Part shown: positions 1 through 64,000 of the stretch, piece after piece
Layout of the letters: the number at the start of each line of letters is the position of its first letter
Numbering within the stretch: position 1 is the first letter of the stretch
Origin: a phage
Sequence record: PZ166176.1
Reading direction: 5' to 3' (one strand)
DNA: 64,000 bases
Translations under genes and position numbers: made by a program
Notes under the pieces: model-generated
The model's input: only the letters and a program-made list of their open reading frames with translations
Told to the model about the DNA's origin: nothing
Database searches by the model: none

Positions 1-258
1 ATTCGTTTAAGGTGGAACACTAGGGACGAGTCTTGGCAATGTCAGATGGGATTATCTGGAGATGATCCAAGTATAAGTTTCAAAGTTACAAATGGTTTAG
101 ATCTTCTTAAACCTTATAAATATCTTGAAAGTGTTCCAGATGGTCAATTGTATATAGTAGATACAGTTAAGATTAATGGTCGTCCTGGGTATACAACTAC
201 AGGTCGAGATAAACGTTTTGTATTGGTTTATATTGATAACAAACCTAATCAGGCGTAA
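1..258 (+). CDS. 3' end of a CDS that begins upstream of the window (probable virion structural protein)
   Basis: Frame of the 46..258 ORF stays open back to position 1; sits at the head of the baseplate module. Confidence 0.4.
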   Translation: MRLRWNTRDESWQCQMGLSGDDPSISFKVTNGLDLLKPYKYLESVPDGQLYIVDTVKINGRPGYTTTGRDKRFVLVYIDNKPNQA

Positions 259-267
259 GGAGATAAT

Positions 268-1278
268 ATGGCAGAAAGAGAGTATACAAAAGCTCCTGCC
301 CCTAATTTAAACAGGGCATACAAATTATTAATTGGTTCTGCCACAAACACAATACAGAAGAGAACTAAGAACTCGGCATTTAAATCTACAGTAGATTTGG
401 ATACCAAGTTAGGGACAACAGAAAAATCCTCTTCTAATTTGTATTTGTTGCAAGACCATCAAATAACCTTCAGCATTAAGAAAGATAATAACAAAGATCC
501 TAACCAAGCAGAGATTGTAGTTTATAACCTTTCGGATGATACTGTTAATTATATAAACCGTGGTATCCGAAATAACTTGGCTGTTGCTTTAGCGGTAGGA
601 TACGAAGGTGAAGAGTTGGTTATGATCTTCAAAGGAACTATCCAATGGGTTAGTGATACTTTTGACTCGGTAGACAGGAAAACCACTTTACACTGTTTGG
701 ATGGCGGTATTAACATTGCAGAAGCAAGAACAAGCCGCAGTTATCCAAAAGGAACTAAAATCAAACGTGTTGTGACAGATTTGGTAAAGGATTTAGGAAC
801 TACAGAAGGTAATATACACGTAGATAATGATCAAACCTTATCTTCAGCAACAGCTATGTGTGGAAACACTTCACATTACCTAGAACATATTTGTAAAAGT
901 ATTGATCACAATGTGTCAATACAAGATGGATCTGTTTATGTTACTCCTCGTTCACAAATGTCTAGTGCACGTAGCGCCTATATTAGCCCTGAAACTGGTC
1001 TGATAGGAAGTCCAGAACCATTCCACAACGATATAAAACCTACTAAAAAAGTTACCAAGTCCTCTAAGAAGGCAAAGAAACCTACAGATGGTGTTAAATT
1101 CAAATGCCAAATGAATGGTGCAATATTACCAGAAAAAACAATCTGGTTAAAAAGCCGAGATTATGACGGTCCATTTAAAGTTGTTTCTGTTTCTCACAAT
1201 GGTGATAAAGAGGGTAAAGAGTGGGTTACTGAAGTGGAGTGTGTATCCGTGTCTGAAATAATGACTAAGGAGAAATAA
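268..1278 (+). CDS. putative baseplate hub / tail structural protein
   Basis: 336 aa ORF with AGGAG RBS, immediately upstream of the spike gene; no diagnostic motif seen, function is from position only. Confidence 0.4.
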   Translation: MAEREYTKAPAPNLNRAYKLLIGSATNTIQKRTKNSAFKSTVDLDTKLGTTEKSSSNLYLLQDHQITFSIKKDNNKDPNQAEIVVYNLSDDTVNYINRGIRNNLAVALAVGYEGEELVMIFKGTIQWVSDTFDSVDRKTTLHCLDGGINIAEARTSRSYPKGTKIKRVVTDLVKDLGTTEGNIHVDNDQTLSSATAMCGNTSHYLEHICKSIDHNVSIQDGSVYVTPRSQMSSARSAYISPETGLIGSPEPFHNDIKPTKKVTKSSKKAKKPTDGVKFKCQMNGAILPEKTIWLKSRDYDGPFKVVSVSHNGDKEGKEWVTEVECVSVSEIMTKEK

Positions 1279-2012
1279 TGGATGCATTGAATTTTGTCAC
1301 AGCAATGCGTGGCTTAATGACAGAACAATTAGCAGAAGTCCATACAGCCTTGCCAGTCCGTGTGACTGGTGTTAATTATGGTGCTAAAACTGTCACTTTA
1401 GAATCTATTGTTAAAAACACACGATCTAGTGAAGATGAAATAGATTATCCAACTTTCGAAGATGTTCCTTTCATGGTTAATGGTGGTGGGACAGGAAGAA
1501 TCTCATTCCCTATTAAAGCTGGCGATTTAGGAACTGTTATATTTTCTGAAAGAGATCCTTCTAATGCACTGCAAACTAGTGGGGAAACCTCTTCATCATC
1601 CACTTTTATGCAGCCTTGTGGATTATACCCTATTTGTTTTATTCCCAAAATAGCTACAGGAACAGATTCAACAGAAGCTGTAGATTCTGAAAAGGTAGTT
1701 ATTTCTAATAACAAAAACACGTACGCTTCTTTCGACCCTACAGGTAATATTTCAATATGGAATAGTCAAGGGATGAAAATAGATATTACTACCTCCGGTA
1801 TTACTATTACAGATGGCACAGGAACTTTGGATCTAAAAGGTGGTAATTTAACTTTCAAAGGCGGCGTGGCAGATATCAATGGTCTTAAAATAGACCAGAA
1901 CGGTTTGATGACAGATGGTAATGGCATCGGATTCCATACTCACACGCACACGGTTCGTAACATTCAGAGCGGTAACTCAAGTGCCGAGTCCTTAAAACCA
2001 ACAGGAGCCTAA
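1278..2012 (+). CDS. baseplate central spike protein (P2 gpV / phi92 gp138-like) with His-rich tip
   Basis: 244 aa; TAATG overlap with the upstream gene; C-terminal GIGFHTHTHTVRN resembles the HxH metal-binding tip of membrane-piercing spikes. Confidence 0.55.
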   Translation: MDALNFVTAMRGLMTEQLAEVHTALPVRVTGVNYGAKTVTLESIVKNTRSSEDEIDYPTFEDVPFMVNGGGTGRISFPIKAGDLGTVIFSERDPSNALQTSGETSSSSTFMQPCGLYPICFIPKIATGTDSTEAVDSEKVVISNNKNTYASFDPTGNISIWNSQGMKIDITTSGITITDGTGTLDLKGGNLTFKGGVADINGLKIDQNGLMTDGNGIGFHTHTHTVRNIQSGNSSAESLKPTGA

Positions 2013-2013
2013 C

Positions 2014-2637
2014 ATGGGAATCCCTTTTGACTTAAAGCTTGGACCAAACAACGACCTCATCATGGACGATGGGGATTTGGTCCTCACCACAACCAGAACA
2101 GAAATTGCAGCACAAACTCTTGGGATAACTCTGAACACGTATCGTGGAGAGTGGTTTTTAAATACTAACTTCGGTGTTCCTTACTTACAAGAGATTATTG
2201 GTGTTGCTAGAAAGAAAGATATTGTAGACAGAATATTTTTAGCGGAGATTGCCAAAAACGTTTACATAGATACAATAAACAGTTATAAATCTGCTTACGA
2301 CATGGACCAACGTTATTACTCAATGACAGTTATGGTGACAGTTGGAGCAGATACAGTAACATCCATATTCAATACTCAACCTTCTGAAGAGTTTATTTAC
2401 CCTGAAGCTGGTGAAGACAATGCAGCGATCATTTGTGAAGCTTACAGTATTGTTGAGAATTCGAATAGACTTTATCGCTTTATCAACTTTGTTGGTTTGC
2501 CACGTGATACCTACTCTACTTGGTGGAATGAATGGTCTACAGAGTCAGCAGGGGAAAGAATCATGGTTAACGAAAAAGGTGATGCATTAGCTACAAACAA
2601 TAATTTCGGTATAACAGCTATGACAGGAGTAGAATAA
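2014..2637 (+). CDS. baseplate wedge protein (gp25 / gpW / XkdS-like)
   Basis: N-terminal FDLKLGPNNDLIMDDGDLVLTT...EIAAQTLGITLNTYRGEWFLNTNFGVPYLQEI fits the DL-x-GDL...GEW pattern of gp25/W-like baseplate proteins. Confidence 0.45.
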   Translation: MGIPFDLKLGPNNDLIMDDGDLVLTTTRTEIAAQTLGITLNTYRGEWFLNTNFGVPYLQEIIGVARKKDIVDRIFLAEIAKNVYIDTINSYKSAYDMDQRYYSMTVMVTVGADTVTSIFNTQPSEEFIYPEAGEDNAAIICEAYSIVENSNRLYRFINFVGLPRDTYSTWWNEWSTESAGERIMVNEKGDALATNNNFGITAMTGVE

Positions 2638-3110
2638 TGGCAGATTTAACTACGATCAAAGTTTCTGATCTTACACAAACAACCTCTGTATCTGATACAG
2701 ATTTCTTTGTAACAGATCAGGCTGGAATAACAAAGAAGACTTCTTTGAAAGTGCTGTTGAGTGGTGCAGGGGTAACTAGAAACCGTTTAAATGCACGTGG
2801 AACAGTAACTAGCACCTTGGCATTAGATATTAGTTCAGCAGAATATTTTTCGGCAACTTTATCTTCTGCAACATGCACAATTAGTTTTACTAATATTCCA
2901 GTAGCAACGAATGCAGTTTTAAACTTTACTTTAGCTTTGCGTCAAGGAAGTGGCGCAAATAAAGTCGTATGGCCTTCTTCTGTAAAATGGAGTTTTGGTC
3001 GTTCCCCAGTTTTGAGTTATCGTCAAGGTGCAACAGACACTTTTGAGTTTATCAGTTATGATAATGGTGCAACTTGGACAGGTAGCTTAGTTTTAGCAGG
3101 AGTTATTTAA
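2637..3110 (+). CDS. hypothetical virion protein
   Basis: 157 aa ORF with ATGA-type overlap inside the baseplate operon. Confidence 0.45.
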   Translation: MADLTTIKVSDLTQTTSVSDTDFFVTDQAGITKKTSLKVLLSGAGVTRNRLNARGTVTSTLALDISSAEYFSATLSSATCTISFTNIPVATNAVLNFTLALRQGSGANKVVWPSSVKWSFGRSPVLSYRQGATDTFEFISYDNGATWTGSLVLAGVI

Positions 3111-5986
3111 TGTCAAGAGTTAAGCACAATATTGACAACACGTTTCAGTTGATTGAAGGGTTGGTTCAGTTTTTGGAAAGAAATACTGGGCTTACCATAG
3201 ATCCTACGGTTCAGCATTACATTATCAACCCACAAAACGTATTGGCGAACAACAGACACTTTATTAACTGGACAGCGCAGGAAGGGCAACCAAACGGTGA
3301 CGCTACTACCGAAGGTCAATCTGTGCTTATCACTGGTTTTGCTTATGCATATTTGGCTACAGGGGATAAAAAATATCTTGAATCTGCCGAGAAGTATTGG
3401 CAAGCCTATATAGATCACTTCTTCGGGGGCCAACCTATTCCTGATCCTCCGGCTAAGTATCGTCCCAACTGGATCATCAATGGTAAAGAACCACGTTTAG
3501 CACATTACCCTCTCACAGATGATGGGTATCCTACGCACGGTGGGTTCAAAGGTAGCATGATGACTTGGATTAACGGAAGGACTGTTATTCCTAAAGGTGC
3601 ACCGCATTGGGGGGAATACTTAGATAAAGCTTGGTTTGCTTTCAATGGCAATCTTGGTTGGAACTCCGTTAACGCAACAGTTTATGCAACTAATCCAGAT
3701 GGTTCAACCAACTGGAAAGAATATGGAGATCAGTGGGACGTTGAATGGATTATAGATCGTCTAGGACGTAAAGTTGATTGGGATGGTAACATTTTATCTA
3801 CAGATCACAGCTTCGCAGAATATGGAACAGTGCAACTTAAAAATGCTTCTGTGAACGGTGATTATAAATTCAACTACGCTACATGCAACCCTGTAGAACA
3901 CGGTGGATATCTGCTTAAGCGTAATGAGATGTGGCATAACCGTCCTGTAAACGTTCCGGTAGAGTTAGGTTATCAAGATAATGCTTCCGATGCTGAAACG
4001 TGGTGGTGTGATGCAAACTACTTGATGTATCAGATCACAGGAGAGAGAAAATACTGGCTTTGCTGGCAATCTTCTTTATTGTTGTGTCAAGACTACTCAA
4101 ACATCGATATGTTTGATAAATTCTTCCGTAGATCTACGACAGCAATAATTCCTTTTACAGATGGTATCTCGTATGATTACTCATACCCATCTACAGCAAT
4201 ACCTAAATATTCTCGTGACGAATTAGGATACACAGTAATTCGCCAAGATGTTTCAGCACAAACAACTCTAGAACAACAGGCAGTTTGGTTCAGAGTAGAT
4301 CAGAATTCAAAACTGCGTATTGAGTTTCAAGGTGTAGATGATGCAGGGGAAGGTGTTCTTTTCCGTCCAGAGCTAGAATTAAGCAAAACTAAGAGTGAAA
4401 CAGACACAGTGACATATCGTTGTGGCTTACCTCTTGGTGCAGCTAATATGACTAAGATGGATATACCTTTATCTAGTTTTATGCGCACCGAACCTCCTGG
4501 AGGTGGTGTATATATTATTGCTGAACCCAGAATTATTGTTGACTGGGGAAGCAATACTGTGATACAATATAAATATGCAACTGGTATTGCTGGGACAAAT
4601 AGTGATCAGATAGTTTCTGCTAATATGGATTCAGATGGTGGTTTTACTGTTGGGTTTTGGTTAACACCAACTAAAACAGCCAATTTAAAATCTATTACAT
4701 ATCGTTCATACGCAGATGATTTTAACATCACTATTACGGATTCCGCAGGTTGGAGATGGTGGGCCATGTTAGAAAAAACAAATTCTGCATGGGTTACTAA
4801 AGCTTTAAGTCCTGCTGATTTCAAATTAAGCACTTGGCAACCCAATCATAACGACACAGAGACAAAACCTTCGTCAATAAACCTGACTGCTGTTGATCAG
4901 ATCAACATTGCATTGGATTCTGAACCTGCAAATGGCTTGACAGGGGCAATCGATTTTTATTGTGTTAACGATATCCCATCTTTGTATTCTTCAGCCGCTG
5001 GTGATGATTACACAATGTATTTCAGGGTTACAGTTTCATCTGAAAATCCTTATACAGCAAAACTTGGAGATTGTACAATACTGGACTATAAACTTGACAG
5101 TTTGAATTATACTCCAGGAATCATTCCATTTTCCAATATTAGTGATCCTAACACAGCATTATATGACGGTTGGCGTGGTATTCCTTACCCAGGTTATCAA
5201 TACCCATCCTTATATTGTTTTAAAGGGAGAGATATTGACTGGGTTCGTATGAACAACAGTATAGACTTTTTATATGATTCACAAATGTGGTTTTATAATA
5301 AGTTTGCCCCTGTAATGCCTGGGCCAATGGCACAAGCTTATGTTTGGGATCGTTGGGATGCTCATAAATATGGAAACAAAAATGAGTTCACAATGTATCA
5401 TTGGAACGATAAAGCTTGGGATGGTTATGAAGCACGAGCATTCTTCTGTGCGTGTCATACGGTATACGAACTAAAGCGACGAGGAGCCGAAGTTCCTGAA
5501 AAACTTTTAACAGTTTGTAAAAACTGGATCAACTACCTGAAGTGGTTCCAAGATAACAACGAAGGAAGAACACCAACAATATTTTATCCCAACGGAGAAG
5601 TGGCTGCGCCTGTAGATGACTTTACAAGTCACATGTCTGCGCTCTTTATGGCGGGATGTGCTATAATGGGGATGGCTGGATATGATTCAGAAATTCCTAA
5701 CATTAAAATAGTAGCAGACCGCTGTTTTGAACTTATTCAGGAAAACTATATTGTTCTTGGTCCTAATCACGTTATGAATGGTTGTTGGAGTGCTGCTCCT
5801 AGACCAGACAGTGATAACGGAGTCTTCTTTGGCTTCCACGCTGGAGAGTTGTTACGTGGTTTTGGGTTGTATGCTTTATACAAAAAACTTAATCCCCAAA
5901 ATGCATTACCTGTTTTGGATTCGAGCAATATTCCTGCACTTACTGTTTTGACAATGGCAAACATTAGTGTGGACGTTACCGAGTAA
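3110..5986 (+). CDS. large baseplate/tail structural protein
   Basis: 958 aa uninterrupted ORF, translationally coupled to neighbours; rich in Trp, Tyr and Asn as in phage fibre and wedge proteins. Confidence 0.55.
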   Translation: MSRVKHNIDNTFQLIEGLVQFLERNTGLTIDPTVQHYIINPQNVLANNRHFINWTAQEGQPNGDATTEGQSVLITGFAYAYLATGDKKYLESAEKYWQAYIDHFFGGQPIPDPPAKYRPNWIINGKEPRLAHYPLTDDGYPTHGGFKGSMMTWINGRTVIPKGAPHWGEYLDKAWFAFNGNLGWNSVNATVYATNPDGSTNWKEYGDQWDVEWIIDRLGRKVDWDGNILSTDHSFAEYGTVQLKNASVNGDYKFNYATCNPVEHGGYLLKRNEMWHNRPVNVPVELGYQDNASDAETWWCDANYLMYQITGERKYWLCWQSSLLLCQDYSNIDMFDKFFRRSTTAIIPFTDGISYDYSYPSTAIPKYSRDELGYTVIRQDVSAQTTLEQQAVWFRVDQNSKLRIEFQGVDDAGEGVLFRPELELSKTKSETDTVTYRCGLPLGAANMTKMDIPLSSFMRTEPPGGGVYIIAEPRIIVDWGSNTVIQYKYATGIAGTNSDQIVSANMDSDGGFTVGFWLTPTKTANLKSITYRSYADDFNITITDSAGWRWWAMLEKTNSAWVTKALSPADFKLSTWQPNHNDTETKPSSINLTAVDQINIALDSEPANGLTGAIDFYCVNDIPSLYSSAAGDDYTMYFRVTVSSENPYTAKLGDCTILDYKLDSLNYTPGIIPFSNISDPNTALYDGWRGIPYPGYQYPSLYCFKGRDIDWVRMNNSIDFLYDSQMWFYNKFAPVMPGPMAQAYVWDRWDAHKYGNKNEFTMYHWNDKAWDGYEARAFFCACHTVYELKRRGAEVPEKLLTVCKNWINYLKWFQDNNEGRTPTIFYPNGEVAAPVDDFTSHMSALFMAGCAIMGMAGYDSEIPNIKIVADRCFELIQENYIVLGPNHVMNGCWSAAPRPDSDNGVFFGFHAGELLRGFGLYALYKKLNPQNALPVLDSSNIPALTVLTMANISVDVTE

Positions 5987-5994
5987 GGGGTAAA

Positions 5995-8148
5995 ATGAAA
6001 CAAGCTATATTTACTGTCACGCGAGACAAGAGAGTAAATGCGAGTTCATTTAACTACACGACTGTTGACGGAACAGCAGTCGCTGGTAGAGATTATATTG
6101 CAAAATCGGGAACACTTGTGTTCCCTGATGATGCGGATTCTGCTACTATTGTGGTTGAAGTATTTGAACGACCAAAGAACTCAATAGATCTTAACTTCTC
6201 CCTCCAAGTTTCAGGGATTAGTCAAAATAACATGATGGTTGAAACGACCATTAATTGTATTATAACTACTATCCAAGAAAATACTACTCCAATAACTTGG
6301 ACTACAAAAGACGTTAAAATGTTCTCTCCTATGTATTGGACAATAGATTCTCAAGCAACGGAAAGTTGTTCTATTGTATCTCATGGAGACTCTTTTACTG
6401 CAAGATTTGTAAACAGAACAACAGCAGGTTTGGCAGGGGTTATCTGGAGCACAGTTGACAAATATGACCATAAAGGTGTTGGGTATTTGCCTCACACAGA
6501 TTTAAGTTCAGAGAAACTTTGGTTTAAAATGGAAATTAGTCAAAACATGCCAGGTTTTAAAGAAGAACCTTTGGTGCCGACTTTGACTGTAACTCTCCTG
6601 GATAAAAGTGTTCATTATGTCAGTTTAGGATTCTACGCTTCAGATATTTCAGAAGATGGTAAAACAGCCACAATAAAGTTAGATTTTGGTAATATCTTTT
6701 CTGGCCCTAATAATGATATTCCTTTGGATATGAGTGCTGTAGATAATATTTTCTTCTCTTTGATTACAGCAAGGTATGAAGAAATAGAAGAGATTATACC
6801 TATTGCCAGTCAAGAGGCTTGGTTTACTTTCACTCTTCTTGAACCTACTTCTGGTTACAGTATGATGAAAGTCAGCAACCTTGTCCAGCCTGAACATGAT
6901 ATTCGCATGTGCACATCTTATGATGATATGTATAACCTGACTCCAGAGAGAGTTATTTATAATACATATGCACTAGGTTATCGTGGAATGATTAACCATT
7001 ACAACGGAATGTCTCACTATTATGAGTTCTCATGGAACGGAACATCTTGGGCTTTAAATAGATCTGTTTTCCTGAATCCGGCTACAGAAGCTTGGCTTAA
7101 CAGTTTCCATTCTATAGCTAATGAAAATGGCTACACAATAATGAACTCTTTGAGTTTTGAGTTGATGAGCACAGTTTGTCCTGTTGAATGGGTCCAGCAT
7201 GATTGGAACGATGCTCTTGCAGCAACAGGGTATAAGCCTCCTAGTTACGTGTTGTCTCCAACTATTGACGAAGGCATGGAATATTTGCAAAATGTTATTA
7301 ACAAAATAGCATCTATTTCTCAAGCTAATAACATTCCAGTCGTAATTCAAATTGGTGAACCTTGGTGGTGGTATAATACAGCAAGTAAAATGCCTTGTAT
7401 ATATGATTACACTACCAAACTGGCATTCAATACAGAAACAGGCTTATTTGCACAAGACGCAGGAACAATAGATAATTATAAAACAGGAACACCATTTGAC
7501 GAATACTATGCATTTTTGTCTCGTAAACTAGGGTTAAGAGTTACAAAGTTTGCAACAGACACCAGAGCAACTTATCCTGGAGCTAAAGTAACATTGCTTC
7601 CGTTCTTACCGTCAATTATTGGCAACGGTTTGATGGAGAAAGTTAACTTCCCGTCTGATTACTACATTCCTGAAGCTTTTGATTTTTACTGTTCAGAGTG
7701 TTACGACTGGCTTCTGGAAGGTAAAATGATGAAAGCATTCGATGCAATTACCATACCACATGAAAAATTAGGTTTTGAATATTCTGATATTCACTATCTT
7801 TCGGGTTTTGTTCCAGATGCTACTCTTGCACCTTTGTATGGCTTCGATCCTGAATCAAACTACCGCACGTATCTTTGGAAAATGATTATAGGTAATATAG
7901 TGTTGAACGCCAATAAGTTCAATGGGCTTACACAATATATATGGGCCTATCCTCAAATAATGCATGATTCCATCACGGTAGTTAATTCTCAATCCCAAGT
8001 TTTCTATATGGGTAATGTGCCTTTGAATTGTTATTTGCAAGATATCACTCTTAAACAAGCAAATGTTGAGATTGCTACCATAAGTGGAATTACATTAGCT
8101 ACTAAATCTGGAGAAGATTTAGTAACAACACAAAAATTTTATATATAG
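5995..8148 (+). CDS. structural protein with N-terminal Calx-beta domain
   Basis: 717 aa; N-terminus TVTRDKRVNASSFNYTTVDGTAVAGRDYIAKSGTLVFPDDADSATIVVEVFERP matches the Calx-beta signature (T-x-DGTA-x-DY...G-x-L-x-F). Confidence 0.55.
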   Translation: MKQAIFTVTRDKRVNASSFNYTTVDGTAVAGRDYIAKSGTLVFPDDADSATIVVEVFERPKNSIDLNFSLQVSGISQNNMMVETTINCIITTIQENTTPITWTTKDVKMFSPMYWTIDSQATESCSIVSHGDSFTARFVNRTTAGLAGVIWSTVDKYDHKGVGYLPHTDLSSEKLWFKMEISQNMPGFKEEPLVPTLTVTLLDKSVHYVSLGFYASDISEDGKTATIKLDFGNIFSGPNNDIPLDMSAVDNIFFSLITARYEEIEEIIPIASQEAWFTFTLLEPTSGYSMMKVSNLVQPEHDIRMCTSYDDMYNLTPERVIYNTYALGYRGMINHYNGMSHYYEFSWNGTSWALNRSVFLNPATEAWLNSFHSIANENGYTIMNSLSFELMSTVCPVEWVQHDWNDALAATGYKPPSYVLSPTIDEGMEYLQNVINKIASISQANNIPVVIQIGEPWWWYNTASKMPCIYDYTTKLAFNTETGLFAQDAGTIDNYKTGTPFDEYYAFLSRKLGLRVTKFATDTRATYPGAKVTLLPFLPSIIGNGLMEKVNFPSDYYIPEAFDFYCSECYDWLLEGKMMKAFDAITIPHEKLGFEYSDIHYLSGFVPDATLAPLYGFDPESNYRTYLWKMIIGNIVLNANKFNGLTQYIWAYPQIMHDSITVVNSQSQVFYMGNVPLNCYLQDITLKQANVEIATISGITLATKSGEDLVTTQKFYI

Positions 8149-8156
8149 GAGTAAAA

Positions 8157-10103
8157 ATGTCAACTACAATTACTAATTTACCCGAAACATCAAAAGTTAA
8201 TGGTTCTGATTACCTAGTTTTAGACCAATCTGATAAGACCGTTAAAAGCACAGTTTCTAACTTTCTTGCTGACACTGGGGTGGTTTTAGCCACCCAGTTG
8301 AAAGATACAAATGGAGCAGATTTAATACAATCCTCAAATGGTAATACTGTTCAGGAAGAGTTGAATAACAATCTTCTTAATGATCGTGAACAGTGGTGTC
8401 GTAGTCTTGCTGAGGCAGGGTTAACCCTTGTCAACGGTAGCTTTGAAGAAGGCGCTACATTAAATAATAAGACCGATGCTGTTTGGTATATTGCAGGCGG
8501 TCAGTGTTATTCATGGGATGGTGCACTACCTAAAGAAGTTCCAAATGGCTCAACTCCAGAAACATCTGGTGGTGTTGGTCTGGGTGCGTGGGTTAGTGTT
8601 GGTGATGCATCGTTGCGCACTGAACTTTCCTCTTTATCAGGGGCTAATCTTGTTGGGTATAGCGTTTCCATGAGATATAATGAAGAGACTGTTGGGTGGA
8701 TGTTAGAAAATCTCACCGACAGAGCTTTATCATCAAGTGATTTCCCTGGAGACGATGCCGGAGAACAAATAAATAACGGTCTTGATTTTTTACGCTCCCA
8801 GAATGAGAAATATAGACAAGGGGGAACATTAAACCTACCCAGAGAAACACTGAATGTATCGACACCGATTACACTCGACAGAACTCCAAGCGGTGCGCCA
8901 GATGAAAATGATGAATATACAATATCTGGCTCTGGAAAAGGAGGGACAGTACTGATAGCGGGTAATAGCTTCCCACCAGATAAAGCGGTTTTAACAACTA
9001 ACTCTGCTAATGGTAATGCGGTTCAAGGTTTTAAATTAAAAGACTTTTCCATCAGGGGTGGCAAAAACGGACTTCGTATTGAAACCGCATCAAGAAGTAT
9101 AATAGACAGCATCAAAGTTTCGGGATCAGGTTCGGACGGTATTTATGTAGGTAATAGCTGGGTCAATCTTTATAGTCAGGTGCTTGTAGATTCAAGCGGT
9201 GGTAATGGAATTACGTTCGATAATAGTCTACAAAAAACAAGCACAACAGTACTTTCAGGATACCAGTTAAAAAACAAGGGGTCAGGTTGGGATTTTGGTT
9301 TTATGAACTATTCAGTGGCAATTGCCACTGCTTCAGATCAGAACTCACAACATGGCTATAAAATATCAAGGTCGGAAGGATTTGTTCTTATATCTCCGGG
9401 AGCGGAAAGCAACGGGGGTGCTGGTATATTAGCTGAGGCATCAACATCTTTAGGGGAAAACAAGAGCGTCCTAATTCAAGGAGCTTTTTGCCACAATAAT
9501 AATAAGATAGGTACTTACGCGAATCTTTTATATGCGGTGAGTACTGCTAACACAATAAACCGTGTAAAAATAACAGATAGCACAGCACATTCCAGCCCTG
9601 TAGGTTCTCCAGATGTTGTTGCTGATGGGAACGAATGCGTTGTCACAATAGATAACTGCGTACTACCTAACGGCTGGGAATCCAGAAATGGTGGATATAT
9701 TGACTGGGTTCATCATACCCTATATGTACAGAAACCAGGAATCACAGGGGCAACAGCCATATGCAACTTAAGAGGAACTCAGGGGCACGGTAGAAATGAA
9801 GCTTCTGCTTCTGATAGTTTTGCTGGGGAAGTAACCATAGTAGCAAGTCCATTAGCGCCTTCAACAGCGACAAGACGACTTGCTATCTATAAACTTTTTA
9901 TTTGCGTAGCAGCGGATACCGGCGTTCAATGCGAAGTGATAAAACAATTGGGTTACGTATCTGGAAATGTTCCAGGTTCGCCAAGTTTCACATGGAGCAT
10001 CGGTTCATCTCATGAATTGATAGCAACCCCAATAGGGTCTACAGCCGGAACGTTCTATTTTGAAATCACAACGGATTCGCAAGTTGTAGCCCTCAAAAGA
10101 TAA
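8157..10103 (+). CDS. tailspike/tail fibre protein with right-handed beta-helix (depolymerase-like)
   Basis: 648 aa; N-terminal fibre-attachment motif (PNGSTPETSGGVGLGAWVSVGD) shared with ORFs 14789 and 17904; Gly/Asn/Ser-rich beta-helix-like repeats; hairpin terminator follows. Confidence 0.6.
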   Translation: MSTTITNLPETSKVNGSDYLVLDQSDKTVKSTVSNFLADTGVVLATQLKDTNGADLIQSSNGNTVQEELNNNLLNDREQWCRSLAEAGLTLVNGSFEEGATLNNKTDAVWYIAGGQCYSWDGALPKEVPNGSTPETSGGVGLGAWVSVGDASLRTELSSLSGANLVGYSVSMRYNEETVGWMLENLTDRALSSSDFPGDDAGEQINNGLDFLRSQNEKYRQGGTLNLPRETLNVSTPITLDRTPSGAPDENDEYTISGSGKGGTVLIAGNSFPPDKAVLTTNSANGNAVQGFKLKDFSIRGGKNGLRIETASRSIIDSIKVSGSGSDGIYVGNSWVNLYSQVLVDSSGGNGITFDNSLQKTSTTVLSGYQLKNKGSGWDFGFMNYSVAIATASDQNSQHGYKISRSEGFVLISPGAESNGGAGILAEASTSLGENKSVLIQGAFCHNNNKIGTYANLLYAVSTANTINRVKITDSTAHSSPVGSPDVVADGNECVVTIDNCVLPNGWESRNGGYIDWVHHTLYVQKPGITGATAICNLRGTQGHGRNEASASDSFAGEVTIVASPLAPSTATRRLAIYKLFICVAADTGVQCEVIKQLGYVSGNVPGSPSFTWSIGSSHELIATPIGSTAGTFYFEITTDSQVVALKR

Positions 10104-10106
10104 AAA

Positions 10107-10133
10107 CAACCCCGCTTCGGCGGGGGGTTCTTA
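10107..10133 (+). terminator. rho-independent terminator candidate
   Basis: CCCCGC-TTCG-GCGGGG hairpin followed by TTCTT, just after the stop at 10103. Confidence 0.55.
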
Positions 10134-10152
10134 GAAAAACAAAGAGGTACTT

Positions 10153-10464
10153 ATGAACGAGATGTTCTCACAAGGTGGTAAAGGTTCAACTGGAATCTTA
10201 ACCAATAAACAAGCAGTAGCCCGTCACTTTGGAGTTAAACAATCTGAGGTTGTTTACTTCTCAGTTGGTGCACTGCTTGATGGGTACAAAGTTATCTATG
10301 ATAAGGAGACGCAAAGGGCGTATTCCCTACCTGCTGATATTGCCCCAGGTACTATTGCCATTAGTCTTAGTGCTGCCGGAGTATTAGTTCACTCTGCGGG
10401 TAATGTGGACCTTGGGGAATTAGCTGTATCTCGTGATTTAAAAAGTAATGAGAACGCACTATGA
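10153..10464 (+). CDS. hypothetical protein
   Basis: 103 aa ORF with RBS, between tailspike and baseplate genes. Confidence 0.4.
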   Translation: MNEMFSQGGKGSTGILTNKQAVARHFGVKQSEVVYFSVGALLDGYKVIYDKETQRAYSLPADIAPGTIAISLSAAGVLVHSAGNVDLGELAVSRDLKSNENAL

Positions 10465-10703
10465 GAAAATTTTTAATAGGTATGTTCTGTACATATCCTG
10501 ATAATAAAGTCAGTTCTACGAAAGTCTGGAACGCTGTAGGCATGTCGGTTATGACAGGCATGTTTATCTTTTTAGGAATAGAAAAAGAAATTCCTGAATG
10601 GATGGGTTGGGCTTTTGTTTTCATGATAACTCCTTCTCGCCTCATGAAAAATCTTATTGATTTACGCTGGGGCAGATCACAATCTACCAAAGAGGATGAC
10701 TAA
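10461..10703 (+). CDS. hypothetical small membrane protein
   Basis: 80 aa with a hydrophobic segment (GMSVMTGMFIFLGI); ATGA overlap with the upstream ORF. Confidence 0.4.
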   Translation: MRKFLIGMFCTYPDNKVSSTKVWNAVGMSVMTGMFIFLGIEKEIPEWMGWAFVFMITPSRLMKNLIDLRWGRSQSTKEDD

Positions 10704-12190
10704 TGGACGAATATGGTTTGACAGATGCGGGATTTGTAATCCCGACTTTTGACGATGTTTTAAACAACTACATGACAGCAGTAAAAAACACATTTGGTGC
10801 AGATGCAGCCACTTCGGAAGATACTGTGATCGGACAACTGTTTAGAATAATTGCATACACAGATTACACATTGTGGGAAGGTATGCAAGGTGTTTACAAT
10901 ACTCAAACACTGGATGGTGCAGAAGGTATTTATCTTGATGAAATCTTTTCTAAACGCGGTTTCTATCGAGCAGGGGCAGCAGCAAGTACAGGTTATGCAT
11001 ATGTTAAGAGTAATAACAAAGCAGCTTGGACTTATGAGCTAGGCACGGATATTTACTTCAACTCTGATAGTGATATGAACTACTATGTTAGCACACCAAC
11101 TATGTTGAATGCTAAGATTGCAGCTTATCAAATCTCTCGTGCTAATGCAACTGCTACAGGTGTTCCAAATATTACTTTTTATGCACAAAGTGCGGTGGAT
11201 GGAGGACTAAACAGTAAAACACTTGCACCTGGTTCTTCTACATTTATAACCGATCTTGAAACTTTTATCAAGGCGAATTTAACAGAAGCTGATCGTAGTC
11301 TTGTATTTTCTGATTCAGGTAACTTATCAATTGGTTTTACTTCTTTAACCAGCGATACTCCAGTGGGACTAGTAACTCCTATCAAATTTTATGCCAGTGT
11401 TCCAGTTGGAACCAAATGGAGTGAAATTCCAGTAGTTGCAGCAGAGAAAGGATACAATCCTGTTGGTGTGGAGTCTATTACAGGGATATCTTCTACCTTT
11501 ACAGGTTATCTTGACAGTGGTAACTTTTATTCATTTTCTCCTGGTCGGGATGTTGAGACAGATGCAGAATTCCGCTCTCGTTTCAATGACAACGTTGATG
11601 AAGCTAACGCAGGGACACGAGCAGCTATTGTGAAAGCTCTGTTACTTACAGATGGTGTTACTAAGGTGAAGATTTATGATAACCCTACGTTACATGATCA
11701 AGAACACGCTCCAGCTATGACTTTCCAGACTATAGTTTATGGTGGCAGTGCAGAAGAAATTGCAAATGTTATCTATAAAACCAAACCAATCAACACTTTG
11801 ACACACGGAACAACTAACATAACAGTTACAACAGAAGATGGAGGACAAGAAATTATTCGCTTCTCTCCTGGTGCTTCTGCTATGTATTCCGTAAAACTTG
11901 TTTATCAAACTGTCAACGGAACAACTTTAAGTGGAACAGAAAAACAAAACATCGTAGAAGCTTTACAAAACCTGCAAGCTTACTTTGAGTTAGGTTCTTC
12001 AGTAACGAACGATCAAATCAAAGGTGTTATTTATGCAGCACTTGCTTTTGGACGCTTGACTTCTCTTCGTGTTTATGTTAAACTTAATACTGAGGATGAC
12101 AGTAAATATACAGAGAATAATATAGTTCCTGCTTATAATGTTGTCCCTTCTTTTGACCTTGATAACATTTCTTACGAGTATGGAGTGTAA
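10703..12190 (+). CDS. baseplate wedge protein, gpJ / gp6-like
   Basis: 495 aa; N-terminal region and gene order (followed by a gpI-like protein and a fibre) resemble the baseplate J family. Confidence 0.45.
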   Translation: MDEYGLTDAGFVIPTFDDVLNNYMTAVKNTFGADAATSEDTVIGQLFRIIAYTDYTLWEGMQGVYNTQTLDGAEGIYLDEIFSKRGFYRAGAAASTGYAYVKSNNKAAWTYELGTDIYFNSDSDMNYYVSTPTMLNAKIAAYQISRANATATGVPNITFYAQSAVDGGLNSKTLAPGSSTFITDLETFIKANLTEADRSLVFSDSGNLSIGFTSLTSDTPVGLVTPIKFYASVPVGTKWSEIPVVAAEKGYNPVGVESITGISSTFTGYLDSGNFYSFSPGRDVETDAEFRSRFNDNVDEANAGTRAAIVKALLLTDGVTKVKIYDNPTLHDQEHAPAMTFQTIVYGGSAEEIANVIYKTKPINTLTHGTTNITVTTEDGGQEIIRFSPGASAMYSVKLVYQTVNGTTLSGTEKQNIVEALQNLQAYFELGSSVTNDQIKGVIYAALAFGRLTSLRVYVKLNTEDDSKYTENNIVPAYNVVPSFDLDNISYEYGV

Positions 12191-12192
12191 AA

Positions 12193-12822
12193 ATGGCAGT
12201 GAGTGTTGACCATGTAACAACTTGGGCCAGTATCAATGAAGATGTTAAAAACCTTCTGATTGAAGATTTTAAATCTTCTCCTAACATTGTCAAGCTCCTC
12301 TACATCGTATCCAGTGAAAAGCAAAAGATAGATCAGGCAATGATCTATCTTGCTAAACACCGCTTGATCTCTACAGCCACAGGCAAATACCTAGATATTC
12401 TAGGGGAAGAAATGGGGATCGAACGTAATGGCTCTGATGATGAAGAGTATAGAACAATATTAAAAATCAGGGCTTACCGCGTAGCCTCATCGGGGACTCG
12501 TGGTGACATAATTGATATCTTCGCCCGTTTCACAGGAACAGAGCGTGAAACGCTTAATACTTACGTAGGTTTGAATAAAACCTTTGATGTGTTTTTCTAC
12601 AACCTGTGTCTTCAATCTGATCAAGCTTTAGAGCAGTTGCTAAGTGTTTTCCCTATTATTAGTAGCTACCGTCTTGGAGCAAAAGCAGGATCAGCTTTTG
12701 GTTTTAGTTCTTATTATGCTACCAAACCGCCTCATGGTATTGGTGGTTTAGGTTCCCTGTACATGGAATCTACTGGGGATGAAACAGGACGCATGTGTAC
12801 GCTTCTCAAGCAAATAGATTAA
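12193..12822 (+). CDS. baseplate/tail protein, P2 gpI-like
   Basis: 209 aa; GKYLDILGEEMGIERNGSDDEEYRTILKIRAYRVASSGT resembles the conserved core of tail protein I family; sits directly after the J-like gene. Confidence 0.4.
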   Translation: MAVSVDHVTTWASINEDVKNLLIEDFKSSPNIVKLLYIVSSEKQKIDQAMIYLAKHRLISTATGKYLDILGEEMGIERNGSDDEEYRTILKIRAYRVASSGTRGDIIDIFARFTGTERETLNTYVGLNKTFDVFFYNLCLQSDQALEQLLSVFPIISSYRLGAKAGSAFGFSSYYATKPPHGIGGLGSLYMESTGDETGRMCTLLKQID

Positions 12823-12831
12823 GGAGTTTAA

Positions 12832-13893
12832 ATGGCGAAGCCAATATATTATCCTGACTGGGCTACACAAACTGTAACGCTCCCAGGAACTTTAAACACA
12901 AACAAAATTAGACCTAAAGAAACCATCCGCACAGTTGGTATGGATTATGGTCAAATCATGACTTGCGAAGAAATGAACTGGATTCTTAATAATATCGGTT
13001 TATGGATTCGCTATTTGGTGGATGACTTTCTTCCAACTTTGCCTGATACTTACTTGCCTTTAGTGGGAACTAAGATTACAATGGCTGGTGACGCTACTGG
13101 TGAGGCTACTTGGAATGGTAACAAAGAAGTTACTTTATCTATCCAGGTTCAAGATAACAGTCATAATCACTTGTCGGCAAACATTACAGATGCCACTAGT
13201 TCAACAGTAACACCAAACGTGCTGGTAAAACGTGATGCGGGTGGTGCTATTTATGGTGGCGATGTTTATGTTAACGGTACTTCCACAACAGATCCTGCAA
13301 CACTGTTCTTCAAAAACTTTGCAGGACAAACAAATGGTGAGATTTCTGCCGAGTATCAAAGCGGAGGTCAGCTTTATATTTATCGTAGAAATCCTAGCAC
13401 AGGTAGTGTATCGGCAGGTGTTCGTTTATATGATGCAGGTTATGTTCTAATAGATAATCCAAGATCAAACAGTGGACAAGATACTTCTAACGGAAATGCT
13501 TTAGTTCGTTTAGATTATCTGAACTCTCGTTTGACTTCCCTTCAGAACACATTGCAGACGAATATTAACACTGTTCAAAATAACTTGAATAATGTTAACA
13601 GCAACCTTTCTTCCCGTATAAACAATGTAGAAAGTAATCATCAAAGTCAGATTACAAATAACTACAATTATGCTAACGGAACCTTTGTAAGAGATATTCG
13701 TTATACTAGCCAAGGTGTGTATTATCCACCAGGGAACGAGGTTTCTTGGACTTATATCTGTTCTTCTGGTTATGTTCTTTCTGGTATTATCGTACAGGAA
13801 ACAGGACGTAGTTCTGCGGATAACATCGGTGGGGTTTATTTCAAACGCCTCCAGCGCAACGTTAACGGAAACTGGTACGATATCGGAGGCTAG
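12832..13893 (+). CDS. tail fibre protein with Asn-rich coiled-coil
   Basis: 353 aa; heptad-like segment LDYLNSRLTSLQNTLQTNINTVQNNLNNVNSNLSSRINNVESN. Confidence 0.5.
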   Translation: MAKPIYYPDWATQTVTLPGTLNTNKIRPKETIRTVGMDYGQIMTCEEMNWILNNIGLWIRYLVDDFLPTLPDTYLPLVGTKITMAGDATGEATWNGNKEVTLSIQVQDNSHNHLSANITDATSSTVTPNVLVKRDAGGAIYGGDVYVNGTSTTDPATLFFKNFAGQTNGEISAEYQSGGQLYIYRRNPSTGSVSAGVRLYDAGYVLIDNPRSNSGQDTSNGNALVRLDYLNSRLTSLQNTLQTNINTVQNNLNNVNSNLSSRINNVESNHQSQITNNYNYANGTFVRDIRYTSQGVYYPPGNEVSWTYICSSGYVLSGIIVQETGRSSADNIGGVYFKRLQRNVNGNWYDIGG

Positions 13894-13894
13894 A

Positions 13895-14440
13895 ATGAGA
13901 TTTACAAATTTTAAAAGATATATTCCCGAAGATCCCGAACTAAAAGAATTGGTAGAAGTAGAGAACATTCTTTTTCTTCGTTGCGATCAAGGTTACGATT
14001 GGTATGATTTACGTAGCACAGAATTCAATAACGATAAAATGAAAGTCGTTTTTGACGATCAAAATCGTATTGTGTTTTGGAATACTGATCCTACACTACT
14101 TTGCCCTGAAGATCTTTCTATAGCACAAGTAGACTTTAATATAGATACTTTTGAGGATATTAGGAACAAGGTTCTGGATTTAGAAACCTTAACTCTTAAG
14201 GATAAAGAGTATTCCCGTGAAGAGTTGATGACACAAGCTAGTGCAAAAATTCGCTCTTTACAAGAAACAGCGGTAGCACTTATAACACCTTTACAGTATG
14301 CTAAAGATTTAGAAATGGCTACTGAAGACGAATTAGCTTATCTTAAAAATCTTCAAGTTTATGTAGTTAAACTAAATCGTGTTCCGCTTCAAAAAGACTA
14401 TCCTTACGCTATAGATTGGCCTACATTACCGACAGAATAA
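13895..14440 (+). CDS. putative tail fibre assembly protein / chaperone
   Basis: Start moved to the ATG right after the upstream stop (track start 13715 overlaps the fibre gene); position and size fit a Tfa-like chaperone. Confidence 0.4.
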   Translation: MRFTNFKRYIPEDPELKELVEVENILFLRCDQGYDWYDLRSTEFNNDKMKVVFDDQNRIVFWNTDPTLLCPEDLSIAQVDFNIDTFEDIRNKVLDLETLTLKDKEYSREELMTQASAKIRSLQETAVALITPLQYAKDLEMATEDELAYLKNLQVYVVKLNRVPLQKDYPYAIDWPTLPTE

Positions 14441-14449
14441 GGGATCACT

Positions 14450-14785
14450 ATGGAATTTCAAGAAGCATGGGGACTTGCAAAGGATGCAATAATCCCTTTA
14501 ATCGGAGTCATCTGGTTCTTTTTCAAACAAAAAATGGATAAATTCGGCTCTGATCTTGAGGAAATGGAGGAGAAAAGTCGAGAGCTAGAGAAGAAGTTGG
14601 TCTTTGTTGAATCAACTTATGCAACTAAAGCCGAACTTACCCAGATGCTAAATCAAATTAACTCTACATTAATGGCAAATAATAACACCCTTGAGCAAAA
14701 AATTGAAAAGATTATGGACCTCAAGAATGCGACTATCCAAATGATGCTAGATGACATAGTTAAACGTACACAGAATAAGGGGTAA
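14450..14785 (+). CDS. membrane-anchored coiled-coil protein
   Basis: 111 aa; N-terminal hydrophobic helix (AIIPLIGVIWFFF) then a charged coiled-coil. Confidence 0.4.
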   Translation: MEFQEAWGLAKDAIIPLIGVIWFFFKQKMDKFGSDLEEMEEKSRELEKKLVFVESTYATKAELTQMLNQINSTLMANNNTLEQKIEKIMDLKNATIQMMLDDIVKRTQNKG

Positions 14786-14788
14786 TTA

Positions 14789-17700
14789 ATGGCAACATTC
14801 CCAACATATCCAGCAACGTCTCTCGAACAGGGCGTAGACCTGGTTATTTTCTCATCTAACCAACTCCATGATGTTATTAATGGAAGTGCTACAGAGAGTA
14901 TTGAAACAGAATCAGGGTTGATACCAACCCTGAGAAAAGCCCTTGTTGACAACTTTTTCTTTAAAAGCCCATTGGATTGGGCGCAAGGCACAAACGAAAC
15001 AGTTTTTAACCAACTTCGTTATTTCCAGAATGGAGTATTGAGCGGTTATTACTATGCCCCTAACGCTACATTGGTTAACCCAATCCCTATGCAAGGGACT
15101 CCAGTAGGAGATAACAACTGGGTATTGTGGGGACTGAAGACAGAACAATTGGCAACAGAAGTCACCCCTTGGGTATATTCTGGTGCAACTGGTTATGAAA
15201 CAGTAATTAGTCCTCCTTACATCTTTGATAGTGCTATTGTTACGATCAATGGTGTTATTCAGGTTCTGGGGGAAGCTTTCCGTATAGAAGACAGTAAGAT
15301 CATCTTATCTGAACCTTTGGGACACGATCCTGCAACAGGACTGCCAAACAAGCTTTTTGCTTATATTGGTAAAATCGTAGCTTCAGCAGATACAGATCCT
15401 AATCTAGAGAACCGTCTTGTTAGTTTAGAAACAAAAACGGAAGAACTAACAGAAAGCATGGATAAAGTCCCTCTGCAAGCTATTGCTCGTAAGTATGGTT
15501 TGTTAGATGATGAGGTGGCTTACGCAACAGCAGGTCAATCGTTAACAGGGATTAAAGCTCTGTATGATCCGGTAGCACAGTCTTCCTACACATTACCTCC
15601 TAACATCACAGGAACTTTAACATCCTTATCTGTTTCTGGAGTAATGACTTATTCTGGAGGATCTGTAGACCTTTCTGCACTGGCTGTTGAGCGTGGACAG
15701 TTTGTTCATTTGCCTACAAGCTTTGGTAATAACGTAACTCTGACAGCTAAAAATCAGACGATTGGACGTGGTGCTGGTCGTTATCGTTGGGCTGGAAGTT
15801 TACCAAAAAGTATTTTGGCCTCTGATACATTGGAGACAAGCGGAGGATTAGGTCCAAATGCATGGGTTCTGACTAATACAGAAGGACTGTTAACCCCTCG
15901 TGGTGGAACATACAACGATCTATTCGATGTTGTCTACTTGTCAGAATTTGCTAACAATACAACTACCTATACCACACCAGAAGCAGCTTTCCAGGCGGCA
16001 CTGTTAGCAGCAAAAGCTTCGAAAAGCAAGATTCTCGATGCTTACGGTTGCGACATGACTTTCACGACAAGCTCTTTTGATATTCAAGATATCACTTTGC
16101 GTGGTGGTGTGTTCCGTGGTCAACGCGACTATCGTGTGCAGAATGCTACAGTAGAAGGCACAACTTTCCGTAACTCTCGTGTTATGTATTGGGGTGGTGC
16201 TGTGCGCATGTTCGATTGTTTGTGGGACGGTGCTCCTCGCGCAGGTCAAGTTGGTAGCTTGGTATTCCAAGGCAACCCAATATCAGGTACTTTTGAAATT
16301 GATAATTGTACTTTTAAAAACGGGTTATATGGCATTCTTCAACAAGGAACAGGGGAACCAGTAACACGCGGTGTCTTCCGTAACCTTACCTTCATGGACA
16401 TGCAAGGTGATGCAATAGAACTGAACGTCATCAATAAACATTATGACGATGGTTGTGTGATTGAGAATATTTACCTGTCTAATATCGATGGGACTAACGC
16501 TCCTATTCCTCTGTCCAACTGGGGTATCGGTATCGGTGTAGCTGGTAAAGGACCATATGGTTACGGAATCCCTGATGATCAATATTGTAAGAACATTACA
16601 ATTCGTAACGTTTTTGCAAAACGTTGTCGTCAGATTGTCCACGTAGAAGTTGGTCGTAATATCTCTATCGAAAACATTCATGGCGATCCAGATCAAACCG
16701 TATCTGTTGGGACAGGTTTGGCAACTGGCGCAGTTGTAATGTATGGAAGTAAAGACTTTACGATTGATGGTGTTTATGGAGAGCCTAAAACAGACGGTAG
16801 CACACTTGCAAGTAATATCCGTATGATTTACTTGGAGTGGGGAACTAACGCAGTTCTGGATGAAGAGGGTAATCCGGTAGTTCCGGCACAGGGCAGACCT
16901 TCAAACCCATGCTTTAACTATTCTGTTCGTAACATTCACACCAAAACTGGGCGTGTTTTTGCGGGAGTTTCCGCTGGGCCAGGTTATGAAAACAGAGTTA
17001 GCTTTGAAAATATTCGTTGCGCTGCCTTGCAGTTGTTCGGTATAGCTTCTTGGCTTTCAATGTCTAACATCACCTGTAATATCTTCGATTGTGTTGGTCA
17101 ACCTGAATCTGGTCCAGGGACATTTTATGATGGATTCTTCCGTAGAGAAAAATCTGTTCTTGAAATGGTTAACGTAAACTGTTACCCAGATGGCAAGACG
17201 ATGGTTACTGGTCGTCCACAGTGGAGCCGTTGCCGTTACTCGGATATTCATCGTGTCAACTGTAATGTTGAAGCTAATATGTATACCAATATCGCAGGTG
17301 GTATTGGAGCTATTGTAGGGACAACGGGCAAAGTTTATTACTTAGAGCCTAATCCTAGTCGAAACATTGATGGAATGCATTTCCCAACAGGGAAAGAGTT
17401 TGACAAAGGGGATATGATAGTCAAGGCGGATAATACGTTCTTCCTTGTAACAACAAGTGGGGCATATATTCCAGATATCCCAGCTTTCGGTATTCGAGCT
17501 ACACAGGCAGGAGATACCTTCCTGACACAGAACTTGACTCCTAACGGGACAGCAACAAATGCTTCTTGGTTGTATCATTACCCTCTGTCAGCAGGGACAC
17601 GTATCCGTATTCCTGGCGCTGGTGTAGGTGGAGCAGATTTGGACACAGTTATTACTCGTGCACCTTATCAAGATAATGATACGTGGACTAACCCAGTTAA

Positions 17701-17842
17701 AATAGACATTGCAGATCCAATTGTAACGCCTACAAGTGCTGGAGTTAGAATTAAAACCATACCTAATGATTCCAGTAATGTTTCTGTAGGTAATACTGCG
17801 GTTATTCGCCCAACGCCAGTAGTAGATGTGCCAACAACCTAA
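14789..17842 (+). CDS. tailspike protein with beta-helix (candidate polysaccharide depolymerase)
   Basis: 1017 aa; shares the SDTLETSGGLGPNAWV motif with the other fibre genes; long Gly/Asn/Val-rich repeats typical of pectate-lyase-like folds. Confidence 0.6.
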   Translation: MATFPTYPATSLEQGVDLVIFSSNQLHDVINGSATESIETESGLIPTLRKALVDNFFFKSPLDWAQGTNETVFNQLRYFQNGVLSGYYYAPNATLVNPIPMQGTPVGDNNWVLWGLKTEQLATEVTPWVYSGATGYETVISPPYIFDSAIVTINGVIQVLGEAFRIEDSKIILSEPLGHDPATGLPNKLFAYIGKIVASADTDPNLENRLVSLETKTEELTESMDKVPLQAIARKYGLLDDEVAYATAGQSLTGIKALYDPVAQSSYTLPPNITGTLTSLSVSGVMTYSGGSVDLSALAVERGQFVHLPTSFGNNVTLTAKNQTIGRGAGRYRWAGSLPKSILASDTLETSGGLGPNAWVLTNTEGLLTPRGGTYNDLFDVVYLSEFANNTTTYTTPEAAFQAALLAAKASKSKILDAYGCDMTFTTSSFDIQDITLRGGVFRGQRDYRVQNATVEGTTFRNSRVMYWGGAVRMFDCLWDGAPRAGQVGSLVFQGNPISGTFEIDNCTFKNGLYGILQQGTGEPVTRGVFRNLTFMDMQGDAIELNVINKHYDDGCVIENIYLSNIDGTNAPIPLSNWGIGIGVAGKGPYGYGIPDDQYCKNITIRNVFAKRCRQIVHVEVGRNISIENIHGDPDQTVSVGTGLATGAVVMYGSKDFTIDGVYGEPKTDGSTLASNIRMIYLEWGTNAVLDEEGNPVVPAQGRPSNPCFNYSVRNIHTKTGRVFAGVSAGPGYENRVSFENIRCAALQLFGIASWLSMSNITCNIFDCVGQPESGPGTFYDGFFRREKSVLEMVNVNCYPDGKTMVTGRPQWSRCRYSDIHRVNCNVEANMYTNIAGGIGAIVGTTGKVYYLEPNPSRNIDGMHFPTGKEFDKGDMIVKADNTFFLVTTSGAYIPDIPAFGIRATQAGDTFLTQNLTPNGTATNASWLYHYPLSAGTRIRIPGAGVGGADLDTVITRAPYQDNDTWTNPVKIDIADPIVTPTSAGVRIKTIPNDSSNVSVGNTAVIRPTPVVDVPTT

Positions 17843-17848
17843 TGGAAT

Positions 17849-17873
17849 AGAGGGGGATTCCCCCTCTTCTTCC
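17849..17873 (+). terminator. rho-independent terminator candidate
   Basis: AGAGGGGG-ATT-CCCCCTCT hairpin followed by TCTTCC, after the stop at 17842. Confidence 0.5.
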
Positions 17874-17903
17874 AATAGAATGGTCTAATGATAGGAGAGA
17901 TAA

Positions 17904-19928
17904 ATGAATTTAACAAGACCTAATAGTGCGATAGCCGATCTGGTAGAAGCTACTTATCGAAAACGTCGCAGCTTTGAGGCAGGTTTTACATTACGTAATT
18001 CCCGTGAAGTTTTGCTGTTAGCAGCAGAAGGGAATTATTACCAATGGAAAGGAACTTTTCCTAAAGTTGTTCCAGCAAACTCTACGCCAGCCACCACAGG
18101 TGGTATTTCTTCCCTTGCATGGCAAAGTGTTGGGACCGCTGATGATATAGCAATTATCAATGCCAAGTTTACGGCAATGCAGCAACAGATTGATGATCTG
18201 TCGGAAACAATACCTGAAGCTGGTAAATCGGCTTATCAGATCGCACTTGATAATGGTTTTGTTGGAACAGAAGCACAATGGCTTGCTTCTTTGAAAGGGG
18301 ATACTGGTGCTCAACTTAATATTAAAGGATCATTAGCAAACACTAGTGAACTACCATCCACAGGTAACGTTGCAGGGGATGGTTATATCGTAGGTGATGT
18401 AATCTACGCTTGGGATGGTTCTGTTTGGAAACTTATTTCTTCTCTTGGGCCAGAAGGTAAATCAGCTTACGAGGTATGGTTGGCAGATGGTAATACAGGA
18501 TCTGTTTATGATTTTCTTACCTCTATAAAAGGTGATAAAGGTGATGTTGGTCCTACAGGGCCACAGGGAGCACCTGGTGTTAACGCCAACGGTTTTGATT
18601 ATCGTGGGGATTTGCCTTCTACAAGTAACTTACCACAACCAAACTCTGAAAACGTAAGTCAAGCTTATTCTATCAATGGTAATCTTTATGTCTCTAATGG
18701 GACAGCTTGGGTCAACATGGGTAATATTGTTGGTCCTCAAGGTCCACAAGGTGAGGCAGGTAAAGACGGTCTTGATGGAACAGATGGAGATGAAGGGAAG
18801 TCTGCATATCAAAGTTGGCTGGATGCTGGTAATGAAGGGACAGAAGTAGATTTTATTGCCTCACTTAAAGGTCCAAAAGGAGACAAAGGTGATCAAGGAG
18901 AGCGAGGTCCACAAGGTGAACTAGGTCCACAAGGACCAGTGGGTGCAACAGGATCAGGCTTAGATATTATCGGGGTTCTGAACAGTGAAGCTGAACTTCC
19001 TCCTACCGGAGAAGTAGGTGATGCATATAAAATTAATAATGATTTATATGTTTGGGTTCAAGATGCTACGGAATGGATGAATGTTGGCAGTCTTGGAGGA
19101 ACATCAATTACAGCTAAAGGTCATGTTCCGAACAGTGAAGCTCTCCCTGTTTATAATAACTATGGCGATGCCTACTTAACTGAAGACACTAGTAATCTTT
19201 ACATCTATACCTACGATCAAGACACCAATTCCGCATCTTTTGTTGACATGGGAAGTATTAAAGGCGACAAAGGTGAAAAAGGGGATAAAGGAGATAAGGG
19301 TGATCCTGGAACAAACGGAACCAACGGTACTGATGGGACCAACGGTAAGGACGGCGCACAGTGGTTTGTAGCAACAACTAATCCAGTCGCAGGAGACGGT
19401 GTTATCAATGATTACGCCTTCAATACTACCACTGGAGCAGTGTTCAAGAAAACAGATTCTTCTACTTGGACACTTATAGGAACTCTTCCTAGTATACCAG
19501 AAGCACCTCAAGACGGCTTGACGTATGGTCGTTCTGATGGGAACTGGATTGAAATATCAGGATCAGATCCTACGGAAGCTATAACACCAACTAGAGTTAC
19601 AGCAGGTTTCATGGAACTTGAAACAACTACTGCCAACTCTGGAGCATCTTGGACCCCTTCTGGAACTTCCAATATGTATGTTGTTACAGTAACTGACGCT
19701 CTGACAGTTGGAGCATGGCCTGGTGTCACTGGCTCTACAAAGCCTAAAGCGTTTTCAGCAATGATTTATTTGATTCAAGATACAACGGGACACACGGTTA
19801 CACTAGATGCGTCTTATGGAGCACTGAATGATACAGAAATAGCAACTACTGCTAACGCAGTAACAATTTTGCAATTAACGTATCCTGGTGTGGGTAATGT
19901 CGTGGACATGGTTGTTGTAACACGATAA
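17904..19928 (+). CDS. tail fibre protein with phage tail-fibre repeats and collagen-like Gly-X-Y tracts
   Basis: 674 aa; three copies of GKSAY-x-WL-x-GN-x-G...SLKG-x-KGD and Gly-X-Y runs (GPQGPQGEAGKDGLDGTDGDEG; GDKGEKGDKGDKGDPGTNGTNGTDGTNGKDG). Confidence 0.7.
   Translation: MNLTRPNSAIADLVEATYRKRRSFEAGFTLRNSREVLLLAAEGNYYQWKGTFPKVVPANSTPATTGGISSLAWQSVGTADDIAIINAKFTAMQQQIDDLSETIPEAGKSAYQIALDNGFVGTEAQWLASLKGDTGAQLNIKGSLANTSELPSTGNVAGDGYIVGDVIYAWDGSVWKLISSLGPEGKSAYEVWLADGNTGSVYDFLTSIKGDKGDVGPTGPQGAPGVNANGFDYRGDLPSTSNLPQPNSENVSQAYSINGNLYVSNGTAWVNMGNIVGPQGPQGEAGKDGLDGTDGDEGKSAYQSWLDAGNEGTEVDFIASLKGPKGDKGDQGERGPQGELGPQGPVGATGSGLDIIGVLNSEAELPPTGEVGDAYKINNDLYVWVQDATEWMNVGSLGGTSITAKGHVPNSEALPVYNNYGDAYLTEDTSNLYIYTYDQDTNSASFVDMGSIKGDKGEKGDKGDKGDPGTNGTNGTDGTNGKDGAQWFVATTNPVAGDGVINDYAFNTTTGAVFKKTDSSTWTLIGTLPSIPEAPQDGLTYGRSDGNWIEISGSDPTEAITPTRVTAGFMELETTTANSGASWTPSGTSNMYVVTVTDALTVGAWPGVTGSTKPKAFSAMIYLIQDTTGHTVTLDASYGALNDTEIATTANAVTILQLTYPGVGNVVDMVVVTR
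18213..19352 (+). repeat. in-frame coding repeats (tail-fibre repeat units and collagen-like triplets)
   Basis: Repeated peptide units seen in the translation of 17904..19928; the antisense ORF 19217..19408 is an artefact of this repeat. Confidence 0.6.
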
Positions 19929-19930
19929 CA

Positions 19931-19958
19931 GAAGCCCCGAAAGGGGCTTTCTTTTTAT
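19931..19958 (+). terminator. rho-independent terminator
   Basis: AAGCCCC-GAAA-GGGGCTT hairpin followed by TCTTTTTAT. Confidence 0.7.
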
Positions 19959-19969
19959 GGAGGGTTTAA

Positions 19970-22642
19970 ATGTTTCCAATTCCAATATTTACTATTATGA
20001 CCAGCACTGGTGTCGTTCCTCTGCCAGCAGGTATTGTTAAAAAAGTAATTACTTTAGATTACCCAGATAATGCTGGTAATTCTAACAGCAGTTTAGCAAT
20101 TTTGCTTAATGATGGTAGATTGTTTACTCAAGGCGCAAACCTCTTTGGTGAGATTGCAGATGGAACTCGTAGTGCACGATTCAATAATTTCCACTTAGCT
20201 TCTACTGTAGTAGCGGATGTGTTTACCGCAGATCGTTGTTTTGTTATTAAAACTAACAGTGGGGGATGGCAATATTCAGGATTGACAGCAGGGTTAGTAG
20301 GATCTATAGCAGCAGGTGGTACGGATGCATGTGTAACTACTTGGACCAGCTTTCCATCTGTAATAACAGGGACTATCTCTTTAGCCAATCTTAAAGAGGT
20401 TAAGGGAGGATATAACAACACTCTCTGGTTAATGAATAGTGGTGTTCTTTATGGATCGGGTCAAAACACAGTAGGTAGTTTAGGTGCAAGCACTACTAAC
20501 GAAGTTTCTACTCCTCGTCAGATAACAAGTTCAGCAGTTGCTTTTGATGCAGGTTACAACCAATGCTCTTATGTCAACAATGTGGGAACCTTGCGTGTTT
20601 GTGGAGCTAGTAAAGGTTTAGCAGGTAATAATAACACAACAACAGCTTTTGTCAATGCCAAGATATCCGCTACTGAAACAGTGTATGTCAAAGATTACAT
20701 CAATACAGTTTCCCAGACAATAGTTGTAGGAGATACCTCCGGTGGCACGGGTACAGTAAACTACTTATATGTCAGGTCTAATACAGAAACAACCTACACT
20801 AAACTGGATACCTTTGCAGCAGGTTTCTCAACATGGAAATTTCCACCAAGCCGCCACTCTTTTTTCGTTGGGATCAACAATTCCTTGTGGGCTATTGGTA
20901 AGAACTACACTGCAAACTTAGGTTTGGGGTATGATTCTGCGAGCGGAGATCCACTCCAAGTGGGAAAACCAGTTAAACCTGAAGGAGTGGGTTCTTGGGA
21001 TATAAACAAGCTCACAAGCGTTCATACGCTGAATATGGATATTACTAACCAATTAGGTTATCAAGGAACCTTTTTCGTTTATAACGGGGATATGTATTAT
21101 TCCGGTATTTGGAAAGATGGGAAAGCCTCGTATCTGTTCAACAGTGGTCTAAATTATAATAAATTCACACCGATAGCAAGCTCTGTGATTACGGGTGATA
21201 TTCTGGCAACTGGTTTAACTACAGATTCTTTAGGAATTTGTATTGTAGGTGGAACTAAACAGTTGACACATTCTGTTAGCCCAGAAGGAGGTAAACTTTT
21301 CAATATTAAATACACTTCTTCTGCCCCTGCAAACATGACAATATCATCCACTGGTTTAATGACTTTCCATGCAGAAGGTGGTTTTGATGCAGGTATGACA
21401 GCCTTAAACGCTGAAGGAACAACTTTATCAGATACCTCTGGAGGATATGCTTCAACATTGAGTGTTTACACCCCTAGCTTATCTGCGATGGATGTAGGAA
21501 CAACACAAACAATGGTAGCAGAAATAACGCCAACAGGAGCAGCAAGCTTACCTGGTATGGTTGTTGAGTATACAACTACAGATCCTAATGTTGCTACAGT
21601 AGATCCTACAACTGGTGTAATAACTGGTGTTGGTGATGGTGGTTGTAGAATTGGTTGCACAGCTACGTATCAAGGTGTTGTTACCGCTTCTGATAGTTCT
21701 TATTTAACGGTGAACGCTGTTGCGGGAAAGGAGTTAGCTCCATCTCCGAGTAGTAGTTTAACGGTTCTAAACGGATATTTCAACCACTCGGCAGATGGGG
21801 CAATTACGTTCCCAATTTTATCGGGTACTGTCACACCAGCTAACTTTGTAGTTAAGGTGGATGACGTTGTAATACCTTCAAATAAAGTAATATTTAGAAA
21901 TAAAGCTTTCTCTACAGTGGATAGTTATCCAGCAGGAGAATATAGACTGGCTATTGAATTTGCAAGTGCTTCAGTAGTGAATAGTGTTGATGTGTCTATG
22001 GAAGCAAATCCAGATCTTTTAGAATTATGGGGCGGCAACAGAATTGGTTATTCTACAAGCCCAGCCTCACAATTCTTAAAAGGTTGTGCTAACTTAAGAC
22101 GAATAACTTCTGATTGTTTTAGTAACACATCTTACACCGGAACATCTATAAGTGGTATCTTCTCTGGCTGTACAAGTTTGACAGCTATCCCTGAAGGATT
22201 ATTCAGTGATGCTTTATTTCCTTCAATGACAACAATGTCAAGCACGTTTGAAGGTTGTACATCTTTAACATCTATTCCTTCAGATTTATTTAAGAATCTA
22301 TCAAAAGTTACAAGATATTCTTACACCTTTAAAGATTGCACCTCTCTTGCAGAAGTTCCAGCAGGAATGTTTGATAATATTCCAACGAAAGTGACCTCTT
22401 TAACAGCTACATTCCAAGGTTGTTTAGCACTTACAGATTTTAATAAAATCTTTAATGACAACCCAGGGTTAACGGTTTGTGGTCAACGTGGAGCATTATC
22501 TTCTTTCTTTAGTGGATGCACAAATCTTACAGGAACAGGAGTAACATTAACAAGCACATTAGGTGGAGCAGCTAATAGTTACCTATTCAGGTATTGCACA
22601 AAACTTTCTGATTATAACAATATTCCTTCGGGTTATAAATAA
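19970..22642 (+). CDS. distal tail fibre / receptor-binding protein with Big_2-like domain and BspA-type leucine-rich repeats
   Basis: 890 aa; Big_2-like segment (MDVGTTQTMVAEITPTGAASLPGMVVEYTTTDPNVATVDPTTGVITGVGDGG); C-terminal repeats of F-x-GCTSLT-x-IP-x-x-LF. Confidence 0.55.
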   Translation: MFPIPIFTIMTSTGVVPLPAGIVKKVITLDYPDNAGNSNSSLAILLNDGRLFTQGANLFGEIADGTRSARFNNFHLASTVVADVFTADRCFVIKTNSGGWQYSGLTAGLVGSIAAGGTDACVTTWTSFPSVITGTISLANLKEVKGGYNNTLWLMNSGVLYGSGQNTVGSLGASTTNEVSTPRQITSSAVAFDAGYNQCSYVNNVGTLRVCGASKGLAGNNNTTTAFVNAKISATETVYVKDYINTVSQTIVVGDTSGGTGTVNYLYVRSNTETTYTKLDTFAAGFSTWKFPPSRHSFFVGINNSLWAIGKNYTANLGLGYDSASGDPLQVGKPVKPEGVGSWDINKLTSVHTLNMDITNQLGYQGTFFVYNGDMYYSGIWKDGKASYLFNSGLNYNKFTPIASSVITGDILATGLTTDSLGICIVGGTKQLTHSVSPEGGKLFNIKYTSSAPANMTISSTGLMTFHAEGGFDAGMTALNAEGTTLSDTSGGYASTLSVYTPSLSAMDVGTTQTMVAEITPTGAASLPGMVVEYTTTDPNVATVDPTTGVITGVGDGGCRIGCTATYQGVVTASDSSYLTVNAVAGKELAPSPSSSLTVLNGYFNHSADGAITFPILSGTVTPANFVVKVDDVVIPSNKVIFRNKAFSTVDSYPAGEYRLAIEFASASVVNSVDVSMEANPDLLELWGGNRIGYSTSPASQFLKGCANLRRITSDCFSNTSYTGTSISGIFSGCTSLTAIPEGLFSDALFPSMTTMSSTFEGCTSLTSIPSDLFKNLSKVTRYSYTFKDCTSLAEVPAGMFDNIPTKVTSLTATFQGCLALTDFNKIFNDNPGLTVCGQRGALSSFFSGCTNLTGTGVTLTSTLGGAANSYLFRYCTKLSDYNNIPSGYK

Positions 22643-22643
22643 G

Positions 22644-22668
22644 AAAAGGAGCCAAATGGCTCCTTTCT
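22644..22668. terminator. bidirectional terminator at the convergence of the + and - blocks
   Basis: AAAGGAGCC-AAAT-GGCTCCTTT hairpin with T-rich flank on the + strand, between convergent genes ending at 22642 and 22670. Confidence 0.65.
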
Positions 22669-22669
22669 T

Positions 22670-23164
22670 TTATTCAGCGTTCAACCCTTCCCCATGTTCT
22701 TGATGCCAAGCTTCATGGTGCAGAGGACACAGCCATAGAACATCTAACGGTTTATCATAATCACAATGATGAGCATGAACATCAACAGACCCACACACTT
22801 GGCAAGGTTGTTTTACTAACTTTCCATCTCGGAGTGCGTTACCTACAGCTATATGAGCAGAACGTTTTTTCGGATTCTTTTCGATGTAACGTTTCTTAGC
22901 TTCATTAGCCTTATCTTTACCTTTCCCTTTTGCGTAAGCCTCTTTCAAAGCTTTGCGCTCTGGGGTCTGATCTCTGCTTTTATCATACTCTTTGTAATAT
23001 TCAGATTTATCTTTACGATTCTGTTTAACATCTTTCTTATTACATTCCTTGCATTTATTGACGTGACCGTCAGCCATAGCTTTATGTTTGTAAAATTCAG
23101 TGAGGGGCTTTAACACCCCACACTTGAAACAAACCTTAGAAGCAATGCAGGAAGTTTCGACCAT
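22670..23164 (-). CDS. HNH homing endonuclease
   Basis: C-terminal CQVCGSVDVHAHHCDYDKPLDVLWLCPLHHEAWH is an HNH motif; N-terminal Cys pairs (CFKCG...CKEC). Start moved to the internal ATG (MVETS) because the track start runs far into the SSB gene. Confidence 0.6.
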   Translation of the reverse strand: MVETSCIASKVCFKCGVLKPLTEFYKHKAMADGHVNKCKECNKKDVKQNRKDKSEYYKEYDKSRDQTPERKALKEAYAKGKGKDKANEAKKRYIEKNPKKRSAHIAVGNALRDGKLVKQPCQVCGSVDVHAHHCDYDKPLDVLWLCPLHHEAWHQEHGEGLNAE

Positions 23165-24068
23165 ATTGCAGTCCAATAGGGGCAAATGGAATATCATCAT
23201 CGAAGTCCATTGGAGGTTCTTCTTGATTACTTGGAGTTGGTTCTGGTTGTGGTTCAGGCTTCTTAACTTCTTTCTTCTCTTCTTTCTTAGGTTGTTCTGC
23301 GGAACCACGGATGGCAGCAGCAACTTTATCAGACAGAGCCAGAACTTTACGAGCAGAGTCAATCAGATCTTCTACAGATACAGTCTTAATGGTATGGTCT
23401 TTACAAGCATTGAGGATAGCGTGACCAACAGATGCCCCAAGATCATAATCATTAATATCAACGCCACGAGATTCAGCAATTTCCGATTTCAGTGTGACAG
23501 TTGCAGATTGAACAACCCCAGCGATATCGAAAGCATCGCCTTTAACACCATTACGAATCAGTTCCAGTGCACCATTTACTGCGTGACCAGTTTCCAGACC
23601 TACAGTATCACGTTTTTTATAGGATTGCTTAGGAGCAGCATCGTTGGAACCTTTATTGCCAGAAGATTTGTTAGACTTCTGAACACCATCGGTAGACAAT
23701 ACTGTAATACGAGATTTTTTAGTATTGTAGTAAGTTTTACCGCCTTTATTATCAACGCGATCAATATCAATACTTACTTCTACACCTTTTTCAATAGTGA
23801 TCCAATTATCACCTTCTTTGACTTGCAGGTTTTCATAACCTTCTTTCAGTTCAATGTCACCAAGAGAAATCCAAACACCTTTCTCATCTGGTTTAGCACC
23901 TTTCTCTTTCAGAACAAGAGAAGCTCGGTGAGTTGAAACAATCGTTTTTCCTTCCCAATGAAAAGTTTTAGGTTCAGCGAATTTATCCAGTTTAACGTAG
24001 TCTACGATACCAGTTGCATAAGTTACGGTTTTGCCTTTACGATCAGTTTCAGTATTAATTACGGACAT
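23136..24068 (-). CDS. ssb: single-stranded DNA-binding protein (SSB-like), C-terminally extended
   Basis: 310 aa; Pro/Glu/Lys-rich linker then MDFDDDIPF, the acidic tip of bacterial-type SSB, followed here by 15 extra residues (APIGLQYGRNFLHCF). Confidence 0.55.
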   Translation of the reverse strand: MSVINTETDRKGKTVTYATGIVDYVKLDKFAEPKTFHWEGKTIVSTHRASLVLKEKGAKPDEKGVWISLGDIELKEGYENLQVKEGDNWITIEKGVEVSIDIDRVDNKGGKTYYNTKKSRITVLSTDGVQKSNKSSGNKGSNDAAPKQSYKKRDTVGLETGHAVNGALELIRNGVKGDAFDIAGVVQSATVTLKSEIAESRGVDINDYDLGASVGHAILNACKDHTIKTVSVEDLIDSARKVLALSDKVAAAIRGSAEQPKKEEKKEVKKPEPQPEPTPSNQEEPPMDFDDDIPFAPIGLQYGRNFLHCF

Positions 24069-24084
24069 TATTATCTCCTCTACA

Positions 24085-24477
24085 TTACATTAATTTTGCA
24101 CAGAAAGAGCGGAGTCTTTCCATATCATCTTGCTCTAACAGGTATTTACCTTTACCTATTCCAACTCCAATTTCACCATTAGGGAAATGAACTATTTGCA
24201 CTGGAAAACCTCCGAGTTTAATTGTGGCAGCTTTGCCTTCTTCGTCTATAACGTTTCGGATTGTATCTTGCAGTGAAATGAATTCTTTGTTTGTAACAGT
24301 GGTTTCAATTATTTCAGATGTTTCAACACGAGCAGTTAGCTTCTTGTTTCCACCTTGAATAACCAAAATTTGAAAATAAAAAGAGTTGTCAAGACCTATA
24401 ACATTTTTCTCAACTAGTGTCAAACTGGTATAGTTTCCATAAACAGTTTCAACAGCTATCTTAGAACGTTCAGTCAT
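24085..24477 (-). CDS. hypothetical protein
   Basis: 130 aa ORF with RBS in the co-directional early block. Confidence 0.45.
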   Translation of the reverse strand: MTERSKIAVETVYGNYTSLTLVEKNVIGLDNSFYFQILVIQGGNKKLTARVETSEIIETTVTNKEFISLQDTIRNVIDEEGKAATIKLGGFPVQIVHFPNGEIGVGIGKGKYLLEQDDMERLRSFCAKLM

Positions 24478-24522
24478 TGAATGCTATCCTATCATAAAAT
24501 GTTTAATATTGTCAAGCTTTAA

Positions 24523-25116
24523 TTACCAAGGAATATCATCTTCTTCCAATCTGGCATCTACTTTAGGTGGACGTGGAACCTTAACCTCTTTCACAAAACG
24601 AAGATATGGGAAACGTGTAGCAATTTTAATAACATGTTTGGCATCTTCTCTAACATCTTTGTGCAAGAAGCAGATCCCTGTTTCCAAGGTTGTTTCAAAA
24701 TCTTTAGAATAATAACAGTCCTTCCCATCAAATGCAGCCTGGCAGATGGACAGATCGAACTCATTTAGAAAGGTTGTCATTACGCTTGGTTCCATAATCA
24801 TAAGGTTGCAAAGCTGACCATCACGTTCAAACTCAAAAACGTGTTTAAGACCAGTAACACCTTCATAATTGTCAGAAGCCTCTTTGTTTCCTAGTTTACG
24901 AATATTGGTTCCCATTAAAGCAGATGCAATTAATCCTTGTATTTGTTCTTCAGTCTGATGTGCAGGAAGGGATGTATAGAAATCCAGATCACGTCCAGCA
25001 ATATCAAGAATACGCCAATCACGAACAGCACCGCCAGCCAAGACAGAATTAGGATCAGCGATCTTTAATACGGTAAGAATCTCTTTGGCAATATTGATTT
25101 GTTTTGATTTAGTCAT
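24523..25116 (-). CDS. minimal Pol-beta superfamily nucleotidyltransferase (tRNA-NT head-like)
   Basis: LAGGAVRDW then DLD 13 residues later gives the GG-x(13)-DxD nucleotidyltransferase signature; GGAVRD matches the CCA-adding / poly(A) polymerase head. C-terminus ends EEDDIPW. Confidence 0.5.
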   Translation of the reverse strand: MTKSKQINIAKEILTVLKIADPNSVLAGGAVRDWRILDIAGRDLDFYTSLPAHQTEEQIQGLIASALMGTNIRKLGNKEASDNYEGVTGLKHVFEFERDGQLCNLMIMEPSVMTTFLNEFDLSICQAAFDGKDCYYSKDFETTLETGICFLHKDVREDAKHVIKIATRFPYLRFVKEVKVPRPPKVDARLEEDDIPW

Positions 25117-25327
25117 TGATACGCTCCACAGTTACTTTTACAACATCGTCCATATTAATCTCATCCCCCAAGACCTCAATAACACCTTCCTCATAAAGTC
25201 GAGCACATTCTTCCCACACTTCAGCTTCCGTCATTCCACCTGCAATCTTATTTGCAAGACCTTTAATAACATCTTCATTTTGTTCATCAACAAGAATTGA
25301 AACATTAAAGCTCACTAATTTACGCAT
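25109..25327 (-). CDS. hypothetical small acidic protein
   Basis: 72 aa ORF; RBS GGAGAAAACA upstream of the ATG. Confidence 0.45.
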   Translation of the reverse strand: MRKLVSFNVSILVDEQNEDVIKGLANKIAGGMTEAEVWEECARLYEEGVIEVLGDEINMDDVVKVTVERIND

Positions 25328-25337
25328 TGTTTTCTCC

Positions 25338-25505
25338 TTATACTTCTAAACGGAAAGTTTCTTTAGATACAAAATCGTATCCACCTTTTTCAAGCCAGTT
25401 ATTGTAAACCTCATCGGCTTGAGACTCTATCATAAAATACCGAGTGGTAACTTCGTCTCCGACAATACGCACAATTTTATAGCAAATCATGATACCATTT
25501 CCCAT
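25338..25505 (-). CDS. hypothetical small protein (55 aa, not in ORF track)
   Basis: My translation of the gap: MGNGIMICYKIVRIVGDEVTTRYFMIESQADEVYNNWLEKGGYDFVSKETFRLEV; GGAGGAAG RBS; TAATG overlap with the upstream gene; fills the gap exactly. Confidence 0.4.
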   Translation of the reverse strand: MGNGIMICYKIVRIVGDEVTTRYFMIESQADEVYNNWLEKGGYDFVSKETFRLEV

Positions 25506-25696
25506 TAATCTTCCTCCAGATCAATTTCATTGTAACAATGTATGCAGAAACCATCATTGTGCATATGTTGTTCATAAGACATATCTTTACCACAAGACCA
25601 ACAACGGATATCCCCATCGTCCCATTCACGTTCTTCTTCACCTTCAAATTCATCTGGTAGGTAAGGCATACCAAGACAATCTAAATCGTAATGCAT
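25505..25696 (-). CDS. small zinc-ribbon protein
   Basis: 63 aa with CWSCG...CIHC cysteine pairs; AGGAGG RBS. Confidence 0.5.
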   Translation of the reverse strand: MHYDLDCLGMPYLPDEFEGEEEREWDDGDIRCWSCGKDMSYEQHMHNDGFCIHCYNEIDLEED

Positions 25697-25703
25697 ATCT
25701 CCT

Positions 25704-25728
25704 CCTATAAAGGGGCAGAAGCCCCTTA
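25704..25728 (-). terminator. terminator candidate downstream of the DNA polymerase gene
   Basis: AGGGGC-AGAA-GCCCCT hairpin between 25745 and 25696; T-tract is weak. Confidence 0.4.
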
Positions 25729-25744
25729 TAAAACAATGAGTTAA

Positions 25745-28700
25745 CTAGTGACAGGACGCCCAGGAATTACCCACATCATACCCAGCAGTAAGCTGAACAT
25801 TAAGATTGTAAAATTCTCCAGCCTTAGTAACAGCTAAAGCAGCAAGTTCACCTGCCCGACTATAAGCTGTAAACCATCCACCTTTGGGAGATTCATGAAT
25901 GTTAGCCCAAATTTGCCCTGTCTCTTTTTCCTTATTATGCTTCCATTCTTCGACTTTAGCAAGGCATTCTTTATCAATTTTCTTTTGTTCTTCAGGATCG
26001 TCTACTTTCTTCCAACCTAATGATTCAGGTGAAAACCATTTAAATTCTACAAGGTTACGAGAAACTTCAAGCTGGGCTTCATCGTGATATGCAATCATTT
26101 GTTGCACGAAATCTTTATTCTTCCAGTCATCTTTAAAGAAGTCAACACTTAGCCCTTCTTCTTCGATCATGTCATCATAAATAACCATTGCACGTTTAGC
26201 ACAGATAACCCCACCGCTTTGGAACAGAGAGTTAAGAATCGCGTGAGCAGAACGAGTAGGAACCTTACGACCGTCAATACCCAAAACATATTGTTTACCA
26301 GTCTTAACCCAGAAATCGTTTAAACGTTCTTTAAGACGCGCCAATGGGAATGCAGCTTCCCAGAAAGCATCGAACACCAATTGCCCTGTAAACTTGTCGC
26401 TACCAATTGTTTTAGCAACCTTGTCGGCTTGTGCACCATAGGTAATACCATACTTAACAGATTTAGCAGGACTACGTTCAAATTTACGTCCAATAGTTTC
26501 AGTGATACGTTTTGCCATCATTGTGTGAACATCATTAGGTTTCTCTAACAACAGAGCGTTACAATATTCGTGTGGCTCCGGCTCGTACCGCCAACAGTTT
26601 CCTGTGATGGTAATGCAGTCTTTCTGACGCATGACCCACGTACCAAGTTCTGTTTGTGGACACCAAACATCCTCTACACCCCACTCTTCAATAGTCAAAC
26701 TTTGAACAGGAATGTGAGAGCGGTTAGTCAATGTTGCCACTTTTACTTTCTGCTCTTTTGTATTGAAAGCTACAGAGATATTGCCTCCATGCACCAGGTA
26801 CGAGGCAGTTAAAGCTGCTTCAAAAAGTTCACCTGGGTTCTGCGCCCAACGCCAAACAGGTTTTTGTTTATGTTCGTGCCAGTAACCATCTGCAATCAAG
26901 AAACCTTCCAAGAAAGCTACACGCTCGGCATGAGACATATTAACTACACGTTCTACCCACGGAACATCCCATTTACCTTGTTGAACAGAAGTTAAACTAT
27001 TTACCTGATCTTGTTCCATGTTAAATGGAGCATTACAAATAATGTTATCTCCTGTGCAAAGCTCGGCAGTTGTTCTGACTTTAGGCACATAAGTATTCCC
27101 TTTACTACGGGTATTAACATACCAACGGTGATCTGCTGTTGCACGGTAAGTGTGTGATTTCCCTTTAATCTCAAACGTCTTACTATTTTTATAGAAGACC
27201 TTACCTTTTACTTTAGTCCATTCTTTCAGACCTGTTTCAGCATTGTACCCTAAAATCTCATCCCCTTCCTTCAGGTCGTGATATCCTACCCAACCTTTAC
27301 GAGTCAAAGCTTGAGCATCCATCGGCACACAGTAATGCGATTCAATTTTTGCTTCCAAAGAGTCGAAGTCGTAGCCAATCTGGAAGTATTTAGGAACTTC
27401 TACACCAAACAAGTTACGCATCTCCCATCCAAACAAAGATGTGACACGAGGAATATTAGCTACAGATCTATGCTTCATACGAGAGGTTGCAGCATCACAT
27501 GTAGCGGCTGGGGTAGGAATACGCCCATCCGCCCTTACTGCGGCTAAGAAACCTTTATCGTATTCTTGATCTTCTTCATCTTCTTCCCAATCGGCACCGC
27601 CACCTAAAATAGAGTTCCTACGATGCTTATACGTTAAGTATTCTACAATCTGTGTAGCATAAGGAAACTTCTCACCCAAAGCTTGCAGGTTAGGACAAAT
27701 TTCTTTTTCCTGACCTTTGGTAAAACACGGGTTAGTCAATACTTTAAGACCGCGACCTTTACCTTTTGCTATACGCTCTTGAATCTTCCTTTCCAGGGTT
27801 TCCGGTGTGCACTCCAGATGATCACAACGATCCTGACAAAAATTAGAAGATAGGGTTTGCTCAACGTAAGCTCGAATACCTTTCTGAAGTTCTTCCTCGC
27901 TCTTTTTAATTTTGGTGCCAGATTTAAGCGTCAAGTCTTTATCTTTATATTCAGACGGTACCCAACCTAATCCTACGAGCCAGTTTTTAATATGGGTTGT
28001 ATCGTTCAATGTTGCAGGGATGTTAGGATCACATAGAGGCTCATCTGCTGCAACTGGTAGTTTCCACTCTTTCCCCAACATAACTAACCACCAATCGCCA
28101 TCCCTCTCTTCCAAATGACCATCATGTTTCTTAGCAAAATTGATCATATGGTTAGTTGGCTCTAAGTTCTTTTTAATTTGCAACTTAGGTGGAATAAAAG
28201 CCTTAAGATAACCTTTTGTTGCTGGTTTAGGTGGCAAAATAGGCTCAACGAGTAAACGAAGACGCTCCATTTCTGCATCCAAAAAAGCAAGGTTCTCTTC
28301 TGCTTGCTTCATGTTAAAAGCAAACCCACGGTGTTCCTGGCGTGTAATAATGTCTGCTACACGTTGTTCAAGTTCAAACGGACCTTCCCATTTATCATAA
28401 TCACCCCATTCTTCCATAAGGTAATTATATACGCTCGTATTGGCTTTGTTGTCATAGATACAGTAATAAAGCATGTCCGCAGCAAAAGTCTTAAATCGAT
28501 CCTCTTCTGGAATCTCTTTACGGAAATCTATTTTTACATCACCACCTGCCTTTCGAGAAAGTGCTGCCAAACTATGTCCTGATTTGCCCTCAATCTTTCG
28601 ATCTGGGTTTAACACTTTACTCAAAATCAAGGAGTCAATAAGTTTTACCTTATTTTTGCCCCACGTGTTATATTTAACACTGTAATCTAAGCCATAAAAC

Positions 28701-29077
28701 AGTTTTGTAGCCAACCAGTCGTAGTTGATACCGTTGTGAGCCACAGCCATTTCAACCAGATATTCAGGCTTATCTTTAAAATAACCTTCATGATTAATAA
28801 AGTCTGGGAAATCTTTTAGTTGAAAATGTGTGTAATCTTGCGCCACATACTCTTTAAGAACATATGTGTATTTGCCATCTGACTCTTCATAAGGACGCCC
28901 ATCAAAGATGTATTTAGGACCATCGTGGAAAGCTACTATTTCTCCTGTTTCATGGTTCTCTAAGACAATACAGTGCATTTGAAATGTGTCTTTGAGACGA
29001 TAAGGACTAGCTAAATAATCAATAGTGTCATTATTCAACAATCCGTTTGCTTCAATATCCCATGTAAACTTACTCAC
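25745..29077 (-). CDS. family A DNA polymerase (T7/Pol I-like) interrupted by an intein
   Basis: 1110 aa; exonuclease motif WDIEANGL; motif A YDFDSLEAKIESHY; motif B RSPAKSVKYGITYG; motif C YHDEAQLE; about 245 extra residues lie between motifs A and B. Confidence 0.85.
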   Translation of the reverse strand: MSKFTWDIEANGLLNNDTIDYLASPYRLKDTFQMHCIVLENHETGEIVAFHDGPKYIFDGRPYEESDGKYTYVLKEYVAQDYTHFQLKDFPDFINHEGYFKDKPEYLVEMAVAHNGINYDWLATKLFYGLDYSVKYNTWGKNKVKLIDSLILSKVLNPDRKIEGKSGHSLAALSRKAGGDVKIDFRKEIPEEDRFKTFAADMLYYCIYDNKANTSVYNYLMEEWGDYDKWEGPFELEQRVADIITRQEHRGFAFNMKQAEENLAFLDAEMERLRLLVEPILPPKPATKGYLKAFIPPKLQIKKNLEPTNHMINFAKKHDGHLEERDGDWWLVMLGKEWKLPVAADEPLCDPNIPATLNDTTHIKNWLVGLGWVPSEYKDKDLTLKSGTKIKKSEEELQKGIRAYVEQTLSSNFCQDRCDHLECTPETLERKIQERIAKGKGRGLKVLTNPCFTKGQEKEICPNLQALGEKFPYATQIVEYLTYKHRRNSILGGGADWEEDEEDQEYDKGFLAAVRADGRIPTPAATCDAATSRMKHRSVANIPRVTSLFGWEMRNLFGVEVPKYFQIGYDFDSLEAKIESHYCVPMDAQALTRKGWVGYHDLKEGDEILGYNAETGLKEWTKVKGKVFYKNSKTFEIKGKSHTYRATADHRWYVNTRSKGNTYVPKVRTTAELCTGDNIICNAPFNMEQDQVNSLTSVQQGKWDVPWVERVVNMSHAERVAFLEGFLIADGYWHEHKQKPVWRWAQNPGELFEAALTASYLVHGGNISVAFNTKEQKVKVATLTNRSHIPVQSLTIEEWGVEDVWCPQTELGTWVMRQKDCITITGNCWRYEPEPHEYCNALLLEKPNDVHTMMAKRITETIGRKFERSPAKSVKYGITYGAQADKVAKTIGSDKFTGQLVFDAFWEAAFPLARLKERLNDFWVKTGKQYVLGIDGRKVPTRSAHAILNSLFQSGGVICAKRAMVIYDDMIEEEGLSVDFFKDDWKNKDFVQQMIAYHDEAQLEVSRNLVEFKWFSPESLGWKKVDDPEEQKKIDKECLAKVEEWKHNKEKETGQIWANIHESPKGGWFTAYSRAGELAALAVTKAGEFYNLNVQLTAGYDVGNSWASCH
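26597..27331 (-). mobile_element. intein (Hint domain with LAGLIDADG-like motif) inside the DNA polymerase gene
   Basis: Residues 583-827: begins with Cys right after motif A, block-B-like TADH, FLEGFLIADGY (LAGLIDADG-like), ends ITGN followed by Cys +1; flanking sequence restores normal motif A to motif B spacing. Confidence 0.6.
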
Positions 29078-29871
29078 TATTCCTCCTTTCTAATGTTCTC
29101 CAGAACCCACTGAAGTTCTTTTAAACTTAAACTTCTTACTCCCGCAGTTTTACTAGCTTCAGCTTTAAGTAACGGGTAAGCCTCAATGATACGCGTTTTA
29201 AGATCAGAAGTCAAGGCTTTTAAAAAATAGGTAGATGCTTCAGATAAAGAATCTTCTTCTGATAACACTTTACCTGCACTTGCTCCCGCTCTCCTAACAG
29301 CTATATCGTAGTCTTTACTGTTACCTAATACGAACAGTCGATTCTCTCCTAAAACAACGGGAGAACGCTTCTCGTTGCGTTTAATCCATACTTGGAATAC
29401 ACAAGGAACATCCCAAGGTTCTCCATGAAGAATAAAAGATCCTTTTGGACATTCTTCTTCGTAAAGAAGATGCATATGGGGATTTAGTTTGTGTGCAAAA
29501 AAGATTTTTTGAAATGTGCGAGGCAAGATAAAACAAATACCACCTTCGTTATCCAGCATTTCAGCACAATGGTTAAAGAATTTAATGGCAAGACTAGCAT
29601 TTTTTCCAAATGGAGGATTACCGACAAAAGCAGTTACACTACCAACAGACTCAACAGATTGAGCTAAAAAATCTGCCTCAATACAATCTTCAAACTTAGG
29701 GTCAATATCAAAAGAAGTTATGTTTTTAAAACAAGAAGAGAAAGCTCCTTCTCCCGCAGATGGTTCTACGTAGTTAGCTTCCTCTCCAAAAATTTCTTTG
29801 ATCTTATCACATAAGAACCCCGCATAAGCGGGGTTAGTGTAATATTGATCAAGTGTGTTCAACTTGCTCAA
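29077..29871 (-). CDS. N6-adenine DNA methyltransferase (gamma-class, TaqI-like)
   Basis: DQYYTNP (target-base motif), VEPSAGEGAF (SAM-binding motif I) then NPPFG (motif IV) in gamma-class order. Confidence 0.75.
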   Translation of the reverse strand: MSKLNTLDQYYTNPAYAGFLCDKIKEIFGEEANYVEPSAGEGAFSSCFKNITSFDIDPKFEDCIEADFLAQSVESVGSVTAFVGNPPFGKNASLAIKFFNHCAEMLDNEGGICFILPRTFQKIFFAHKLNPHMHLLYEEECPKGSFILHGEPWDVPCVFQVWIKRNEKRSPVVLGENRLFVLGNSKDYDIAVRRAGASAGKVLSEEDSLSEASTYFLKALTSDLKTRIIEAYPLLKAEASKTAGVRSLSLKELQWVLENIRKEE

Positions 29872-29880
29872 TAGTCCTCC

Positions 29881-30312
29881 TTAGTTGTTAGCGAACTCAA
29901 TAGTGAGGTCAACTTTACCATCATCAGAAATAACCATGTTTTTAGTATTTTTAAAGATGATATCTACTTTACCTTCACTTACACGACAAAATGCAACACC
30001 ATCTGCAACTTTATCGATATAATATTTGTAAGAAAGAATACCCACTTTACTACGACCAGCACCTTTTGTGAAAGAAGGGCTTACATCGAAACGGAAACCT
30101 TTAGAAGAAACAACACGGTAAGAACGTCCAGTTGGGATATGTTCAATAACAGAAACATTGTTCTCAACAACTTTTACAGCAAACTCTTCAGGATGATCCT
30201 CAACAATCATATGTGGGATGGCAAATGCCAACGCTTGTTTGTGTTTAATAACACCAGCACCCAGAGCACCAGCAGCTTTAACTTTTGCATTCAGATCGAT
30301 TGTCATACGCAT
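29881..30312 (-). CDS. hypothetical protein
   Basis: 143 aa ORF with AGGAG RBS downstream of a sigma70-like promoter. Confidence 0.45.
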   Translation of the reverse strand: MRMTIDLNAKVKAAGALGAGVIKHKQALAFAIPHMIVEDHPEEFAVKVVENNVSVIEHIPTGRSYRVVSSKGFRFDVSPSFTKGAGRSKVGILSYKYYIDKVADGVAFCRVSEGKVDIIFKNTKNMVISDDGKVDLTIEFANN

Positions 30313-30345
30313 TTTTACTTCTCCTCTTGTTTGGTTGATGAGACA

Positions 30346-30374
30346 AGTATAAGTCCCTTCCGCAAAGTTGTCAA
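30346..30374 (-). promoter_or_regulatory. sigma70-like promoter (TTGACA-17 nt-TATACT)
   Basis: On the - strand: TTGACA, 17 nt spacer, TATACT, then AGGAG RBS and the ATG at 30312. Confidence 0.55.
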
Positions 30375-30380
30375 CAGGTA

Positions 30381-30406
30381 TTTTTAATAAAAGGGCCGAA
30401 GCCCTT
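30381..30406 (-). terminator. rho-independent terminator after primase-helicase
   Basis: GGGCTTCGGCCC hairpin overlapping the stop codon, followed on the - strand by TTTTATTAAAAAT. Confidence 0.6.
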
Positions 30407-32183
30407 AATAGTTGCTATCCGTAGGCAAATTAGCAGGATTGTTGAAATACTGCTCTTTGTCATGCAGAGTTGCAGTTCTAATGTCATAGTAAAACTGCCC
30501 TGCCGGACCAGTTTCCGAGAACTCACGGTTTTTTAGGATAAAGCAATGAGTCGTATTGCGTTCTACAGGGTCTTCAGCGGCTTTATCTCGTTCCAAAGCC
30601 AAGGTAATACCAGCACCTTTAGCCAAGAAACTACTACCCATTGCATCGTCCTCTGTTAAGTGTTCATTGCCACCATTAGCCGATTTCTTAACGTGTGAGA
30701 TGACGATAATAGTTATAGCATACTCTTTCATGATGCGCTTCAACCATGTTGCTAACTCTTCCTGGGCTTGAACATCCATACCAGAAAGCAAATCAGAATA
30801 AGGGTCGATAACAAGAATTGTTACTCCAAAATAGATGATCATCTCCAAAACTTTTTCTTTGATAGACTCCACATCTGCTCCACGATCATCACACACATAA
30901 AAACGTGGTGATCCATCTTCTCTTTCGTAAAAATCTAGGATTTTTTCTTTATTCTCTTCCAAGATTTGAAATTTCTCTTCCGGTGTTTTCCTGTGCAGAG
31001 GAATATGCAGGAACGAGGACAACAGGTTACGAGAGTATTTCTTATAAGTTGCTTCCAAGGACAGAATGCCGAGGGTATGTTCTGGGTGCGCAACAATAAT
31101 ATGTTTTGTGATCTCGTTCACCATCAAAGTTTTACCGATACTGGTCTTTGCTAGGATGACTGTAATCTCTTCCTCTACTAAACCACCACCCAGCATATTT
31201 GCAGCAACACGCATAAAAGGGGGCAAGGTAATCATCTTGGATTCCAAGCATTCTAATGCAGCTTCATACAAGACATTAGAAGCATAAACACCTGCTGGGG
31301 TGTATAGACGAGCACTCCAAAAAGCCTTTACGAAATCCTTTGCACGACCTTCTTCCAGATACTGATTGGCATCCTTAAGATCCATCTGCATACGGTAGAC
31401 TTTGTTACGAGGTAGCACCTTAACAATATTTTCAAATGCCTCATTACCTGCTTTGTCATTATCCATGCAAACAATAATCTTCTTAAATTTTTCAAAGAAA
31501 GGATATTGTGCCTGAACTTGTTTATACATACTGGTTTCACCAGTTGTGCCACTAACTACTGCTGGAAGTTCATATTTGTTGTCCAAGTTTTCAGACAGCA
31601 TTTGATAAGCTGCCAGAGCATCGTGTTCACCACCTGTAATTACCACAGTATGAGAACGGTCTGCAAAACGAATTTGTCCAAAAAGATCTACATCTTTACC
31701 TACTTGACCAATAGGTTTACTGAAATCTTTAGGATGAATACGACGCTTAAAACCAACCAATTCTTTACCGATGGTAGTTGGATATAAACAACTTTCTACT
31801 ACCATCTGATCCCCTTCCTGACGGTATTCATAACGAACACCATAGAAAGATGAAACTTTTTCTTTAATGCCTCGATAACCACGTGGGTTGGCTGATGTTT
31901 CTTGAACAATTTTACGATGAATCTGTTTATTAAATTCCGAACCCACAATCTCCTCCTCTTCTTCTAAAACTTCACCATTTTCTCGTAACCATTCTACGCT
32001 AGGAATAGTGTATTCACACGCAAAGCACTTAGCACCTTTATGCTCTCCATTAGAATCTAATCCATAAACCATCAGGTTATTACGAGAGCGATCCTTGCCA
32101 TTTTTCATGCAGCGCGGACAACCTGTATGCCCTTCCTTGCTAAGATCAACATCAAATCCATATTTAGTTATAATGTGCGACAC
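30405..32183 (-). CDS. bifunctional DNA primase/helicase (T7 gp4-like)
   Basis: N-terminal zinc finger (CPRC...CFAC), TOPRIM-like IVCMDNDKAGNEAF, DnaB-type Walker A (ILAKTSIGKT) and Walker B (LVIDPYSDL). Confidence 0.8.
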   Translation of the reverse strand: MSHIITKYGFDVDLSKEGHTGCPRCMKNGKDRSRNNLMVYGLDSNGEHKGAKCFACEYTIPSVEWLRENGEVLEEEEEIVGSEFNKQIHRKIVQETSANPRGYRGIKEKVSSFYGVRYEYRQEGDQMVVESCLYPTTIGKELVGFKRRIHPKDFSKPIGQVGKDVDLFGQIRFADRSHTVVITGGEHDALAAYQMLSENLDNKYELPAVVSGTTGETSMYKQVQAQYPFFEKFKKIIVCMDNDKAGNEAFENIVKVLPRNKVYRMQMDLKDANQYLEEGRAKDFVKAFWSARLYTPAGVYASNVLYEAALECLESKMITLPPFMRVAANMLGGGLVEEEITVILAKTSIGKTLMVNEITKHIIVAHPEHTLGILSLEATYKKYSRNLLSSFLHIPLHRKTPEEKFQILEENKEKILDFYEREDGSPRFYVCDDRGADVESIKEKVLEMIIYFGVTILVIDPYSDLLSGMDVQAQEELATWLKRIMKEYAITIIVISHVKKSANGGNEHLTEDDAMGSSFLAKGAGITLALERDKAAEDPVERNTTHCFILKNREFSETGPAGQFYYDIRTATLHDKEQYFNNPANLPTDSNY

Positions 32184-32195
32184 TTTGTTCTCCTG

Positions 32196-32474
32196 TTAAA
32201 ATGGTTCGTTAGTCTCCATCATATATTCTGCTTCTAGTTCTTCCATATGCTTTCTAAATTGGAAAGCAATTTCTGCTACAGTTACATTTAAATCTTTTTC
32301 AAAAACTTCTGTAGAGCCTTCATAAAAACGAATACCGTCAATTAAAAGCCCTCCGTGGTAATCCCAATCACTTTCACGAGAAAGCGGGTTAGGCTCTTCA
32401 TAATAGTAATCCACCTCCACAACTAAGGCTTTCCCGTTACGAGTGGTGTATTCAAAATCAAAAGTGTTAATCAT
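32196..32474 (-). CDS. hypothetical protein
   Basis: 92 aa acidic ORF. Confidence 0.4.
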   Translation of the reverse strand: MINTFDFEYTTRNGKALVVEVDYYYEEPNPLSRESDWDYHGGLLIDGIRFYEGSTEVFEKDLNVTVAEIAFQFRKHMEELEAEYMMETNEPF

Positions 32475-33418
32475 TATAGCTCCTCAAATAAAAGTCTACG
32501 ACGCTCATTCAACACATCAATGTGATAATGAGTCCTGACATACTTAGCTAATGCTAATCCTTTCTCCATGCAAACATCGGGAGCACTTAATAAGTATTCC
32601 GTAATATCTTTCCACTCGGAAGGTGTTTCAGCAAAGAATAACAAATCTTTAAACTCTTGTGTATGATAATTCTCACGAGGAGAACAGATCAAAGGTAAAC
32701 CCTTAGCACCTGCCTCAAGAATTTTAAGATTGCTTTTTGCATTATTAAACACGTTATCAATCAATGGCGCAAGACTGATTTGATGACCATCGTAAGATTC
32801 CATGTAGTTGGCATATGGTCTTACACCTTCATAAACACAAGTTGGTGCTACATTTTCTCTGATTACAGACCATTCACGACTACTTAAAACTTCAGAATCC
32901 CTACGAAAACCACATATTGTAAGATCTTTACCAAAATCGGGCAAGATAGCCAAATCTTGTTTATGTGTTTCACTTCCAGCCCAGACTAATGGAGTTTTGG
33001 AGTAGCGATCACGGGTCAACACAAATTGACCTTCATCATAAGGAAGTCCATTAGGGATTATGTGCACATTATCATTGTATTGTGAAAGTTCAACTTGCAA
33101 GGCAGGTGTCGTAGTTGTAACAAGATCACTGTGCTCTAAAAACCATTTTAAATGTTCACGAATACCTGATTCAAAAATACCTTCTAACATGTGTCCTTTT
33201 GGAATAACTAAAGAGTCATCCAAATCCATAACCATTTTAAAGCCTAGGTTTTTAAGGGCTAAAAAGCCCTCTTTACCTTTTGTTGGCACTCCGTTAAAAA
33301 CGAAAACGTTGTATTTAGGTTGTGAAGAGAACTGCCTTGAGTAAGGCAGCACTACCCTATGGAAATCGCAGACACTATAATTGATTCCGTTACGATTGTC
33401 AAGAATTATTTGTCCCAT
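32474..33418 (-). CDS. glycosyltransferase, GT-B-like (paralogue 1)
   Basis: 314 aa; paralogue of 33426..34373 (shared VWAG...SNLKILEAGAKG-x-P-x-CS); the LEAGAKG-P motif resembles the GT-B C-terminal motif. Confidence 0.45.
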   Translation of the reverse strand: MGQIILDNRNGINYSVCDFHRVVLPYSRQFSSQPKYNVFVFNGVPTKGKEGFLALKNLGFKMVMDLDDSLVIPKGHMLEGIFESGIREHLKWFLEHSDLVTTTTPALQVELSQYNDNVHIIPNGLPYDEGQFVLTRDRYSKTPLVWAGSETHKQDLAILPDFGKDLTICGFRRDSEVLSSREWSVIRENVAPTCVYEGVRPYANYMESYDGHQISLAPLIDNVFNNAKSNLKILEAGAKGLPLICSPRENYHTQEFKDLLFFAETPSEWKDITEYLLSAPDVCMEKGLALAKYVRTHYHIDVLNERRRLLFEEL

Positions 33419-33425
33419 ACTTCAC

Positions 33426-34373
33426 CTACAAACTTTCAATAACCTGGCGTCGCAACTCATTTGCATCTGCCAGATTATAATGTGTTCGAACATGTTCAGC
33501 CAAGAACAAGCCACGATCTTCCCGATAGTTTGGATTGCGAAGAAGCTTAACAATTTCGTAATGCCATTCTGCTTTGTTCTCTGCGTAAGCAACAGCACGA
33601 GCATCTACAGGGTTAAAATAAGGTAATACCTTAGAACAAACAATCGGAATACCCTTTGCTCCAGCTTCTAGGATTTTGAGATTACTTTTACAATTATTAA
33701 AATCATTATCTACCAAAGGAGCTATAGCAATAGCATGACTTTCGTAAACACTCATGTAATTATCTAAATCTTTTACAGCAGCTTTATATTTAGCATTTGG
33801 TAAATTTCTGCGAATCTTAATCCACTCTTGTCCCGTGATGCTCTGCGATGCTTCATATCCCGCAATAGTAAGAAGTTCATCATCGAAAGTATTAGAGACT
33901 AGTCGTAAATCGGGTTCGTGACTAGCACCGCCAGCCCATACAACAGGGGTACCGGATGAACGATCATTTGACAAAGTGAATTGTCCACTATCAAAAGGAA
34001 GTGCATTTCGGATCACAACAACATTCCTATTTAAGTGACGGATCTTATATGCCAAGTATTCCGTAGTCACAATAACCACATCAGCAAGCTTAACCATAGC
34101 CACAATAGCATGAGTGTTTGACTCGTATAAACTTGCTAAATAATGCTCTGGATTAAGTTGGTAAAAATCATCTAAATCTACAACAACCTTAACACCTTGA
34201 CGTTTCAAAGATAAAACGTATTCTGCACCTTTAGAGTGGATACGGTTAAACACAACAATATCTTTCTTAGGTTGAAAATTATTGTTGTTAAATGGCATAA
34301 CAATACGATGATAGTCACAACCGCTATGAGGTTTTGCATCAATTTTTAGTTTAGACCATTTTTTATTTGACAT
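33426..34373 (-). CDS. glycosyltransferase, GT-B-like (paralogue 2)
   Basis: 315 aa; co-linear similarity to 32474..33418 (HRIVMPFNN, VVDLDD, VWAGGASHEPDL, KSNLKILEAGAKGIPIVCS). Confidence 0.45.
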   Translation of the reverse strand: MSNKKWSKLKIDAKPHSGCDYHRIVMPFNNNNFQPKKDIVVFNRIHSKGAEYVLSLKRQGVKVVVDLDDFYQLNPEHYLASLYESNTHAIVAMVKLADVVIVTTEYLAYKIRHLNRNVVVIRNALPFDSGQFTLSNDRSSGTPVVWAGGASHEPDLRLVSNTFDDELLTIAGYEASQSITGQEWIKIRRNLPNAKYKAAVKDLDNYMSVYESHAIAIAPLVDNDFNNCKSNLKILEAGAKGIPIVCSKVLPYFNPVDARAVAYAENKAEWHYEIVKLLRNPNYREDRGLFLAEHVRTHYNLADANELRRQVIESL

Positions 34374-35046
34374 GTGCTAGTGCCTCCTCATAGGAAATTC
34401 GGATTTTCCCATTTTTAATATCCTCTAAAGATGCTTTATATTCTTCCCAGTTAATCCCGATAGCAGCTTCTTTCTCTTCTTTTGTCAGATTAGCAAAAGG
34501 CATAGGGTTGTTTCCAAAAACATCGTCTGGGTGGATATAAGCCATGATACGAAGTGGACAAGGTGTTGCCTGAATACCATGATTCAAACCAGCAGCTTTC
34601 AAACGGTGTCCCCATTCGGCATCTTCAAAACCATAACCGTGAGTGTAAGGGCGGAAATAACCCATCTTCTCAACAACGGCACGAGAATACATTGCAAATT
34701 GACACATTGCAAGTTCCCAGAGAATAACTTCTCCTTTGCTTCCAACAACTTTATCTTTGAAGTACTCCGGCATACCAAAGAAATCCCATCCTCCAGAAAC
34801 AGCTTGATCTACAAAGTATGTTTCCCATCCTTCCATGACTGGGTAGCAATCGTCGTCAAAAATAAACCAATAATCATAACCTTCTTCATAAAACTGGTGC
34901 ATAAGTTCATTCCTGGCATAAGCTACACCTTTACGGTCTGGATCGTTGAATACTCGAAAATCTGCACGTGGATCTGTTACAAGGTAGTCTTTAAGTGGGC
35001 GGACACCTACAGTGATAACACCCACTCCGATTTTAATATTTTCCAT
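34363..35046 (-). CDS. glycosyltransferase, GT-A-like
   Basis: 227 aa; acidic DxD-type region WFIFDDDCYP and YGFEDAEW. Confidence 0.4.
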   Translation of the reverse strand: MENIKIGVGVITVGVRPLKDYLVTDPRADFRVFNDPDRKGVAYARNELMHQFYEEGYDYWFIFDDDCYPVMEGWETYFVDQAVSGGWDFFGMPEYFKDKVVGSKGEVILWELAMCQFAMYSRAVVEKMGYFRPYTHGYGFEDAEWGHRLKAAGLNHGIQATPCPLRIMAYIHPDDVFGNNPMPFANLTKEEKEAAIGINWEEYKASLEDIKNGKIRISYEEALAHVK

Positions 35047-35054
35047 TTTCTCTC

Positions 35055-35618
35055 CTAAATAGTTTTACTGTGATCGTGACAGTGTAATAAATGATGTATA
35101 GACCGTTGAGGATTTGTTTGACCTAATCTGTAAATGTGAAACAGATACATTCCCCGCATCAATCCTAACCTCTTTCCTTTTTCATGTAAAGTGCGAGAGA
35201 AAATTAAGTCGAATTGGATAGATTTTTCTTCGAAATGAATTTCATTCCACAATGATTTTCTAAAAAGCAAAAAGAAACCTGCCAAAGGTGTTCCGAAAGG
35301 AACTTCTTCAACACTCACTTTATGATATTCTCTTGCAATCTTAGCATATTCTATATGGTTTAGAATATCTGGATCATCGTTAATTTGGTTAGAGAAAAGC
35401 TGATAACCACTGCCTAACCTGTTACAAGTTGCACCTATTACATCAAAAGGCGGGTTTGACATAACAAGCTCTTCAAGCATAGATGGTTGATCAGGTAGGA
35501 GGAACATTGTATCGGTATCTCTTAAACACACCCAACTATCATCTGGAAGAACGGCAATGGCTTCATTGATAGCCTTGCCGATATTTCCTGTCAGATAGGG
35601 AGTAATATAATAAATCAT
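35055..35618 (-). CDS. putative glycosyltransferase, GT-A-like
   Basis: 187 aa; LRDTDTMF DxD-like motif after a Rossmann-like N-terminus; weak. Confidence 0.3.
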   Translation of the reverse strand: MIYYITPYLTGNIGKAINEAIAVLPDDSWVCLRDTDTMFLLPDQPSMLEELVMSNPPFDVIGATCNRLGSGYQLFSNQINDDPDILNHIEYAKIAREYHKVSVEEVPFGTPLAGFFLLFRKSLWNEIHFEEKSIQFDLIFSRTLHEKGKRLGLMRGMYLFHIYRLGQTNPQRSIHHLLHCHDHSKTI

Positions 35619-35634
35619 TCTCCCCTCCGTTATA

Positions 35635-35826
35635 TTAACTGTCGGCTACAATCCCGCGTTTAATCATTTCCTGTTGGATTTGGATGACACGATCTCGTGC
35701 TTCCATGTATTCTTTAAAAGATTCTTGAAGATGGTCACGAGCTACGTCTCGTAGCTTAATCAGCTTGTCGTTTGTCACTTCTTGAAGAGAGATTTCGCCA
35801 GTTTCATTGGTCCCAAGCGTTTTCAT
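35635..35826 (-). CDS. hypothetical small protein
   Basis: 63 aa charged helical ORF. Confidence 0.4.
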   Translation of the reverse strand: MKTLGTNETGEISLQEVTNDKLIKLRDVARDHLQESFKEYMEARDRVIQIQQEMIKRGIVADS

Positions 35827-36034
35827 TTACAACCTCCTTAATAGCTACTGCACAGTTCTTACAAATACATTGACCTTTGTTCTTAGAAATTTCAATGTAA
35901 GGTTCATTTTCGTTTTCTCCGCGTCGTGAGTCGTATATTACTGTATTGAAGCAGACAACGCAAATGTTTTTAATAACGACATATTTTTGCACTTTCTGTT
36001 TAGTGCGAAAATTGACTTCAATGACTTCTCCCAT
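35804..36034 (-). CDS. small zinc-ribbon protein
   Basis: Start moved to the ATG overlapping the upstream stop (TGATG); CVVCF...CICKNC cysteine pairs. Confidence 0.4.
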   Translation of the reverse strand: MGEVIEVNFRTKQKVQKYVVIKNICVVCFNTVIYDSRRGENENEPYIEISKNKGQCICKNCAVAIKEVVNENAWDQ

Positions 36035-36318
36035 CAGTGAATCTCCCCTAAAATATTGTTTTGAGACATTACTGCGGAGCATTCTACAGCATCATGAGTC
36101 CTTGCAAAACGCTCCCACAACACAGCATCTACTTTAAGAACCATACAAGGATAAATACTGTCGTTGATCATGTCAATGCTATATTTATCTACATCCTTTT
36201 CATCTTCCATAAACAAAGTAGCGTATGCTTCTAAATGCTTACGGGTGTAGTATACATCCTCTTCAGTAAGACCGACAACCAGGTAACTTGCTACAACAAC
36301 AGTATTATCTTCTTGCAT
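36034..36318 (-). CDS. hypothetical protein
   Basis: Start moved to the internal ATG (MQEDNTVVV) one nt after the SleB-like stop, with an AGGGGAG RBS. Confidence 0.4.
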   Translation of the reverse strand: MQEDNTVVVASYLVVGLTEEDVYYTRKHLEAYATLFMEDEKDVDKYSIDMINDSIYPCMVLKVDAVLWERFARTHDAVECSAVMSQNNILGEIH

Positions 36319-36319
36319 T

Positions 36320-36841
36320 TTAACTCCCCTTTGGTAGATAGAAACCATGCACTTTATCTCGATAAACAAGACGCATATCACGTTCCCAGTGTGTCCTTAT
36401 ATTCCGTTTCTTGAAGTATAGAGCACCTTTAGTAACATCTAAAACAGACCGCAATTCAGGAAAATGTTTCTCTAAATAAAGTAAACGCTCCGCTATTGCT
36501 TTTGCTTCCTGCCACTTATCTTTCTCTGTTACGTTAAAAGTTTTCGCATATGAGAATTGTCCTTTCTGGAACAAGACTCCTCTGACTGTGTTAGGGAAGT
36601 AGGTATCATTTCTTCTGTTGATTACCACGTTCCCAACGGCATTCATTCCTTTTTTACCCAGACCGCGACCTTCTGCGTAAATTGCACAAGCTAATAGAAT
36701 TTTATCATTATATTGCTTTGTACATTTGTGAACTACTTTAGCGGTTTTTACGTTTGCAGCTTCGGCTTTCGCCACAACAGGTGTAAATGTAAAAGCAGTT
36801 AAGGATAGTAACGCAACTGTTACAAAGTTTTTTATCAGCAA
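36320..36841 (-). CDS. secreted cell-wall hydrolase, SleB / Hydrolase_2-like
   Basis: Signal peptide (LLSLTAFTFTPVVAKA) then LACAIYAEGRGLGKKGMNAVGNVVINRRNDTYFPNTVRGVLFQKGQFSY; apparent TTG start 7 nt after AAAGGAGG. Confidence 0.6.
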   Translation of the reverse strand: MLIKNFVTVALLSLTAFTFTPVVAKAEAANVKTAKVVHKCTKQYNDKILLACAIYAEGRGLGKKGMNAVGNVVINRRNDTYFPNTVRGVLFQKGQFSYAKTFNVTEKDKWQEAKAIAERLLYLEKHFPELRSVLDVTKGALYFKKRNIRTHWERDMRLVYRDKVHGFYLPKGS

Positions 36842-36873
36842 ATTTTGCCTCCTTTTTAAGTTAACGAATTTCT

Positions 36874-36902
36874 AGTATAGCACGATAGAGGCTTTATTGC
36901 AA
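36874..36902 (-). promoter_or_regulatory. sigma70-like promoter (TTGCAA-17 nt-TATACT)
   Basis: On the - strand: TTGCAA, 17 nt, TATACT, about 25 nt before the AAAGGAGG RBS; same -10 as the promoter at 30346. Confidence 0.5.
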
Positions 36903-36922
36903 GAGGGGTATTTCTCCCCCTC
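36903..36922 (-). terminator. hairpin downstream of the TerD gene (weak terminator candidate)
   Basis: GAGGGG-N8-CCCCTC hairpin between the TerD stop and the promoter; no clear T-tract. Confidence 0.3.
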
Positions 36923-36940
36923 AAAATCATTTGTTAATTA

Positions 36941-37543
36941 TTATGGACATTCATACCATTCTTTTTTACCACCGAAGGCCATCACCACATCACAAATATC
37001 CAGACCAGCTTTACCTACACCATATGCTTTCAGCTTCCATTCCCCATCTTCACGGACCAAGGAAGCCACGTGGCAGATTGTGTTGCCAGCTACTTCAGGA
37101 GCCAGGAAGTCAAAATCCAGAATTTCCACATTGCGCTCGGAGTCGAAGATTTTAAGCATACCTTCAGAAGCATGACCAAAACGTTTCAGACCTGTATCAT
37201 CATCAATGGTCAGAACAAAGGCAATCTCTTGTGCATCAGGAGAGATTTTAGCTAGAGTAATATCAATCTGCTCCATGCTGCCAGTTCCATCACGAACATC
37301 GTCACCAGCGAAGGTAGAACGTTCAGGATCAAACTTGTTAGCATAGCAAACCAGATGACGTGCAGACAGCATTTCAGGATTGCCAGCGGCATTGTGACGA
37401 CAAACCAGTGCACTTACATCCAGATCCAGTTTAGAATCAGATTTCCAAGAGAATTCAAGGCGCAGTTCTTTCAGAGCCGGAGCAACTTTCTTCAGGGAAA
37501 TTTTTTCGCTAGAGCCTTTTTTCAGGGAAATTTTATCAGTCAT
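36941..37543 (-). CDS. terD: TerD-domain protein (tellurite resistance TerD/TerE/TerZ family)
   Basis: 200 aa; co-linear with E. coli TerD as recalled from memory: ISLKKG...ISLKK vs VSLSKGGNVSLSK; LDLDVSAL vs FDLDASAF; GDDVRDGTG...IAFVLTI vs GDNRTGEGDG...IIFVVTI; EDGEWKLKAYGVG vs HNGEWKFRAVGQG. Confidence 0.85.
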   Translation of the reverse strand: MTDKISLKKGSSEKISLKKVAPALKELRLEFSWKSDSKLDLDVSALVCRHNAAGNPEMLSARHLVCYANKFDPERSTFAGDDVRDGTGSMEQIDITLAKISPDAQEIAFVLTIDDDTGLKRFGHASEGMLKIFDSERNVEILDFDFLAPEVAGNTICHVASLVREDGEWKLKAYGVGKAGLDICDVVMAFGGKKEWYECP

Positions 37544-37558
37544 CTTTTGTCTCCTCTA

Positions 37559-37828
37559 TTATTTAAGTGTAATACCAGTTACAGTCAATTCTACTTCCAA
37601 AAGCTTAGATGTGTTTTGGATTGATACTAATTGTGCATGATGGTTTAGTTCTACAGCAGAACAATCATTTTCCCCATCATCTACTTTTAAATAAACAATG
37701 ATTTCACTAAGGTCTAAACCATTTTCGTCAAATGCATTTTCATAGACGAAAGTATCTCCTACATCCAAATCTTTAATGGTAAGGCATCGTTTATTTACTT
37801 TTTGCTCATCAATTTCGAAGTTTAACAC
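37559..37828 (-). CDS. hypothetical protein (paralogue of 38850..39194)
   Basis: 89 aa; shares DLDVGDTFVYENAFDENGLD and a C-terminal LEVELTVTGITLK with the 114 aa ORF. Confidence 0.45.
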   Translation of the reverse strand: MLNFEIDEQKVNKRCLTIKDLDVGDTFVYENAFDENGLDLSEIIVYLKVDDGENDCSAVELNHHAQLVSIQNTSKLLEVELTVTGITLK

Positions 37829-38057
37829 TTCTTCCTCCTAATGTTATCTCCGGTTTGTATATACGAAGAATTATAGCATTTTCATTTTCTTTGTCAACCC
37901 ATTCTTCATAATCGGGCCATACATGAATCTCTACTCTACTTACAATATCTTCCATTCGCACAGTCCCAATGAAATACTCTTTGAGACTGCGCATAATGAA
38001 AGCTTCTCTCTCGCGCCAATAATTTTCTATGACTTGAGAGGCAAGCTCGTCGATCAT
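37809..38057 (-). CDS. hypothetical protein
   Basis: 82 aa ORF, ATGA-coupled. Confidence 0.4.
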   Translation of the reverse strand: MIDELASQVIENYWREREAFIMRSLKEYFIGTVRMEDIVSRVEIHVWPDYEEWVDKENENAIILRIYKPEITLGGRSVKLRN

Positions 38058-38848
38058 TTTTTAGCACCTACTTTAACAACCCACTCTCCGAACTCTTCAG
38101 ATAAGAGTTTGTCATAAAGCTCTGAATCTGTCAAGTCTAAATCTTTAATGCCAATAAAACCAACATTATCATAAGCATTTGCCAGTTCTTTCAGGAAGCC
38201 GAACTTCTCATTACCAACGCCAACCATGAACCAATAAATAGGTTTATTCTTATTCTCTTCGATAAGACGACGAACAGCACTAGGATCACCATTCTCACCA
38301 TCCGTCTGGAAGAATACAACACCAGGGGTAACGTCAGCACCTGGTTCAGATACAGCTACAACTTTTTCACGCTCTACAGACACTGTTTCAGTTTTACCAA
38401 GCAGACGATTAAAGAAGCCTTTCTTTGGAGCCTCCTCTTGTACCACTTGTTTAGTGGTAATATATTTAGTAACAGTGCCAAAATACTCATCGTAGATATC
38501 CGCCATTACAGGGGCGTAATTTGTTCCACCTCCGATACGAACATTACGCATACATTTGCCAACATAGTCATCGTAAACATCTGCTGTTGCTGGAGTAAGC
38601 TCTTGGGAACTCGTATTGAAGGCCCACATATCAATTTGTTGATTATCGTCGAACAGCATACCAAAAGGAAGCAGTTTACCTACAAAATCACTCACTACCC
38701 CACTAGAATATAGACCATGCATACTACCAGAAATATCTAGAGCACATGCTACACGAAGAACAATCTTACCTTCATTCAGGTTCTTATTCTTTTTCAGAGA
38801 GAAAGCAAGGTTTTCTTGACGTTTTTTCAGGCTGATTTTCTCGGACAT
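38054..38848 (-). CDS. von Willebrand factor A domain protein (TerY-like)
   Basis: 264 aa; MIDAS motif ACALDISGSM and FFQTDGENGD; N-terminus MSEKISLKK echoes the TerD N-terminus. Confidence 0.6.
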   Translation of the reverse strand: MSEKISLKKRQENLAFSLKKNKNLNEGKIVLRVACALDISGSMHGLYSSGVVSDFVGKLLPFGMLFDDNQQIDMWAFNTSSQELTPATADVYDDYVGKCMRNVRIGGGTNYAPVMADIYDEYFGTVTKYITTKQVVQEEAPKKGFFNRLLGKTETVSVEREKVVAVSEPGADVTPGVVFFQTDGENGDPSAVRRLIEENKNKPIYWFMVGVGNEKFGFLKELANAYDNVGFIGIKDLDLTDSELYDKLLSEEFGEWVVKVGAKK

Positions 38849-38849
38849 A

Positions 38850-39194
38850 TTATTTCTCCTTCTTAAGTGTAATATTGGTAACTTCTAAATCTACTTCCAC
38901 CATATTTGTATCTGGTGGGATGCAATGAGTATAGCCTCGTTGTGCTAGTGATCCATTAATACAAATCGCACTGTTTGTGGAATTTTTAATGAACACCAAG
39001 TTACGGTAGGTATCCAACCCTGCGTCTTCATAGGCATCATAATACATGAATGTGGCCCCTACGTCAAGATCTTCGAAAGCAATAGGTAAATCCTGACTTT
39101 TTTCTTCTTGAATATTGAATCTAAACACGCATACCTCCTCTACCAATTTTGAAGCCCAAATCGTAAGCTTCCTTAGTGATCTTTTGTAACTCAC
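38850..39194 (-). CDS. hypothetical protein (paralogue of 37559..37828)
   Basis: 114 aa; DLDVGATFMYYDAYEDAGLD and VDLEVTNITLKKEK; start uncertain (overlaps the upstream ORF). Confidence 0.4.
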   Translation of the reverse strand: MSYKRSLRKLTIWASKLVEEVCVFRFNIQEEKSQDLPIAFEDLDVGATFMYYDAYEDAGLDTYRNLVFIKNSTNSAICINGSLAQRGYTHCIPPDTNMVEVDLEVTNITLKKEK

Positions 39195-39684
39195 TTATAG
39201 GAAGTGTTACAAGAGGATCATCTTCTTCAATTTCCATCTTGTCATCTTCTGTTTCAATGAGAGTATTATGCACTTTGTGATAAGGGTTGTCAACACGTTT
39301 AAACTTATTCTTTTCTGTGCTGAAAAAACAATCTGGATCTTCTTCACCATCACCCCAACCTTGGTTAGGATCTCCGTCAGATTGTTCTGTAGGGATTTCA
39401 CCTGTAAAGTACTCTTCCAGCACCATAGCAATACCGTCCCTTGGATTTGAGGAATGCATTAAATCACAAACCTTACCCCAATCCATAGCCCATTCGAACC
39501 GTTCACGAACGCCATTTTCATCCTCCTTTCCAGAGAAAACACAACCATAACTATCATAGTTGCCATACATCTCTTCAATAACAACACCGTCCTTCAAAAG
39601 AAAGAGGTAGCAAGGTGATCCGTCGAAAGAAGTAGAAAGGGCAGCTTTGCCCGATTCTTTGCACAAAAAGCTAAAACAACCCAT
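39121..39684 (-). CDS. hypothetical protein
   Basis: 187 aa acidic ORF. Confidence 0.45.
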   Translation of the reverse strand: MGCFSFLCKESGKAALSTSFDGSPCYLFLLKDGVVIEEMYGNYDSYGCVFSGKEDENGVRERFEWAMDWGKVCDLMHSSNPRDGIAMVLEEYFTGEIPTEQSDGDPNQGWGDGEEDPDCFFSTEKNKFKRVDNPYHKVHNTLIETEDDKMEIEEDDPLVTLPISELQKITKEAYDLGFKIGRGGMRV

Positions 39685-39887
39685 TACAAACCCTCCTTCA
39701 GATTATCAAGAGCTACAGTGGTTTCACAAGAGTCTCCATAAGTTTTATGATGTTCCAGAAAAGCTTCGGGTCCACCCCAGTCATTATCTTGTGTATTCCA
39801 GCCATCAATAAAAGCATCTTCAATGATTGTGATCAGTTCTTGTCGGGTTAACTGGATAATATTAGGATCGTTATCGTAGTTAAACAT
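39684..39887 (-). CDS. hypothetical small protein
   Basis: 67 aa ORF. Confidence 0.4.
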   Translation of the reverse strand: MFNYDNDPNIIQLTRQELITIIEDAFIDGWNTQDNDWGGPEAFLEHHKTYGDSCETTVALDNLKEGL

Positions 39888-40053
39888 CTTCTTCCTCCTC
39901 TAAAATATGGAACCCGTAATTACAATAATCCTGAAAGGTTTCGTGCGCAAGATCTTCTATATCCTCTTGAGACATATCATCTTCAATTTCGATATCCACA
40001 ACCTCATTGCATCCACACCAAGCAGTTTCAATATTCACTCGTAATGTTTTCAT
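39880..40053 (-). CDS. hypothetical small acidic protein (57 aa, not in ORF track)
   Basis: My translation: MKTLRVNIETAWCGCNEVVDIEIEDDMSQEDIEDLAHETFQDYCNYGFHILEEEEDV; GGAGGAGGAG RBS; ATG overlaps the upstream stop; fills the gap. Confidence 0.4.
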   Translation of the reverse strand: MKTLRVNIETAWCGCNEVVDIEIEDDMSQEDIEDLAHETFQDYCNYGFHILEEEEDV

Positions 40054-40250
40054 TACTCCTCCTCCTCATTGAAGTCAATATCTGCAAGGAGTTCGAATTT
40101 ACGGAAGTTACGACAACCTTCATAAATATAACAATCACGACAAACTGCTAGAACACTTGCGGGATATATACCTCCCATCGGTGCGAATCGTTTTTCGTCA
40201 TCATAACGGACACCAATGTCTTCATCAATTATATAGATACGGATTCTCAT
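40053..40250 (-). CDS. hypothetical small protein
   Basis: 65 aa with Cys pair CRDC...C. Confidence 0.4.
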   Translation of the reverse strand: MRIRIYIIDEDIGVRYDDEKRFAPMGGIYPASVLAVCRDCYIYEGCRNFRKFELLADIDFNEEEE

Positions 40251-41359
40251 TTACCAAGCCCTCGTTTCACAGCAGCTACCATCCCGTCTTCCAGAGATTG
40301 AACTTCATTAATATAATCAACACGAGCAGCACGGGCTTCCGTATTGATGCGGTTAGTTTCTTCCAACATCTTAACCAAGTTTTCCTGATCGTGACGCAGA
40401 GTTTCAATATCCAACACTTGACGGTTAGCCAGTGCTGCTGCTTCGATCTGATTCTGTGTGGCAAGATCGCTACCCAGTTTAATTGCCAGGTTAAATTCAT
40501 CAAGAACGTTATTCTGCGTCTCTGCTGCTTTCATTTGACGTAAGCTCTCGATATACATTGAGAAGTTAGCAGAGTAAGCAGGAATAACATTATTTACTAT
40601 GTTACGCGCAGATCGCATTAAGCTTGCAGAAACTTTTTGCATACCTTGTACACGCGGTCCCATTTGGACACACAGTAGGCGCAATGCTTTTAAATCTGCA
40701 ATACGAATCTCCAGAAGATCCAAAGTATCTCGGATCACTTGTCGCTGTTCTACTGCATCTTCTGGAAGAGCAGCCAAAGCTTGTTCTTCTTTTTCATAGG
40801 TTGCTGTTAGAAGCTGCATATCTCGGTTCAAACTTGCAGCATATTGTCCAATAGCTTGATGCAGCTTTTCAAGATATACCAAGGAATCTTCTTCTTTGCG
40901 AATATCCATTTGAAGGTTCTTTACCAACTCTTCAATACGGTTATTAACATTATCAAACTCCCCGAACAGGTCTTCTTTCATACCCATAACTTTTTTAATG
41001 AGTTTAGTAATACCCTTGCTTTGTTTAATAGAGTTTGGATCAAGTTGTTTTGCCTGTTTAATCAAAGCTGTGAGTCGTTCACTCATCTGATCGCCTTGAT
41101 TACTACGTTGATGTTTTAACACCTCGGCATTCAAGGAACGCAAGGTTGTTCCTGCCTCTGCCCCAATCTCTTCAATCTCTTGTCGGGTCATAGAAGGCAA
41201 AACTGGAACTTCTTGCGGTGCCGCTGGTGCATAAACAGGACTGGCATCTAACACGCTTGGAGCGAATACAGATTTACTTGCATCTGTTGTTGCAGCGAAT
41301 ACACTCATTTCAGACTTCTTCTGACCACCAGTAGCTGCTTTTAAAAATGGACTTGTCAT
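40247..41359 (-). CDS. TelA-like toxic anion resistance family protein (candidate)
   Basis: 370 aa all-helical protein; segments LIKQAKQLDPNS, QMGPRVQGMQ...NVIPAYSANFSMYI and LDIETLRHDQENL resemble TelA/KlaB as I recall them; same strand as TerC and TerD. Confidence 0.45.
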   Translation of the reverse strand: MTSPFLKAATGGQKKSEMSVFAATTDASKSVFAPSVLDASPVYAPAAPQEVPVLPSMTRQEIEEIGAEAGTTLRSLNAEVLKHQRSNQGDQMSERLTALIKQAKQLDPNSIKQSKGITKLIKKVMGMKEDLFGEFDNVNNRIEELVKNLQMDIRKEEDSLVYLEKLHQAIGQYAASLNRDMQLLTATYEKEEQALAALPEDAVEQRQVIRDTLDLLEIRIADLKALRLLCVQMGPRVQGMQKVSASLMRSARNIVNNVIPAYSANFSMYIESLRQMKAAETQNNVLDEFNLAIKLGSDLATQNQIEAAALANRQVLDIETLRHDQENLVKMLEETNRINTEARAARVDYINEVQSLEDGMVAAVKRGLGK

Positions 41360-41946
41360 TCTTCATTCTCCTCTTCTGCATCTCTTATATATGGTGAAAC
41401 ACCGTACTCTTTAGCTACTTTAACCCAATCATCCCATTTATACAACCATAATTTTCCTTCAGTTCCTTCTTTATCTGATTTCAACCACATGTTAGGTTGC
41501 TTGCCTGGGTACATGCGATTAGGTTTACGATTATAACCTCTAACACATCTTGTCGCAAACCTATCTACCAGAACAAGAACATATTTATATTCGTGGTTCA
41601 ACGGCTCTTTGGAAGTGGCTTTAGGATTAGCCCCTAACTCTGCTGCCAGTTTTTGCCAATGAGCACCGTGTCTACTAAACTTACCCATACAACCATCAAT
41701 AGCATGAGCAATTTCGTGCTTCATTGTATCCACGATCATATCTCTTGTGGAGTTCTTATGCAAGTGCCAATTTACAACAACAATTTTATCTCGGTAGTTG
41801 CACCAACCGAAAGAGTTATTCACTTTGTTTCTAACACAAGCTTTATATCCTGCTTCACGTAACATGTTGTAGTAAACAGGAAAATCTTCTTTTATTTCCT
41901 GCATCACTTCCCACCACAAGAGTTGCAAGTCTCTCTCGGTATGCAT
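41356..41946 (-). CDS. SprT-like zinc metallopeptidase domain protein
   Basis: 196 aa; HEIAHAIDG...HGAHW zinc-binding motif after an N-terminal helical region. Confidence 0.5.
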   Translation of the reverse strand: MHTERDLQLLWWEVMQEIKEDFPVYYNMLREAGYKACVRNKVNNSFGWCNYRDKIVVVNWHLHKNSTRDMIVDTMKHEIAHAIDGCMGKFSRHGAHWQKLAAELGANPKATSKEPLNHEYKYVLVLVDRFATRCVRGYNRKPNRMYPGKQPNMWLKSDKEGTEGKLWLYKWDDWVKVAKEYGVSPYIRDAEEENEE

Positions 41947-41949
41947 AAC

Positions 41950-42543
41950 TTACACCTTAAAAGCGAAATGCGTGGTCGTGGCTTCAAAATCAGGGCCAGA
42001 TAAACTTGCACTGAAATCTGAAATATTTGTAATTAAAAAGCTTTTATGCATACCTAACACAGCCACGCTTTCAATATCTTCTACTAACATTTCAATCATG
42101 TTAGAAACATGGCTGAACGTATAGTTTTGTTTTTTGATGGTGTAGAAAGAAAGACTCCCACCTGCTGTATAAGATACCTCTTCAAAATCTTTAATCGTAT
42201 ATTGTGTGCCATCAGTAAAGAAAATGGTAGCTTTATTAGTAGCACGTTTCTTGTTTTTTGGTCCTTTTTTACGTTTACTGCGAGTAGGCAAACCGTTTGG
42301 AAATACTGTAGCTACAAATTCTTCAGGAGAAACCTCCTTACCGAAATCATAACCGTAAGAAACAGCGTCTATAAACTCGTCGTCTTCATTTTTAAAATAA
42401 TGAAAATAGGGCCAATTTGAGAGATTATCGAGCATCTTATGCTCATCCACAGCAGAGAACGTATCCCTCAAAGCACGTGTGATTTGCAAAGCATTAGGCA
42501 AACTTTTAACACCTGTAATGGAAGTACGAATAGAAATTGTCAT
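41950..42543 (-). CDS. hypothetical protein
   Basis: 197 aa with a basic Lys/Arg patch (RSKRKKGPKNKKR). Confidence 0.45.
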   Translation of the reverse strand: MTISIRTSITGVKSLPNALQITRALRDTFSAVDEHKMLDNLSNWPYFHYFKNEDDEFIDAVSYGYDFGKEVSPEEFVATVFPNGLPTRSKRKKGPKNKKRATNKATIFFTDGTQYTIKDFEEVSYTAGGSLSFYTIKKQNYTFSHVSNMIEMLVEDIESVAVLGMHKSFLITNISDFSASLSGPDFEATTTHFAFKV

Positions 42544-42557
42544 TGTTTTTCTCCTTA

Positions 42558-42995
42558 TTAACGTCGCTTGCTACGAGATGAACTCTTTTTACTTAAAGGG
42601 CTATTGTAAGATTTACGAGTTGTATAGCTACTATTTGTTTTAAAAGTTTGTCTCGGCTTTTCATAAGTTTTTATCTCTTGTTTAGGCTTACCATAAAAAT
42701 TAGTTTTCGGTTTAGGTGTATTATAATGCTTATTAATAATCGTTCTGTTATCGTTATAATCCCCACTGTTACGATTACTACCACCACTCATCATATGCCC
42801 TAACAACATACCTGTAGCAAACTCACCAACACCGCTACTACTAGAACCGCCACCATTGTTGATAATAGTTGTATCTCCGTCAGATCCTTGTTGAGCGTAT
42901 TGTTGAGGAGGTTGTTGGTATTGTGCAGGATTTGTTTCATCCTCGCAAGCTGTTAAAAAGATACAACCAATTAAAATCAGGGCTAGTTTTTTCAT
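42558..42995 (-). CDS. putative lipoprotein with Gly/Ser-rich region
   Basis: MKKLALILIGCIFLTAC gives signal peptide plus lipobox (LTAC); start moved to that ATG (alternative ATG at 43010). Confidence 0.5.
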   Translation of the reverse strand: MKKLALILIGCIFLTACEDETNPAQYQQPPQQYAQQGSDGDTTIINNGGGSSSSGVGEFATGMLLGHMMSGGSNRNSGDYNDNRTIINKHYNTPKPKTNFYGKPKQEIKTYEKPRQTFKTNSSYTTRKSYNSPLSKKSSSRSKRR

Positions 42996-43182
42996 ATTTG
43001 CTTTCCTCATTTTGACTATTAATACATCTGTGTTTGAAATCTCCAGAGAAGCAATAAAGTTGCTCTCCATCTCGGTATAAACTCACTTTACTGCCGTTGA
43101 TTACGCTTGTCAATACAAAAATTACAACAAACAACCCTATTGCAAAACAAATATTTTCAAACACAATCAACAAGTATTTCAT
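42937..43182 (-). CDS. small membrane protein
   Basis: 81 aa; N-terminal TM helix (LLIVFENICFAIGLFVVIFVLTSVI); 3' end overlaps the lipoprotein start in another frame. Confidence 0.4.
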   Translation of the reverse strand: MKYLLIVFENICFAIGLFVVIFVLTSVINGSKVSLYRDGEQLYCFSGDFKHRCINSQNEESKYEKTSPDFNWLYLFNSLRG

Positions 43183-43529
43183 TTTAAAAATACCTCATCA
43201 TCAGTTTCATTATCCCAGAAGAACAAATCCCAACCATTCGGATCATTCCATTTGGCTGCTGGAGAAGTCCATATTTGTTCGATATCAATATTCAAAACTT
43301 CACCGTTTCGTTTTGAAACAGCTTTAGTTAATTCCCAACGAGATACAGGCTCTACTTCCCCTGAACCACTCCCACAACAAGCTACCACGTTAGGAGGCAA
43401 ATTAATTGGATCTTTGGTCACGATCATAACGCTTACCCCAGGGTAAACTTTTGAAAGATAATCTAAAACGTAATCCACATCACCAGATAAATCCCAAACA
43501 AGTTCTTGAATTTCATCAAAATTATTCAT
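43179..43529 (-). CDS. hypothetical protein
   Basis: 116 aa acidic ORF with GGAGAG RBS. Confidence 0.45.
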   Translation of the reverse strand: MNNFDEIQELVWDLSGDVDYVLDYLSKVYPGVSVMIVTKDPINLPPNVVACCGSGSGEVEPVSRWELTKAVSKRNGEVLNIDIEQIWTSPAAKWNDPNGWDLFFWDNETDDEVFLK

Positions 43530-43536
43530 AAGTCTC

Positions 43537-43566
43537 TCCTATAAAATAGCCTCCCGAAGGAGGCTC
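43537..43566 (-). terminator. rho-independent terminator after the TerC gene
   Basis: GCCTCC-TTCG-GGAGGC hairpin followed on the - strand by TATTTTATA. Confidence 0.55.
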
Positions 43567-43571
43567 ATCTA

Positions 43572-44546
43572 TTAAACAGCAGCTTCTTCTTTTTCAGGGA
43601 AGATAAAGCTTGCAATAACACCAAGAGCTAATGTGCTTAGAACAATCATCAGACTTACGTTAGGGGAAATATCATGCGGGAGGAATGACCATTTGGCATG
43701 AAGTGTTTCACCGAACGGGTGATACATAAGTTTAGCACCGACAAACACCAGAACCACAGCAACAGCTTTCTCTAAGTGAACCAGATATTTCACAGCTACA
43801 CTTAACACAAAGAAAAGTGCACGTAAACCAAGAACAGCCATCAGCATTGCAGAATAAACTAGCAGAGGTTCTTGTGTCACACCGATCACAGCCGGAACTG
43901 AATCAAAAGAGAAGACAATATCTGTAAGCTCAATAACAAACACACAAAGAAGAGCAGGAGTTGCATATTTAATACCATTCTTAATGGTGATGAACTTTTC
44001 ACCATCCAGTGCATTGTGCACAGGCAGAACTTTACCTACTAAACGAACAGCCCAATGCTTAGAGTAATCAATATCCTCTTCTTCGTCACCACCTTTGATG
44101 ATAGCCACGGCAGACCAAGCTACAATCAAACCGAACAACACTTGGACCGACCAATGAAGGTTAAACAAAGCGGTCCCTGCTGCAACAAAAATACCTCGGA
44201 AGACAATGGCTCCTGCAATCCCCCAAAGTAAAATCTTATGTTGGAGATGTGTGCTCTTAATTCCAAAGCTTGCAAAAATTGCCATGAACACCATCAGGTT
44301 ATCTACAGAAAGACTCTTTTCCAACACATAGCCACTTAGGAAAAGCGCGGCAAACTCTTTACCATGTTCTACCCAAATGAATGCGTAATATCCTAAAGCT
44401 AAAGCAATCCAAAAAACAGACCAAAGCAAAGCAGATTTAATTCCAATTTCTTTATTCTCTTTATGACCAAAGAAATCGATACCAATAGACAATGCCAAAA
44501 TACCAACTAAAACAACTACATCAATAATTGGGAAACCAAGTTGCAT
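43572..44546 (-). CDS. terC: TerC family integral membrane protein
   Basis: 324 aa, multiple TM helices; LEKSLSVDNLMVFMAIF and ELTDIVFSFDSVPAVIGVT...LGLRALFFVL match the two TerC-family signature blocks. Confidence 0.8.
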   Translation of the reverse strand: MQLGFPIIDVVVLVGILALSIGIDFFGHKENKEIGIKSALLWSVFWIALALGYYAFIWVEHGKEFAALFLSGYVLEKSLSVDNLMVFMAIFASFGIKSTHLQHKILLWGIAGAIVFRGIFVAAGTALFNLHWSVQVLFGLIVAWSAVAIIKGGDEEEDIDYSKHWAVRLVGKVLPVHNALDGEKFITIKNGIKYATPALLCVFVIELTDIVFSFDSVPAVIGVTQEPLLVYSAMLMAVLGLRALFFVLSVAVKYLVHLEKAVAVVLVFVGAKLMYHPFGETLHAKWSFLPHDISPNVSLMIVLSTLALGVIASFIFPEKEEAAV

Positions 44547-44563
44547 TCTTTTCTCCTCTCTTT

Positions 44564-44582
44564 GCGGGGAACTATTCCCCGC
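44564..44582 (-). promoter_or_regulatory. 5' UTR stem-loop upstream of the TerC gene
   Basis: GCGGGGA-ACTAT-TCCCCGC hairpin between a putative promoter and the TerC RBS; no T-tract follows. Confidence 0.35.
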
Positions 44583-44594
44583 TTCATGTGATAC

Positions 44595-44622
44595 ATCTTA
44601 CTCTTTTTAAGAACTATGTCAA
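44595..44622 (-). promoter_or_regulatory. sigma70-like promoter candidate (TTGACA-16 nt-TAAGAT)
   Basis: On the - strand: TTGACA, 16 nt, TAAGAT, just after the stop of the 73 aa ORF and before the TerC gene. Confidence 0.4.
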
Positions 44623-44625
44623 CAC

Positions 44626-44847
44626 TTATTTTGTTGAATGAGAGGAAAAGATTCCTCGTAATACAGCCAGAATAAACGAAACACAAACCACGGTCCAGAA
44701 GGTTACTGGGACAGTGATATCTGCATGACCCATAACTTCAGCAACATAGTTGTAAGCCAGCAACAGTAACCAAGCTGGAATCAAACTAAGCATAAAAGCA
44801 ATAACAAAAAAGCTTACCACTGCAACAATACCTGCAAAAACACCCAT
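44626..44847 (-). CDS. small membrane protein
   Basis: 73 aa with two hydrophobic helices. Confidence 0.45.
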   Translation of the reverse strand: MGVFAGIVAVVSFFVIAFMLSLIPAWLLLLAYNYVAEVMGHADITVPVTFWTVVCVSFILAVLRGIFSSHSTK

Positions 44848-44859
44848 ACTAATCTCCTC

Positions 44860-45333
44860 TTAAAGTTTATAAATAGTCACATCGTGACCTGTTTTTACTA
44901 AAGTTTCTTCAATCATCACTTGGATGATAGCCCAATTACCTCCAGCATATCCAGCGCCAATCATAGGTAAGCCGATCTTACATTTTTTGTCACGGAGAAG
45001 CAAATCGTTAGCCATAGCTATTAGTGCATCGTAAAGTGCATCATAGTCCAACTGACGACCTTTAGCATTATATCCGTAACGGTATTGCCCGTATAGATTA
45101 TATACCAAAGGGTCTGATTGTTCGTCTGGCACCCCTAAACTAAAAGAACCTAACTTACTTTGATCACCAGCCATTGTGTCTAAATCTGCCGCATATGCAT
45201 AAGGGAATGCTCGTTTAATTTGCGGAGCAATTCCTGCTCCCATATTACACATACAATTGCAACAATGAGCAATAACAGTTACTTCACCTGCTTTAGCGGC
45301 ATCAATAAGATTACCTGTTTTCATTTTAAGCAT
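44860..45333 (-). CDS. macro domain protein (ADP-ribose binding/processing)
   Basis: Start moved to the ATG 6 nt after AAGGAG; GNLIDAAKAGEVTVIAHCCNCMCNMGAGIA and IGLPMIGAGYAGGNW match the macro domain Gly-rich blocks. Confidence 0.6.
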   Translation of the reverse strand: MLKMKTGNLIDAAKAGEVTVIAHCCNCMCNMGAGIAPQIKRAFPYAYAADLDTMAGDQSKLGSFSLGVPDEQSDPLVYNLYGQYRYGYNAKGRQLDYDALYDALIAMANDLLLRDKKCKIGLPMIGAGYAGGNWAIIQVMIEETLVKTGHDVTIYKL

Positions 45334-45346
45334 TTTTAGCTCCTTA

Positions 45347-46174
45347 TTACAGAATGTGTTGTTTTGTGTAACGATCCAAGAATTCAAAGTTTTCAGCATA
45401 CTTTGAAATTCGGTTGTAACCTTCTCCCAAACATCCGAAGAAAAGTTGCTCTACATAGTAGTGTGGCAATTGGCTAAGAATGATTTTGAAGTCTTCGTGA
45501 TTTTGGCCCATAAGATACTTAATAGGACGAACAAGGCACTGTGCATCACGTTCTTCATTAATCATTTTAACAAACGCTTCTGGTGTATTAATGTAGTTAA
45601 AATTCAGTTTAGCTTCTGTATCTGCTTGATTACCTTCATATTTTGCAAAATATAAGAAGTAAACATCATTTTTAACTTGATTTTCATCAAGGATCTCAAT
45701 CAGTTTGTCTTCATGAGTTCCAGTGATATTTACATCATCAATAAACACAAGCTTCTTATCACCCCAGAATTCTTTGTTGCAGTAGAATGTATCCCCATCA
45801 ATAAGTTTCTTACGACTAGCTTTATCCAAGAAACCATAATCGTTGATATAGCTAACTTTACGATGAATAATATCCAGTTCTGCTGAACGACCTTGATCAT
45901 ATTGTGATTGCAACATATTAAAGTAATTAATAAAATGATCTGTCATCATTGTTGCAGCATTATGCACATGGTTGTAAGGAGAAGGGATGATAACAAATTG
46001 TTCCCCAATATGTTTCATTGCCACTTGAGCAAAAAACTGAAGTGCCAATTCTTTACCCATACGACGCGCAGCCTGGTTACTACCAAATTTCAATTTTGAA
46101 TAATCTTTGATATCAAAAGTAGCAGTTTCCAGGTCATCAAATTTATTTGCAAAAATTTGAGTTTGATTACGCAT
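45347..46174 (-). CDS. phosphoribosyltransferase-domain protein (type I PRTase fold)
   Basis: 275 aa; KKLVFIDDVNITGTHEDK matches the type I PRT motif (hydrophobic x4-DD-x3-TGxT). Confidence 0.55.
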   Translation of the reverse strand: MRNQTQIFANKFDDLETATFDIKDYSKLKFGSNQAARRMGKELALQFFAQVAMKHIGEQFVIIPSPYNHVHNAATMMTDHFINYFNMLQSQYDQGRSAELDIIHRKVSYINDYGFLDKASRKKLIDGDTFYCNKEFWGDKKLVFIDDVNITGTHEDKLIEILDENQVKNDVYFLYFAKYEGNQADTEAKLNFNYINTPEAFVKMINEERDAQCLVRPIKYLMGQNHEDFKIILSQLPHYYVEQLFFGCLGEGYNRISKYAENFEFLDRYTKQHIL

Positions 46175-46823
46175 TTACAATTTCTCCTTTTTTAAGTTTC
46201 TCTAGTAAGTCGTTAGGGTTCTTAATATGACAGAAGTTAAATCCTAAGTCAACACATTTTCCATCATATTCTTCACTATCGCCTACGTGCAATACTTCGT
46301 GCCCTAACAGAGGGATCGGAGAATACGTGAGCGTGCGAGCAAAGAATCGCGGATCTGGTTTACAAAGTAAAGCTTCATCCGAGAAATGGGTGAACTCAAA
46401 ACAATTCCAACTATCAAACTTACAAGCACGACGCAGGATATCCCCTGATATGAAGTTGGTATTGCTCTTAATACTCAAATCATAACGCCCCGAAAGATAC
46501 AGCAAGTACATCGGCAGATCCACGGCTACGTGTGGTGGAAACTTAAGGAACCACTGTTCACACTCGAAACGAAGCTTTGCAGACTTCCAAGGCGTTATCC
46601 CAAGTTCAGAACCAAGTCTTTCCCAGGCGTATGCTGCACACTCGGCTTTGCCTTGAAGTGCTGCATTATCCAGTTCCTTTTTGATCTTCTTATAAGCTGC
46701 TCTTGCTTCCACTTCCGTAATATCTCCATATTTTGCGATAGTCCAGGCTCGCATATCTGCGTAATTGGAGTTTGCTGTGATCAGTGTGTTCCATACATCA
46801 AAAGAGATATGTTTAATAGTCAT
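46167..46823 (-). CDS. HAD-superfamily hydrolase (phosphatase-like)
   Basis: 218 aa; motif I ISFDVWNTL, KPDP motif and motif IV HVGDSEEYD. Confidence 0.5.
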   Translation of the reverse strand: MTIKHISFDVWNTLITANSNYADMRAWTIAKYGDITEVEARAAYKKIKKELDNAALQGKAECAAYAWERLGSELGITPWKSAKLRFECEQWFLKFPPHVAVDLPMYLLYLSGRYDLSIKSNTNFISGDILRRACKFDSWNCFEFTHFSDEALLCKPDPRFFARTLTYSPIPLLGHEVLHVGDSEEYDGKCVDLGFNFCHIKNPNDLLEKLKKGEIVNA

Positions 46824-46824
46824 A

Positions 46825-47430
46825 TTAAGCCCACCATGCGTCTAAGTTAAGATTACTGTCCACTACCACTTGTTCTATGTGGTAGCCTTTTATCTGTATC
46901 CCACTGTTCAAGAGCATATCATACGCTTCATTGAAACGCAACTTATCTTCTGCGGAATATAAGCGAGCATTATAAAATCGGTAATCAATTTCTTCAGCAT
47001 TAGAAGAAATACGGAAGAAGTTTGTTTCTACTTCGGGATCACTTGCTGAAGTCTTAATGTGAACTTCTCCGTAATTTTCTTTACTTAGATCCATGAAAAG
47101 AACACAGGCAACATGTTTAAACATTCGTTCCAGTTTGTAACGAACAACATTGAAACCTGCATTCTCAAGTTTTTCTACACACTGCAACATTAAAGTAGTG
47201 TCGAGATCGCTTTGATACTTTGTTAACATACGATCACGTTGAGACTTTGTATCCCGATATAAATCAATTGTTGTGCATTTGGCACCAATAATCTTAGCTG
47301 CTTTCATCAACTCTTCAGAACTAACGTTAGATAAAGTAAGATGAAAATGGGCTTTCCACACTTTTTTAGCAGGGACACCAAAAGAGTTATCTCCGCTGTT
47401 CGGCATGTTGACTACTACACTATGTTGCAT
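46825..47430 (-). CDS. hypothetical protein
   Basis: 201 aa ORF translationally coupled to the HAD gene; no motif assigned. Confidence 0.45.
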   Translation of the reverse strand: MQHSVVVNMPNSGDNSFGVPAKKVWKAHFHLTLSNVSSEELMKAAKIIGAKCTTIDLYRDTKSQRDRMLTKYQSDLDTTLMLQCVEKLENAGFNVVRYKLERMFKHVACVLFMDLSKENYGEVHIKTSASDPEVETNFFRISSNAEEIDYRFYNARLYSAEDKLRFNEAYDMLLNSGIQIKGYHIEQVVVDSNLNLDAWWA

Positions 47431-47445
47431 TACTTATCTCCTCAC

Positions 47446-47637
47446 TTAAAATGGAAGTCTTTGAAGTTCATCTCCTCCGATATCAAGTAATTTAGCAACA
47501 TCTCGATCAGAAAGCAACTCTTTTCTTTGTAAAATATCCACAAGGGTTGCAAGAATCTCCTTAACGTCCCGATCACTGTTCTTCAACAGTTCTCCTGCCG
47601 TCCCTACTCTATCTCCTACAGCAAAATATGTAACCAT
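47446..47637 (-). CDS. hypothetical small protein
   Basis: Start moved to the ATG 4 nt after AGGAGG (track start overlaps nrdG). Confidence 0.4.
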   Translation of the reverse strand: MVTYFAVGDRVGTAGELLKNSDRDVKEILATLVDILQRKELLSDRDVAKLLDIGGDELQRLPF

Positions 47638-47650
47638 GAAACCTCCTAAG

Positions 47651-48121
47651 TTAATCTGATTGCCAACCACTTGCCGTTTTGGTCCATAATCTTTGATTAT
47701 CTGACCCTCTGAAAGGTTTTGTAGTTGGATTGTTTATTTCGTACTTTCCGTCTACAATAATGTCAACAAGATTTTTAATATACAAAGGCACTTCCTCAAA
47801 AGTATATCCTGTATACACCATTATATCTTTGCTTGACCCATAAACATCTCTAACCTTTTCTATAAGGCTTTTAACATTGTGAATATTCTGTGGATCTAAT
47901 GGTTCTCCTCCTAAAATTGTTAAACCTTTTACAAATGGTCTTGACAAATCTTTTAAAACTTGCTCTACATTTTCATCAGTAAACGGTTTCCCATAAGAAT
48001 AAGACCAGGCTTTCTGGTTAAAACAGCCACGACAACCGTGGCTACAACCGCTAACCCAGAGGGAGCACCTAACTCCCTCGCCATTAATAAGATCTACAGG
48101 TTCATATCCTGCAAAATTCAA
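47651..48121 (-). CDS. nrdG: anaerobic ribonucleotide reductase activating protein (radical SAM)
   Basis: 156 aa; CSHGCRGC radical-SAM cluster motif; directly downstream of nrdD. Confidence 0.8.
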   Translation of the reverse strand: MNFAGYEPVDLINGEGVRCSLWVSGCSHGCRGCFNQKAWSYSYGKPFTDENVEQVLKDLSRPFVKGLTILGGEPLDPQNIHNVKSLIEKVRDVYGSSKDIMVYTGYTFEEVPLYIKNLVDIIVDGKYEINNPTTKPFRGSDNQRLWTKTASGWQSD

Positions 48122-49932
48122 AGATGTTTCTCCCTTTGCAAAACTTCCTGCATTTTACCTTTGTTGTAAGGGCGTGAATTGGGGGCAGAAAGATACCCTG
48201 ACACACGTCTAACTACAGAAATAGTTTCTTCTTCATGGTTGCCACAATCAGGACACTCAAACCCTTTAGCCGTTGCCTTAAATTCTCCATGAAAACCACA
48301 CTTAAAGCATTGATCCACGGGCTGATTAATACCAAAATAGTGAATATGTTCATAAGCGTAGTCTACTAAAGTCTCCAAAGCTTCTAAGTTATTCTTTAAG
48401 TTTGGTGTTTCGACATAACTTATGTTACCGCCATTACTAATCTGTGCAAAACCTGCTTCATAATCCCATTTTTCAAAAGGATTTGTTACCAACCATACAG
48501 GTTGATGAAAAGAGTTAGTAAGATAATCTCTTTCTACCAGACCTGGATATTTTTCATTTAAAGCTGTTGCAAACTTATAGCACAAGGATTCTGCCGGAGT
48601 TCCATAGAGACTAAATGCCAGCTTAGATCGCTCTTTAAACACAGCACACACATCTTTCATATGTTGCAGAATGTTTTTACCTAGCTCCTTTTTATCTTTT
48701 TCTTCTGGATAAAGGATTTCCAAAGCTTCAGCAAGACCTACATAACCAATACTAATAGAAGCATAACCATCTTCAAACAAAACACCAATTTCATCGTTGG
48801 TATTTAAACGCGCTAAAGCCCCTTCCATGAAAAGAATAGGGTTTTCAGATGCTTTGGTATGTTTAATACGGTTTACACGTAACATGTGAGCATCGTAGGC
48901 TATCTCCATATGTTTATTAAGGAGGTCGGTGAAAGATTCTCCTTTACTTCTCGCTTCCGCAGCAATCAGAGGCAAGTTGATAGAAACTACTCCAAGGTTG
49001 AATCGTCCATCATATTTTTCTCCTTGTTCGGTGGCATAGTACGACAAAAAGGAGCGACAACCCATACTCGTAACAGTACCATCTGCTGATCCCGTAACTT
49101 CTTTGTTCAAAGGAACAGAAATAAAATCTGGATAAATGCGATCAGCACAACATGCCAAAGCTTGTTGCTTAAGGTCATAGTTAGGATCACTAGGTTTCAT
49201 GTTAACACCTTCTTGTAAAAAGAAAATAACTTTAGGAAATACAGGTGTTACATGATCTTTGCCTAGACCATTACTATGCACTTTAAGATAGTTAGCTGTG
49301 ATCATTCTGCCAAAAACAGAGGTATCCAGACCCATACTGATTGTAATAAAAGGAGATTGTCCATTTACACTCATTAAAGTATTAACCTGATACAAGAGAG
49401 TTTGCATAGCATCATATACATCTTGTTCGGTCATTTCTAGGGCTTCTTTCCTTGCATAACAACCGTAGCGACGTTTAGTTATCTCCATGTTTTTAAGGAA
49501 ACTAGCTTCAACATAAGGACTAAGACCTTTATCAATGTGCGCACACGTCTGACCTCCATACTGACTGGAGGCAACAGCTTGAATGATTTGAGTTAGCACT
49601 GTAGTAGCTACCCCAATAGATTTTGGTTTTTCTATTTGTGCGGCTCCGATCTTAAAACCATTCTCTAGCATATCTTGATAATTAACAAGACAACAGTTTG
49701 TAAGAGGAGAGAGTAGATAATCCAAGTCGTGAATATGTCCAAAACCTTCTGTATGCCATTCTGACAAGTTTTTTGGCAGTATCTGTGTCATTGCCATATG
49801 TTTGCTTAAAATCCCCGCCAAGAGATCCCTGTGCGTGTTAACGAGGTGGGAAGGTTTGTTTGCATTCTCTCTAGTGTATGTTTCTGAAGTGCGATCTAAA
49901 AAAGAAAAAACATCTTGGTACAAATCTTTCAT
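48118..49932 (-). CDS. nrdD: anaerobic ribonucleoside-triphosphate reductase
   Basis: 604 aa; C-terminal zinc ribbon (CFKCGFHGEF...CPDCGN) and glycyl-radical motif RRVSGYLS. Confidence 0.85.
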   Translation of the reverse strand: MKDLYQDVFSFLDRTSETYTRENANKPSHLVNTHRDLLAGILSKHMAMTQILPKNLSEWHTEGFGHIHDLDYLLSPLTNCCLVNYQDMLENGFKIGAAQIEKPKSIGVATTVLTQIIQAVASSQYGGQTCAHIDKGLSPYVEASFLKNMEITKRRYGCYARKEALEMTEQDVYDAMQTLLYQVNTLMSVNGQSPFITISMGLDTSVFGRMITANYLKVHSNGLGKDHVTPVFPKVIFFLQEGVNMKPSDPNYDLKQQALACCADRIYPDFISVPLNKEVTGSADGTVTSMGCRSFLSYYATEQGEKYDGRFNLGVVSINLPLIAAEARSKGESFTDLLNKHMEIAYDAHMLRVNRIKHTKASENPILFMEGALARLNTNDEIGVLFEDGYASISIGYVGLAEALEILYPEEKDKKELGKNILQHMKDVCAVFKERSKLAFSLYGTPAESLCYKFATALNEKYPGLVERDYLTNSFHQPVWLVTNPFEKWDYEAGFAQISNGGNISYVETPNLKNNLEALETLVDYAYEHIHYFGINQPVDQCFKCGFHGEFKATAKGFECPDCGNHEEETISVVRRVSGYLSAPNSRPYNKGKMQEVLQREKHL

Positions 49933-49994
49933 TATTAATCCTTATTTTGTGAGTAGAACTATTATTCTACCTCTTCCAACCGAAAAAAGCTTTG

Positions 49995-50028
49995 AGGAAA
50001 ATCAAAAAAGGCGCAAAGTGCGCCTTTA
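49995..50028 (-). terminator. rho-independent terminator
   Basis: AAAGGCGCA-CTTT-GCGCCTTT hairpin followed on the - strand by TTTTTTGATTTT, between the stop at 50033 and nrdD. Confidence 0.65.
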
Positions 50029-50032
50029 AGTT

Positions 50033-51382
50033 TTATTGTTTGGAGAGGAATTGTCTTCCCATGATCTTACCGTTCTTTACAGCGGTCCCATCATGTCCAT
50101 TATAATCCCAAGTTCCATCGATATTACGCAAGAAGCTATCACGAACAGTGTAGGCTTTACCGTTCTCTATTTTACTTTCTTCCACAATGATCGCCATAAC
50201 AAGCTTATTTTCAATTTCGGTAGTAACCGATTCTTTGATACCCTCTGTAACTTCACGATCATATTGGATATAAACTCGCTCCTCAGTCACTTGCACGTCT
50301 ACCACATTTTTAAATGTGTAGGTCTGTTGTGTAGTGTAGAGGACACGAACGACACTCTTCTTACCTACTGGCGGCTTCTGACGACGTTTGCGGTAACGTG
50401 GAGACGGGTTAAGTTTAATATAACCTACAATGTCTGATCCATCTCCAGAGTGGCTCCAATAAAGTGTCTCTGCCGACAAACCTTTTCCTTGGTCCCCATT
50501 TCGAAAAAGAACATCAACAGGACCATCACAAGGGCGTTTACCTCCGATGTGGGCTTGGTATTTTGCTGTTCTTGGGAGAACAAAATATTCTTCAATCTGC
50601 CATTCACTATCGTATTTCTCCCATTCAAAGTGGTTGGCTTTGCATACTTCTAAAACACCATTTTTGTAACGGACTTGAACAAAGTCCTCACAAGGTTGAA
50701 TACCTGTATTAGGAATATAGGTAGGCTCTGTGTCTTCTGGTTCAAAAGTCTCTTTTTGTTGTTCCACATCTTCCACTTTTCTTACATGTTTAGTATAAAA
50801 CATATCTTTAAACTCCTGTGCTTCAACCTCAACTGCAAATTCATGTTCTCTGACAGCCGGAGGCACAAGGCTTCCACACTCAAGATGTAGGGCATCCAGA
50901 CCTGCCATTTTATCGTAAAAGATAACTTTTCGATACTTCTTACCGTCTTCTGGGATAGCAGGGTCTACTCGTTTAAGACGGGAAGCATCGTTTTTAGTCC
51001 AAAAACTCTTCCCTGTTGTATTATTGAAAGTAGTAATCATTTCTCCAATTTCTTCTTCAGAAAGGTTACTAGTGTCTGTGTAAACATCTTCAATTTTTAG
51101 CATTTTAGTTTTCTTAAAAATTAAATCTAGCATTGCATCTCCTGTAAAACGTAGTTCATTATCTCCTACTGTCGGCTCTCCAGAAAATTCATCGGTCCCG
51201 ACTGTGTGACAGATGTATGGAAAATTTGTGCAACCGTGTAAAAGAGCATATTGTCCTGTAAGTTTAGGATCTGTCTCTTTAGTCCAACCATATGCAATCT
51301 CAATAGCTTTGCAAAGCCTATCGAACAAGCCCCGATTGTTTGCCGCTGTTACCAAATCTTGCTTATGTGCATATACATTCAT
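50033..51382 (-). CDS. hypothetical protein
   Basis: 449 aa ORF; no confident motif. Confidence 0.5.
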   Translation of the reverse strand: MNVYAHKQDLVTAANNRGLFDRLCKAIEIAYGWTKETDPKLTGQYALLHGCTNFPYICHTVGTDEFSGEPTVGDNELRFTGDAMLDLIFKKTKMLKIEDVYTDTSNLSEEEIGEMITTFNNTTGKSFWTKNDASRLKRVDPAIPEDGKKYRKVIFYDKMAGLDALHLECGSLVPPAVREHEFAVEVEAQEFKDMFYTKHVRKVEDVEQQKETFEPEDTEPTYIPNTGIQPCEDFVQVRYKNGVLEVCKANHFEWEKYDSEWQIEEYFVLPRTAKYQAHIGGKRPCDGPVDVLFRNGDQGKGLSAETLYWSHSGDGSDIVGYIKLNPSPRYRKRRQKPPVGKKSVVRVLYTTQQTYTFKNVVDVQVTEERVYIQYDREVTEGIKESVTTEIENKLVMAIIVEESKIENGKAYTVRDSFLRNIDGTWDYNGHDGTAVKNGKIMGRQFLSKQ

Positions 51383-51933
51383 AATAACCCTCCTCGTTTT
51401 ATTGCAATAGATGCCCTAGGCTCTGCGATACCAGTGGCGTATAAATATGGATGACCTTGTGGAGAAGTTCTCATCCCAAACGAACCTAATTCTAACCCAT
51501 ACATATCTTCCACGTCAAGACCAATATCTGTCTCTATGATTTGAGTTTGAACTTTGTAATACGTCCAAAAGAAATAGCGCATAGTTTCGGCATATTCTTT
51601 GACGGACGCTCCTGGATAAAACTCAATAATTTCCAACTTTAAGAAAATGTTAAAATGAGCATCATCTAACTCTTCTTCTGTTCGGTAGCAAGGTGTTAGA
51701 GCCATATAAGGATGATCTGTTGAAAATTCAAACCCATCTTTCTCCATCTGGAGGAAAGACTGCTCTGCACTGGCTACGTAGAACTTACCATTAGGATGCC
51801 CCAAGGGGCGATCCTCTTTACCTTCTGGTAATGTATATGCAAGGATATCCGCATCTACAAGATAAGGGACTTCCAACATCTCCGCAAATCGCCCGTAGTA
51901 ATCAATAGCTTGAGCAATAACAGCTACGTTCAT
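51379..51933 (-). CDS. hypothetical protein
   Basis: 184 aa ORF, ATGA-coupled. Confidence 0.45.
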   Translation of the reverse strand: MNVAVIAQAIDYYGRFAEMLEVPYLVDADILAYTLPEGKEDRPLGHPNGKFYVASAEQSFLQMEKDGFEFSTDHPYMALTPCYRTEEELDDAHFNIFLKLEIIEFYPGASVKEYAETMRYFFWTYYKVQTQIIETDIGLDVEDMYGLELGSFGMRTSPQGHPYLYATGIAEPRASIAIKRGGLL

Positions 51934-52181
51934 GATCTTCCTCCTGTGCGGAAAGCGCGTTTAGTAATGTTGGACATAATGATTAAGTCTTGTAAAGTCA
52001 TATCTGGGAACTGTTGTTCTAAAACTCCCTCGACAGCACCTATAATATCTGATAATTCCACAAGTTGCATTATTTTGCAATCCTGTTCAACAGCATCAAA
52101 AAGTTCTTCTACTTCCTCTTTAATCTTTTCTATGCTGCCATAAGGTTGTTTCTTAATGTCTGTTATGTGATACCCCGCCAT
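51930..52181 (-). CDS. hypothetical protein
   Basis: 83 aa acidic helical ORF. Confidence 0.4.
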   Translation of the reverse strand: MAGYHITDIKKQPYGSIEKIKEEVEELFDAVEQDCKIMQLVELSDIIGAVEGVLEQQFPDMTLQDLIIMSNITKRAFRTGGRS

Positions 52182-53774
52182 TTAACGATCCTCTCTGATT
52201 TGATTAATCTTACGAGCAAGGGCAGCTATAAGCTTATCTTCTTCGGATACAGGAGCCGTGCTCTTACCTAAACGATGCATGTCTAGAATCTCTTGAACAG
52301 TCCGGTTCCATTGTAGACATTTAATACAACGTGTATGTGCAACATACAGAAGATTTCGTTCTGATTCTTCAAGACCTACCCATTCACCCTTCTTATCATA
52401 ATTAGAAGGGAAGTCATTTGCAACAATAACCTGATCCCATTCCAAACCTTTTGATTTGTGGGCTGTAGTTAAAGTAACTTTAGCCGTTGGAGAGTTACGG
52501 TGCATACGTAAAGTGTATGCAATATTATTAGCTTTACCAGAAACAACAATGTTTAAAAGTCGTTTTGCATCAGGATCTGATTCTGCACACTCTACAAATT
52601 CTTCCCAAGAAGTGTAAGGTAGAACTGTCTCATGCTTAACTTTGTCCAAATCACCTCTACGTAAAGCATTAACACTATCAACCATAGAAATGAAATCTTT
52701 GGTATCTACGTTAATAATAATCTCTTCTCCGTTAGCGATTCGATCCATAGCTTCGAGCAACAGGGTCAAATTCTTACGGAAAATAATGGTGTAAGGTTTA
52801 CTATAATCTACCACATCAGAATGAAAACTTCCAGTGACAGTATCATAACCTTTGCCTACCAGCGGATGCTTCAGAGGTGAGCGATCAGAAAGGATCGCAT
52901 TAGCAATGTCCGCAACTTTAGGACCAAAGCGAAAACAAGCTGTCAGAGGCAACTCAACCCCATATGTAGCCGTTTGCTTCATCATGTTCTGGCTTCCACG
53001 GAACTGATAAATACTCTGAAATTCATCACCCACAACAACAATACGTTTAGCCGATTTAGCATTGCGAAGGATAGACAGGAATGCAGGGTTAACATCCTGG
53101 AATTCATCTCCAAAAATAATATCGTATCCTAAATCTTCTTTACTCAATTCAAAGAGTTTCACATAGGTGTCATGAGTCATAATGGTTTCTGATTTAGGAT
53201 CAATACGCTCACGCCAAAGTTGCTTCGCATATTTAACAACTTCGTTAATAAGTTTTTGTTCGTTGATGTTCTTACGTTTAAGATCTGACATATACACTTT
53301 AGGAAAATGTTTATGTCCAATATGTTCATCGTCAGAAAACTCATATTTAGCTAAAGTTTGTTTTACCATTAACCCGATCATTGCACGAGTCAGTAGCACT
53401 TTACCATTCTTATCAATCAAATTCTGAATCTTGAATTTTTTGGCAATCTCACTACCAGTTCCAGCTACGTTAACATATTGACCTTCTGGACGAGACAATT
53501 TGTGTCGAAGGTTTTGTGGAAGACGCTGGTAACAGATTGAATGTAGCGTTCGGCACATAACGTTAGGCGGCATTTTACGTCGAGCTTCCTCTGCCATACT
53601 TTTGTTAAACGCCAAATATAGAATACTATCATTTGTGCCATTAGCCAACATATATAGTGTTGACGTTTTACCTGATCCAGATTTAGCTTGAATTGTAACG
53701 AAACGATTTTCTTTATACCCGCTTTCAATAGCGTATTGTTCCTCGGTAGGTGTAAAACTCAATTGTGTAGACAC
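52182..53774 (-). CDS. UvrD/Rep-family (SF1) DNA helicase
   Basis: 530 aa; Walker A AKSGSGKTST and motif II IIFGDEFQDVN. Confidence 0.7.
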   Translation of the reverse strand: MSTQLSFTPTEEQYAIESGYKENRFVTIQAKSGSGKTSTLYMLANGTNDSILYLAFNKSMAEEARRKMPPNVMCRTLHSICYQRLPQNLRHKLSRPEGQYVNVAGTGSEIAKKFKIQNLIDKNGKVLLTRAMIGLMVKQTLAKYEFSDDEHIGHKHFPKVYMSDLKRKNINEQKLINEVVKYAKQLWRERIDPKSETIMTHDTYVKLFELSKEDLGYDIIFGDEFQDVNPAFLSILRNAKSAKRIVVVGDEFQSIYQFRGSQNMMKQTATYGVELPLTACFRFGPKVADIANAILSDRSPLKHPLVGKGYDTVTGSFHSDVVDYSKPYTIIFRKNLTLLLEAMDRIANGEEIIINVDTKDFISMVDSVNALRRGDLDKVKHETVLPYTSWEEFVECAESDPDAKRLLNIVVSGKANNIAYTLRMHRNSPTAKVTLTTAHKSKGLEWDQVIVANDFPSNYDKKGEWVGLEESERNLLYVAHTRCIKCLQWNRTVQEILDMHRLGKSTAPVSEEDKLIAALARKINQIREDR

Positions 53775-53788
53775 GTATTTCTCCTCTC

Positions 53789-54304
53789 TTAATAAAAACT
53801 CTTGACAATCCTCATCATTTCCTTAGCTCTGCTGGCATAAGGTTCTTTTAGATTAGGTGGCAAATGTGCATTAATGTACCCCATTTGTTTTTCCCATGTC
53901 CACTTATCTTTAAATCTTGGCATGGTGTCTCCTGCTAAACTGTTTTCTTTTCGTGTTTGAATGATCCAATTACATGGAAAATGCACACCACCTTTACGGA
54001 AGGGAATATAATGTCCCAATGTGAATGCCTTATTGTTCTTTAAACGTCCAGCTAAATTAAGATTAACAATAAGACTACGAAACACGTAGTATTGATAAAG
54101 ATTGTCAACAGTATATACAGAGTAGTATGCTCTAAGTGCATTATCTCTACTAAGATTACCAACATCCAAACTGCACCAGTTTAAATTACTTGGATCGTAG
54201 TTGTGATTATCAATCCATTCTTCTCTTTCCTCAAATTCTGCATTAACAGCAGACTGCCCTGCTGTAGATACAAAAAGAGAATTTGCATCAAAGAACATAC
54301 TCAC
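53789..54304 (-). CDS. hypothetical protein
   Basis: 171 aa ORF. Confidence 0.45.
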   Translation of the reverse strand: MSMFFDANSLFVSTAGQSAVNAEFEEREEWIDNHNYDPSNLNWCSLDVGNLSRDNALRAYYSVYTVDNLYQYYVFRSLIVNLNLAGRLKNNKAFTLGHYIPFRKGGVHFPCNWIIQTRKENSLAGDTMPRFKDKWTWEKQMGYINAHLPPNLKEPYASRAKEMMRIVKSFY

Positions 54305-54311
54305 TCCCCCT

Positions 54312-54722
54312 TTAGTTTACATCGTTTAGAGCATTACCAATCTTTAAGATAATAACATCATTAAGAGCTTCTTCTCCATTAAGACCAGAGAAAGCAGGAG
54401 TAACGAAAGTTACCATATAATAATGGTCTTCTTGTAGGATTGCGATAACGCCGTCTAGTTTAACATCTCCTGTGAAACGAAAAACTTTCAACTTTTGTTC
54501 TAAAGGAAGATCTCCTTCAACATTTAAAACCATATCTCCGACACCAAACTTTTCTGCCCCGATGTAGATGTAAGCTTGGTCATCTTTTTTATGATAATAC
54601 AATGTTGCTTGTTTGTCTTGTAGTGTTGTGATACCAAACACATCTACATCAATAATATTTTTCAAAAATTCTCCTCCCAAATCCAATAATTGTCTACATA
54701 AGTAGGATGCCTTTTGTCCCAC
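54312..54722 (-). CDS. hypothetical protein
   Basis: 136 aa ORF; start uncertain (track start overlaps the upstream gene by 61 nt). Confidence 0.4.
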   Translation of the reverse strand: MGQKASYLCRQLLDLGGEFLKNIIDVDVFGITTLQDKQATLYYHKKDDQAYIYIGAEKFGVGDMVLNVEGDLPLEQKLKVFRFTGDVKLDGVIAILQEDHYYMVTFVTPAFSGLNGEEALNDVIILKIGNALNDVN

Positions 54723-55030
54723 TCTTTTCTAGCCCAAGCTACGGCTGCTACCAATACATCTCCATGACAAGGTTGAGGCGAGCAGAAGCAAACTAAATCT
54801 TTTCCTTCTAACTCTAATAAATCTTCAAGAGTGATCTTACCACAACGAATTTGCTCCCACAACCACTCTTTATACCTTTGTATGGTTGATCCTCGTGGTT
54901 CATCATCTTTTAACTTAAAAGGATTTGCAAACTTAGAGGCTTTTAGTCCCATATGTGGCATTGCTCTACCAATATAAACAGCACCCTCTGGGATTGTTTT
55001 GCCTAAATGGTAAAAGTTTAATACCTTCAT
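54662..55030 (-). CDS. conserved small protein with Cys/His motif (possibly DUF4326-like)
   Basis: 122 aa; KFANPF...YKEWLWEQI...GKDLVCFCSPQPCHGDVL. Confidence 0.45.
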   Translation of the reverse strand: MKVLNFYHLGKTIPEGAVYIGRAMPHMGLKASKFANPFKLKDDEPRGSTIQRYKEWLWEQIRCGKITLEDLLELEGKDLVCFCSPQPCHGDVLVAAVAWARKEWDKRHPTYVDNYWIWEENF

Positions 55031-55031
55031 A

Positions 55032-55394
55032 TTAACCTAAACACATACGTGCGATCAGACCCTGGATGAGTTTATCTGCTTCTTCGCGATCATAGTCGGT
55101 ATCTTCTATACCACCATCTTCGTCACGATAAACTTTACCTTCTAGGTACCCAGCATCGATCAAACCAATAATCAAATCGAACTGCCAGCAAGAGTTACCG
55201 AAAGGGCGTTTTCCACTGAAGCTATCTTCTTCTTCCCAAAGTGTAGAGAGCAGTCGTCTGAAATATTCACGCACAGTAACAGTGCCAAGATCATCGTCTT
55301 CAAAAACAACATCTAAAGCATCCGGTTCAGCTTTCTCTACAACAGGCACATAACGTTGACCATTAATAACAACATCTACGATTGTTTCTCTCAT
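55032..55394 (-). CDS. hypothetical acidic protein
   Basis: 120 aa ORF. Confidence 0.45.
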   Translation of the reverse strand: MRETIVDVVINGQRYVPVVEKAEPDALDVVFEDDDLGTVTVREYFRRLLSTLWEEEDSFSGKRPFGNSCWQFDLIIGLIDAGYLEGKVYRDEDGGIEDTDYDREEADKLIQGLIARMCLG

Positions 55395-55753
55395 TTTTCC
55401 TCCTTTTTGTATTCAATGAACATATCTGCATAGTAAGCTTTACGTTCTTCAAATTTAGCAGGGTTTACCACAATGAACAACACCTTTCTATTGTCTTGTG
55501 GTTCTTTGACTGTAATATATAAATCTTTTGTGCAATAGAAACCTGTGGCTTTGTAAGCGTCACCCCAATTATCCACTCCACGATCTATACGATCAAACTT
55601 GCAGTTATACTTTTTATCATCCGCCTGGTAGACAGCTTCACCACCATACCAAGTGAAGAATTGGCTACCTTCCACCCCAATCTTGAAACCATCACGAGCG
55701 GCTGTAGCATTGGTGGCAATCATCAACATCAGGACACAAAGTAGCTTTTTCAT
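55391..55753 (-). CDS. secreted/periplasmic protein
   Basis: 120 aa; N-terminal signal peptide MKKLLCVLMLMIATNATAA. Confidence 0.5.
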   Translation of the reverse strand: MKKLLCVLMLMIATNATAARDGFKIGVEGSQFFTWYGGEAVYQADDKKYNCKFDRIDRGVDNWGDAYKATGFYCTKDLYITVKEPQDNRKVLFIVVNPAKFEERKAYYADMFIEYKKEEK

Positions 55754-56059
55754 TTAGAATTCCTCTTCAGTCTTCTGTCGGTTTTTGAAGAATACTACGT
55801 CATATACCTCTCCGTAACCATCGTTTACACAGAACATAATAAAACGATCATCTTCTGCTGTTGGTGCGCGATGTTCAAGTTCAAAACTTTCAATAAAACC
55901 GCGTGAATTTACGTAGTAGATTTCATCCTCACCAGAGAACATCCAATCCCTGTCTATCAGATAGAAAGCTAAACTCACAGGCGACAACTCATCCTTCACA
56001 GAATCATTGTACAGCATGTGGGCTGCAACTGCCAAACTTAAAGTCGTATTGTGCTGCAT
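55754..56059 (-). CDS. hypothetical protein (tandem paralogue A)
   Basis: 101 aa; shares LSLAV, YELEYRAP-x-EDD, IMF/YxVN-GxGE-x-VVF with 56059..56370. Confidence 0.45.
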   Translation of the reverse strand: MQHNTTLSLAVAAHMLYNDSVKDELSPVSLAFYLIDRDWMFSGEDEIYYVNSRGFIESFELEHRAPTAEDDRFIMFCVNDGYGEVYDVVFFKNRQKTEEEF

Positions 56060-56370
56060 TACATCTCCTCGTCGGACTTCAAGGCTTTAGAGAATACTAC
56101 ATTAAACGTTTCACCGCAACCATTATTAACATAATACATGATGTAATTGTCATCTTCGTCTACAGGCGCACGATACTCCAGTTCATAACTGTATAAATTA
56201 GAGTCACTTGTGCAACCCTGTGGATACCAAAAGTAAAGTTCACCACAAGATTCTACCCACTTAAGACCAGTTCTATCTTCAAACACCAATGTAGAAGGAT
56301 TTTCTGAATCTTTCACAGCTTCTTCATACTGTTGATGTACCATGACTGCTAATGATAATGTACTCATCAC
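56059..56370 (-). CDS. hypothetical protein (tandem paralogue B)
   Basis: 103 aa; paralogue of 55754..56059. Confidence 0.45.
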   Translation of the reverse strand: MMSTLSLAVMVHQQYEEAVKDSENPSTLVFEDRTGLKWVESCGELYFWYPQGCTSDSNLYSYELEYRAPVDEDDNYIMYYVNNGCGETFNVVFSKALKSDEEM

Positions 56371-56570
56371 GCCTCCAAATAGTGTTTACAAATGACAAAA
56401 CGCCATGTTTGTTTATAATAGTCTCTTTTTTCAAGAGCCTCTTTGTAAGAGGGTATACGTTGCGACAGAAGCATCCATTCACAATCTGCACCCATTCTTC
56501 CATAAAGCGCGTAACGGATGTTACTTTGTTTATCTCCCATAAATGCCTCCTTAATCTTGTTTACAAGCAT
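56367..56570 (-). CDS. hypothetical small protein
   Basis: 67 aa ORF. Confidence 0.4.
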   Translation of the reverse strand: MLVNKIKEAFMGDKQSNIRYALYGRMGADCEWMLLSQRIPSYKEALEKRDYYKQTWRFVICKHYLEA

Positions 56571-56583
56571 ACCCTCTAATTAG

Positions 56584-56781
56584 TTACACTTTTTCCCAAG
56601 TACCAAAAGCACAGGAAGGGTAGATTCCAACTTGAGGGTTTCCGTTATCATCTTTGAAAGTAAAACTGTTGTTGTCTTTATCAAGAACTGTAGAATAAAT
56701 CTTACCAACAGTAACGCAGTTGGAAGCTTGACCCAGTTCAGTGAGAGTAAGACATTTCATTTTCTGTTTCTTTGTAGCCAT
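56584..56781 (-). CDS. hypothetical small protein
   Basis: 65 aa ORF with AAGGAG RBS, downstream of a promoter candidate. Confidence 0.45.
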   Translation of the reverse strand: MATKKQKMKCLTLTELGQASNCVTVGKIYSTVLDKDNNSFTFKDDNGNPQVGIYPSCAFGTWEKV

Positions 56782-56811
56782 TTATAAAATCTCCTTAGTA
56801 AGTGAATCTTT

Positions 56812-56841
56812 ATTCTACACAAAGAGCTTTGCACATGTCAA
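56812..56841 (-). promoter_or_regulatory. sigma70-like promoter candidate (TTGACA-18 nt-TAGAAT)
   Basis: On the - strand: TTGACA, 18 nt, TAGAAT, about 30 nt upstream of the ATG at 56781. Confidence 0.45.
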
Positions 56842-56863
56842 GTAACTCTTTGTCAGATTAGTC

Positions 56864-57133
56864 TTAATGATTAGTGATGTTGATGACAATCTTAGTTTCA
56901 ACCTTAGCCCAACAGTAATCTGCTTCATTAAAACGACTAGTCACAATGTATTCTCCTGCACGAGAACCTGTTAAGCACACTGCACCTGTATCTGTAGCTA
57001 AGTAGTAGTCCCGTTCTTGTTCACTTACTTCTGAATCGTAGTAGTAGAAAACAGACATAGGTTCAATTTCAGATAAACGGTATAACTTTGGAACAGGGGA
57101 TTTCTCGATAAACTCAACAGAAGTTTTACTCAT
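56864..57133 (-). CDS. hypothetical small protein
   Basis: 89 aa ORF. Confidence 0.4.
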   Translation of the reverse strand: MSKTSVEFIEKSPVPKLYRLSEIEPMSVFYYYDSEVSEQERDYYLATDTGAVCLTGSRAGEYIVTSRFNEADYCWAKVETKIVINITNH

Positions 57134-57366
57134 TTGTTTTCTCCTAGATCTAAACTAATTAAGAAGTCACGAAGGATGATCATTTGTTCTGTAGACAATG
57201 ATAATACACCTTCTCCATAAATATCACCAGACCATTCAGCAGTTAGATCTAGTGTACCAGTACCAGGAAACCAATCAACAGTGATCTGATTACCATTAGA
57301 GTCAGGTAGTATTTCACTGACTAACATAACACACTCTCCTATTATTGTTCTTGATCTTACGATCAT
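57130..57366 (-). CDS. hypothetical small protein
   Basis: 78 aa ORF. Confidence 0.4.
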   Translation of the reverse strand: MIVRSRTIIGECVMLVSEILPDSNGNQITVDWFPGTGTLDLTAEWSGDIYGEGVLSLSTEQMIILRDFLISLDLGENK

Positions 57367-57503
57367 CTACCGATAAGAACAAGTACTTAAATCTCTGTTC
57401 TTCGAACATCTAACGATAGAGATTAATCTATTACATAATCTATACTCGCTATCGCTCGACCCTTCGGGGTTAGGGTAGCATATTTTTTGAAAAAAGTCAA
57501 CAC
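57367..57503 (-). promoter_or_regulatory. longest intergenic region of the early block, with dyad and direct repeats
   Basis: About 137 nt non-coding; repeated GATCATCTACCG / GAACATCTAACG, inverted GATAAGAAC / GTTCTTCGA, TTGACT-like -35 and a small CCC-TTCG-GGG hairpin. Confidence 0.4.
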
Positions 57504-57821
57504 TTATTTTTTGGTAAGTAGATAAATCAATTGTTCACCTGCTTCTGGTGCATATAGTGCTTTAGTATCGAAGTCAAAGAAGTGAGTGACTCCTGTTACT
57601 TTGGATGCATGAATAGATAATCGTGCAAGCTTAAGCAGATTATCCATTTCCGCAATCTTTGCACGAAATACTGCACGTGTAGTGTCAAAAGCTGCATGTG
57701 GCATGTATTTACGATTTAGACTACTACGTTTAAATTTACGATAATCTGCAATGATCCTGTTACGTTCTTTGTTCAAATGTTTTACCAGTGCAGTATATAC
57801 ATGTGGTTCTTTGTTAGCCAT
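57504..57821 (-). CDS. hypothetical basic protein
   Basis: Start moved to the internal ATG (MANKEPHVY); Lys/Arg-rich. Confidence 0.4.
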   Translation of the reverse strand: MANKEPHVYTALVKHLNKERNRIIADYRKFKRSSLNRKYMPHAAFDTTRAVFRAKIAEMDNLLKLARLSIHASKVTGVTHFFDFDTKALYAPEAGEQLIYLLTKK

Positions 57822-58026
57822 TGTTAATCTCCTCTTCATATGTTGGTAGTGCATGGTATGCGATCACAGGTGCCAAGTCAAAATAAAAATGACCATTGAT
57901 AACAGCTATCGTGCCATTGCGTGTTTTGTTAACTTCACAGAATCCCTTCTTGCCGTTTGCCATGATTACAAGCCACTCTCCGATAGGAACATCCTCGGTA
58001 CCAGATACTTTAATCCATCCACTCAC
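57814..58026 (-). CDS. hypothetical small protein
   Basis: 70 aa ORF. Confidence 0.4.
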   Translation of the reverse strand: MSGWIKVSGTEDVPIGEWLVIMANGKKGFCEVNKTRNGTIAVINGHFYFDLAPVIAYHALPTYEEEINNG

Positions 58027-58283
58027 TTTACTTCCCCTTTGTAATCGGACACTATACCAGGTCTTACTTTTGCCTTAAGATGTTTCAACTCTGCCATAGG
58101 AGTTGCCACTTGTATAAGGTTAATAATTTCAACCTCGTAGATAGTATACTCATAACCCGCATACTTCCCGATGGAATGCAGGTATTTGATAGCATGTTCA
58201 GGTGAATCTGCTTCAACATACCCCAAATCTTTTGTAGTGCGGCCTTCACAGTCGCCTTCTGTAGTTACGTGATAAAGTGTCAT
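58023..58283 (-). CDS. hypothetical small protein
   Basis: 86 aa ORF. Confidence 0.4.
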   Translation of the reverse strand: MTLYHVTTEGDCEGRTTKDLGYVEADSPEHAIKYLHSIGKYAGYEYTIYEVEIINLIQVATPMAELKHLKAKVRPGIVSDYKGEVK

Positions 58284-58429
58284 AAAACCTCCTCATAGTA
58301 AGGTAAAGCCTTGATCAGTTGTTCTGAAGTGCCATTTTGCACCCACGTAACACCCTTGTCAAGAGAAACATACCCTTTCTTATTGATAAATTTACGGAGA
58401 CAACCAGTGAACTTGTTTTTGTAGATCAT
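58280..58429 (-). CDS. hypothetical small protein (49 aa, not in ORF track)
   Basis: My translation: MIYKNKFTGCLRKFINKKGYVSLDKGVTWVQNGTSEQLIKALPYYEEVL; ATGA overlaps at both ends. Confidence 0.4.
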   Translation of the reverse strand: MIYKNKFTGCLRKFINKKGYVSLDKGVTWVQNGTSEQLIKALPYYEEVL

Positions 58430-58869
58430 TTCTTCTTTCCTTTCTTTAATTTGTTGTGACCTTTACCCTTATAAAGCTTGTGATTACGAGCAGACGGGTT
58501 ATTTTGGTTCTCCAGTCGGCTAACAGGTGTATTCCAAAGGTTTCCTGCTACAAAAGATGCTGCCACAAGTTCTTCCAGGTATACAAAATCCAAAGCAGGT
58601 ATCTTTGTTTCCCTCATCTCGCGTTCTACATTAGACAACACGCCTTCTTCCTTACTGTCTTCTTTTTCAATTACAGACCAACCCTCTTCCTGCCAAGCTT
58701 CCCCTCTGAACCAAGTTTCCATGTTATAACCTTGTTCGTCGAGAATAACACCATCTCGCATCTCAAACCATTCGCCACCACAAAAATGGCGGTGCTCAAC
58801 ACGTCTACCTTCCTTCATTGCTTCTTTAGCTTCGGGCCAAGTCAGTTTGATGTTTTGGATGTTTTGCAT
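58426..58869 (-). CDS. hypothetical early protein with Lys-rich C-terminal tail
   Basis: 147 aa; first gene after the divergent promoter region; ends KGKGHNKLKKGKKK. Confidence 0.45.
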   Translation of the reverse strand: MQNIQNIKLTWPEAKEAMKEGRRVEHRHFCGGEWFEMRDGVILDEQGYNMETWFRGEAWQEEGWSVIEKEDSKEEGVLSNVEREMRETKIPALDFVYLEELVAASFVAGNLWNTPVSRLENQNNPSARNHKLYKGKGHNKLKKGKKK

Positions 58870-58983
58870 TTGTTTTCTCCTTTTGTTTGGTAGGAGTTGA
58901 TCTTAACAAGATTAAAAAGTATGTCAATACTTGATCTGAAATTATTTTCAGGTATCATGTATGAACATTAACAAGAGAGGTAG
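58870..58983. promoter_or_regulatory. divergent promoter region between the - strand early block and the + strand block
   Basis: - strand TTGACA-16 nt-TAAGAT; + strand TTGATC-16 nt-TATCAT about 25 nt before the ATG at 58984. Confidence 0.45.
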
Positions 58984-59277
58984 ATGATGAACATTACTTT
59001 AGCAACTAAGAATATTTCTGAAACAATTAACGGTTTTGGTGTGATTGTAGCCTTGCACGGTAACAATGAGAAATGGTTGGCTTCTTTTGAAGAGGATCGT
59101 CAACACAACATTATTTTAGATGCCCCTATAAAAGTTATGCATATCGTTGGTGAAAGCAAAGTGCTCACTTCCTCCCGTTCAAAAGAACAAATTACAAATG
59201 AATTAGTAAAACTGCTTGACAATGTTCTTAACATGTTTGATAATGCACCCATCGATACAAAACGTGTCTTAATGTGA
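58984..59277 (+). CDS. hypothetical protein
   Basis: 97 aa ORF with GAGAGG RBS. Confidence 0.45.
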   Translation: MMNITLATKNISETINGFGVIVALHGNNEKWLASFEEDRQHNIILDAPIKVMHIVGESKVLTSSRSKEQITNELVKLLDNVLNMFDNAPIDTKRVLM

Positions 59278-59289
59278 GAGGAGAACAAA

Positions 59290-59577
59290 ATGTACTATTC
59301 ACAAGACGAAGTAGCAAACATTAAACTGGCAGTGGGCGATCTTATTGTGTCACCTAACTACTATTGGGATAACACAGATTTGGTTGAAGTAGTAACCTAT
59401 GTTGGAGTTGAAGGTATTGTGCTCTACACACTAGGTGGAGGTGTTGTTGGGGAAATGGAACGTTATACGACAACGAAGAAACTGGTAAGCTCTTATCACA
59501 TGTTTTTACACCAAGGTTCGGAAGAGTATACAGCTTTCTTGTTGAAATTAGATGCAGATCGGGAGAAGGCACGATGA
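59290..59577 (+). CDS. hypothetical protein
   Basis: 95 aa ORF with GAGAGGAG RBS. Confidence 0.45.
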   Translation: MYYSQDEVANIKLAVGDLIVSPNYYWDNTDLVEVVTYVGVEGIVLYTLGGGVVGEMERYTTTKKLVSSYHMFLHQGSEEYTAFLLKLDADREKAR

Positions 59578-59930
59578 AAATTGTACACGATGAAATTCAA
59601 ATAGAAGAAAGTGACCTGATGGATTTGGATGCAGCTTTGGGGAAGGTAATCTATGCAGGAATTAAAGCCTTCCGTGAGAAGGCAAACAATAGCACGTTTG
59701 TCATGATCCCCACTAAACTGATGCGTGTTTTGTATCCAAATAGAAGTGCGCCGTATACAGATGAAGAAGAGGAGACAGGTAGAAGAGAGTGGTTAAATAT
59801 TTTAGAAAAGATGGAGAATGCTTTTATTGATAGTGGTAATCCAGAAATCGTGTATGCTGAAGATCAAAGGAAGGCACGATTAGAAGGCCGTCTTTTATTC
59901 GCTAGTTATTTTGATAATCTTTGGAGCTAA
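59574..59930 (+). CDS. hypothetical protein
   Basis: 118 aa ORF, ATGA-coupled. Confidence 0.45.
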   Translation: MKIVHDEIQIEESDLMDLDAALGKVIYAGIKAFREKANNSTFVMIPTKLMRVLYPNRSAPYTDEEEETGRREWLNILEKMENAFIDSGNPEIVYAEDQRKARLEGRLLFASYFDNLWS

Positions 59931-59932
59931 AT

Positions 59933-60109
59933 ATGTCTGAATTCTTCACAATGGCTTTCTTAGGGATCTATCTGATTATTAGTGCTGTTGGCTTAATCAT
60001 GTCTCTAATAGAGGAAATGGGAATTAAGTGGAATTGTGCATTTGGTATAGCTCTTATGCTCACTCCGGTTTGGATCTACATCTGCAAAGCAGTTGAACTC
60101 ATTGGTTAA
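59933..60109 (+). CDS. small two-helix membrane protein
   Basis: Start moved to the ATG after the GGAG RBS (track uses upstream TTG); two hydrophobic segments. Confidence 0.4.
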   Translation: MSEFFTMAFLGIYLIISAVGLIMSLIEEMGIKWNCAFGIALMLTPVWIYICKAVELIG

Positions 60110-60119
60110 TGGAGGTAAT

Positions 60120-60458
60120 ATGTTTAGTAAAGAAATGAGAGAGGTGATCGCTACTCTGGTAGTAGATCATGGTGTTGAAGTTGAGCGTCACGTTTGGAAA
60201 GATGAGCCTCCTTTCTTTGATTTGGCATCACGGGCTAAAAGTCACATGTATCTCCTTGAAGATGATAAGGATTTTATTCTGCGTATGCGTTATGATCGAG
60301 AGTTTAGAATTCCTCTTGACACAGATCCTGATGATGTAGTATTGTGGTTGGCAGAGCATTTCGCATTTAACGCTCTACATGGAAGAAGTTTTGGTAATGA
60401 ACGTTGGGATACCATTTGTCGTAAACATAATATTGAACCAGAATACGGGAGTATGTAA
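60120..60458 (+). CDS. hypothetical protein
   Basis: Start moved to the ATG 4 nt after GGAGG. Confidence 0.45.
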   Translation: MFSKEMREVIATLVVDHGVEVERHVWKDEPPFFDLASRAKSHMYLLEDDKDFILRMRYDREFRIPLDTDPDDVVLWLAEHFAFNALHGRSFGNERWDTICRKHNIEPEYGSM

Positions 60459-60709
60459 TGTTAAGCGTTAAGCCTAAGATGATCAGTGAAGACCAGAAAG
60501 ATTTCATTTACAAGTGTGGACGAATCTGGAGAGAGTATACCAAGGGTAACAAGGTCGTGGTGGTTACTGAACACCAGATTGAAATCTCTGATCTTTTCGG
60601 TGATTATTTGCAAGTGATCAAATTAGGCATTGACAGAGGTTTGGTGCAGGTGTTAACATTATCCCAAGTTGAAGCAGAACACTTAGACAAAATCATTGTC
60701 GAGTTCTAA
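60458..60709 (+). CDS. hypothetical protein
   Basis: 83 aa ORF. Confidence 0.4.
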   Translation: MLSVKPKMISEDQKDFIYKCGRIWREYTKGNKVVVVTEHQIEISDLFGDYLQVIKLGIDRGLVQVLTLSQVEAEHLDKIIVEF

Positions 60710-60887
60710 GAGGAGAAAGAATATGATCTCTTTAGAATCAATAGCTTTTAAGAAAGGGTATACCGCAGGGTTCAAGTTTGGTATGTTTAATAAAGTAAAT
60801 CCATACTGTCCAATGACACACAAAAAGGAATTCGAAGAATGGGAAGATGGATTTTCTAAAGGCTACCAGGCAAAGGGTTGGTTGTAA
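60696..60887 (+). CDS. hypothetical small protein
   Basis: 63 aa ORF with GAGGAGAAAG RBS. Confidence 0.4.
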   Translation: MSSSKRRKNMISLESIAFKKGYTAGFKFGMFNKVNPYCPMTHKKEFEEWEDGFSKGYQAKGWL

Positions 60888-60896
60888 GGAGAGAAT

Positions 60897-61061
60897 ATGA
60901 TTTTAAACTTCATCATCAACTTGTGTTTGACATTGGGATTACTCTGTGCAATAGTATCCCCTCTGGTTGGTGAATATTGTTCTGAACTGGCGATGTTTAT
61001 AGTTCTTGGTGCGGCTATTGCTAATATGTTTGTCGCTGCGATTTGTATGTTGTGGGAATAG
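60897..61061 (+). CDS. small hydrophobic membrane protein (54 aa, not in ORF track)
   Basis: My translation: MILNFIINLCLTLGLLCAIVSPLVGEYCSELAMFIVLGAAIANMFVAAICMLWE; AAGGAGAG RBS. Confidence 0.4.
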   Translation: MILNFIINLCLTLGLLCAIVSPLVGEYCSELAMFIVLGAAIANMFVAAICMLWE

Positions 61062-61072
61062 GAGGGAAGTTT

Positions 61073-61429
61073 ATGAAAAAACTAATCTTAGCCACATTGC
61101 TGGCTACCGTAAGCTTCACCACTTACGCTCAAAAATTTGTAGCAGTTAAAACAGATATTGGTAAAGATGTTGTGATCACAGGCAACAAGTTTTACTATAC
61201 ACCTGGGAATGGTGTTCTAGAAGAGTGCAAAGATGTTGAGGCATATACAGGAAAAGAAGATAACACGGAACGTCCTTTTTATTCGATTATAGCTACTTGC
61301 AAAAATGAAATAGTAGCTATTAAACAATACAAAGATGCCCCTGGAGGAGAATACTTATTAGTCAAGAATATTAAGAGTGAAAAAACTGCAAAGTTTACAG
61401 TAATTATTTTAAAAGGAGAAACGTTCTAA
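61073..61429 (+). CDS. secreted protein
   Basis: Start moved to the ATG after GGAGGG; signal peptide MKKLILATLLATVSFTTYAQ. Confidence 0.5.
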   Translation: MKKLILATLLATVSFTTYAQKFVAVKTDIGKDVVITGNKFYYTPGNGVLEECKDVEAYTGKEDNTERPFYSIIATCKNEIVAIKQYKDAPGGEYLLVKNIKSEKTAKFTVIILKGETF

Positions 61430-62568
61430 TGAAATACACTATTTTTGGAGATGTGGCTGTTGTAAATAAGGAATATGGTGTTGAAGCTAATAAACTTCCT
61501 GCTGGAGTTTGGGTTGTCAACTGCGATCCGCACGGTAACTACTCTTTAGTGCGTGGCGAAAGTTTCTCTCTTCCGAACACTCTTTATGGGGAAACTAAAG
61601 ATCGCGCCGCACATGTTATTAAAACATTTGCTCGTCGTAGTAAAGAAGGTAAAAATACTGGGGTGTTACTGACAGGCACAAAAGGCAGTGGTAAGACGAT
61701 GTTAGCTAAACTAATTAGCATGTCCCTAATGTCCACAGAAGGTTTAGGTATTCCAACCATTTTGGTTACACAGCCTTACACAGATGCTGGATTCTTAGAG
61801 TTTATGAGTAAAATTACAGATCGTGCTGTTGTTTTATTTGACGAATTTGATAAAGTGTATGCTAAGAAAGAAGATCAGGAAGCACTGTTGACCTTGTTGG
61901 ATGGAACAGGAAGTGGGAATAAACTTTACATCCTCACTAAAAATAGTGGTTATATCTCGGAATATTTTGTAAACCGTCCTAGTCGTATCTATTACAGTTT
62001 CAATTACGATAAACTGTCTAGTGAAACTATGTTAGATTACTTGGATAAGAACTTGGTAAATAAAAAGCACGTAGATAACTTCCAACGTTTATGGGATGTT
62101 AGTACAGAGTTGTCTTTTGATGTTATTCAAGGTATTGTAGAAGAATTGAATTTCTATCCAAAAATGACTTTTAAAGAATGTCTGGAAATGATGGGTATTT
62201 CTTTAGGCAACGATGCTAAATGGAATGTGGCTTCTATCGTAGCTAATGGCAAAACGCTGAAGGTGAATTGGATCAATAACTGGCACGACTTCACCCCTAC
62301 TAAGTTTTTGTCGGGTGCTTGTTCCCTGAACATCTATCTGCAAAGCTTGAAAGATGATGAAGTTGAAGCAATGGAAACCAACAGTTATGTTATCCTGGAT
62401 GAAGATGGTGATCCACATATTGATCTATGTGCAACGGCGGATGGTCTAACTTGTGATCTGATTGAAGGTGGTAAGATTCTGGTTATGAGCACTACACCAG
62501 GAAACACTCTGCGAGTGGTGCTGGAGCCTGTAACACAACGTTCCACCACACTGGGTAGCGTGTTCTGA
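61429..62568 (+). CDS. AAA+ family ATPase
   Basis: 379 aa; Walker A GTKGSGKT and Walker B VVLFDEFD. Confidence 0.6.
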   Translation: MKYTIFGDVAVVNKEYGVEANKLPAGVWVVNCDPHGNYSLVRGESFSLPNTLYGETKDRAAHVIKTFARRSKEGKNTGVLLTGTKGSGKTMLAKLISMSLMSTEGLGIPTILVTQPYTDAGFLEFMSKITDRAVVLFDEFDKVYAKKEDQEALLTLLDGTGSGNKLYILTKNSGYISEYFVNRPSRIYYSFNYDKLSSETMLDYLDKNLVNKKHVDNFQRLWDVSTELSFDVIQGIVEELNFYPKMTFKECLEMMGISLGNDAKWNVASIVANGKTLKVNWINNWHDFTPTKFLSGACSLNIYLQSLKDDEVEAMETNSYVILDEDGDPHIDLCATADGLTCDLIEGGKILVMSTTPGNTLRVVLEPVTQRSTTLGSVF

Positions 62569-62584
62569 TACAGCACAAATAACT

Positions 62585-62612
62585 AAACCCGCTTCGGCGG
62601 GTTTTGTTATAT
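62585..62612 (+). terminator. rho-independent terminator
   Basis: AAACCCGC-TTCG-GCGGGTTT hairpin followed by TGTTATATT. Confidence 0.65.
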
Positions 62613-62650
62613 TGACTTCAGACTTGTAGGGAGAGAGAGGATAGATAAAG

Positions 62651-63853
62651 ATGGCGAAGACGTTAGAACAGTATATAGGAGAATGTAAACCAATAGCGGA
62701 AGCTAAAGGATATGAGATTATAGGGATTGTAGAGCCATTTAAAGGTGTGCACACGAAGATGATCAACTTCTGCCCTAATCATGGGGAGTGGAGAACATCC
62801 ACATTTGCCAATTTTAAACGTGGTAAATCTGGTTGCCCTGGGTGCAAAAATGAGAAAGCAAGACAAGACAACAGTAAAAACCTAGATTATTACCTTTCGG
62901 AATGTAAGCCCATTGCTGAAGCTAAGGGAATCGAGATTTTAGGCATTAATGGAGAGTTTATAGGTGTACATACAAAGATGATCAACCTTTGTCCTGAGCA
63001 CGGGGAATGGCGAACATTAACATTTCATAATCTTAAGGGTGGTAGTGGTTGTCCTAAATGCGGTAACAAAAGATCTAGGAATTCTAAAATACTCCCAGAC
63101 GATCAGCACATACAAGACTTCATTAATACAGGAAAGTTTAAAGAGGGTACAATCTTCACTAAAACAGATAAAAAACGAGGCCGCGATTCTTTATGGTGTG
63201 TAGAGTGTCCTGCCTGCTCTCACGATGAGTATGTGCAAGCTGGGGTGTGTGATGGTAAGTTTTATGTCGCAGGGAATGACCTTAAACAAGGGAAGATTCC
63301 TTGCCGTTGTGCAACTAACTGTCATTACACAGAAGCACAGATTACCTATAGGGTAAAAAAGGCAGTAGAAAGGAAAGGGTATATCTGGGTAGGTTGGATC
63401 GGGAAACCGTCTGTAAGATTAGGTAAGTTTAAATATGGATGTAAGAAACATGGGGTACAAATAGGACGTGCCAGTGGTTTGTTAAATCATGGCACTGGTT
63501 GTCCGCAATGTGCTAACCAGACACAACAACAATGTTACATTAACCACATTCATGATGAACAAGGTATTCTCTGTGCTTTGAAATTTGGAATTGCCAATAA
63601 TAGTGATCGCCGTATCAAAAAACAAAATAGTCGTAATGTGTTTACTATGAAACAGGTCCAAGTGTGGCACTTCCCTACTGTGAAGCAATGCAAAGATGCA
63701 GAGAAGCGTTGTAAGCGTGTCCTTCACACGGAAGCAGTGAGCAAATATGCTATGCCAGATGGCTACACAGAAACAGTAGAGTTATCTTGCATGGCCTCAA
63801 TACAAAACATTTATAAACTTTATGGTGGAACATTACAGGAGGAAACATGTTAG
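62651..63853 (+). CDS. zinc-ribbon repeat protein with internal tandem duplication (possible nuclease-associated DNA-binding protein)
   Basis: 400 aa; two near-identical modules (ECKPIAEAKG-x-EI-x-G...GVHTKMIN-x-CP-x-HGEWRT-x-TF...GCP-x-CGN) plus further CxxC pairs. Confidence 0.5.
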   Translation: MAKTLEQYIGECKPIAEAKGYEIIGIVEPFKGVHTKMINFCPNHGEWRTSTFANFKRGKSGCPGCKNEKARQDNSKNLDYYLSECKPIAEAKGIEILGINGEFIGVHTKMINLCPEHGEWRTLTFHNLKGGSGCPKCGNKRSRNSKILPDDQHIQDFINTGKFKEGTIFTKTDKKRGRDSLWCVECPACSHDEYVQAGVCDGKFYVAGNDLKQGKIPCRCATNCHYTEAQITYRVKKAVERKGYIWVGWIGKPSVRLGKFKYGCKKHGVQIGRASGLLNHGTGCPQCANQTQQQCYINHIHDEQGILCALKFGIANNSDRRIKKQNSRNVFTMKQVQVWHFPTVKQCKDAEKRCKRVLHTEAVSKYAMPDGYTETVELSCMASIQNIYKLYGGTLQEETC

Positions 63854-64000
63854 TTGACGTTCAAATTATGCGCAATGAAAGGATGGACTTCTTTGAAGCA
63901 GTAGAGAAACATCTGATTCGATGGGACTATGAATTTGTTCCTGCTGGATGTGGACCAGTAGAGCATTTAGCGGAAGACGACGATGTATACATGATCATTC
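63847..64000 (+). CDS. 5' part of a CDS running off the window end
   Basis: ATG at 63847 (MLVDVQIMRNERMDFFEAVEKH...) open to the window edge; overlaps the upstream stop. Confidence 0.3.
   Translation, partial: MLVDVQIMRNERMDFFEAVEKHLIRWDYEFVPAGCGPVEHLAEDDDVYMII

Follow-up and report, generated by a model that had tools for sequence, protein, structure and literature searches.

A probable homing-type nuclease cassette behind a phage ssb gene whose acidic tip is followed by a conserved peptide

The window, by which we mean the whole 64,000-nucleotide stretch of phage DNA that was analysed (record PZ166176.1), contains a gene for an SSB-like protein that probably carries at its 3' end a free-standing cassette encoding a homing-type nuclease, a member of a large family that, judging by its closest relatives, is found almost nowhere but immediately behind the ssb genes of phages. 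The residues that this ssb gene encodes past its acidic tip appear to belong to a conserved and apparently undescribed post-tip peptide that many phage SSBs carry. The tip of SSB serves as the central hub on which some twenty genome-maintenance proteins dock, and to our knowledge its terminal Phe and the free carboxylate of this residue are currently held to be indispensable. Natural SSBs with an extension would therefore offer a handle on how the tip functions when internal, on its unmasking by processing and on deliberate silencing of host partner recruitment.

The SSB-like gene (23136..24068, minus strand) belongs to phrog_4477, a family annotated as 'unknown function', and encodes 310 aa comprising an N-terminal OB-like beta domain (predicted, residues 1-125; 23694..24068, minus strand), a helical middle, a disordered tail, an acidic tip and a post-tip extension. 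Residues 156-255 (23304..23603, minus strand) form a four-helix domain in the AF2 model (helices H156-172, H179-201, H208-223 and H232-255, pLDDT 91-96), and in the same model a disordered Pro/Glu/Lys-rich linker precedes the tip. The SSB-Ct-type tip itself, MDFDDDIPF (residues 287-295; 23184..23210, minus strand), matches the C-terminus of E. coli SSB (PDB 1eqq residues 155-178; NF006533 positions 132-177), the stretch PPMDFDDDIPF being identical in the two proteins, and D288, D290, D292, P294 and F295 are invariant or nearly so among 72 homologues. Here, however, the tip is internal: translation of the ORF, which ends in EEPPMDFDDDIPFAPIGLQYGRNFLHCF, bears out the observation of the sequence-only reading that MDFDDDIPF is followed by 15 further residues, APIGLQYGRNFLHCF (23139..23183, minus strand), before the ssb stop codon (23136-23138, minus strand). 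The window SSB thus has the complete motif D-F-D-D-D-I-P-F, yet its Phe lies 15 residues from the end of the encoded protein, whereas that of E. coli SSB is terminal. The two proteins also differ in their bodies, since the body of the window SSB gave no Pfam match, including to the OB-domain model PF00436, and hence is not a canonical PF00436 SSB; in Pfam, NCBIfam and PDB sequence searches the tail alone was matched, and the NCBIfam SSB model aligns with no more than the final 42 residues, scoring 22.7 bits where its cutoff is 260.

The adjoining nuclease gene (phrog_2340; 22670..23164, minus strand) encodes 164 aa with an N-terminal CxxC..CxxC zinc ribbon, a helical linker and a C-terminal CxxC-HH-..-C-xx-H-H..H module that is putatively of the beta-beta-alpha-Me, or HNH-like, type. 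As the sequence-only reading had proposed, it begins within the SSB extension in a different frame, the two genes overlapping by 29 nt (23136..23164, minus strand), with a weak upstream GGA as the sole possible Shine-Dalgarno; existing annotations miss this overlap and label the proteins 'hypothetical'. The start itself is at 23164 and not at about 23167, as a mechanical list of ORFs suggests, because the 164-aa homologues P0121-P0123 begin with MVETSC, because the invariant first CxxC lies upstream of the Met used in the Mt1B1_P17 record (which places the start 29 codons too late) and because the record of PsgM04F annotates the same overlap. The ATG (23164-23162) takes its first two letters from a Tyr codon (TAT) and its G from the Gly codon that follows, and it occupies the same place inside the TAT-G of LQY[GA] in rV5_ev168, ABPH49, PsgM04F, L052, L068 and L078.

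Across 57 homologues of the nuclease, C121, C124, H132, H133, C146, H150 and H154 (gene numbering) are invariant and the conserved His-His...His motif is present, while the 'N' position is Asp/Glu or variable. Searches of the nuclease against Pfam returned nothing below E 0.04 and no HNH family, and there was no NCBIfam match and no relevant PDB sequence match. The label 'HNH' draws on the motifs, on the PHROG names ('endonuclease', 'endonuclease VII' and 'HNH endonuclease') and on weak fold matches, and is best read as HNH-like; the similarity to Hpy99I and other two-zinc-site beta-beta-alpha-Me (HNH) nucleases is weak and partial, the window nuclease falling by sequence in no Pfam HNH family. 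The phage nucleases of phrog_2340 and phrog_1035, among them those of Sf6 (gp26) and mEp021, belong to the same family at 39-51% identity and likewise lie directly after ssb. These two are of type B, with a plain DIPF* stop and a nuclease start 0-80 nt later, whereas the window has type A, with the start buried in the SSB extension.

This position behind ssb is the rule for the family. Of its 80 closest relatives in IMG/VR, 74 lie directly behind an ORF with an acidic ..[ILV]PF tip, and in all 74 loci the junction falls immediately after the Phe codon, with +0 aa in 18, +1 aa in 46 and +4 to +15 aa in 10 of them; these 74 relatives therefore show the reproducible junction at a highly conserved target that marks homing genes. 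In cultured phages the arrangement occurs in four groups (Stephanstirmvirinae, Vequintavirinae, Chaseviridae and Lederbergvirus Sf6), and every extended phrog_4477-type SSB that was examined (the window, PsgM04F, rV5_ev168, ABPH49, L148, L149, DE16, L011 and L028) is followed by an overlapping type-A nuclease or a remnant of one. On the evidence of sequence and gene order, these nucleases have specialised on the 3' ends of ssb genes, and the family would make a clean system for studying how homing genes choose their targets, how they move between unrelated phages and how they reshape the ends of essential genes. Within the family, one N-terminal module is found joined to differing nuclease bodies. 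The C-terminal end of the Sf6 nuclease, ...LPFPRHAIHAI, was considered as a sign of portability, but an old SSB tail that has been displaced accounts for it better.

The window phage is a Phapecoctavirus, and phages of this group that are 96-99% identical in the flanks show four allele states at the ssb 3' end, which supports a polymorphic cassette. In the first, the site is empty and the SSB ends exactly in DIPF* (ESCO5; about 40 records, from phages with flank identities of 96-98%); the second has the type-B nuclease variant behind a plain tip (nepoznato, AV125 and phiWec188/190; 5 records); the third combines the extension with the type-A variant found in the window (4 phages); and the fourth has the extension together with an internally deleted nuclease gene (5 phages). 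The SSBs of ESCO5 and nepoznato are without a post-tip extension, which within Phapecoctavirus was found only with the type-A nuclease or its deletion remnant, and extended and plain alleles both occur among rV5-like SSB homologues as well. Sporadic presence and absence at one site, a further mark of homing genes, is thus seen in Phapecoctavirus, and the suggestion of the sequence-only reading that a mobile-type gene sits at the ssb 3' end fits a sporadic, cassette-like element whose empty relatives stop exactly at DIPF*. The same reading had held that an extension in relatives without the HNH gene would speak against it; DE16-like phages literally show this combination, yet their nuclease gene has lost an internal part and still has its two ends, and so they support a cassette origin and do not oppose it.

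The alleles are also mosaic. A type-A-specific segment (22841..23187, minus strand), made up of the 5' two-thirds of the nuclease gene and the extension, is strongly diverged from the nepoznato variant: between the window and nepoznato there are 0 differences in 22657-22840 and dense differences in 22841-23140. The left mosaic boundary coincides with the Pro/Phe codons of the SSB tip (23181-23187) and the right one falls at about 22841, within the nuclease gene. In addition, a 44-nt patch is 97.7% identical between the window phage and the Vequintavirinae phage ABPH49, although the genes are otherwise distant.

The explanation that we favour is that the type-A variant arose or spread via recombination between co-infecting phages, one crossover falling in the highly conserved DNA that encodes the tip and a second within a nuclease gene that was already resident; by co-conversion, a plain DIPF* SSB would thereby have become an extended one. 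The nuclease, through its putative activity, would promote this spread by cutting cassette-free ssb 3' ends. It would have no promoter of its own and would be translated at a low level, coupled to translation of ssb, with a hairpin past the ssb stop damping it. Such a stable RNA hairpin (23086..23134, minus strand) begins 2 nt past the ssb stop, within nuclease codons 11-26, with an MFE of -21.1 kcal/mol (z -4.0; 0 of 200 shuffles were equally stable), and analogous hairpins of different sequence are found in nepoznato, rV5_ev168, L039 and about half of the nuclease family. Because the family uses at least two pairing registers, for which single-structure covariation is unsuited, the support for the hairpin is given as stability z-scores; many members have no hairpin. 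The right-hand border of the cassette is a bidirectional terminator hairpin (22644..22667) between the nuclease gene and a convergent tail gene that ends at 22642, and it is kept in 5/5 aligned alleles, with the cassette present or absent.

Phage T4 offers precedents for promoter-less, overlapping and hairpin-regulated free-standing endonuclease genes, including segG beside gene 32; these genes ride on the transcript of a host gene, and RNA hairpins or coupling limit their expression (PMC2988022). Like the window nuclease, the T4 free-standing homing genes are small, wedged in by a conserved replication gene and variably present in close relatives; the start of mobE (HNH) overlaps the nrdA stop, much as the window nuclease overlaps its upstream ORF, and segG, which lies between genes 32 and 59 and targets the SSB gene 32, also adjoins an SSB gene. 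SegG, however, is a GIY-YIG enzyme encoded upstream of gene 32, whereas the window nuclease belongs to a zinc-ribbon plus putative beta-beta-alpha-Me family for which homing is inferred; unlike segG, it sits exactly after the last ssb sense codon and alters the SSB C-terminus.

An alternative is that the extended SSB and the nuclease form an old, vertically inherited and co-adapted pair acting in replication, recombination or defence, whose absences are losses and which involves no homing. PsgM04F, an approximately 80%-identical relative, holds the whole cassette diverged to the level of its flanks, so this clade may have had the cassette for a long time, with the empty sites perhaps reflecting loss and not the ancestral condition. 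The near-obligate synteny with ssb (74/80 loci) could likewise reflect a functional partnership instead of homing, and an overlap at the start codon is typical of co-expressed partners. We nevertheless regard this alternative as unlikely, given the sporadic presence and the variant swaps in 96-99%-identical genomes, the sharp mosaic boundaries and the patch shared with distant ABPH49. It is also difficult to reconcile with the same N-terminal module on different nuclease bodies, with the displaced old SSB tail fused behind the Sf6 nuclease and with the phages that have the nuclease gene deleted, which are viable isolates.

The post-tip peptide is not confined to the cassette. The motif [AS]P[ILV]GL[QP]Y plus 7-10 aa follows the tip in about 30 of 120 clusters of SSB homologues, even in homologues that are 31-66% identical to the window SSB, and it was found after the tip in 47 IMG/VR loci, most of them without a downstream nuclease gene. 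The stricter [AS]P[ILV]GLQY, with 7-9 residues after it, follows the tip in no fewer than 59 distinct SSB genes of phages, which represent two different architectures and again mostly lack a nuclease gene. The extension measures 14-16 aa in 59 of 60 distinct sequences, the 14-aa class sitting on canonical SSBs that mostly have no nuclease gene nearby, and it closes with the C-terminal pattern [LI]-x-[CAS]-[MILF]. Since most of the APIGLQY extensions are found without the nuclease, the peptide exists independently of the cassette, which may have settled on an ssb gene that was already extended.

The codons of the peptide have turned over while its residues were kept. The window and rV5_ev168 have synonymous differences at 5 of the 8 codons of APxGLQYG, and between L029 and L051 (PALLNCM) 11 of 14 codons differ, all synonymously. 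In 39 loci without a nuclease gene, pN/pS was 0.46 in the second half of the extension; the linker gave 0.82 and the tip 0.25. The second half was used as the part free of search-pattern constraint; the first 7 residues are fixed by the DNA search pattern, and evidence for their conservation that is free of this bias is confined to the homologue clusters and the junctions of the nuclease relatives. A DNA pattern without the tip returned 34 matches, of which 25 were SSB tails, the other nine being one frameshifted copy of an SSB tail (L158) and 8 internal matches in unrelated proteins. The idea of a portable C-terminal tag was rejected on these grounds, and clamp-binding, PIP-box and PDZ-type motifs were set aside by eye for unsuitable spacing. 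A scan of bacterial genomes gave 11 loci, mostly on gammaproteobacterial prophage-like contigs, at least one of which is fortuitous, its frame continuing for 140 aa. GenBank was searched for close relatives of L019, a nuclease-free extended SSB, in which the extension might prove polymorphic by itself, and contained none. A full-text literature search for 'PIGLQY' gave no match, one on DDDIPF with phage and extension found only the HK620 Sak4/SSB paper, which describes a normal terminal tail, and one on free-standing HNH genes with ssb found nothing specific.

Under the cassette explanation, the post-tip sequence would be selected as a peptide. In every characterised SSB-tip complex, a hydrophobic pocket and a basic lip bind the side chain and the alpha-carboxylate of the terminal Phe, the pockets anchoring its alpha-carboxyl (PMC10164576). 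Because 15 residues follow this Phe in the window SSB, the free carboxylate would be absent unless the peptide is removed, and by blocking it the peptide would most likely change or gate the partners that dock on the tip, an effect on partners that the sequence-only reading had also thought possible. Alternatively, it would be a tolerated or processed cap, the cassette sitting there without destroying SSB function. In a wider reading, which we put forward tentatively as a possibility, homing-type nucleases land on the near-universal tip DNA and shuttle C-terminal modules between unrelated ssb genes, the APIGLQY cap rewiring or gating the SSB hub during infection. If true, phages, or a selfish gene inside them, would have a hitherto unrecognised route to control the docking of host and phage proteins on ssDNA-bound SSB.

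The peptide might instead act on translation or stability, either as a C-terminal degron or as a nascent-chain pause that sets re-initiation on an overlapping or close next gene. It always forms the last 14-16 residues before the stop, with its recurrent C-terminal pattern, and in many loci the next gene starts within about 10 nt, or overlaps where the nuclease is present; endings such as ...YAL, ...YALA and ...LNCM might also be likened to that of the ssrA tag, ...YALAA. In several loci, however, 40-160 nt separate it from the next gene, and the peptide occurs only after SSB tips (the 25 of 34 tip-free matches) and not on other proteins, a confinement that suggests a role linked to the tip. 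We therefore consider an action on translation or stability quite improbable.

A third possibility, and a very unlikely one, is accidental read-through, in which the insertion destroyed the ssb stop and the 15 residues are meaningless cassette sequence up to the next stop. The restriction of the extension to the type-A cassette or its remnant in Phapecoctavirus agrees with this, as do the arbitrary-looking tails added by other cassettes of the family (+1 N/S, SSEV, RHRHWLS and APMRGPW). Motif and length, however, recur in the 31-66%-identical SSBs and in nuclease-free canonical SSBs, and synonymous change has reached saturation with the amino acids altered little or not at all, which excludes very recent copies of one DNA segment. 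Nor can the overlapping frame account for the conservation, as APIGLQ lies upstream of the nuclease ATG, free of overlapping-frame constraint, and in rV5_ev168 a TAG interrupts the nuclease frame four codons ahead of the ATG. Read-through thus appears already largely refuted by the conservation data, and with it the view of the extension as a mere footprint of insertion, as the sequence-only reading had suggested, a view at odds with a motif that recurs in 47 IMG/VR loci at a length of 14-16 aa.

A sequencing or assembly frameshift that masks a stop directly after DIPF, an a priori possibility raised by the sequence-only reading and favoured by nothing further, has a negligible chance of being correct, since neither alternative frame has a stop close to the Phe codon, which likewise led us to reject programmed frameshifting or a hidden stop, and since at least nine independently sequenced phages share the same frame. 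The identical 310-aa SSB frame is found in Mt1B1_P17, ZCKP1, nieznany, PsgM04F, DE16, ECO340P2, vB_Ec-G1, 536P1 and DIJ07P2, as well as in a protein cluster with 110 member sequences.

The SSB-like ORF occupies 23136-24068 on the minus strand and encodes 310 aa ending ...PSNQEEPPMDFDDDIPF-APIGLQYGRNFLHCF, while the nuclease ORF on the same strand runs from an ATG at 23164-23162 to 22670 and encodes 164 aa beginning MVETSCIASKVCFKCG...; the last 29 nt of ssb therefore overlap the nuclease gene in a different frame. This start is supported by the common N-terminal beginning of the 164-aa homologues, by the position of the Met annotated in Mt1B1_P17, which falls downstream of the invariant first CxxC, and by an identical overlap annotated in the record of the related phage PsgM04F. 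The overlap and internal acidic tip described in the sequence-only reading were thus correctly observed. In RefSeq, the nuclease of Mt1B1_P17 (L001, NC_052662.1, 771-1178) is started at an internal Met (135 aa), which removes the first invariant CxxC and conceals the ssb overlap. A bidirectional terminator (22644-22667) lies between the gene pair and a convergent tail gene (890 aa).

The 164-aa protein gave no match in Pfam, NCBIfam or PDB sequence searches and belongs to phrog_2340 (“endonuclease”). An N-terminal CxxC...CxxC ribbon and a C-terminal CxxC-x7-HH-...-C-x3-H-x3-H block are invariant in 57 homologues, and we regard the protein as a putative free-standing homing-type endonuclease. 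The 310-aa protein likewise had no Pfam match and falls in phrog_4477 (“unknown function”); similarity to SSB families and to E. coli SSB is confined to the last 40-50 residues. An AlphaFold model, built on an alignment of 72 homologues, comprises a beta domain (residues 1-125), a four-helix domain (residues 156-255) and a disordered C-terminal tail. The gene pair is already in GenBank, albeit imprecisely annotated; neither the family-wide association of this nuclease with the 3′ end of ssb nor the post-tip peptide appears to be described in the searchable literature.

The window is a Phapecoctavirus, with a locus 98.6% identical to that of Escherichia phage Mt1B1_P17, and an alignment of five relatives distinguished four alleles. 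The ESCO5-type allele has no nuclease gene and a 295-aa SSB ending exactly at DIPF; the nepoznato-type allele has the same plain 295-aa SSB with a nuclease variant (type B) starting at the ssb stop; the window-type allele (type A) combines the nuclease with the 15-aa extension. Relatives with the same extended C-terminus but no HNH gene, named beforehand as a refuting case, do in a literal sense occur as the DE16-type allele, where the 310-aa SSB is retained; since its nuclease gene is internally deleted with both gene ends left, this allele speaks for a cassette origin. Junction-specific searches recovered about 40 records of the empty site, five of type B, four phages with type A (Mt1B1_P17, ZCKP1, nieznany and PsgM04F) and five phages with the deletion remnant. 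The four alleles support the proposal that ssb carries a mobile cassette on its 3′ end, which the extension accompanied in this lineage, and relatives with the empty site do end at DIPF. Compared with nepoznato, the window shows no differences at 22657-22840, dense differences at 22841-23140 and ~2.5% divergence again beyond the Pro/Phe codons (23181-23187), which delimits a type-A-specific segment of ~347 nt, comprising the extension and the 5′ two-thirds of the nuclease gene and flanked by tip-coding DNA and by the conserved 3′ part of the nuclease gene. Recombination between two genomes that each carried a cassette would be expected to leave such a pattern. PsgM04F, ~80% identical overall, carries a complete type-A cassette at flank-level divergence, except that the doubly coding region is 96% identical to the window.

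The association extends across the nuclease family. Among the 80 closest IMG/VR relatives of the window nuclease, 74 lie directly behind an ORF with an acidic ..[ILV]PF tail, and the junction always falls immediately after the Phe codon: 18 loci add no residue, 46 add a single N, S, D or R, and 10 add 4-15 residues. Since promoter-like TTGACC/TATAAT sequences overlie the ssb stop in the one-residue class, the cassettes of this class appear to carry a promoter with them; the junction DNA in these loci (46/74, among the IMG/VR loci L070-L147) reads CCTTTTAATTAGAACGGGTCTATAATGG, or CCTTTTAGTTGACCCC-N17-TATACT. Cultured examples were found in Stephanstirmvirinae, Vequintavirinae (rV5_ev168, NDO71, ABPH49), Chaseviridae (2KOFFS), Sf6 and mEp021. 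Within the window SSB family, a type-A overlapping nuclease gene or its remnant stands behind every extended member examined, and the type-A ATG recurrently lies within the TAT-G of LQY[G/A]. In rV5_ev168 (L005, 2004-2627) and locus L148 (3414-3761), the same N-terminal zinc-ribbon and ssb-extension overlap are followed by another nuclease body, that of phrog_1035 (“endonuclease VII”), which we read as shuffling of domains between nucleases linked to ssb; at 115 aa, the L148 copy is short and perhaps truncated. A 44-nt patch in the nuclease 5′ region (23097-23140) is 97.7% identical to about 2001-2044 of the Acinetobacter phage ABPH49 (L056), the SSB and nuclease genes being otherwise distant, and could reflect gene conversion or extreme constraint. 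In Shigella phage Sf6 (L160, NC_005344.1, 1015-1977), the SSB ends plainly in ...DDSDIPF and the type-B nuclease gp26 begins 9 nt after ssb, its own C-terminus reading ...PDEEPVTLPF-PRHAIHAI. RHAIHAI also closes the SSB extension of ABPH49, where six of seven codons are synonymously different. The gp26 C-terminus looks like a displaced former SSB tail and post-tip peptide fused to the nuclease. Together, the junctions, recurrent overlap, body swap, 44-nt patch and Sf6 tail indicate that ssb-associated nucleases are probably modular, exchanging cassettes with tip-coding DNA as their common anchor.

Among the 120 best homologue clusters, all of the ~30 with any post-DIPF sequence (31-66% identity to the window SSB) carry [AS]P[ILV]GL[QP]Y plus 7-10 residues. 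A degenerate DNA pattern for IPF[AS]PxGLQY, which presets the first part of the peptide, matched 47 IMG/VR loci, mostly ordinary Gln/Gly/Pro-rich SSBs on contigs of 40-56 kb, and a handful of gammaproteobacterial prophage-like contigs; most of the extended IMG/VR loci have no downstream nuclease gene. Of 60 distinct sequences, 59 have an extension of 14-16 aa, and the C-terminal pattern is [LI]-x-[CAS]-[MILF]. Codon turnover is synonymous: five of eight APxGLQYG codons differ synonymously between the window and rV5_ev168, and 11 of 14 extension codons differ between loci L029 and L051 while the amino acids stay unchanged. Over 39 nuclease-free loci, pN/pS was 0.46 for the pattern-unconstrained half of the peptide, compared with 0.82 for the linker and 0.25 for the tip. 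With a tip-free pattern, the peptide turned up solely after SSB tips; the remaining matches were one frameshifted copy and stretches internal to unrelated proteins. Motif, length, synonymous turnover, pN/pS and tip-only occurrence all argue that the extension is no junk sequence but a module under selection and tied to the tip. The sequence-only interpretation is partly right: “footprint” holds insofar as the extension came with the cassette in this lineage, but not for the peptide itself, which is conserved and distributed well beyond the cassette. No paper on the post-tip motif was found in a full-text literature search. In contig L158 (840-862), APIGLQYPALLMCM lies in a different frame from the tip codons before it (reading ...RYSI-APIGLQY...), either as a frameshifted copy or through a sequencing error in the contig.

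With locus anatomy, polymorphism among relatives, mosaic borders, the family-wide post-Phe junction and protein-level peptide conservation directly observed, the free-standing endonuclease genes of T4 offer a model for how the cassette may spread (PMC2988022). By this analogy, the nuclease would cut cassette-free ssb 3′ ends during mixed infection, and repair off the cassette-bearing genome would copy the cassette; crossovers would fall within the conserved tip codons, so that the donor’s post-Phe coding sequence would be co-converted. Upstream of the nuclease ATG there is only a weak GGA, and no promoter-like site was found within the ssb/nuclease pair. Two nucleotides after the ssb stop begins a stable hairpin (23086-23134, minus strand; -21.1 kcal/mol, z -4.0), and about half of the nuclease family has similar hairpins that differ in sequence. 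It is built from the nuclease codons C-G-x-x-K-x-L, as in L003, L005, L039 and other loci (z about -4), in at least two pairing registers (GGGGC/GCCCC and GGAGAGG/CCTCTCC), and members without the Gly are without the hairpin. These features fit a predicted low-level, coupled translation of the nuclease.

In known tip pockets the terminal Phe is buried and its alpha-carboxylate held on a basic lip, and when this Phe is deleted binding is lost, which in E. coli is lethal (PMC10164576). The encoded 310-aa protein lacks a terminal-Phe carboxylate. Because the tip is strongly conserved in extended SSB proteins and the peptide appears selected, we favor a role in gating or re-targeting, or as a cap that is processed, rather than plain inactivation; alternatively, the peptide may be a degron or act in translation. 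Extension-bearing phages, with the nuclease gene intact or not, are viable isolates, which means that capping is tolerated at the least. The post-tip peptide is a potentially important feature of the SSB. Another acidic C-terminus resembling the SSB tip occurs in the same gene cluster, where the upstream nucleotidyltransferase (phrog_10174, 197 aa; 24523-25116, minus strand) ends in ...RLEEDDIPW (24523-24546) and might dock on partners of the SSB tip.

Follow-up and report, generated by a model that had tools for sequence, protein, structure and literature searches.

Short genes in the apparent gaps between larger genes

Four open reading frames (ORFs) that fill apparent gaps between the larger genes of a phage genome are almost certainly real, short protein-coding genes, which belong to polycistronic operons and whose products are unrelated small proteins. 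They are conserved coding sequences under selection and are already annotated, so that the sequence-only reading which first pointed to them correctly spotted genes that are known and ordinary. The window, that is, the whole stretch of 64,000 nt that was analysed (PZ166176.1), comes from a Phapecoctavirus, a phAPEC8-like coliphage and myovirus with 98-99% identity to phages ukendt and ZCKP1. Each of the four ORFs is present at exactly the position that had been claimed, and each begins with ATG; their coordinates, together with those of the other features discussed below, are compiled in Table 1.

All four ORFs were already public as hypothetical proteins in phAPEC8 (2012; JX561091) and in ESCO13, where their orthologues (ESCO13_00194, _00215, _00249 and _00258 for ORF1 to ORF4) are annotated with RBS features. 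The equivalents in phAPEC8, ESCO13 and ZCKP1 have the same positions, lengths and junctions, their proteins are 96-100% identical, and they show no difference of substance from the ORFs of the window, except that the ORF1 equivalent is truncated in ZCKP1. The apparent gaps are a product of the 60-codon threshold with which ORFs had been displayed to the sequence-only reading, and the four ORFs were invisible to it only because of that threshold. Each protein belongs to a PHROG (E = 5e-43, 1e-25, 3e-11 and 1e-38 for ORF1 to ORF4), none of which has an assigned function.

Table 1. Short genes and the intergenic region considered in this study, with positions in the window.
Feature	Position	Strand	Description	phAPEC8 orthologue	Family
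ORF1	25338..25505	-	55-aa soluble protein, pI 4.65	phAPEC8_00185	phrog_22931
ORF2	39880..40053	-	57-aa very acidic protein, net charge -16	phAPEC8_00207	DUF7167 (PF23768), phrog_1997
ORF3	58280..58429	-	49-aa basic protein, pI 9.4	phAPEC8_00240	phrog_2381
ORF4	60897..61061	+	54-aa hydrophobic protein, GRAVY 1.79	phAPEC8_00250	phrog_27459
Membrane-anchored ORF	42937..43182	-	81 aa; over a 108-nt gap in the phAPEC8 and ZCKP1 annotations		
Short gene	56367..56540	-	57 aa from SD-led ATG (mechanical ORF, 67 aa); 68-74% identity in relatives	phAPEC8_00233	
Short gene	59933..60109	+	58 aa; two predicted membrane helices	phAPEC8_00246	
Short gene	60723..60887	+	54 aa, soluble; directly upstream of ORF4; absent from phiWec190 and phiWec179	phAPEC8_00249	
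Divergent intergenic region	58870..58983		sigma70-like promoters (consensus matches only)		

Evidence for coding

The claim that these are real genes packed in operons is backed by their conservation, dN/dS values, codon usage and SD sites. An ATG-initiated ORF that fills the gap to the extent seen here arises in 0.1-1.5% of shuffles, depending on the gap. The codon-usage log-likelihood of all four is highest in the called frame, with 0.14-0.54 per codon against at most 0.04 for the best other frame; ORF4, at 0.14, compares with -0.21 or lower in its other frames. SD-like sequences lie 5-8 nt upstream of all four start codons (GGAGG for ORF1, GGAGGA for ORF2, AGGAG for ORF4 and the weaker AAGG/GGAA for ORF3); the site of ORF3 is only a 4-mer.

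Homologs were found by tblastn, counting matches that cover at least 80% of the query, in 71, 177, 225 and 71 phage records for ORF1 to ORF4, respectively. In phAPEC8, phiWec190 and phiWec179 each reading frame is uninterrupted and begins at the same start codon, in agreement with the conservation in related phages that had been suggested as a check. Frameshift or absence in close relatives, which would have spoken against the ORFs, was seen only for ORF1, and in just 2 of 71 records: ZCKP1 has a stop at codon 16 and SKA64 a 1-nt deletion that causes a frameshift. Because of this nonsense codon and this frameshift, either ORF1 is not essential or the two records are in error.

Compared with relatives that are about 81% identical in DNA, all four ORFs are under purifying selection. 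With the NG86 method and the phiWec phages as reference, dN/dS was 0.06-0.09 for ORF2, 0.07-0.08 for ORF3 and 0.27-0.28 for ORF4 (dN 0.40), while ORF1 differs from its phiWec190 counterpart by 25.8 synonymous and 11.2 non-synonymous changes (dN 0.09, dS saturated). All four fall inside the range of the neighbouring genes, 0.01-0.39. Shuffles, codon usage and dN/dS together rule out chance ORFs. Our literature searches found no transcriptome, proteome or ribosome-profiling studies on these genes, and nothing relevant on DUF7167 or on functional work with Phapecoctavirus early genes.

Junctions and coding density

The starts and stops of the ORFs had been described as overlapping the flanking genes, which is the case for five of the eight junctions. 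ORF1 and ORF2 start in a TAATG overlap, the stop of ORF2 lies in an 8-nt overlap (ATGTTTAA), and ORF3 has ATGA at both ends. The exceptions are the stop of ORF1, followed by a 10-nt spacer that carries the SD of the next gene, and both ends of ORF4, which is separated from its neighbours by 9 nt upstream and 11 nt downstream and overlaps neither. Among the 71 same-strand junctions, 13 are ATGA and 10 are one-base overlaps. The SDs of the ORFs themselves are located within the 3' end of the gene before or just past it. The ATGA/TAATG stop/start overlaps would permit coupled translation, as they would at roughly 40% of the junctions in the genome. We infer such coupling from the arrangement of the junctions.

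The region had also been considered essentially 100 percent coding, a value that proved too high: the coding density of 23136..63853 is 96.7%, and it drops to 95.1% without the four ORFs. In this interval 13 gaps of at least 30 nt remain, most of which contain a hairpin and/or a TTGACA-type promoter. When we searched these gaps for still shorter ORFs, none had an SD, and the search mostly returned terminator hairpins or promoter-like sites; the residual non-coding DNA, about 3%, is regulatory. Scans of the window with Rfam and for tRNAs gave no hits. The minus-strand block had been called early, but this is too simple a description, since it also contains replication, nucleotide-metabolism and lysis genes; its members include genes for DNA polymerase, primase/helicase, ribonucleotide reductases, glycosyltransferases, Ter-like proteins and an endolysin.

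Characteristics of the four products

ORF2 and ORF3 are conserved far beyond the genus. The range of ORF2 takes in Jerseyvirus, Kochikohdavirus and Stx2a phages, and a profile search recovered 106 proteins, mostly tagged PF23768 (E about 1e-22). As a single sequence, ORF2 scores 23.5 bits against Pfam DUF7167, whose cut-off is 24.4 bits (E = 6e-5); it aligns end to end with DUF7167/phrog_1997 and shares the near-invariant residues I8, E9, T10, G14, E22, D26, A36, F40, C44 and Y46. Its Cys15 and Cys17 are not conserved in the family, which rules out zinc binding by the CGC motif. The AF2 model (pLDDT 74) shows a beta-hairpin and a helix, for which Foldseek against the PDB gave nothing below E 0.8 and no significant structural match. 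ORF2 is probably an acidic alpha/beta mini-domain of the DUF7167 family. When the ORF2 and ORF3 sequences were used singly in word-index protein searches, close relatives alone were retrieved.

ORF3 is the second gene of a leftward operon that departs from the divergent region, and it is probably made early, to judge from this position. Its homologs occur in Justusliebigvirus, in Klebsiella and Cronobacter phages, in jumbo phages and also in rV5-like phages. The AF2 model (pLDDT 93.3, pTM 0.71) is confident and folds as a small beta-meander; its hairpin resembles an Asp-box, with strands 18-22 and 30-32 on either side of the motif. The Asp-box (BNR) hairpin of the beta-propeller blades of GH74, GH33 and Vps10 proteins has the consensus X-X-S-X-D-X-G-X-T-W-X (PMC2716378), which is met by residues 20-30 of ORF3, YVSLDKGVTWV; the core SLDKGVTW is a perfect match to S-x-D-x-G-x-T-W (S22, D24, G26, T28, W29). 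In the family alignment about 14 of 24 members have the full motif and the Trp alone is invariant, and the family HMM reaches large repeat proteins through the Asp-box stretch only. Foldseek against the PDB ranks single blades of Asp-box propellers highest (30-34 residues, rmsd 0.9-2 A), but with E values of 2-6, and the BFVD matches are uncharacterised small proteins from phages 4MG, Ro1 and RaK2. Whereas Asp-box beta-propellers are built of repeated blades, ORF3 is a free-standing 49-aa single unit. We rejected its assignment as a true BNR-repeat protein on the basis of this single unit, the lack of a Pfam BNR match and the motif not being invariant. The predicted beta-meander is compact, and at the C-terminus the protein has a conserved LPYY motif. 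The ORF3 segment is locally mosaic, with 100% identity to phAPEC8 and 90-92% to ukendt and ZCKP1.

The other two ORFs have a narrower range. ORF1 is confined to phAPEC8-like phages and the phiWec group, and is a genus-restricted soluble protein that is probably dispensable. ORF4, the eighth gene of a rightward operon, is predicted to have two membrane helices with PLVGEYCSE between them (maximum 19-residue Kyte-Doolittle window, 2.45). Its identity to the phiWec group is just 46-47%, with length and hydrophobic pattern kept; because of this fast evolution, its coding status leans on these two properties more than on its sequence. It is a fast-evolving peptide, predicted to sit in the inner membrane with two helices, narrow in range and probably dispensable, and it may be expressed early. 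Scans of IMG/VR turned up only two more relatives of ORF1 and none of ORF4.

Possible functions

None of the four ORFs matched a characterised family in Pfam, PHROGs, NCBIfam or PADLOC, and the weak Pfam, NCBIfam and PADLOC matches (P22_portal, GAD-like, AnkX_ins, DUF6358, dnd_assoc_4 and JetA) were far under the cut-offs and were discarded. Because the products have only 49-57 aa, modulation or binding of host proteins or of the membrane would be most likely, rather than catalysis, and they may have accessory host-interaction roles. The sequence-only reading had pointed out that small early proteins are often host-takeover or anti-defence factors, a role that is plausible for ORF1 to ORF4.

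There is a modest chance that at least one of them acts early in host takeover or anti-defence, by binding to a host protein and inhibiting it; ORF2 and ORF3 are the likeliest candidates. ORF3 occupies the second place behind a sigma70-like promoter, and it is retained by large virulent phages of enterobacteria that belong to several families. The net charge of ORF2 is strongly negative for so short a protein, which is also typical of DNA-mimic inhibitors. Some of its homologs in lambdoid prophages are part of early-left operons, with ral on one side and cIII/kil on the other, and some lie in nin-like accessory regions; that in Enterococcus Kochikohdavirus lies in an early small-gene block. 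The early-left operon segment with the lambda-type accessory genes ral, cIII and kil, of similar size (40-100 aa), is also home to DUF7167 genes in Enterobacter lambdoid prophages; the resemblance to ORF2 is positional only, without sequence or structural similarity, and in the window ORF2 is downstream of a TelA-like gene, within a large metabolic and replication block. ORF1 and ORF2 are found amid replication, nucleotide-metabolism and Ter-like genes and not at the start of an operon, and for genes so small and mobile the genomic surroundings are a weak guide. Furthermore, the fold searches of PDB and BFVD with ORF2 and ORF3 gave no significant match to characterised inhibitors, in line with the family searches. 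A still bolder proposal, slightly less probable, is that ORF2 or ORF3 founds an uncharacterised anti-defence or host-takeover family, with ORF2 inhibiting a nucleic-acid enzyme of the host in the manner of a DNA mimic, and ORF3 acting as a small early host-target binder or propeller-like homo-oligomer; if true, the function would be transferable to hundreds of phages and prophages.

It is improbable that ORF1 and ORF2 instead serve the phage's own replication and nucleotide metabolism, as small adaptors or accessory subunits of that machinery, and are not directed at the host. Such a role would fit ORF1, which is located between the DNA polymerase and tRNA nucleotidyltransferase genes of the same operon, the Jerseyvirus homolog of ORF2, between the replicative helicase and DUF2800/DNA polymerase genes, and the E. 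coli prophage homologs, after O/P-like replication genes. However, two phages that are otherwise viable carry a broken ORF1. DUF7167 genes, for their part, also occur in early-left operons that are not near replication genes, and beside replication systems that are not homologous to each other, which makes a specific partner in the replisome less likely.

Finally, the stop/start overlaps suggest coupling and the proteins are very short and without known function, but the idea that the ORFs are chance frames or spacers for ribosome passage between the flanking genes, with an irrelevant peptide, has next to no probability and is already contradicted by the low dN/dS with its excess of synonymous changes, the ORF2 and ORF3 homologs with other neighbours in unrelated phage genomes, the confident model of ORF3, and ORF4, which has no overlap to couple. 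The four ORFs are best regarded as genes. Their finding as such is of little importance, and its practical value lies in prioritisation: ORF2, which is also present in many prophages, and ORF3, with its confident fold, are widespread, strongly constrained and uncharacterised, and would be reasonable candidates for functional screens.

Other short genes and candidate promoters

The list of the sequence-only reading omitted three more genes of fewer than 60 codons (Table 1). A 60-codon display conceals about 10% of the genes of the region (7 of 73); public records and standard gene callers already include them.

In the divergent intergenic region, the best candidate promoter is on the minus strand at 58927..58900 (TTGACA-16-TAAGAT with an extended TG), a consensus match that would drive the operon of ORF3; weaker plus-strand candidates, also consensus matches, would drive that of ORF4. 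The 81-aa membrane-anchored ORF has an ATGA overlap with its upstream gene and, at its other end, reaches past the start annotated for the lipoprotein gene downstream. In phiWec190 the annotated gene BDU13777 is about 70% identical to it, and ESCO13 has it as ESCO13_00221.

Coding potential and conservation of the four short ORFs

The four short ORFs (ORF1 to ORF4) are real, conserved, and selected coding sequences within operons. All of them are present in the mechanical ORF list, where they match exactly the coordinates first proposed from the sequence alone. When each gap was shuffled, an ATG-initiated ORF filling it as completely as observed was found in only 0.1-1.5% of the shuffles. By a codon-usage score derived from the window's long genes, the called frame is the best one in all four cases, with log-likelihoods of 0.14-0.54 per codon compared to at most 0.04 for the best other frame, and the same pattern is displayed by the other genes shorter than 100 aa (25 of 25).

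A tblastn search against 50,697 phage records, with matches counted at a query coverage of at least 80%, found homologs of ORF1, ORF2, ORF3, and ORF4 in 71, 177, 225, and 71 records, respectively. In the more distant phiWec190 and phiWec179 group, whose DNA identity across the ORF1 region is 81-82%, all four frames are kept with the same start. Nei-Gojobori counts against this group gave 25.8 synonymous versus 11.2 non-synonymous differences for ORF1 (dN 0.09, dS saturated) and dN/dS values of 0.06-0.09 for ORF2, 0.07-0.08 for ORF3, and 0.27-0.28 for ORF4; the range of the neighbouring genes, 0.01-0.39, takes in the values of all four ORFs. Frames shifted or absent in close relatives, which the sequence-only reading had named as evidence against these genes, were found only marginally and for ORF1 alone (2 of 71 records).

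Coordinates of the short ORFs and of other features in the window
Feature	Coordinates	Strand	Remarks
ORF1	25338..25505	-	55 aa, mechanical ORF list
ORF2	39880..40053	-	57 aa, mechanical ORF list
ORF3	58280..58429	-	49 aa, mechanical ORF list
ORF4	60897..61061	+	54 aa, mechanical ORF list
TerE-like	36941..37543	-	name from ESCO13, ZCKP1, phAPEC8 records
TelA-like	40247..41359	-	name from ESCO13, ZCKP1, phAPEC8 records
TerC-like	43572..44546	-	name from ESCO13, ZCKP1, phAPEC8 records
Gap with promoter-like site	24478..24522	-	consensus match
Gap with promoter-like site	30313..30404	-	consensus match
Gap with promoter-like site	44547..44625	-	consensus match
Gap with promoter-like site	56782..56863	-	consensus match
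Gap with promoter-like site	57328..57503	-	consensus match
Gap with promoter-like site	58870..58983	-	consensus match
DNA polymerase gene	25745..29077	-	1110 aa
Polymerase insert	26597..27331	-	aa 583-827
81-aa ORF	42937..43182	-	N-terminal membrane helix
170-aa ORF	42558..43070	-	annotated start

Junctions and coding density

SD-like sites precede each of the four starts by 5-8 nt, that of ORF3 being the weakest. The claim that starts and stops overlap the flanking genes holds for five of the eight junctions. The ORF1 ATG begins at the last A of the upstream gene's TAA (TAATG); ORF2 has a TAATG at its start and an 8-nt overlap (ATGTTTAA) at its stop, and ORF3 has an ATGA overlap at both ends. 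At the other three junctions there is no overlap: a 10-nt spacer (GGAGAAAACA) separates the TAA of ORF1 from the next ATG, and ORF4 is flanked by spacers of 9 nt upstream and 11 nt downstream, each containing an SD. In a curated map of 73 genes covering 23136..63853, 13 of the 71 same-strand junctions are ATGA overlaps and 10 are one-base overlaps, which indicates that overlapping is the normal style of this genome.

The coding density of this region is 96.7%, or 95.1% without the four ORFs, so that describing it as essentially 100 percent coding was an overstatement: thirteen gaps of at least 30 nt are left. In most of them there is a GC-rich hairpin with a T-run or a TTGACA-type promoter, or the two together, whereas an SD-led ORF is present in none of the thirteen. 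The gaps originally perceived arose because the ORF track of the sequence-only reading had a 60-codon threshold; the map includes seven genes below 60 codons, three of which that reading did not list.

Previous annotation and phylogenetic context

A 7-kb query taken from the region aligns end to end, at 98-99% identity, with Escherichia phage ukendt, Klebsiella phage ZCKP1, ESCO5, and some 60 further phAPEC8-like myoviruses; judged by its sequence, the window is from a phAPEC8-like myovirus of the genus Phapecoctavirus, Stephanstirmvirinae. The four ORFs are annotated in the 2012 phAPEC8 record (phAPEC8_00185, _00207, _00240, and _00250 for ORF1 to ORF4) and, with RBS features, in that of ESCO13, while the ZCKP1 record has three of them. 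They match PHROG families of unassigned function (phrog_22931, phrog_1997, phrog_2381, and phrog_27459, respectively; E 5e-43 to 3e-11). Most of the original observation is correct; the ORFs it concerns are not new, but ordinary, previously annotated, and already sorted into families without an assigned function. Intact, unannotated homologs of ORF3 are found in the jumbo phage phAPEC6 (MK817115, 3001..3138 of the extracted locus) and in phiWec179 (about 5377..5520 of its locus), indicating that some public records miss short genes even though the type record of the genus has them.

The minus-strand block between about 58869 and about 23136 holds ORF1 to ORF3. Names transferred from the ZCKP1 and phAPEC8 records assign to this block genes for a DNA polymerase, a DNA methyltransferase, a primase/helicase, four glycosyltransferases, a SleB-like endolysin, TelA/TerC/TerE-like proteins, an anaerobic ribonucleotide reductase, a UvrD-type helicase, and many hypothetical proteins. 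The block had been considered early; it does contain small accessory genes, but it is one of replication and metabolism and not purely early. The tellurite-resistance-like genes form a cluster (36941..44546, minus strand) that encloses ORF2, with hypothetical proteins in between.

Near-consensus TTGACA -35 boxes with a spaced -10 box recur in the minus-strand intergenic gaps, the -35 box appearing twice as GTGTTGAC. Some of these gaps, such as 30313..30404, also hold a GC-rich hairpin and a T-run, and the phAPEC8 annotation places a promoter at the promoter-like site 30374..30346. These matches suggest many host-polymerase promoters along the whole minus-strand block.

Characteristics of the individual ORFs

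The tblastn matches of ORF1 (pI 4.65) are confined to phAPEC8-like and phiWec phages, an IMG/VR scan added only two relatives, and no family match was found in Pfam, NCBIfam, or PADLOC. In ZCKP1 (about 1376..1543 of its locus), codon 16 is changed from GGA to TGA, which explains why ORF1 is unannotated in that record alone; in SKA64 (401..570 of its locus), one A is lost from an A5 run and the last 15 residues are altered. These two of 71 sequences suggest that ORF1 is dispensable or that the two records are erroneous.

Acidic residues outnumber basic ones by 18 to 2 in ORF2 (net charge -16), which scores 23.5 bits against Pfam DUF7167, for which the cut-off is 24.4. A profile built from ORF2 and its Jerseyvirus, Kochikohdavirus, and Stx-phage homologs retrieved 106 proteins, most of which carry the PF23768 tag; some are called "DUF7167 family protein" in their source. 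Positions I8, E9, T10, G14, E22, D26, A36, F40, C44, and Y46 are near-invariant, and the CGC cysteines are not conserved across the family. The AlphaFold2 model, from a 65-sequence alignment, combines a beta-hairpin with a helix (pLDDT 74) and has no significant structural neighbour in the PDB. The Jerseyvirus homolog lies between a replicative helicase and the DUF2800 and DNA polymerase genes, the one of Enterococcus Kochikohdavirus within an early block of small genes, and those of E. coli prophages 3' of O/P-like replication genes. In Enterobacter lambdoid prophages the gene order is N - (Ral) - P22_Y8K6 - DUF7167 - cIII - Kil - RecT, a context that offers the best circumstantial support for a possible early accessory role of ORF2.

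One gene separates ORF3 (pI 9.4) from a TTGACA-16-TAAGAT promoter-like site upstream of it in the divergent region. When 1.84 billion representative proteins were searched with an HMM, about 20 small relatives were retrieved, as well as many large repeat proteins aligned through residues 20-35 only; within these residues, YVSLDKGVTWV matches the Asp-box consensus X-X-S-X-D-X-G-X-T-W-X (PMC2716378). In the family alignment of 24 sequences, W29, L42, and Y45 are invariant, Y3, N5, F7, R12, L38, P43, and Y44 are nearly so, and about 14 members have the full Asp-box. The AlphaFold2 model is confident (pLDDT 93.3, pTM 0.71), with five short strands and one helix. In BFVD, its neighbours are small proteins from phages 4MG, Ro1, RaK2, and others, all of them uncharacterised, and its top PDB neighbours are single Asp-box propeller blades (GH74 enzymes, SorCS2, sialidases, and Ycf48; rmsd 0.9-2 A over 30-34 residues), for which E-values above 2 indicate resemblance rather than membership.

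ORF4 is hydrophobic (GRAVY 1.79), with PLVGEYCSE separating two predicted hydrophobic helices; its identity in the phiWec group is only 46-47%, with length and pattern kept.

The genome is locally mosaic around the divergent promoters (58023..58429 and 60723..60887). ORF3 is 100% identical to its counterparts in phAPEC8 and UP17 and only 90-92% to those in ZCKP1 and ukendt, the genomes that are otherwise closest; an extra 107-aa gene follows ORF3 in ESCO13 and the phiWec phages, and the phiWec phages lack the 54-aa gene upstream of ORF4 (60723..60887).

Expression and possible functions

Where a stop and a start overlap, translation would be coupled to that of the preceding gene, and at the junctions without overlap it would proceed from the ORF's own SD. 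ORF3 and ORF4 may be transcribed early by the host RNA polymerase from the divergent region. Products of 49-57 aa would be expected to act through binding, with host or phage proteins as likely targets for ORF1 to ORF3 and the inner membrane for ORF4. That small early proteins of this kind are host-takeover or anti-defence factors is a reasonable prior, not a result; we consider it possible, albeit rather unlikely, that at least one of the four is such a factor, the best candidates being ORF2 and ORF3.

Other observations in the window

At 1110 aa in the window and in ZCKP1, the DNA polymerase is longer than its 865-aa counterparts in phAPEC8, ESCO13, and the phiWec phages, owing to a single in-frame insert of 245 aa that begins with Cys and ends with Gly-Asn followed by Cys. 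The insert, which weakly matches Intein_splicing (E 0.007), LAGLIDADG_3 (E 0.15), and the VMA and RecA inteins of the PDB, probably represents an intein whose homing-endonuclease domain is degenerate.

The 81-aa ORF fills a stretch of 108 nt that phAPEC8 and ZCKP1 leave unannotated; ESCO13 annotates it, and it has about 70% identity to an annotated phiWec190 gene. It overlaps by 134 nt the annotated downstream 170-aa ORF. The probable start of that ORF, which carries a lipoprotein signal (MKKLALILIGCIFLTAC), is at 42995, leaving an overlap of 59 nt.

Follow-up and report, generated by a model that had tools for sequence, protein, structure and literature searches.

The minus strand of the 64,000-nucleotide stretch of phage DNA analyzed here (record PZ166176.1, hereafter the window) carries an open reading frame for a family A DNA polymerase that is interrupted between two of its catalytic motifs. 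An earlier note, made by reading the sequence, had proposed that about 245 extra residues directly after motif A form an intein, and had taken its penultimate glycine and its single LAGLIDADG-like block as signs of decay. We asked whether this segment is a protein-splicing element, whether it is decayed, and whether it has been seen before. The features of the locus are collected in Table 1.

The host protein can be assigned to the family A DNA polymerases, with a profile score above threshold and motifs A, B and C all present. The precursor matched Pfam DNA_pol_A at 43.8 bits (cutoff 34.3) in two separate stretches, whereas an intein-less 865-aa allele matched the same model at 51 bits in one contiguous stretch, aa 504-764. 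Alignment with T7 DNA polymerase (E 1.1e-22), a check proposed in advance, paired both motif A (D-x-x-x-L-E) and motif B (R-x-x-A-K-x-x-x-Y-G-x-x-Y-G) and placed the insertion site between them, at T7 'LAHF|MARFD', 12 residues downstream of the motif A Asp. The segment, which amounts to 245 in-frame residues, therefore interrupts the polymerase palm at the position originally suggested. The ORF is 98.8% identical at the nucleotide level to that of the 'DNA polymerase I' of Escherichia phage EF1-1. No foreign base-composition signature was seen when the GC content of the intein (42.3%) was compared with that of the exteins (39.8-41.2%). A group I or group II intron or other RNA element was considered and rejected, as the ORF runs in frame without a break and the whole window gave no Rfam match.

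Table 1. Coordinates of the polymerase precursor and its parts in the window.
Feature	Position	Strand	Description	Basis or remark
Intein-containing family A DNA polymerase precursor ORF	25745..29077	-	1110 aa, ~127.6 kDa; GTG start; stop 25745-25747	ORF list
N-extein	27332..29077	-	aa 1-582; ends in motif A DFDSLEAKIESHY (27332-27370)	
Intein	26597..27331	-	245 aa (~27.9 kDa), Cys1...Gly244-Asn245	residues 583-827 of precursor
Block A	27317..27331	-	Cys1-Val-Pro-Met-Asp, N-terminal nucleophile	Cys1 in 119/119 full-length family members
Block B	27122..27139	-	T65-A-D-H68-R-W70 (TxxH and Trp at B:12)	conservation; block numbering from PMC5222942
Inserted domain	26696..27025	-	intein aa ~103-212; one LAGLIDADG half-domain (helix-beta-beta-helix-beta-beta)	AF2 secondary structure
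LAGLIDADG-like motif	26882..26917	-	AFLEGFLIADGY, aa 139-150; acidic residue D148	hhalign to I-CreI; family conservation
Block F	26624..26671	-	DVWC224PQTELGTWVMRQ, Cys at F:4	W223/C224 conservation
Block G and C-terminal junction	26594..26617	-	CITIT243-G244-N245, then Cys+1 (26594-26596)	T243/N245 invariant
C-extein	25748..26596	-	aa 828-1110; begins CWRY; motif B RSPAKSVKYGITYGA (26432-26476) and HDE motif C region	

The boundaries of the element are given directly by alleles that do not carry it. Near-identical phage polymerases exist without the segment: the alleles of tuntematon, EP57, phAPEC8, ESCO13 and ESCO25, whose polymerase and flanks are ~97-98.5% identical to the window gene, are missing exactly these 735 nt (ESHY|CWRY). 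The empty site reads ...GAATCACACTAC|TGTTGGCGGTACGAG..., and in tuntematon and phAPEC8 the sequence around the junction is GAATCACACTAC|TGTTGGCGGTAC. The coordinates first assigned to the intein proved exact to the nucleotide when set against alleles of ~98.5% identity, and the polymerase is restored in its absence, the intein-less allele aligning to T7 across the junction. The insertion is not an integral domain common to all homologues; had all homologous polymerases from unrelated phages carried it, the proposal of the earlier note would have failed. When the empty target site was inspected by eye, the only symmetry seen was a 10-bp near-palindrome, ACACT|ACTGT, to which no weight was given. 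The intein carriers, anhysbys and ESCO5 among them, are plaque-forming isolates, that is, viable lytic phages, and since they form plaques their polymerase works.

Read on the minus strand, the element runs CVPMDAQ...TADH (aa 65-68)...AFLEGFLIADGY...DVWCPQTELGTWVMRQKDCITITGN, with DFDSLEAKIESHY before it and CWRY after it, and every motif quoted at the outset (the initial Cys, TADH, the LAGLIDADG-like motif, and ITGN followed by Cys+1) is present. The residues expected of a class 1 intein are found: Cys1, Thr65 and His68 on one side, and Asn245 followed by Cys+1 on the other. The penultimate His (G:6) is absent and Gly244 stands in its place. To place these residues in context, an exhaustive HMMER search was run with the segment, and returned 2205 homologous cluster representatives at E<=1e-3; a word-indexed search found 9 proteins, and the family is visible only by the exhaustive approach. 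Given these homologues and the intein-less alleles, the pattern of motifs is not due to chance. Of the 150 best family representatives, 119 are full-length and share the ~250-aa architecture at 30-53% identity. Family members sit in many different exteins and sites, and unrelated proteins that contain the module include a portal protein and DUF6321-type proteins. This intein family is very large and mainly phage-borne, and it has been overlooked by curated profiles.

Conservation across the family follows the predicted splicing residues. Cys1 and the terminal Asn are present in all 119 full-length members and Gly-Asn in 118 of them, while the +1 residue is Ser in 52, Cys in 37 and Thr in 30. 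Among 120 aligned sequences, T65 and H68 are found in 100%, W70 in 99%, W223 in 97% and C224 in 100%, all five being invariant in a 24-member alignment (A2); T243 and N245 are invariant across the family. Members of this family normally end in Gly-Asn, which is not a mark of decay, contrary to how the penultimate Gly had been read; a penultimate His is not obligatory. Experiment bears on the same point in another phage intein, that of the mycobacteriophage Bethlehem gp51 RDF, which splices efficiently with a penultimate Gly and is slowed by a Gly-to-His change (Kelley et al. 2016, PMC5050341). Like the window's intein, it begins with Cys1, ends in Gly-Asn, carries a LAGLIDADG-type insert and resides in a replication-related phage gene. 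Unlike it, the Bethlehem intein belongs to another family and host protein, has an active two-motif endonuclease, and has no WCT triplet (a Trp, Cys and Thr in blocks B, F and G) reported.

A profile search for a Hint domain had also been suggested as a check. Pfam Intein_splicing scored the insert below threshold (16.6 bits where 35.8 are required, E 0.0071), an NCBIfam scan of the insert returned no match, and only 1-2 of 24 family members matched Hint models at E<=0.01. The curated intein models miss the family, the sequences being too divergent. For this reason we relied on structure prediction, the exhaustive HMMER search, and comparison of a family profile with PDB sequences, and these recovered the Hint fold. 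The AF2 model of the intein (pLDDT 80.3, pTM 0.78) was searched against the PDB with Foldseek: the top 50 matches were all intein, Hint or BIL structures, 34 of them at E<=1e-3, with 7qsu the best (E 7.9e-9). The family profile matched solved inteins at E 5.8e-5 to 8e-4.

The proposal of an intein holds, but the element was known before: it is already annotated in a sister phage. In Escherichia phage PaulScherrer of the BASEL collection (Bas60, MZ501100, bas60_0044) and SD2 (PQ821640), the same element is annotated as 'intein', with record wording of 'intein-containing DNA polymerase precursor' and an intein mat_peptide; it has the same insertion site and length (245 aa) and is 97.6% identical in amino acid sequence and 92.1% in nucleotide sequence. 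The host polymerases differ more, those of PaulScherrer and SD2 belonging to another genus, Justusliebigvirus, with exteins 72-79% identical at the nucleotide level. The BASEL paper, in which inteins were identified precisely by comparative genomics, gives two inteins for Bas60 (PMC8594841). A literature search combining phi92 and intein gave no match. The GenBank mat_peptide of the PaulScherrer and SD2 intein lies one codon off (VPMD...ITGNC), a shift made possible by the TGT codon at both junctions; the boundary that makes chemical sense is Cys1...Asn245. A more distant relative is found in the polymerases of Phapecoctavirus nepoznato, ukendt, nieznany and AV126, the same polymerase as in the window (95.6-97% nucleotide identity over a matched 73%). 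This second intein is of the same family at 32% identity (CVPVD..., TNDHMW, DVFC, LTGN) but measures 324 aa, contains two LAGLIDADG motifs and occupies a site within motif B, 50 codons farther downstream (KSVKYG|...|CTYGAQ); at the position of the window's +1 Cys, these alleles have Thr. In family A polymerases, this family targets the catalytic motifs at several sites.

Comparison of intein and extein divergence points to mobility. Within the genus, the same phage pairs differ at 0-5 of 735 nt in the intein versus 79-87 of 2598 nt in the exteins (Fisher p ~2-4e-5). Between genera, nucleotide identity is 92.1% for the intein and 72-79% for the exteins, and dS is 0.44 and 1.46, respectively. 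Set against its flanks, the intein is 5-fold less diverged within the genus and, at synonymous sites between genera, about 3-fold. By extein distance, intein-plus alleles are interleaved with intein-minus alleles, and the intein is found with at least two different haplotypes of the local flanks, its tracts being only a few nucleotides long. That the intein has diverged so much less than its host gene, whether phages of one genus or of two are compared, indicates recent horizontal spread; by these sequence comparisons it would have passed among polymerase alleles of Phapecoctavirus and Justusliebigvirus, with co-conversion tracts that are very short. Part of the raised flank identity close to the junction could stem from motif conservation and not from co-conversion. 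Such spread suggests that the element is a currently or recently mobile selfish element, which may have moved either by the half-domain itself cutting DNA as a dimer or by recombination during co-infections.

Which of these routes applies depends on the inserted domain. It contains one LAGLIDADG motif and one alpha-beta-beta-alpha-beta-beta unit in place of the two motifs of a pseudo-dimer; the reading of a single block therefore stood, and the fold prediction likewise contains one half-domain. By hhalign, AFLEGFLIADGY was set opposite the I-CreI motif LLYLAGFVDGDGS with D148 facing D20, at E 0.0067 and a probability of 5.7%, the motif alone being aligned. Structurally, Q164 may be the equivalent of I-CreI Q47. 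Pfam LAGLIDADG_3 matched the motif below threshold (E 0.15), and the Foldseek matches of the isolated domain, mostly LAGLIDADG enzymes, were weak (E>=0.011), with I-CeuI best and PI-SceI endonuclease domain, WhiA, I-OnuI, I-MsoI and I-DmoI also found. I-CreI, I-CeuI and I-MsoI resemble the half-domain in having one LAGLIDADG helix followed by beta-beta-alpha-beta-beta, but they are free-standing, intron-encoded homodimers of ~160-220 aa with long DNA-binding hairpins, whereas the half-domain is ~110 aa, embedded in an intein, and has short predicted beta-hairpins.

The half-domain is under purifying selection, with a dN/dS of 0.04 compared with 0.024 for the whole intein. Within the family, D148 is found in 89% and G149 in 99% of members, and Q164 is likewise invariant or nearly so. 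With its architecture conserved in more than 100 representatives, this dN/dS and recent spread, the description of the domain as degenerate, in the sense of non-functional, is doubtful. Intein LAGLIDADG endonucleases are two-motif monomers, and to our knowledge a homodimeric single-motif endonuclease has not been described as an intein architecture. We hold a slight and tentative lean, somewhat short of even, toward a residual or dimeric nuclease function.

We consider it very probable that the element is a genuine, splicing-competent intein that has to leave the polymerase for the enzyme to be restored, with Gly-Asn as the family norm and a half-domain under purifying selection, and that it has been recently mobile. 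Translation would yield a 127.6-kDa precursor from which the Hint-fold element self-excises, joining ...ESHY to CWRY... and releasing a 99.7-kDa active polymerase of 865 aa and a free 27.9-kDa intein; the ligated junction peptide is predicted to be ...IESHYCWRYEPEPHEY.... As judged from the invariant residues, splicing most likely follows the standard pathway of class 1 inteins. Cys1 would undergo an N-S acyl shift assisted by Thr65 and His68 of block B, the thioester would pass to Cys+1, and cyclization of Asn245 followed by an S-N shift would restore the peptide bond. Cys F:4, Trp B:12 and Thr G:5, which together make up the class 3 signature, are also invariant or nearly so, and their presence may leave the order of nucleophiles ambiguous.

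Other explanations can be weighed against this reading. It is exceedingly improbable that the 245 residues are an integral accessory domain that is never excised, or that the gene is a pseudogene with a splicing-dead intein. Splicing is a prediction here, most GenBank records apply 'DNA polymerase I' or 'hypothetical protein' to the entire ORF, and curated intein profiles stay below threshold; yet near-identical polymerases function without the segment, which splits the palm at a point between motifs A and B, the catalytic splice residues are all intact and conserved, and the same module is found in unrelated proteins. The dN/dS of the whole intein excludes neutral decay, and the carriers are viable. 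A much closer contest concerns the half-domain of a real intein, which may be a catalytically dead remnant kept for Hint folding or splicing, its patchy distribution arising from co-infection recombination and occasional precise loss, not homing; we regard the chances of this as evenly balanced. The domain has just one of the two motifs used by known intein endonucleases while relatives at another site hold the full two-motif version, mini-intein relatives without it (P0005, P0008, P0009) show that it is dispensable in principle, its fold matches are weak, no clear palindromic target was seen by eye, and purifying selection could act through the splicing efficiency of an essential polymerase. 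Against this, the ~250-aa architecture persists in 119 of the 150 best representatives with G149, Q164 and D148 (near-)invariant, D148 is paired with the I-CreI catalytic Asp, and low intein divergence over at least two flank haplotypes with few-nucleotide tracts is the pattern that homing produces.

The chemistry could also differ from the standard pathway. Cys224 (F:4) might attack the N-terminal junction, or relay the Cys1 thioester before Cys+1, or form a redox-sensitive disulfide with Cys1 that gates polymerase maturation; we find such a class 3-like or hybrid mechanism quite unlikely. The full WCT triplet, W70 (B:12), C224 (F:4) and T243 (G:5), is (near-)invariant in the family (definitions in PMC2807308 and PMC5222942), the penultimate His is absent, and class 3 structures (AceL NrdHF, E 1.7e-4; Msm DnaB) appear in the results of the sequence and fold searches. 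Known class 3 inteins (MP-Be DnaB, Msm/Mch DnaB1, AceL NrdHF) share these Trp, Cys and Thr positions and the Hint fold, and a phage origin has been proposed for them. However, class 3 is defined by the lack of an N-terminal nucleophile, its members having no Cys, Ser or Thr at position 1 and usually no Thr at B:7, whereas in the window's family the position-1 nucleophile, Thr B:7 and the TxxH block B are invariant and G:6 is Gly, not His. Because Cys1 is universal among the full-length members, we did not file the element as class 3. Three WCT inteins with Ser1 or Cys1 were also already on the list in 2009, and Cys is the second commonest residue at F:4 overall. Work by Tori and Perler from 2011 reportedly deals with WCT inteins that retain a position-1 nucleophile. 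A bolder joint proposal is that the ~110-aa half-domain works as a homodimeric homing endonuclease formed by two intein molecules, and that Cys1, WCT and Gly-Asn reflect hybrid class 1/class 3 or redox-gated splicing that tunes phage replicase maturation; taken as a whole it seems unlikely. If confirmed, the conserved single-motif endonuclease domain and the Cys1, WCT and Gly-Asn active site would be of interest to intein specialists, and the compact 245-aa family might serve as a protein-engineering tool.

No second copy of the family and no other intein was found among the six-frame ORFs or large ORFs of the window. On the plus strand, the ORFs overlapping the intein region are short (80 and 89 aa), with no obvious features in their translations; alternative-frame or antisense endonuclease ORFs inside inteins have been reported for some actinophage inteins. 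For this window the result bears mainly on annotation: the 1110-aa ORF is to be treated as a precursor and the mature polymerase as a protein of 865 aa, which most of the 35 GenBank records with the element do not state.

Translation of the insert in the polymerase gene (see table) gives 245 residues beginning with CVPMDAQ and ending with ITITGN; the flanking sequence is ...GYDFDSLEAKIESHY on the N-terminal side and CWRYEPEP on the C-terminal side. TADH lies at residues 65-68 and AFLEGFLIADGY at residues 139-150, and the coordinates and motif positions of the earlier note are exact to the base. Over its whole length the gene shares 97.3-98.8% identity with 22 records of Phapecoctavirus (subfamily Stephanstirmvirinae), among them EF1-1, anhysbys, ESCO5, and ZCKP1. 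Many others that are just as close, such as tuntematon, EP57, phAPEC8, Mt1B1_P17, and ESCO13, are intein-less: their match to the query is split in two and spans 78% of it, as expected for 3333 minus 735 nt. The insert is precisely absent from tuntematon, as its 865-residue polymerase reads ...IESHYCWRYEPEP... at this position. Because the tuntematon protein matches Pfam DNA_pol_A in one unbroken stretch (residues 504-764) and aligns to T7 DNA polymerase (E 1.1e-22), the earlier placement of the insert between motifs A and B, with normal spacing once removed, is correct. The insertion site falls between LAHF and MARFD of T7, 12 residues past the motif A aspartate and ~40 ahead of motif B (RSPAKSVKYGITYGA). 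The same alignments and the precise absence in tuntematon refute the alternative that the insert is an integral polymerase domain.

Coordinates of the polymerase gene, its intein, and the WCT residues in the window
Feature	Coordinates	Strand	Detail
Polymerase ORF	25745-29077	minus	1110 aa, GTG start
Intein	26597-27331	minus	245 residues
W70	within 27122-27139		WCT triplet, block numbering
C224	26660-26662		WCT triplet, block numbering
T243	26603-26605		WCT triplet, block numbering

Pfam matches of the insert to Intein_splicing (E 0.007) and LAGLIDADG_3 (E 0.15) were sub-threshold, no NCBIfam profile matched it, and a single-sequence PDB search returned weak matches, nearly all to inteins. When 1.84 billion cluster representatives were searched exhaustively with HMMER, 2205 relatives were recovered at E<=1e-3 (794 at E<=1e-10); 119 of the 150 best cover the full 1-245 over 228-263 residues. 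A sequence profile built from 24 trimmed members of the family detects inteins of known structure (E 5.8e-5 to 8e-4). The 50 best PDB structure matches of the AlphaFold2 model (pLDDT 80.3, pTM 0.78) are exclusively inteins, Hedgehog Hint, and BIL domains, led by endonuclease-containing VMA inteins (E 7.9e-9). The canonical splicing blocks carry family-invariant residues: Cys1 in block A (119/119 full-length members), Thr65-x-x-His68 in block B, Asp-Val-Trp-Cys224 in block F, and Thr243-Gly244-Asn245 in block G. The residue after the intein is Ser in 52, Cys in 37, and Thr in 30 of these members. Precise absence, family-conserved junctions, Hint-type fold matches, and splicing blocks together support the intein interpretation, and we conclude with high confidence that the insert is a bona fide intein, from whose sequence the polymerase is predicted to splice. 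The window is free of Rfam matches throughout, which excludes an RNA intron.

The earlier note regarded the penultimate Gly244 as unusual. Within the family it is instead the rule, with Gly-Asn as the last two residues in 118 of the 119 full-length members. The penultimate His is often missing in phage class 1 inteins, and a mycobacteriophage intein that has Gly as its penultimate residue shows efficient splicing, which a Gly-to-His change slows (PMC5050341). In block numbering (His B:10, Trp B:12, Cys F:4, Thr G:5, Asn G:7; PMC5222942), the family holds the full class 3 WCT triplet (W70, C224, T243) and also has TxxH, as in class 1, and an invariant Cys1, a combination of hallmarks from both classes. 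Class 3 inteins are defined by having no position-1 nucleophile, and the family, with its invariant Cys1, therefore falls outside that class. Since Cys1 is present and three WCT inteins that carry Ser1/Cys1 were on record as of 2009, ordinary class 1 chemistry is favoured, with Cys224 assisting or regulatory; a class 3-like or hybrid splicing route, to which the WCT triplet would point, is improbable.

The intein is already known, as it is annotated in a sister phage. Escherichia phage PaulScherrer (MZ501100) carries the same element at the same site (97.6% amino acid identity), labelled as an "intein" mat_peptide within an "intein-containing DNA polymerase precursor"; the latter label is also given to the element-bearing polymerase of phage SD2 (PQ821640). 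The BASEL paper describes inteins as precisely identified via comparative genomics, and its S5 table gives Bas60 (PaulScherrer) two inteins (PMC8594841). In the other ~33 element-bearing records the ORF is named "DNA polymerase I" or "hypothetical protein". The PaulScherrer mat_peptide is off by one codon (2504-3238 versus 2501-3235 in that record; VPMD...ITGNC) because TGT is present at both junctions, which leaves the boundary ambiguous to comparative genomics; from splicing chemistry it must be Cys1...Asn245/Cys+1.

Residues ~103-212 are predicted to form a helix, the LAGLIDADG helix, beta-beta, a helix, and beta-beta, equivalent to one LAGLIDADG half-domain. Modelled in isolation (pLDDT 73), this domain matches mainly LAGLIDADG proteins by structure, including I-CeuI, the PI-SceI endonuclease domain, WhiA, I-OnuI, I-MsoI, and I-DmoI, with all E-values at least 0.011. 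The catalytic D20 of I-CreI sits opposite D148 of the intein by hhalign; in the family G149 and Q164 are invariant and D148 is 89% conserved. The ~250-residue architecture is the majority form of the family (30-53% identity). Of the differences in the endonuclease-like insert between the window and PaulScherrer, 17 are synonymous and 3 non-synonymous (dN/dS 0.04), a constraint comparable to that on the Hint part (0.016) and on the C-extein of the polymerase (0.068). Thus, the earlier note was right that only one LAGLIDADG block is present, while its term "degenerate" is unsupported as stated, given the conserved architecture, the low dN/dS, and an intein less diverged than its exteins within and between genera. 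The putative nuclease half-domain could cut DNA only as a dimer. The chance that either the single-motif endonuclease or the Cys1+WCT chemistry will prove to be new biology is modest.

Within Phapecoctavirus, the intein differs at 0-5 of 735 nt where the exteins of the same phages differ at 79-87 of 2598 nt (Fisher p ~2-4e-5). Intein-plus and intein-minus alleles are interleaved: the window's extein has 39 and 45 differences to the intein-less EP57 and tuntematon and 79-87 to the intein-bearing ESCO5, AV125, and ZCKP1, and AV125 is nearest to the intein-less ESCO13 (37 extein differences). Between genera, nucleotide identity is 92.1% for the intein, 72.3% for the N-extein, and 79.3% for the C-extein, with synonymous divergence of 0.44 in the intein versus 1.46 in the exteins. 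Among flank positions only synonymous sites -3 and -6 follow intein presence, and at least two local flank haplotypes hold the intein, each also found in intein-less phages. The lower divergence of the intein, the interleaved alleles, and the shared flank haplotypes indicate that the intein spread horizontally in recent times and that co-conversion tracts were very short, as homing would give; spread via recombination in co-infections is a possible alternative.

The host proteins and insertion sites of the family module vary. Its 119 full-length members lie in motif B of family A polymerases (44), at a TGRxx/SxPN motif (15), directly past motif A as in the window, in distant polymerases (3), in DUF6321-type small proteins (27), and in an SU10-like portal protein and others. 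The DUF6321-type small proteins, with about one quarter of these members, are interrupted at a conserved ...KFDVYP/SAYANGW site (metagenome proteins P0002-P0006, P0091, and P0100-P0150). Mini-inteins missing the central insert occur in the same exteins (P0005 versus P0002; also P0008 and P0009), and P0027 and P0040 each hold two family copies just ~20 residues apart.

The window's intein is missing from the polymerases of five phages (nepoznato, ukendt, nieznany, AV126, and phiWec187). These polymerases carry a 324-residue relative (32% identity) with two LAGLIDADG motifs and the same DVxC and TGN blocks. It interrupts motif B between KSVKYG and CTYGAQ, 50 codons downstream from the insertion site in the window. 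In nepoznato (MN850571) it spans 2501-3472, equivalent to window position ~26447, between the codons for KSVKYG and ITYGAQ. These alleles read HYTWRYDNPDH at the window's site (HYT, not HYC), and none of the polymerase alleles compared had both inteins. Three unannotated records of 146 kb, MG065639, MG065645, and MG065689, are labelled "Campylobacter phage A150/A145/A110a", yet they match this E. coli phage polymerase and its second-site intein, which suggests that they are mislabelled or contaminant genomes.

The window contains no second intein of the family and no tRNA, and the base composition of the intein is like that of its host gene. An N6-adenine methyltransferase gene abuts the polymerase start, with primase/helicase further upstream; small ORFs (25505-25696 and others) and a nucleotidyltransferase lie downstream. 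In EF1-1 (PQ571289), the closest relative, an HNH endonuclease gene (3460-3531) directly follows the polymerase, where the window has the small ORFs. Elsewhere, 3110-22642 (+) holds a run of large tail-fibre/tail-spike genes, with three Tail_spike_N domains, a non-contractile-tail-sheath-like TIM barrel, collagen repeats, and an RCC1/Big_2 protein; phi92/phAPEC8-like phages typically have such a multivalent adsorption apparatus.
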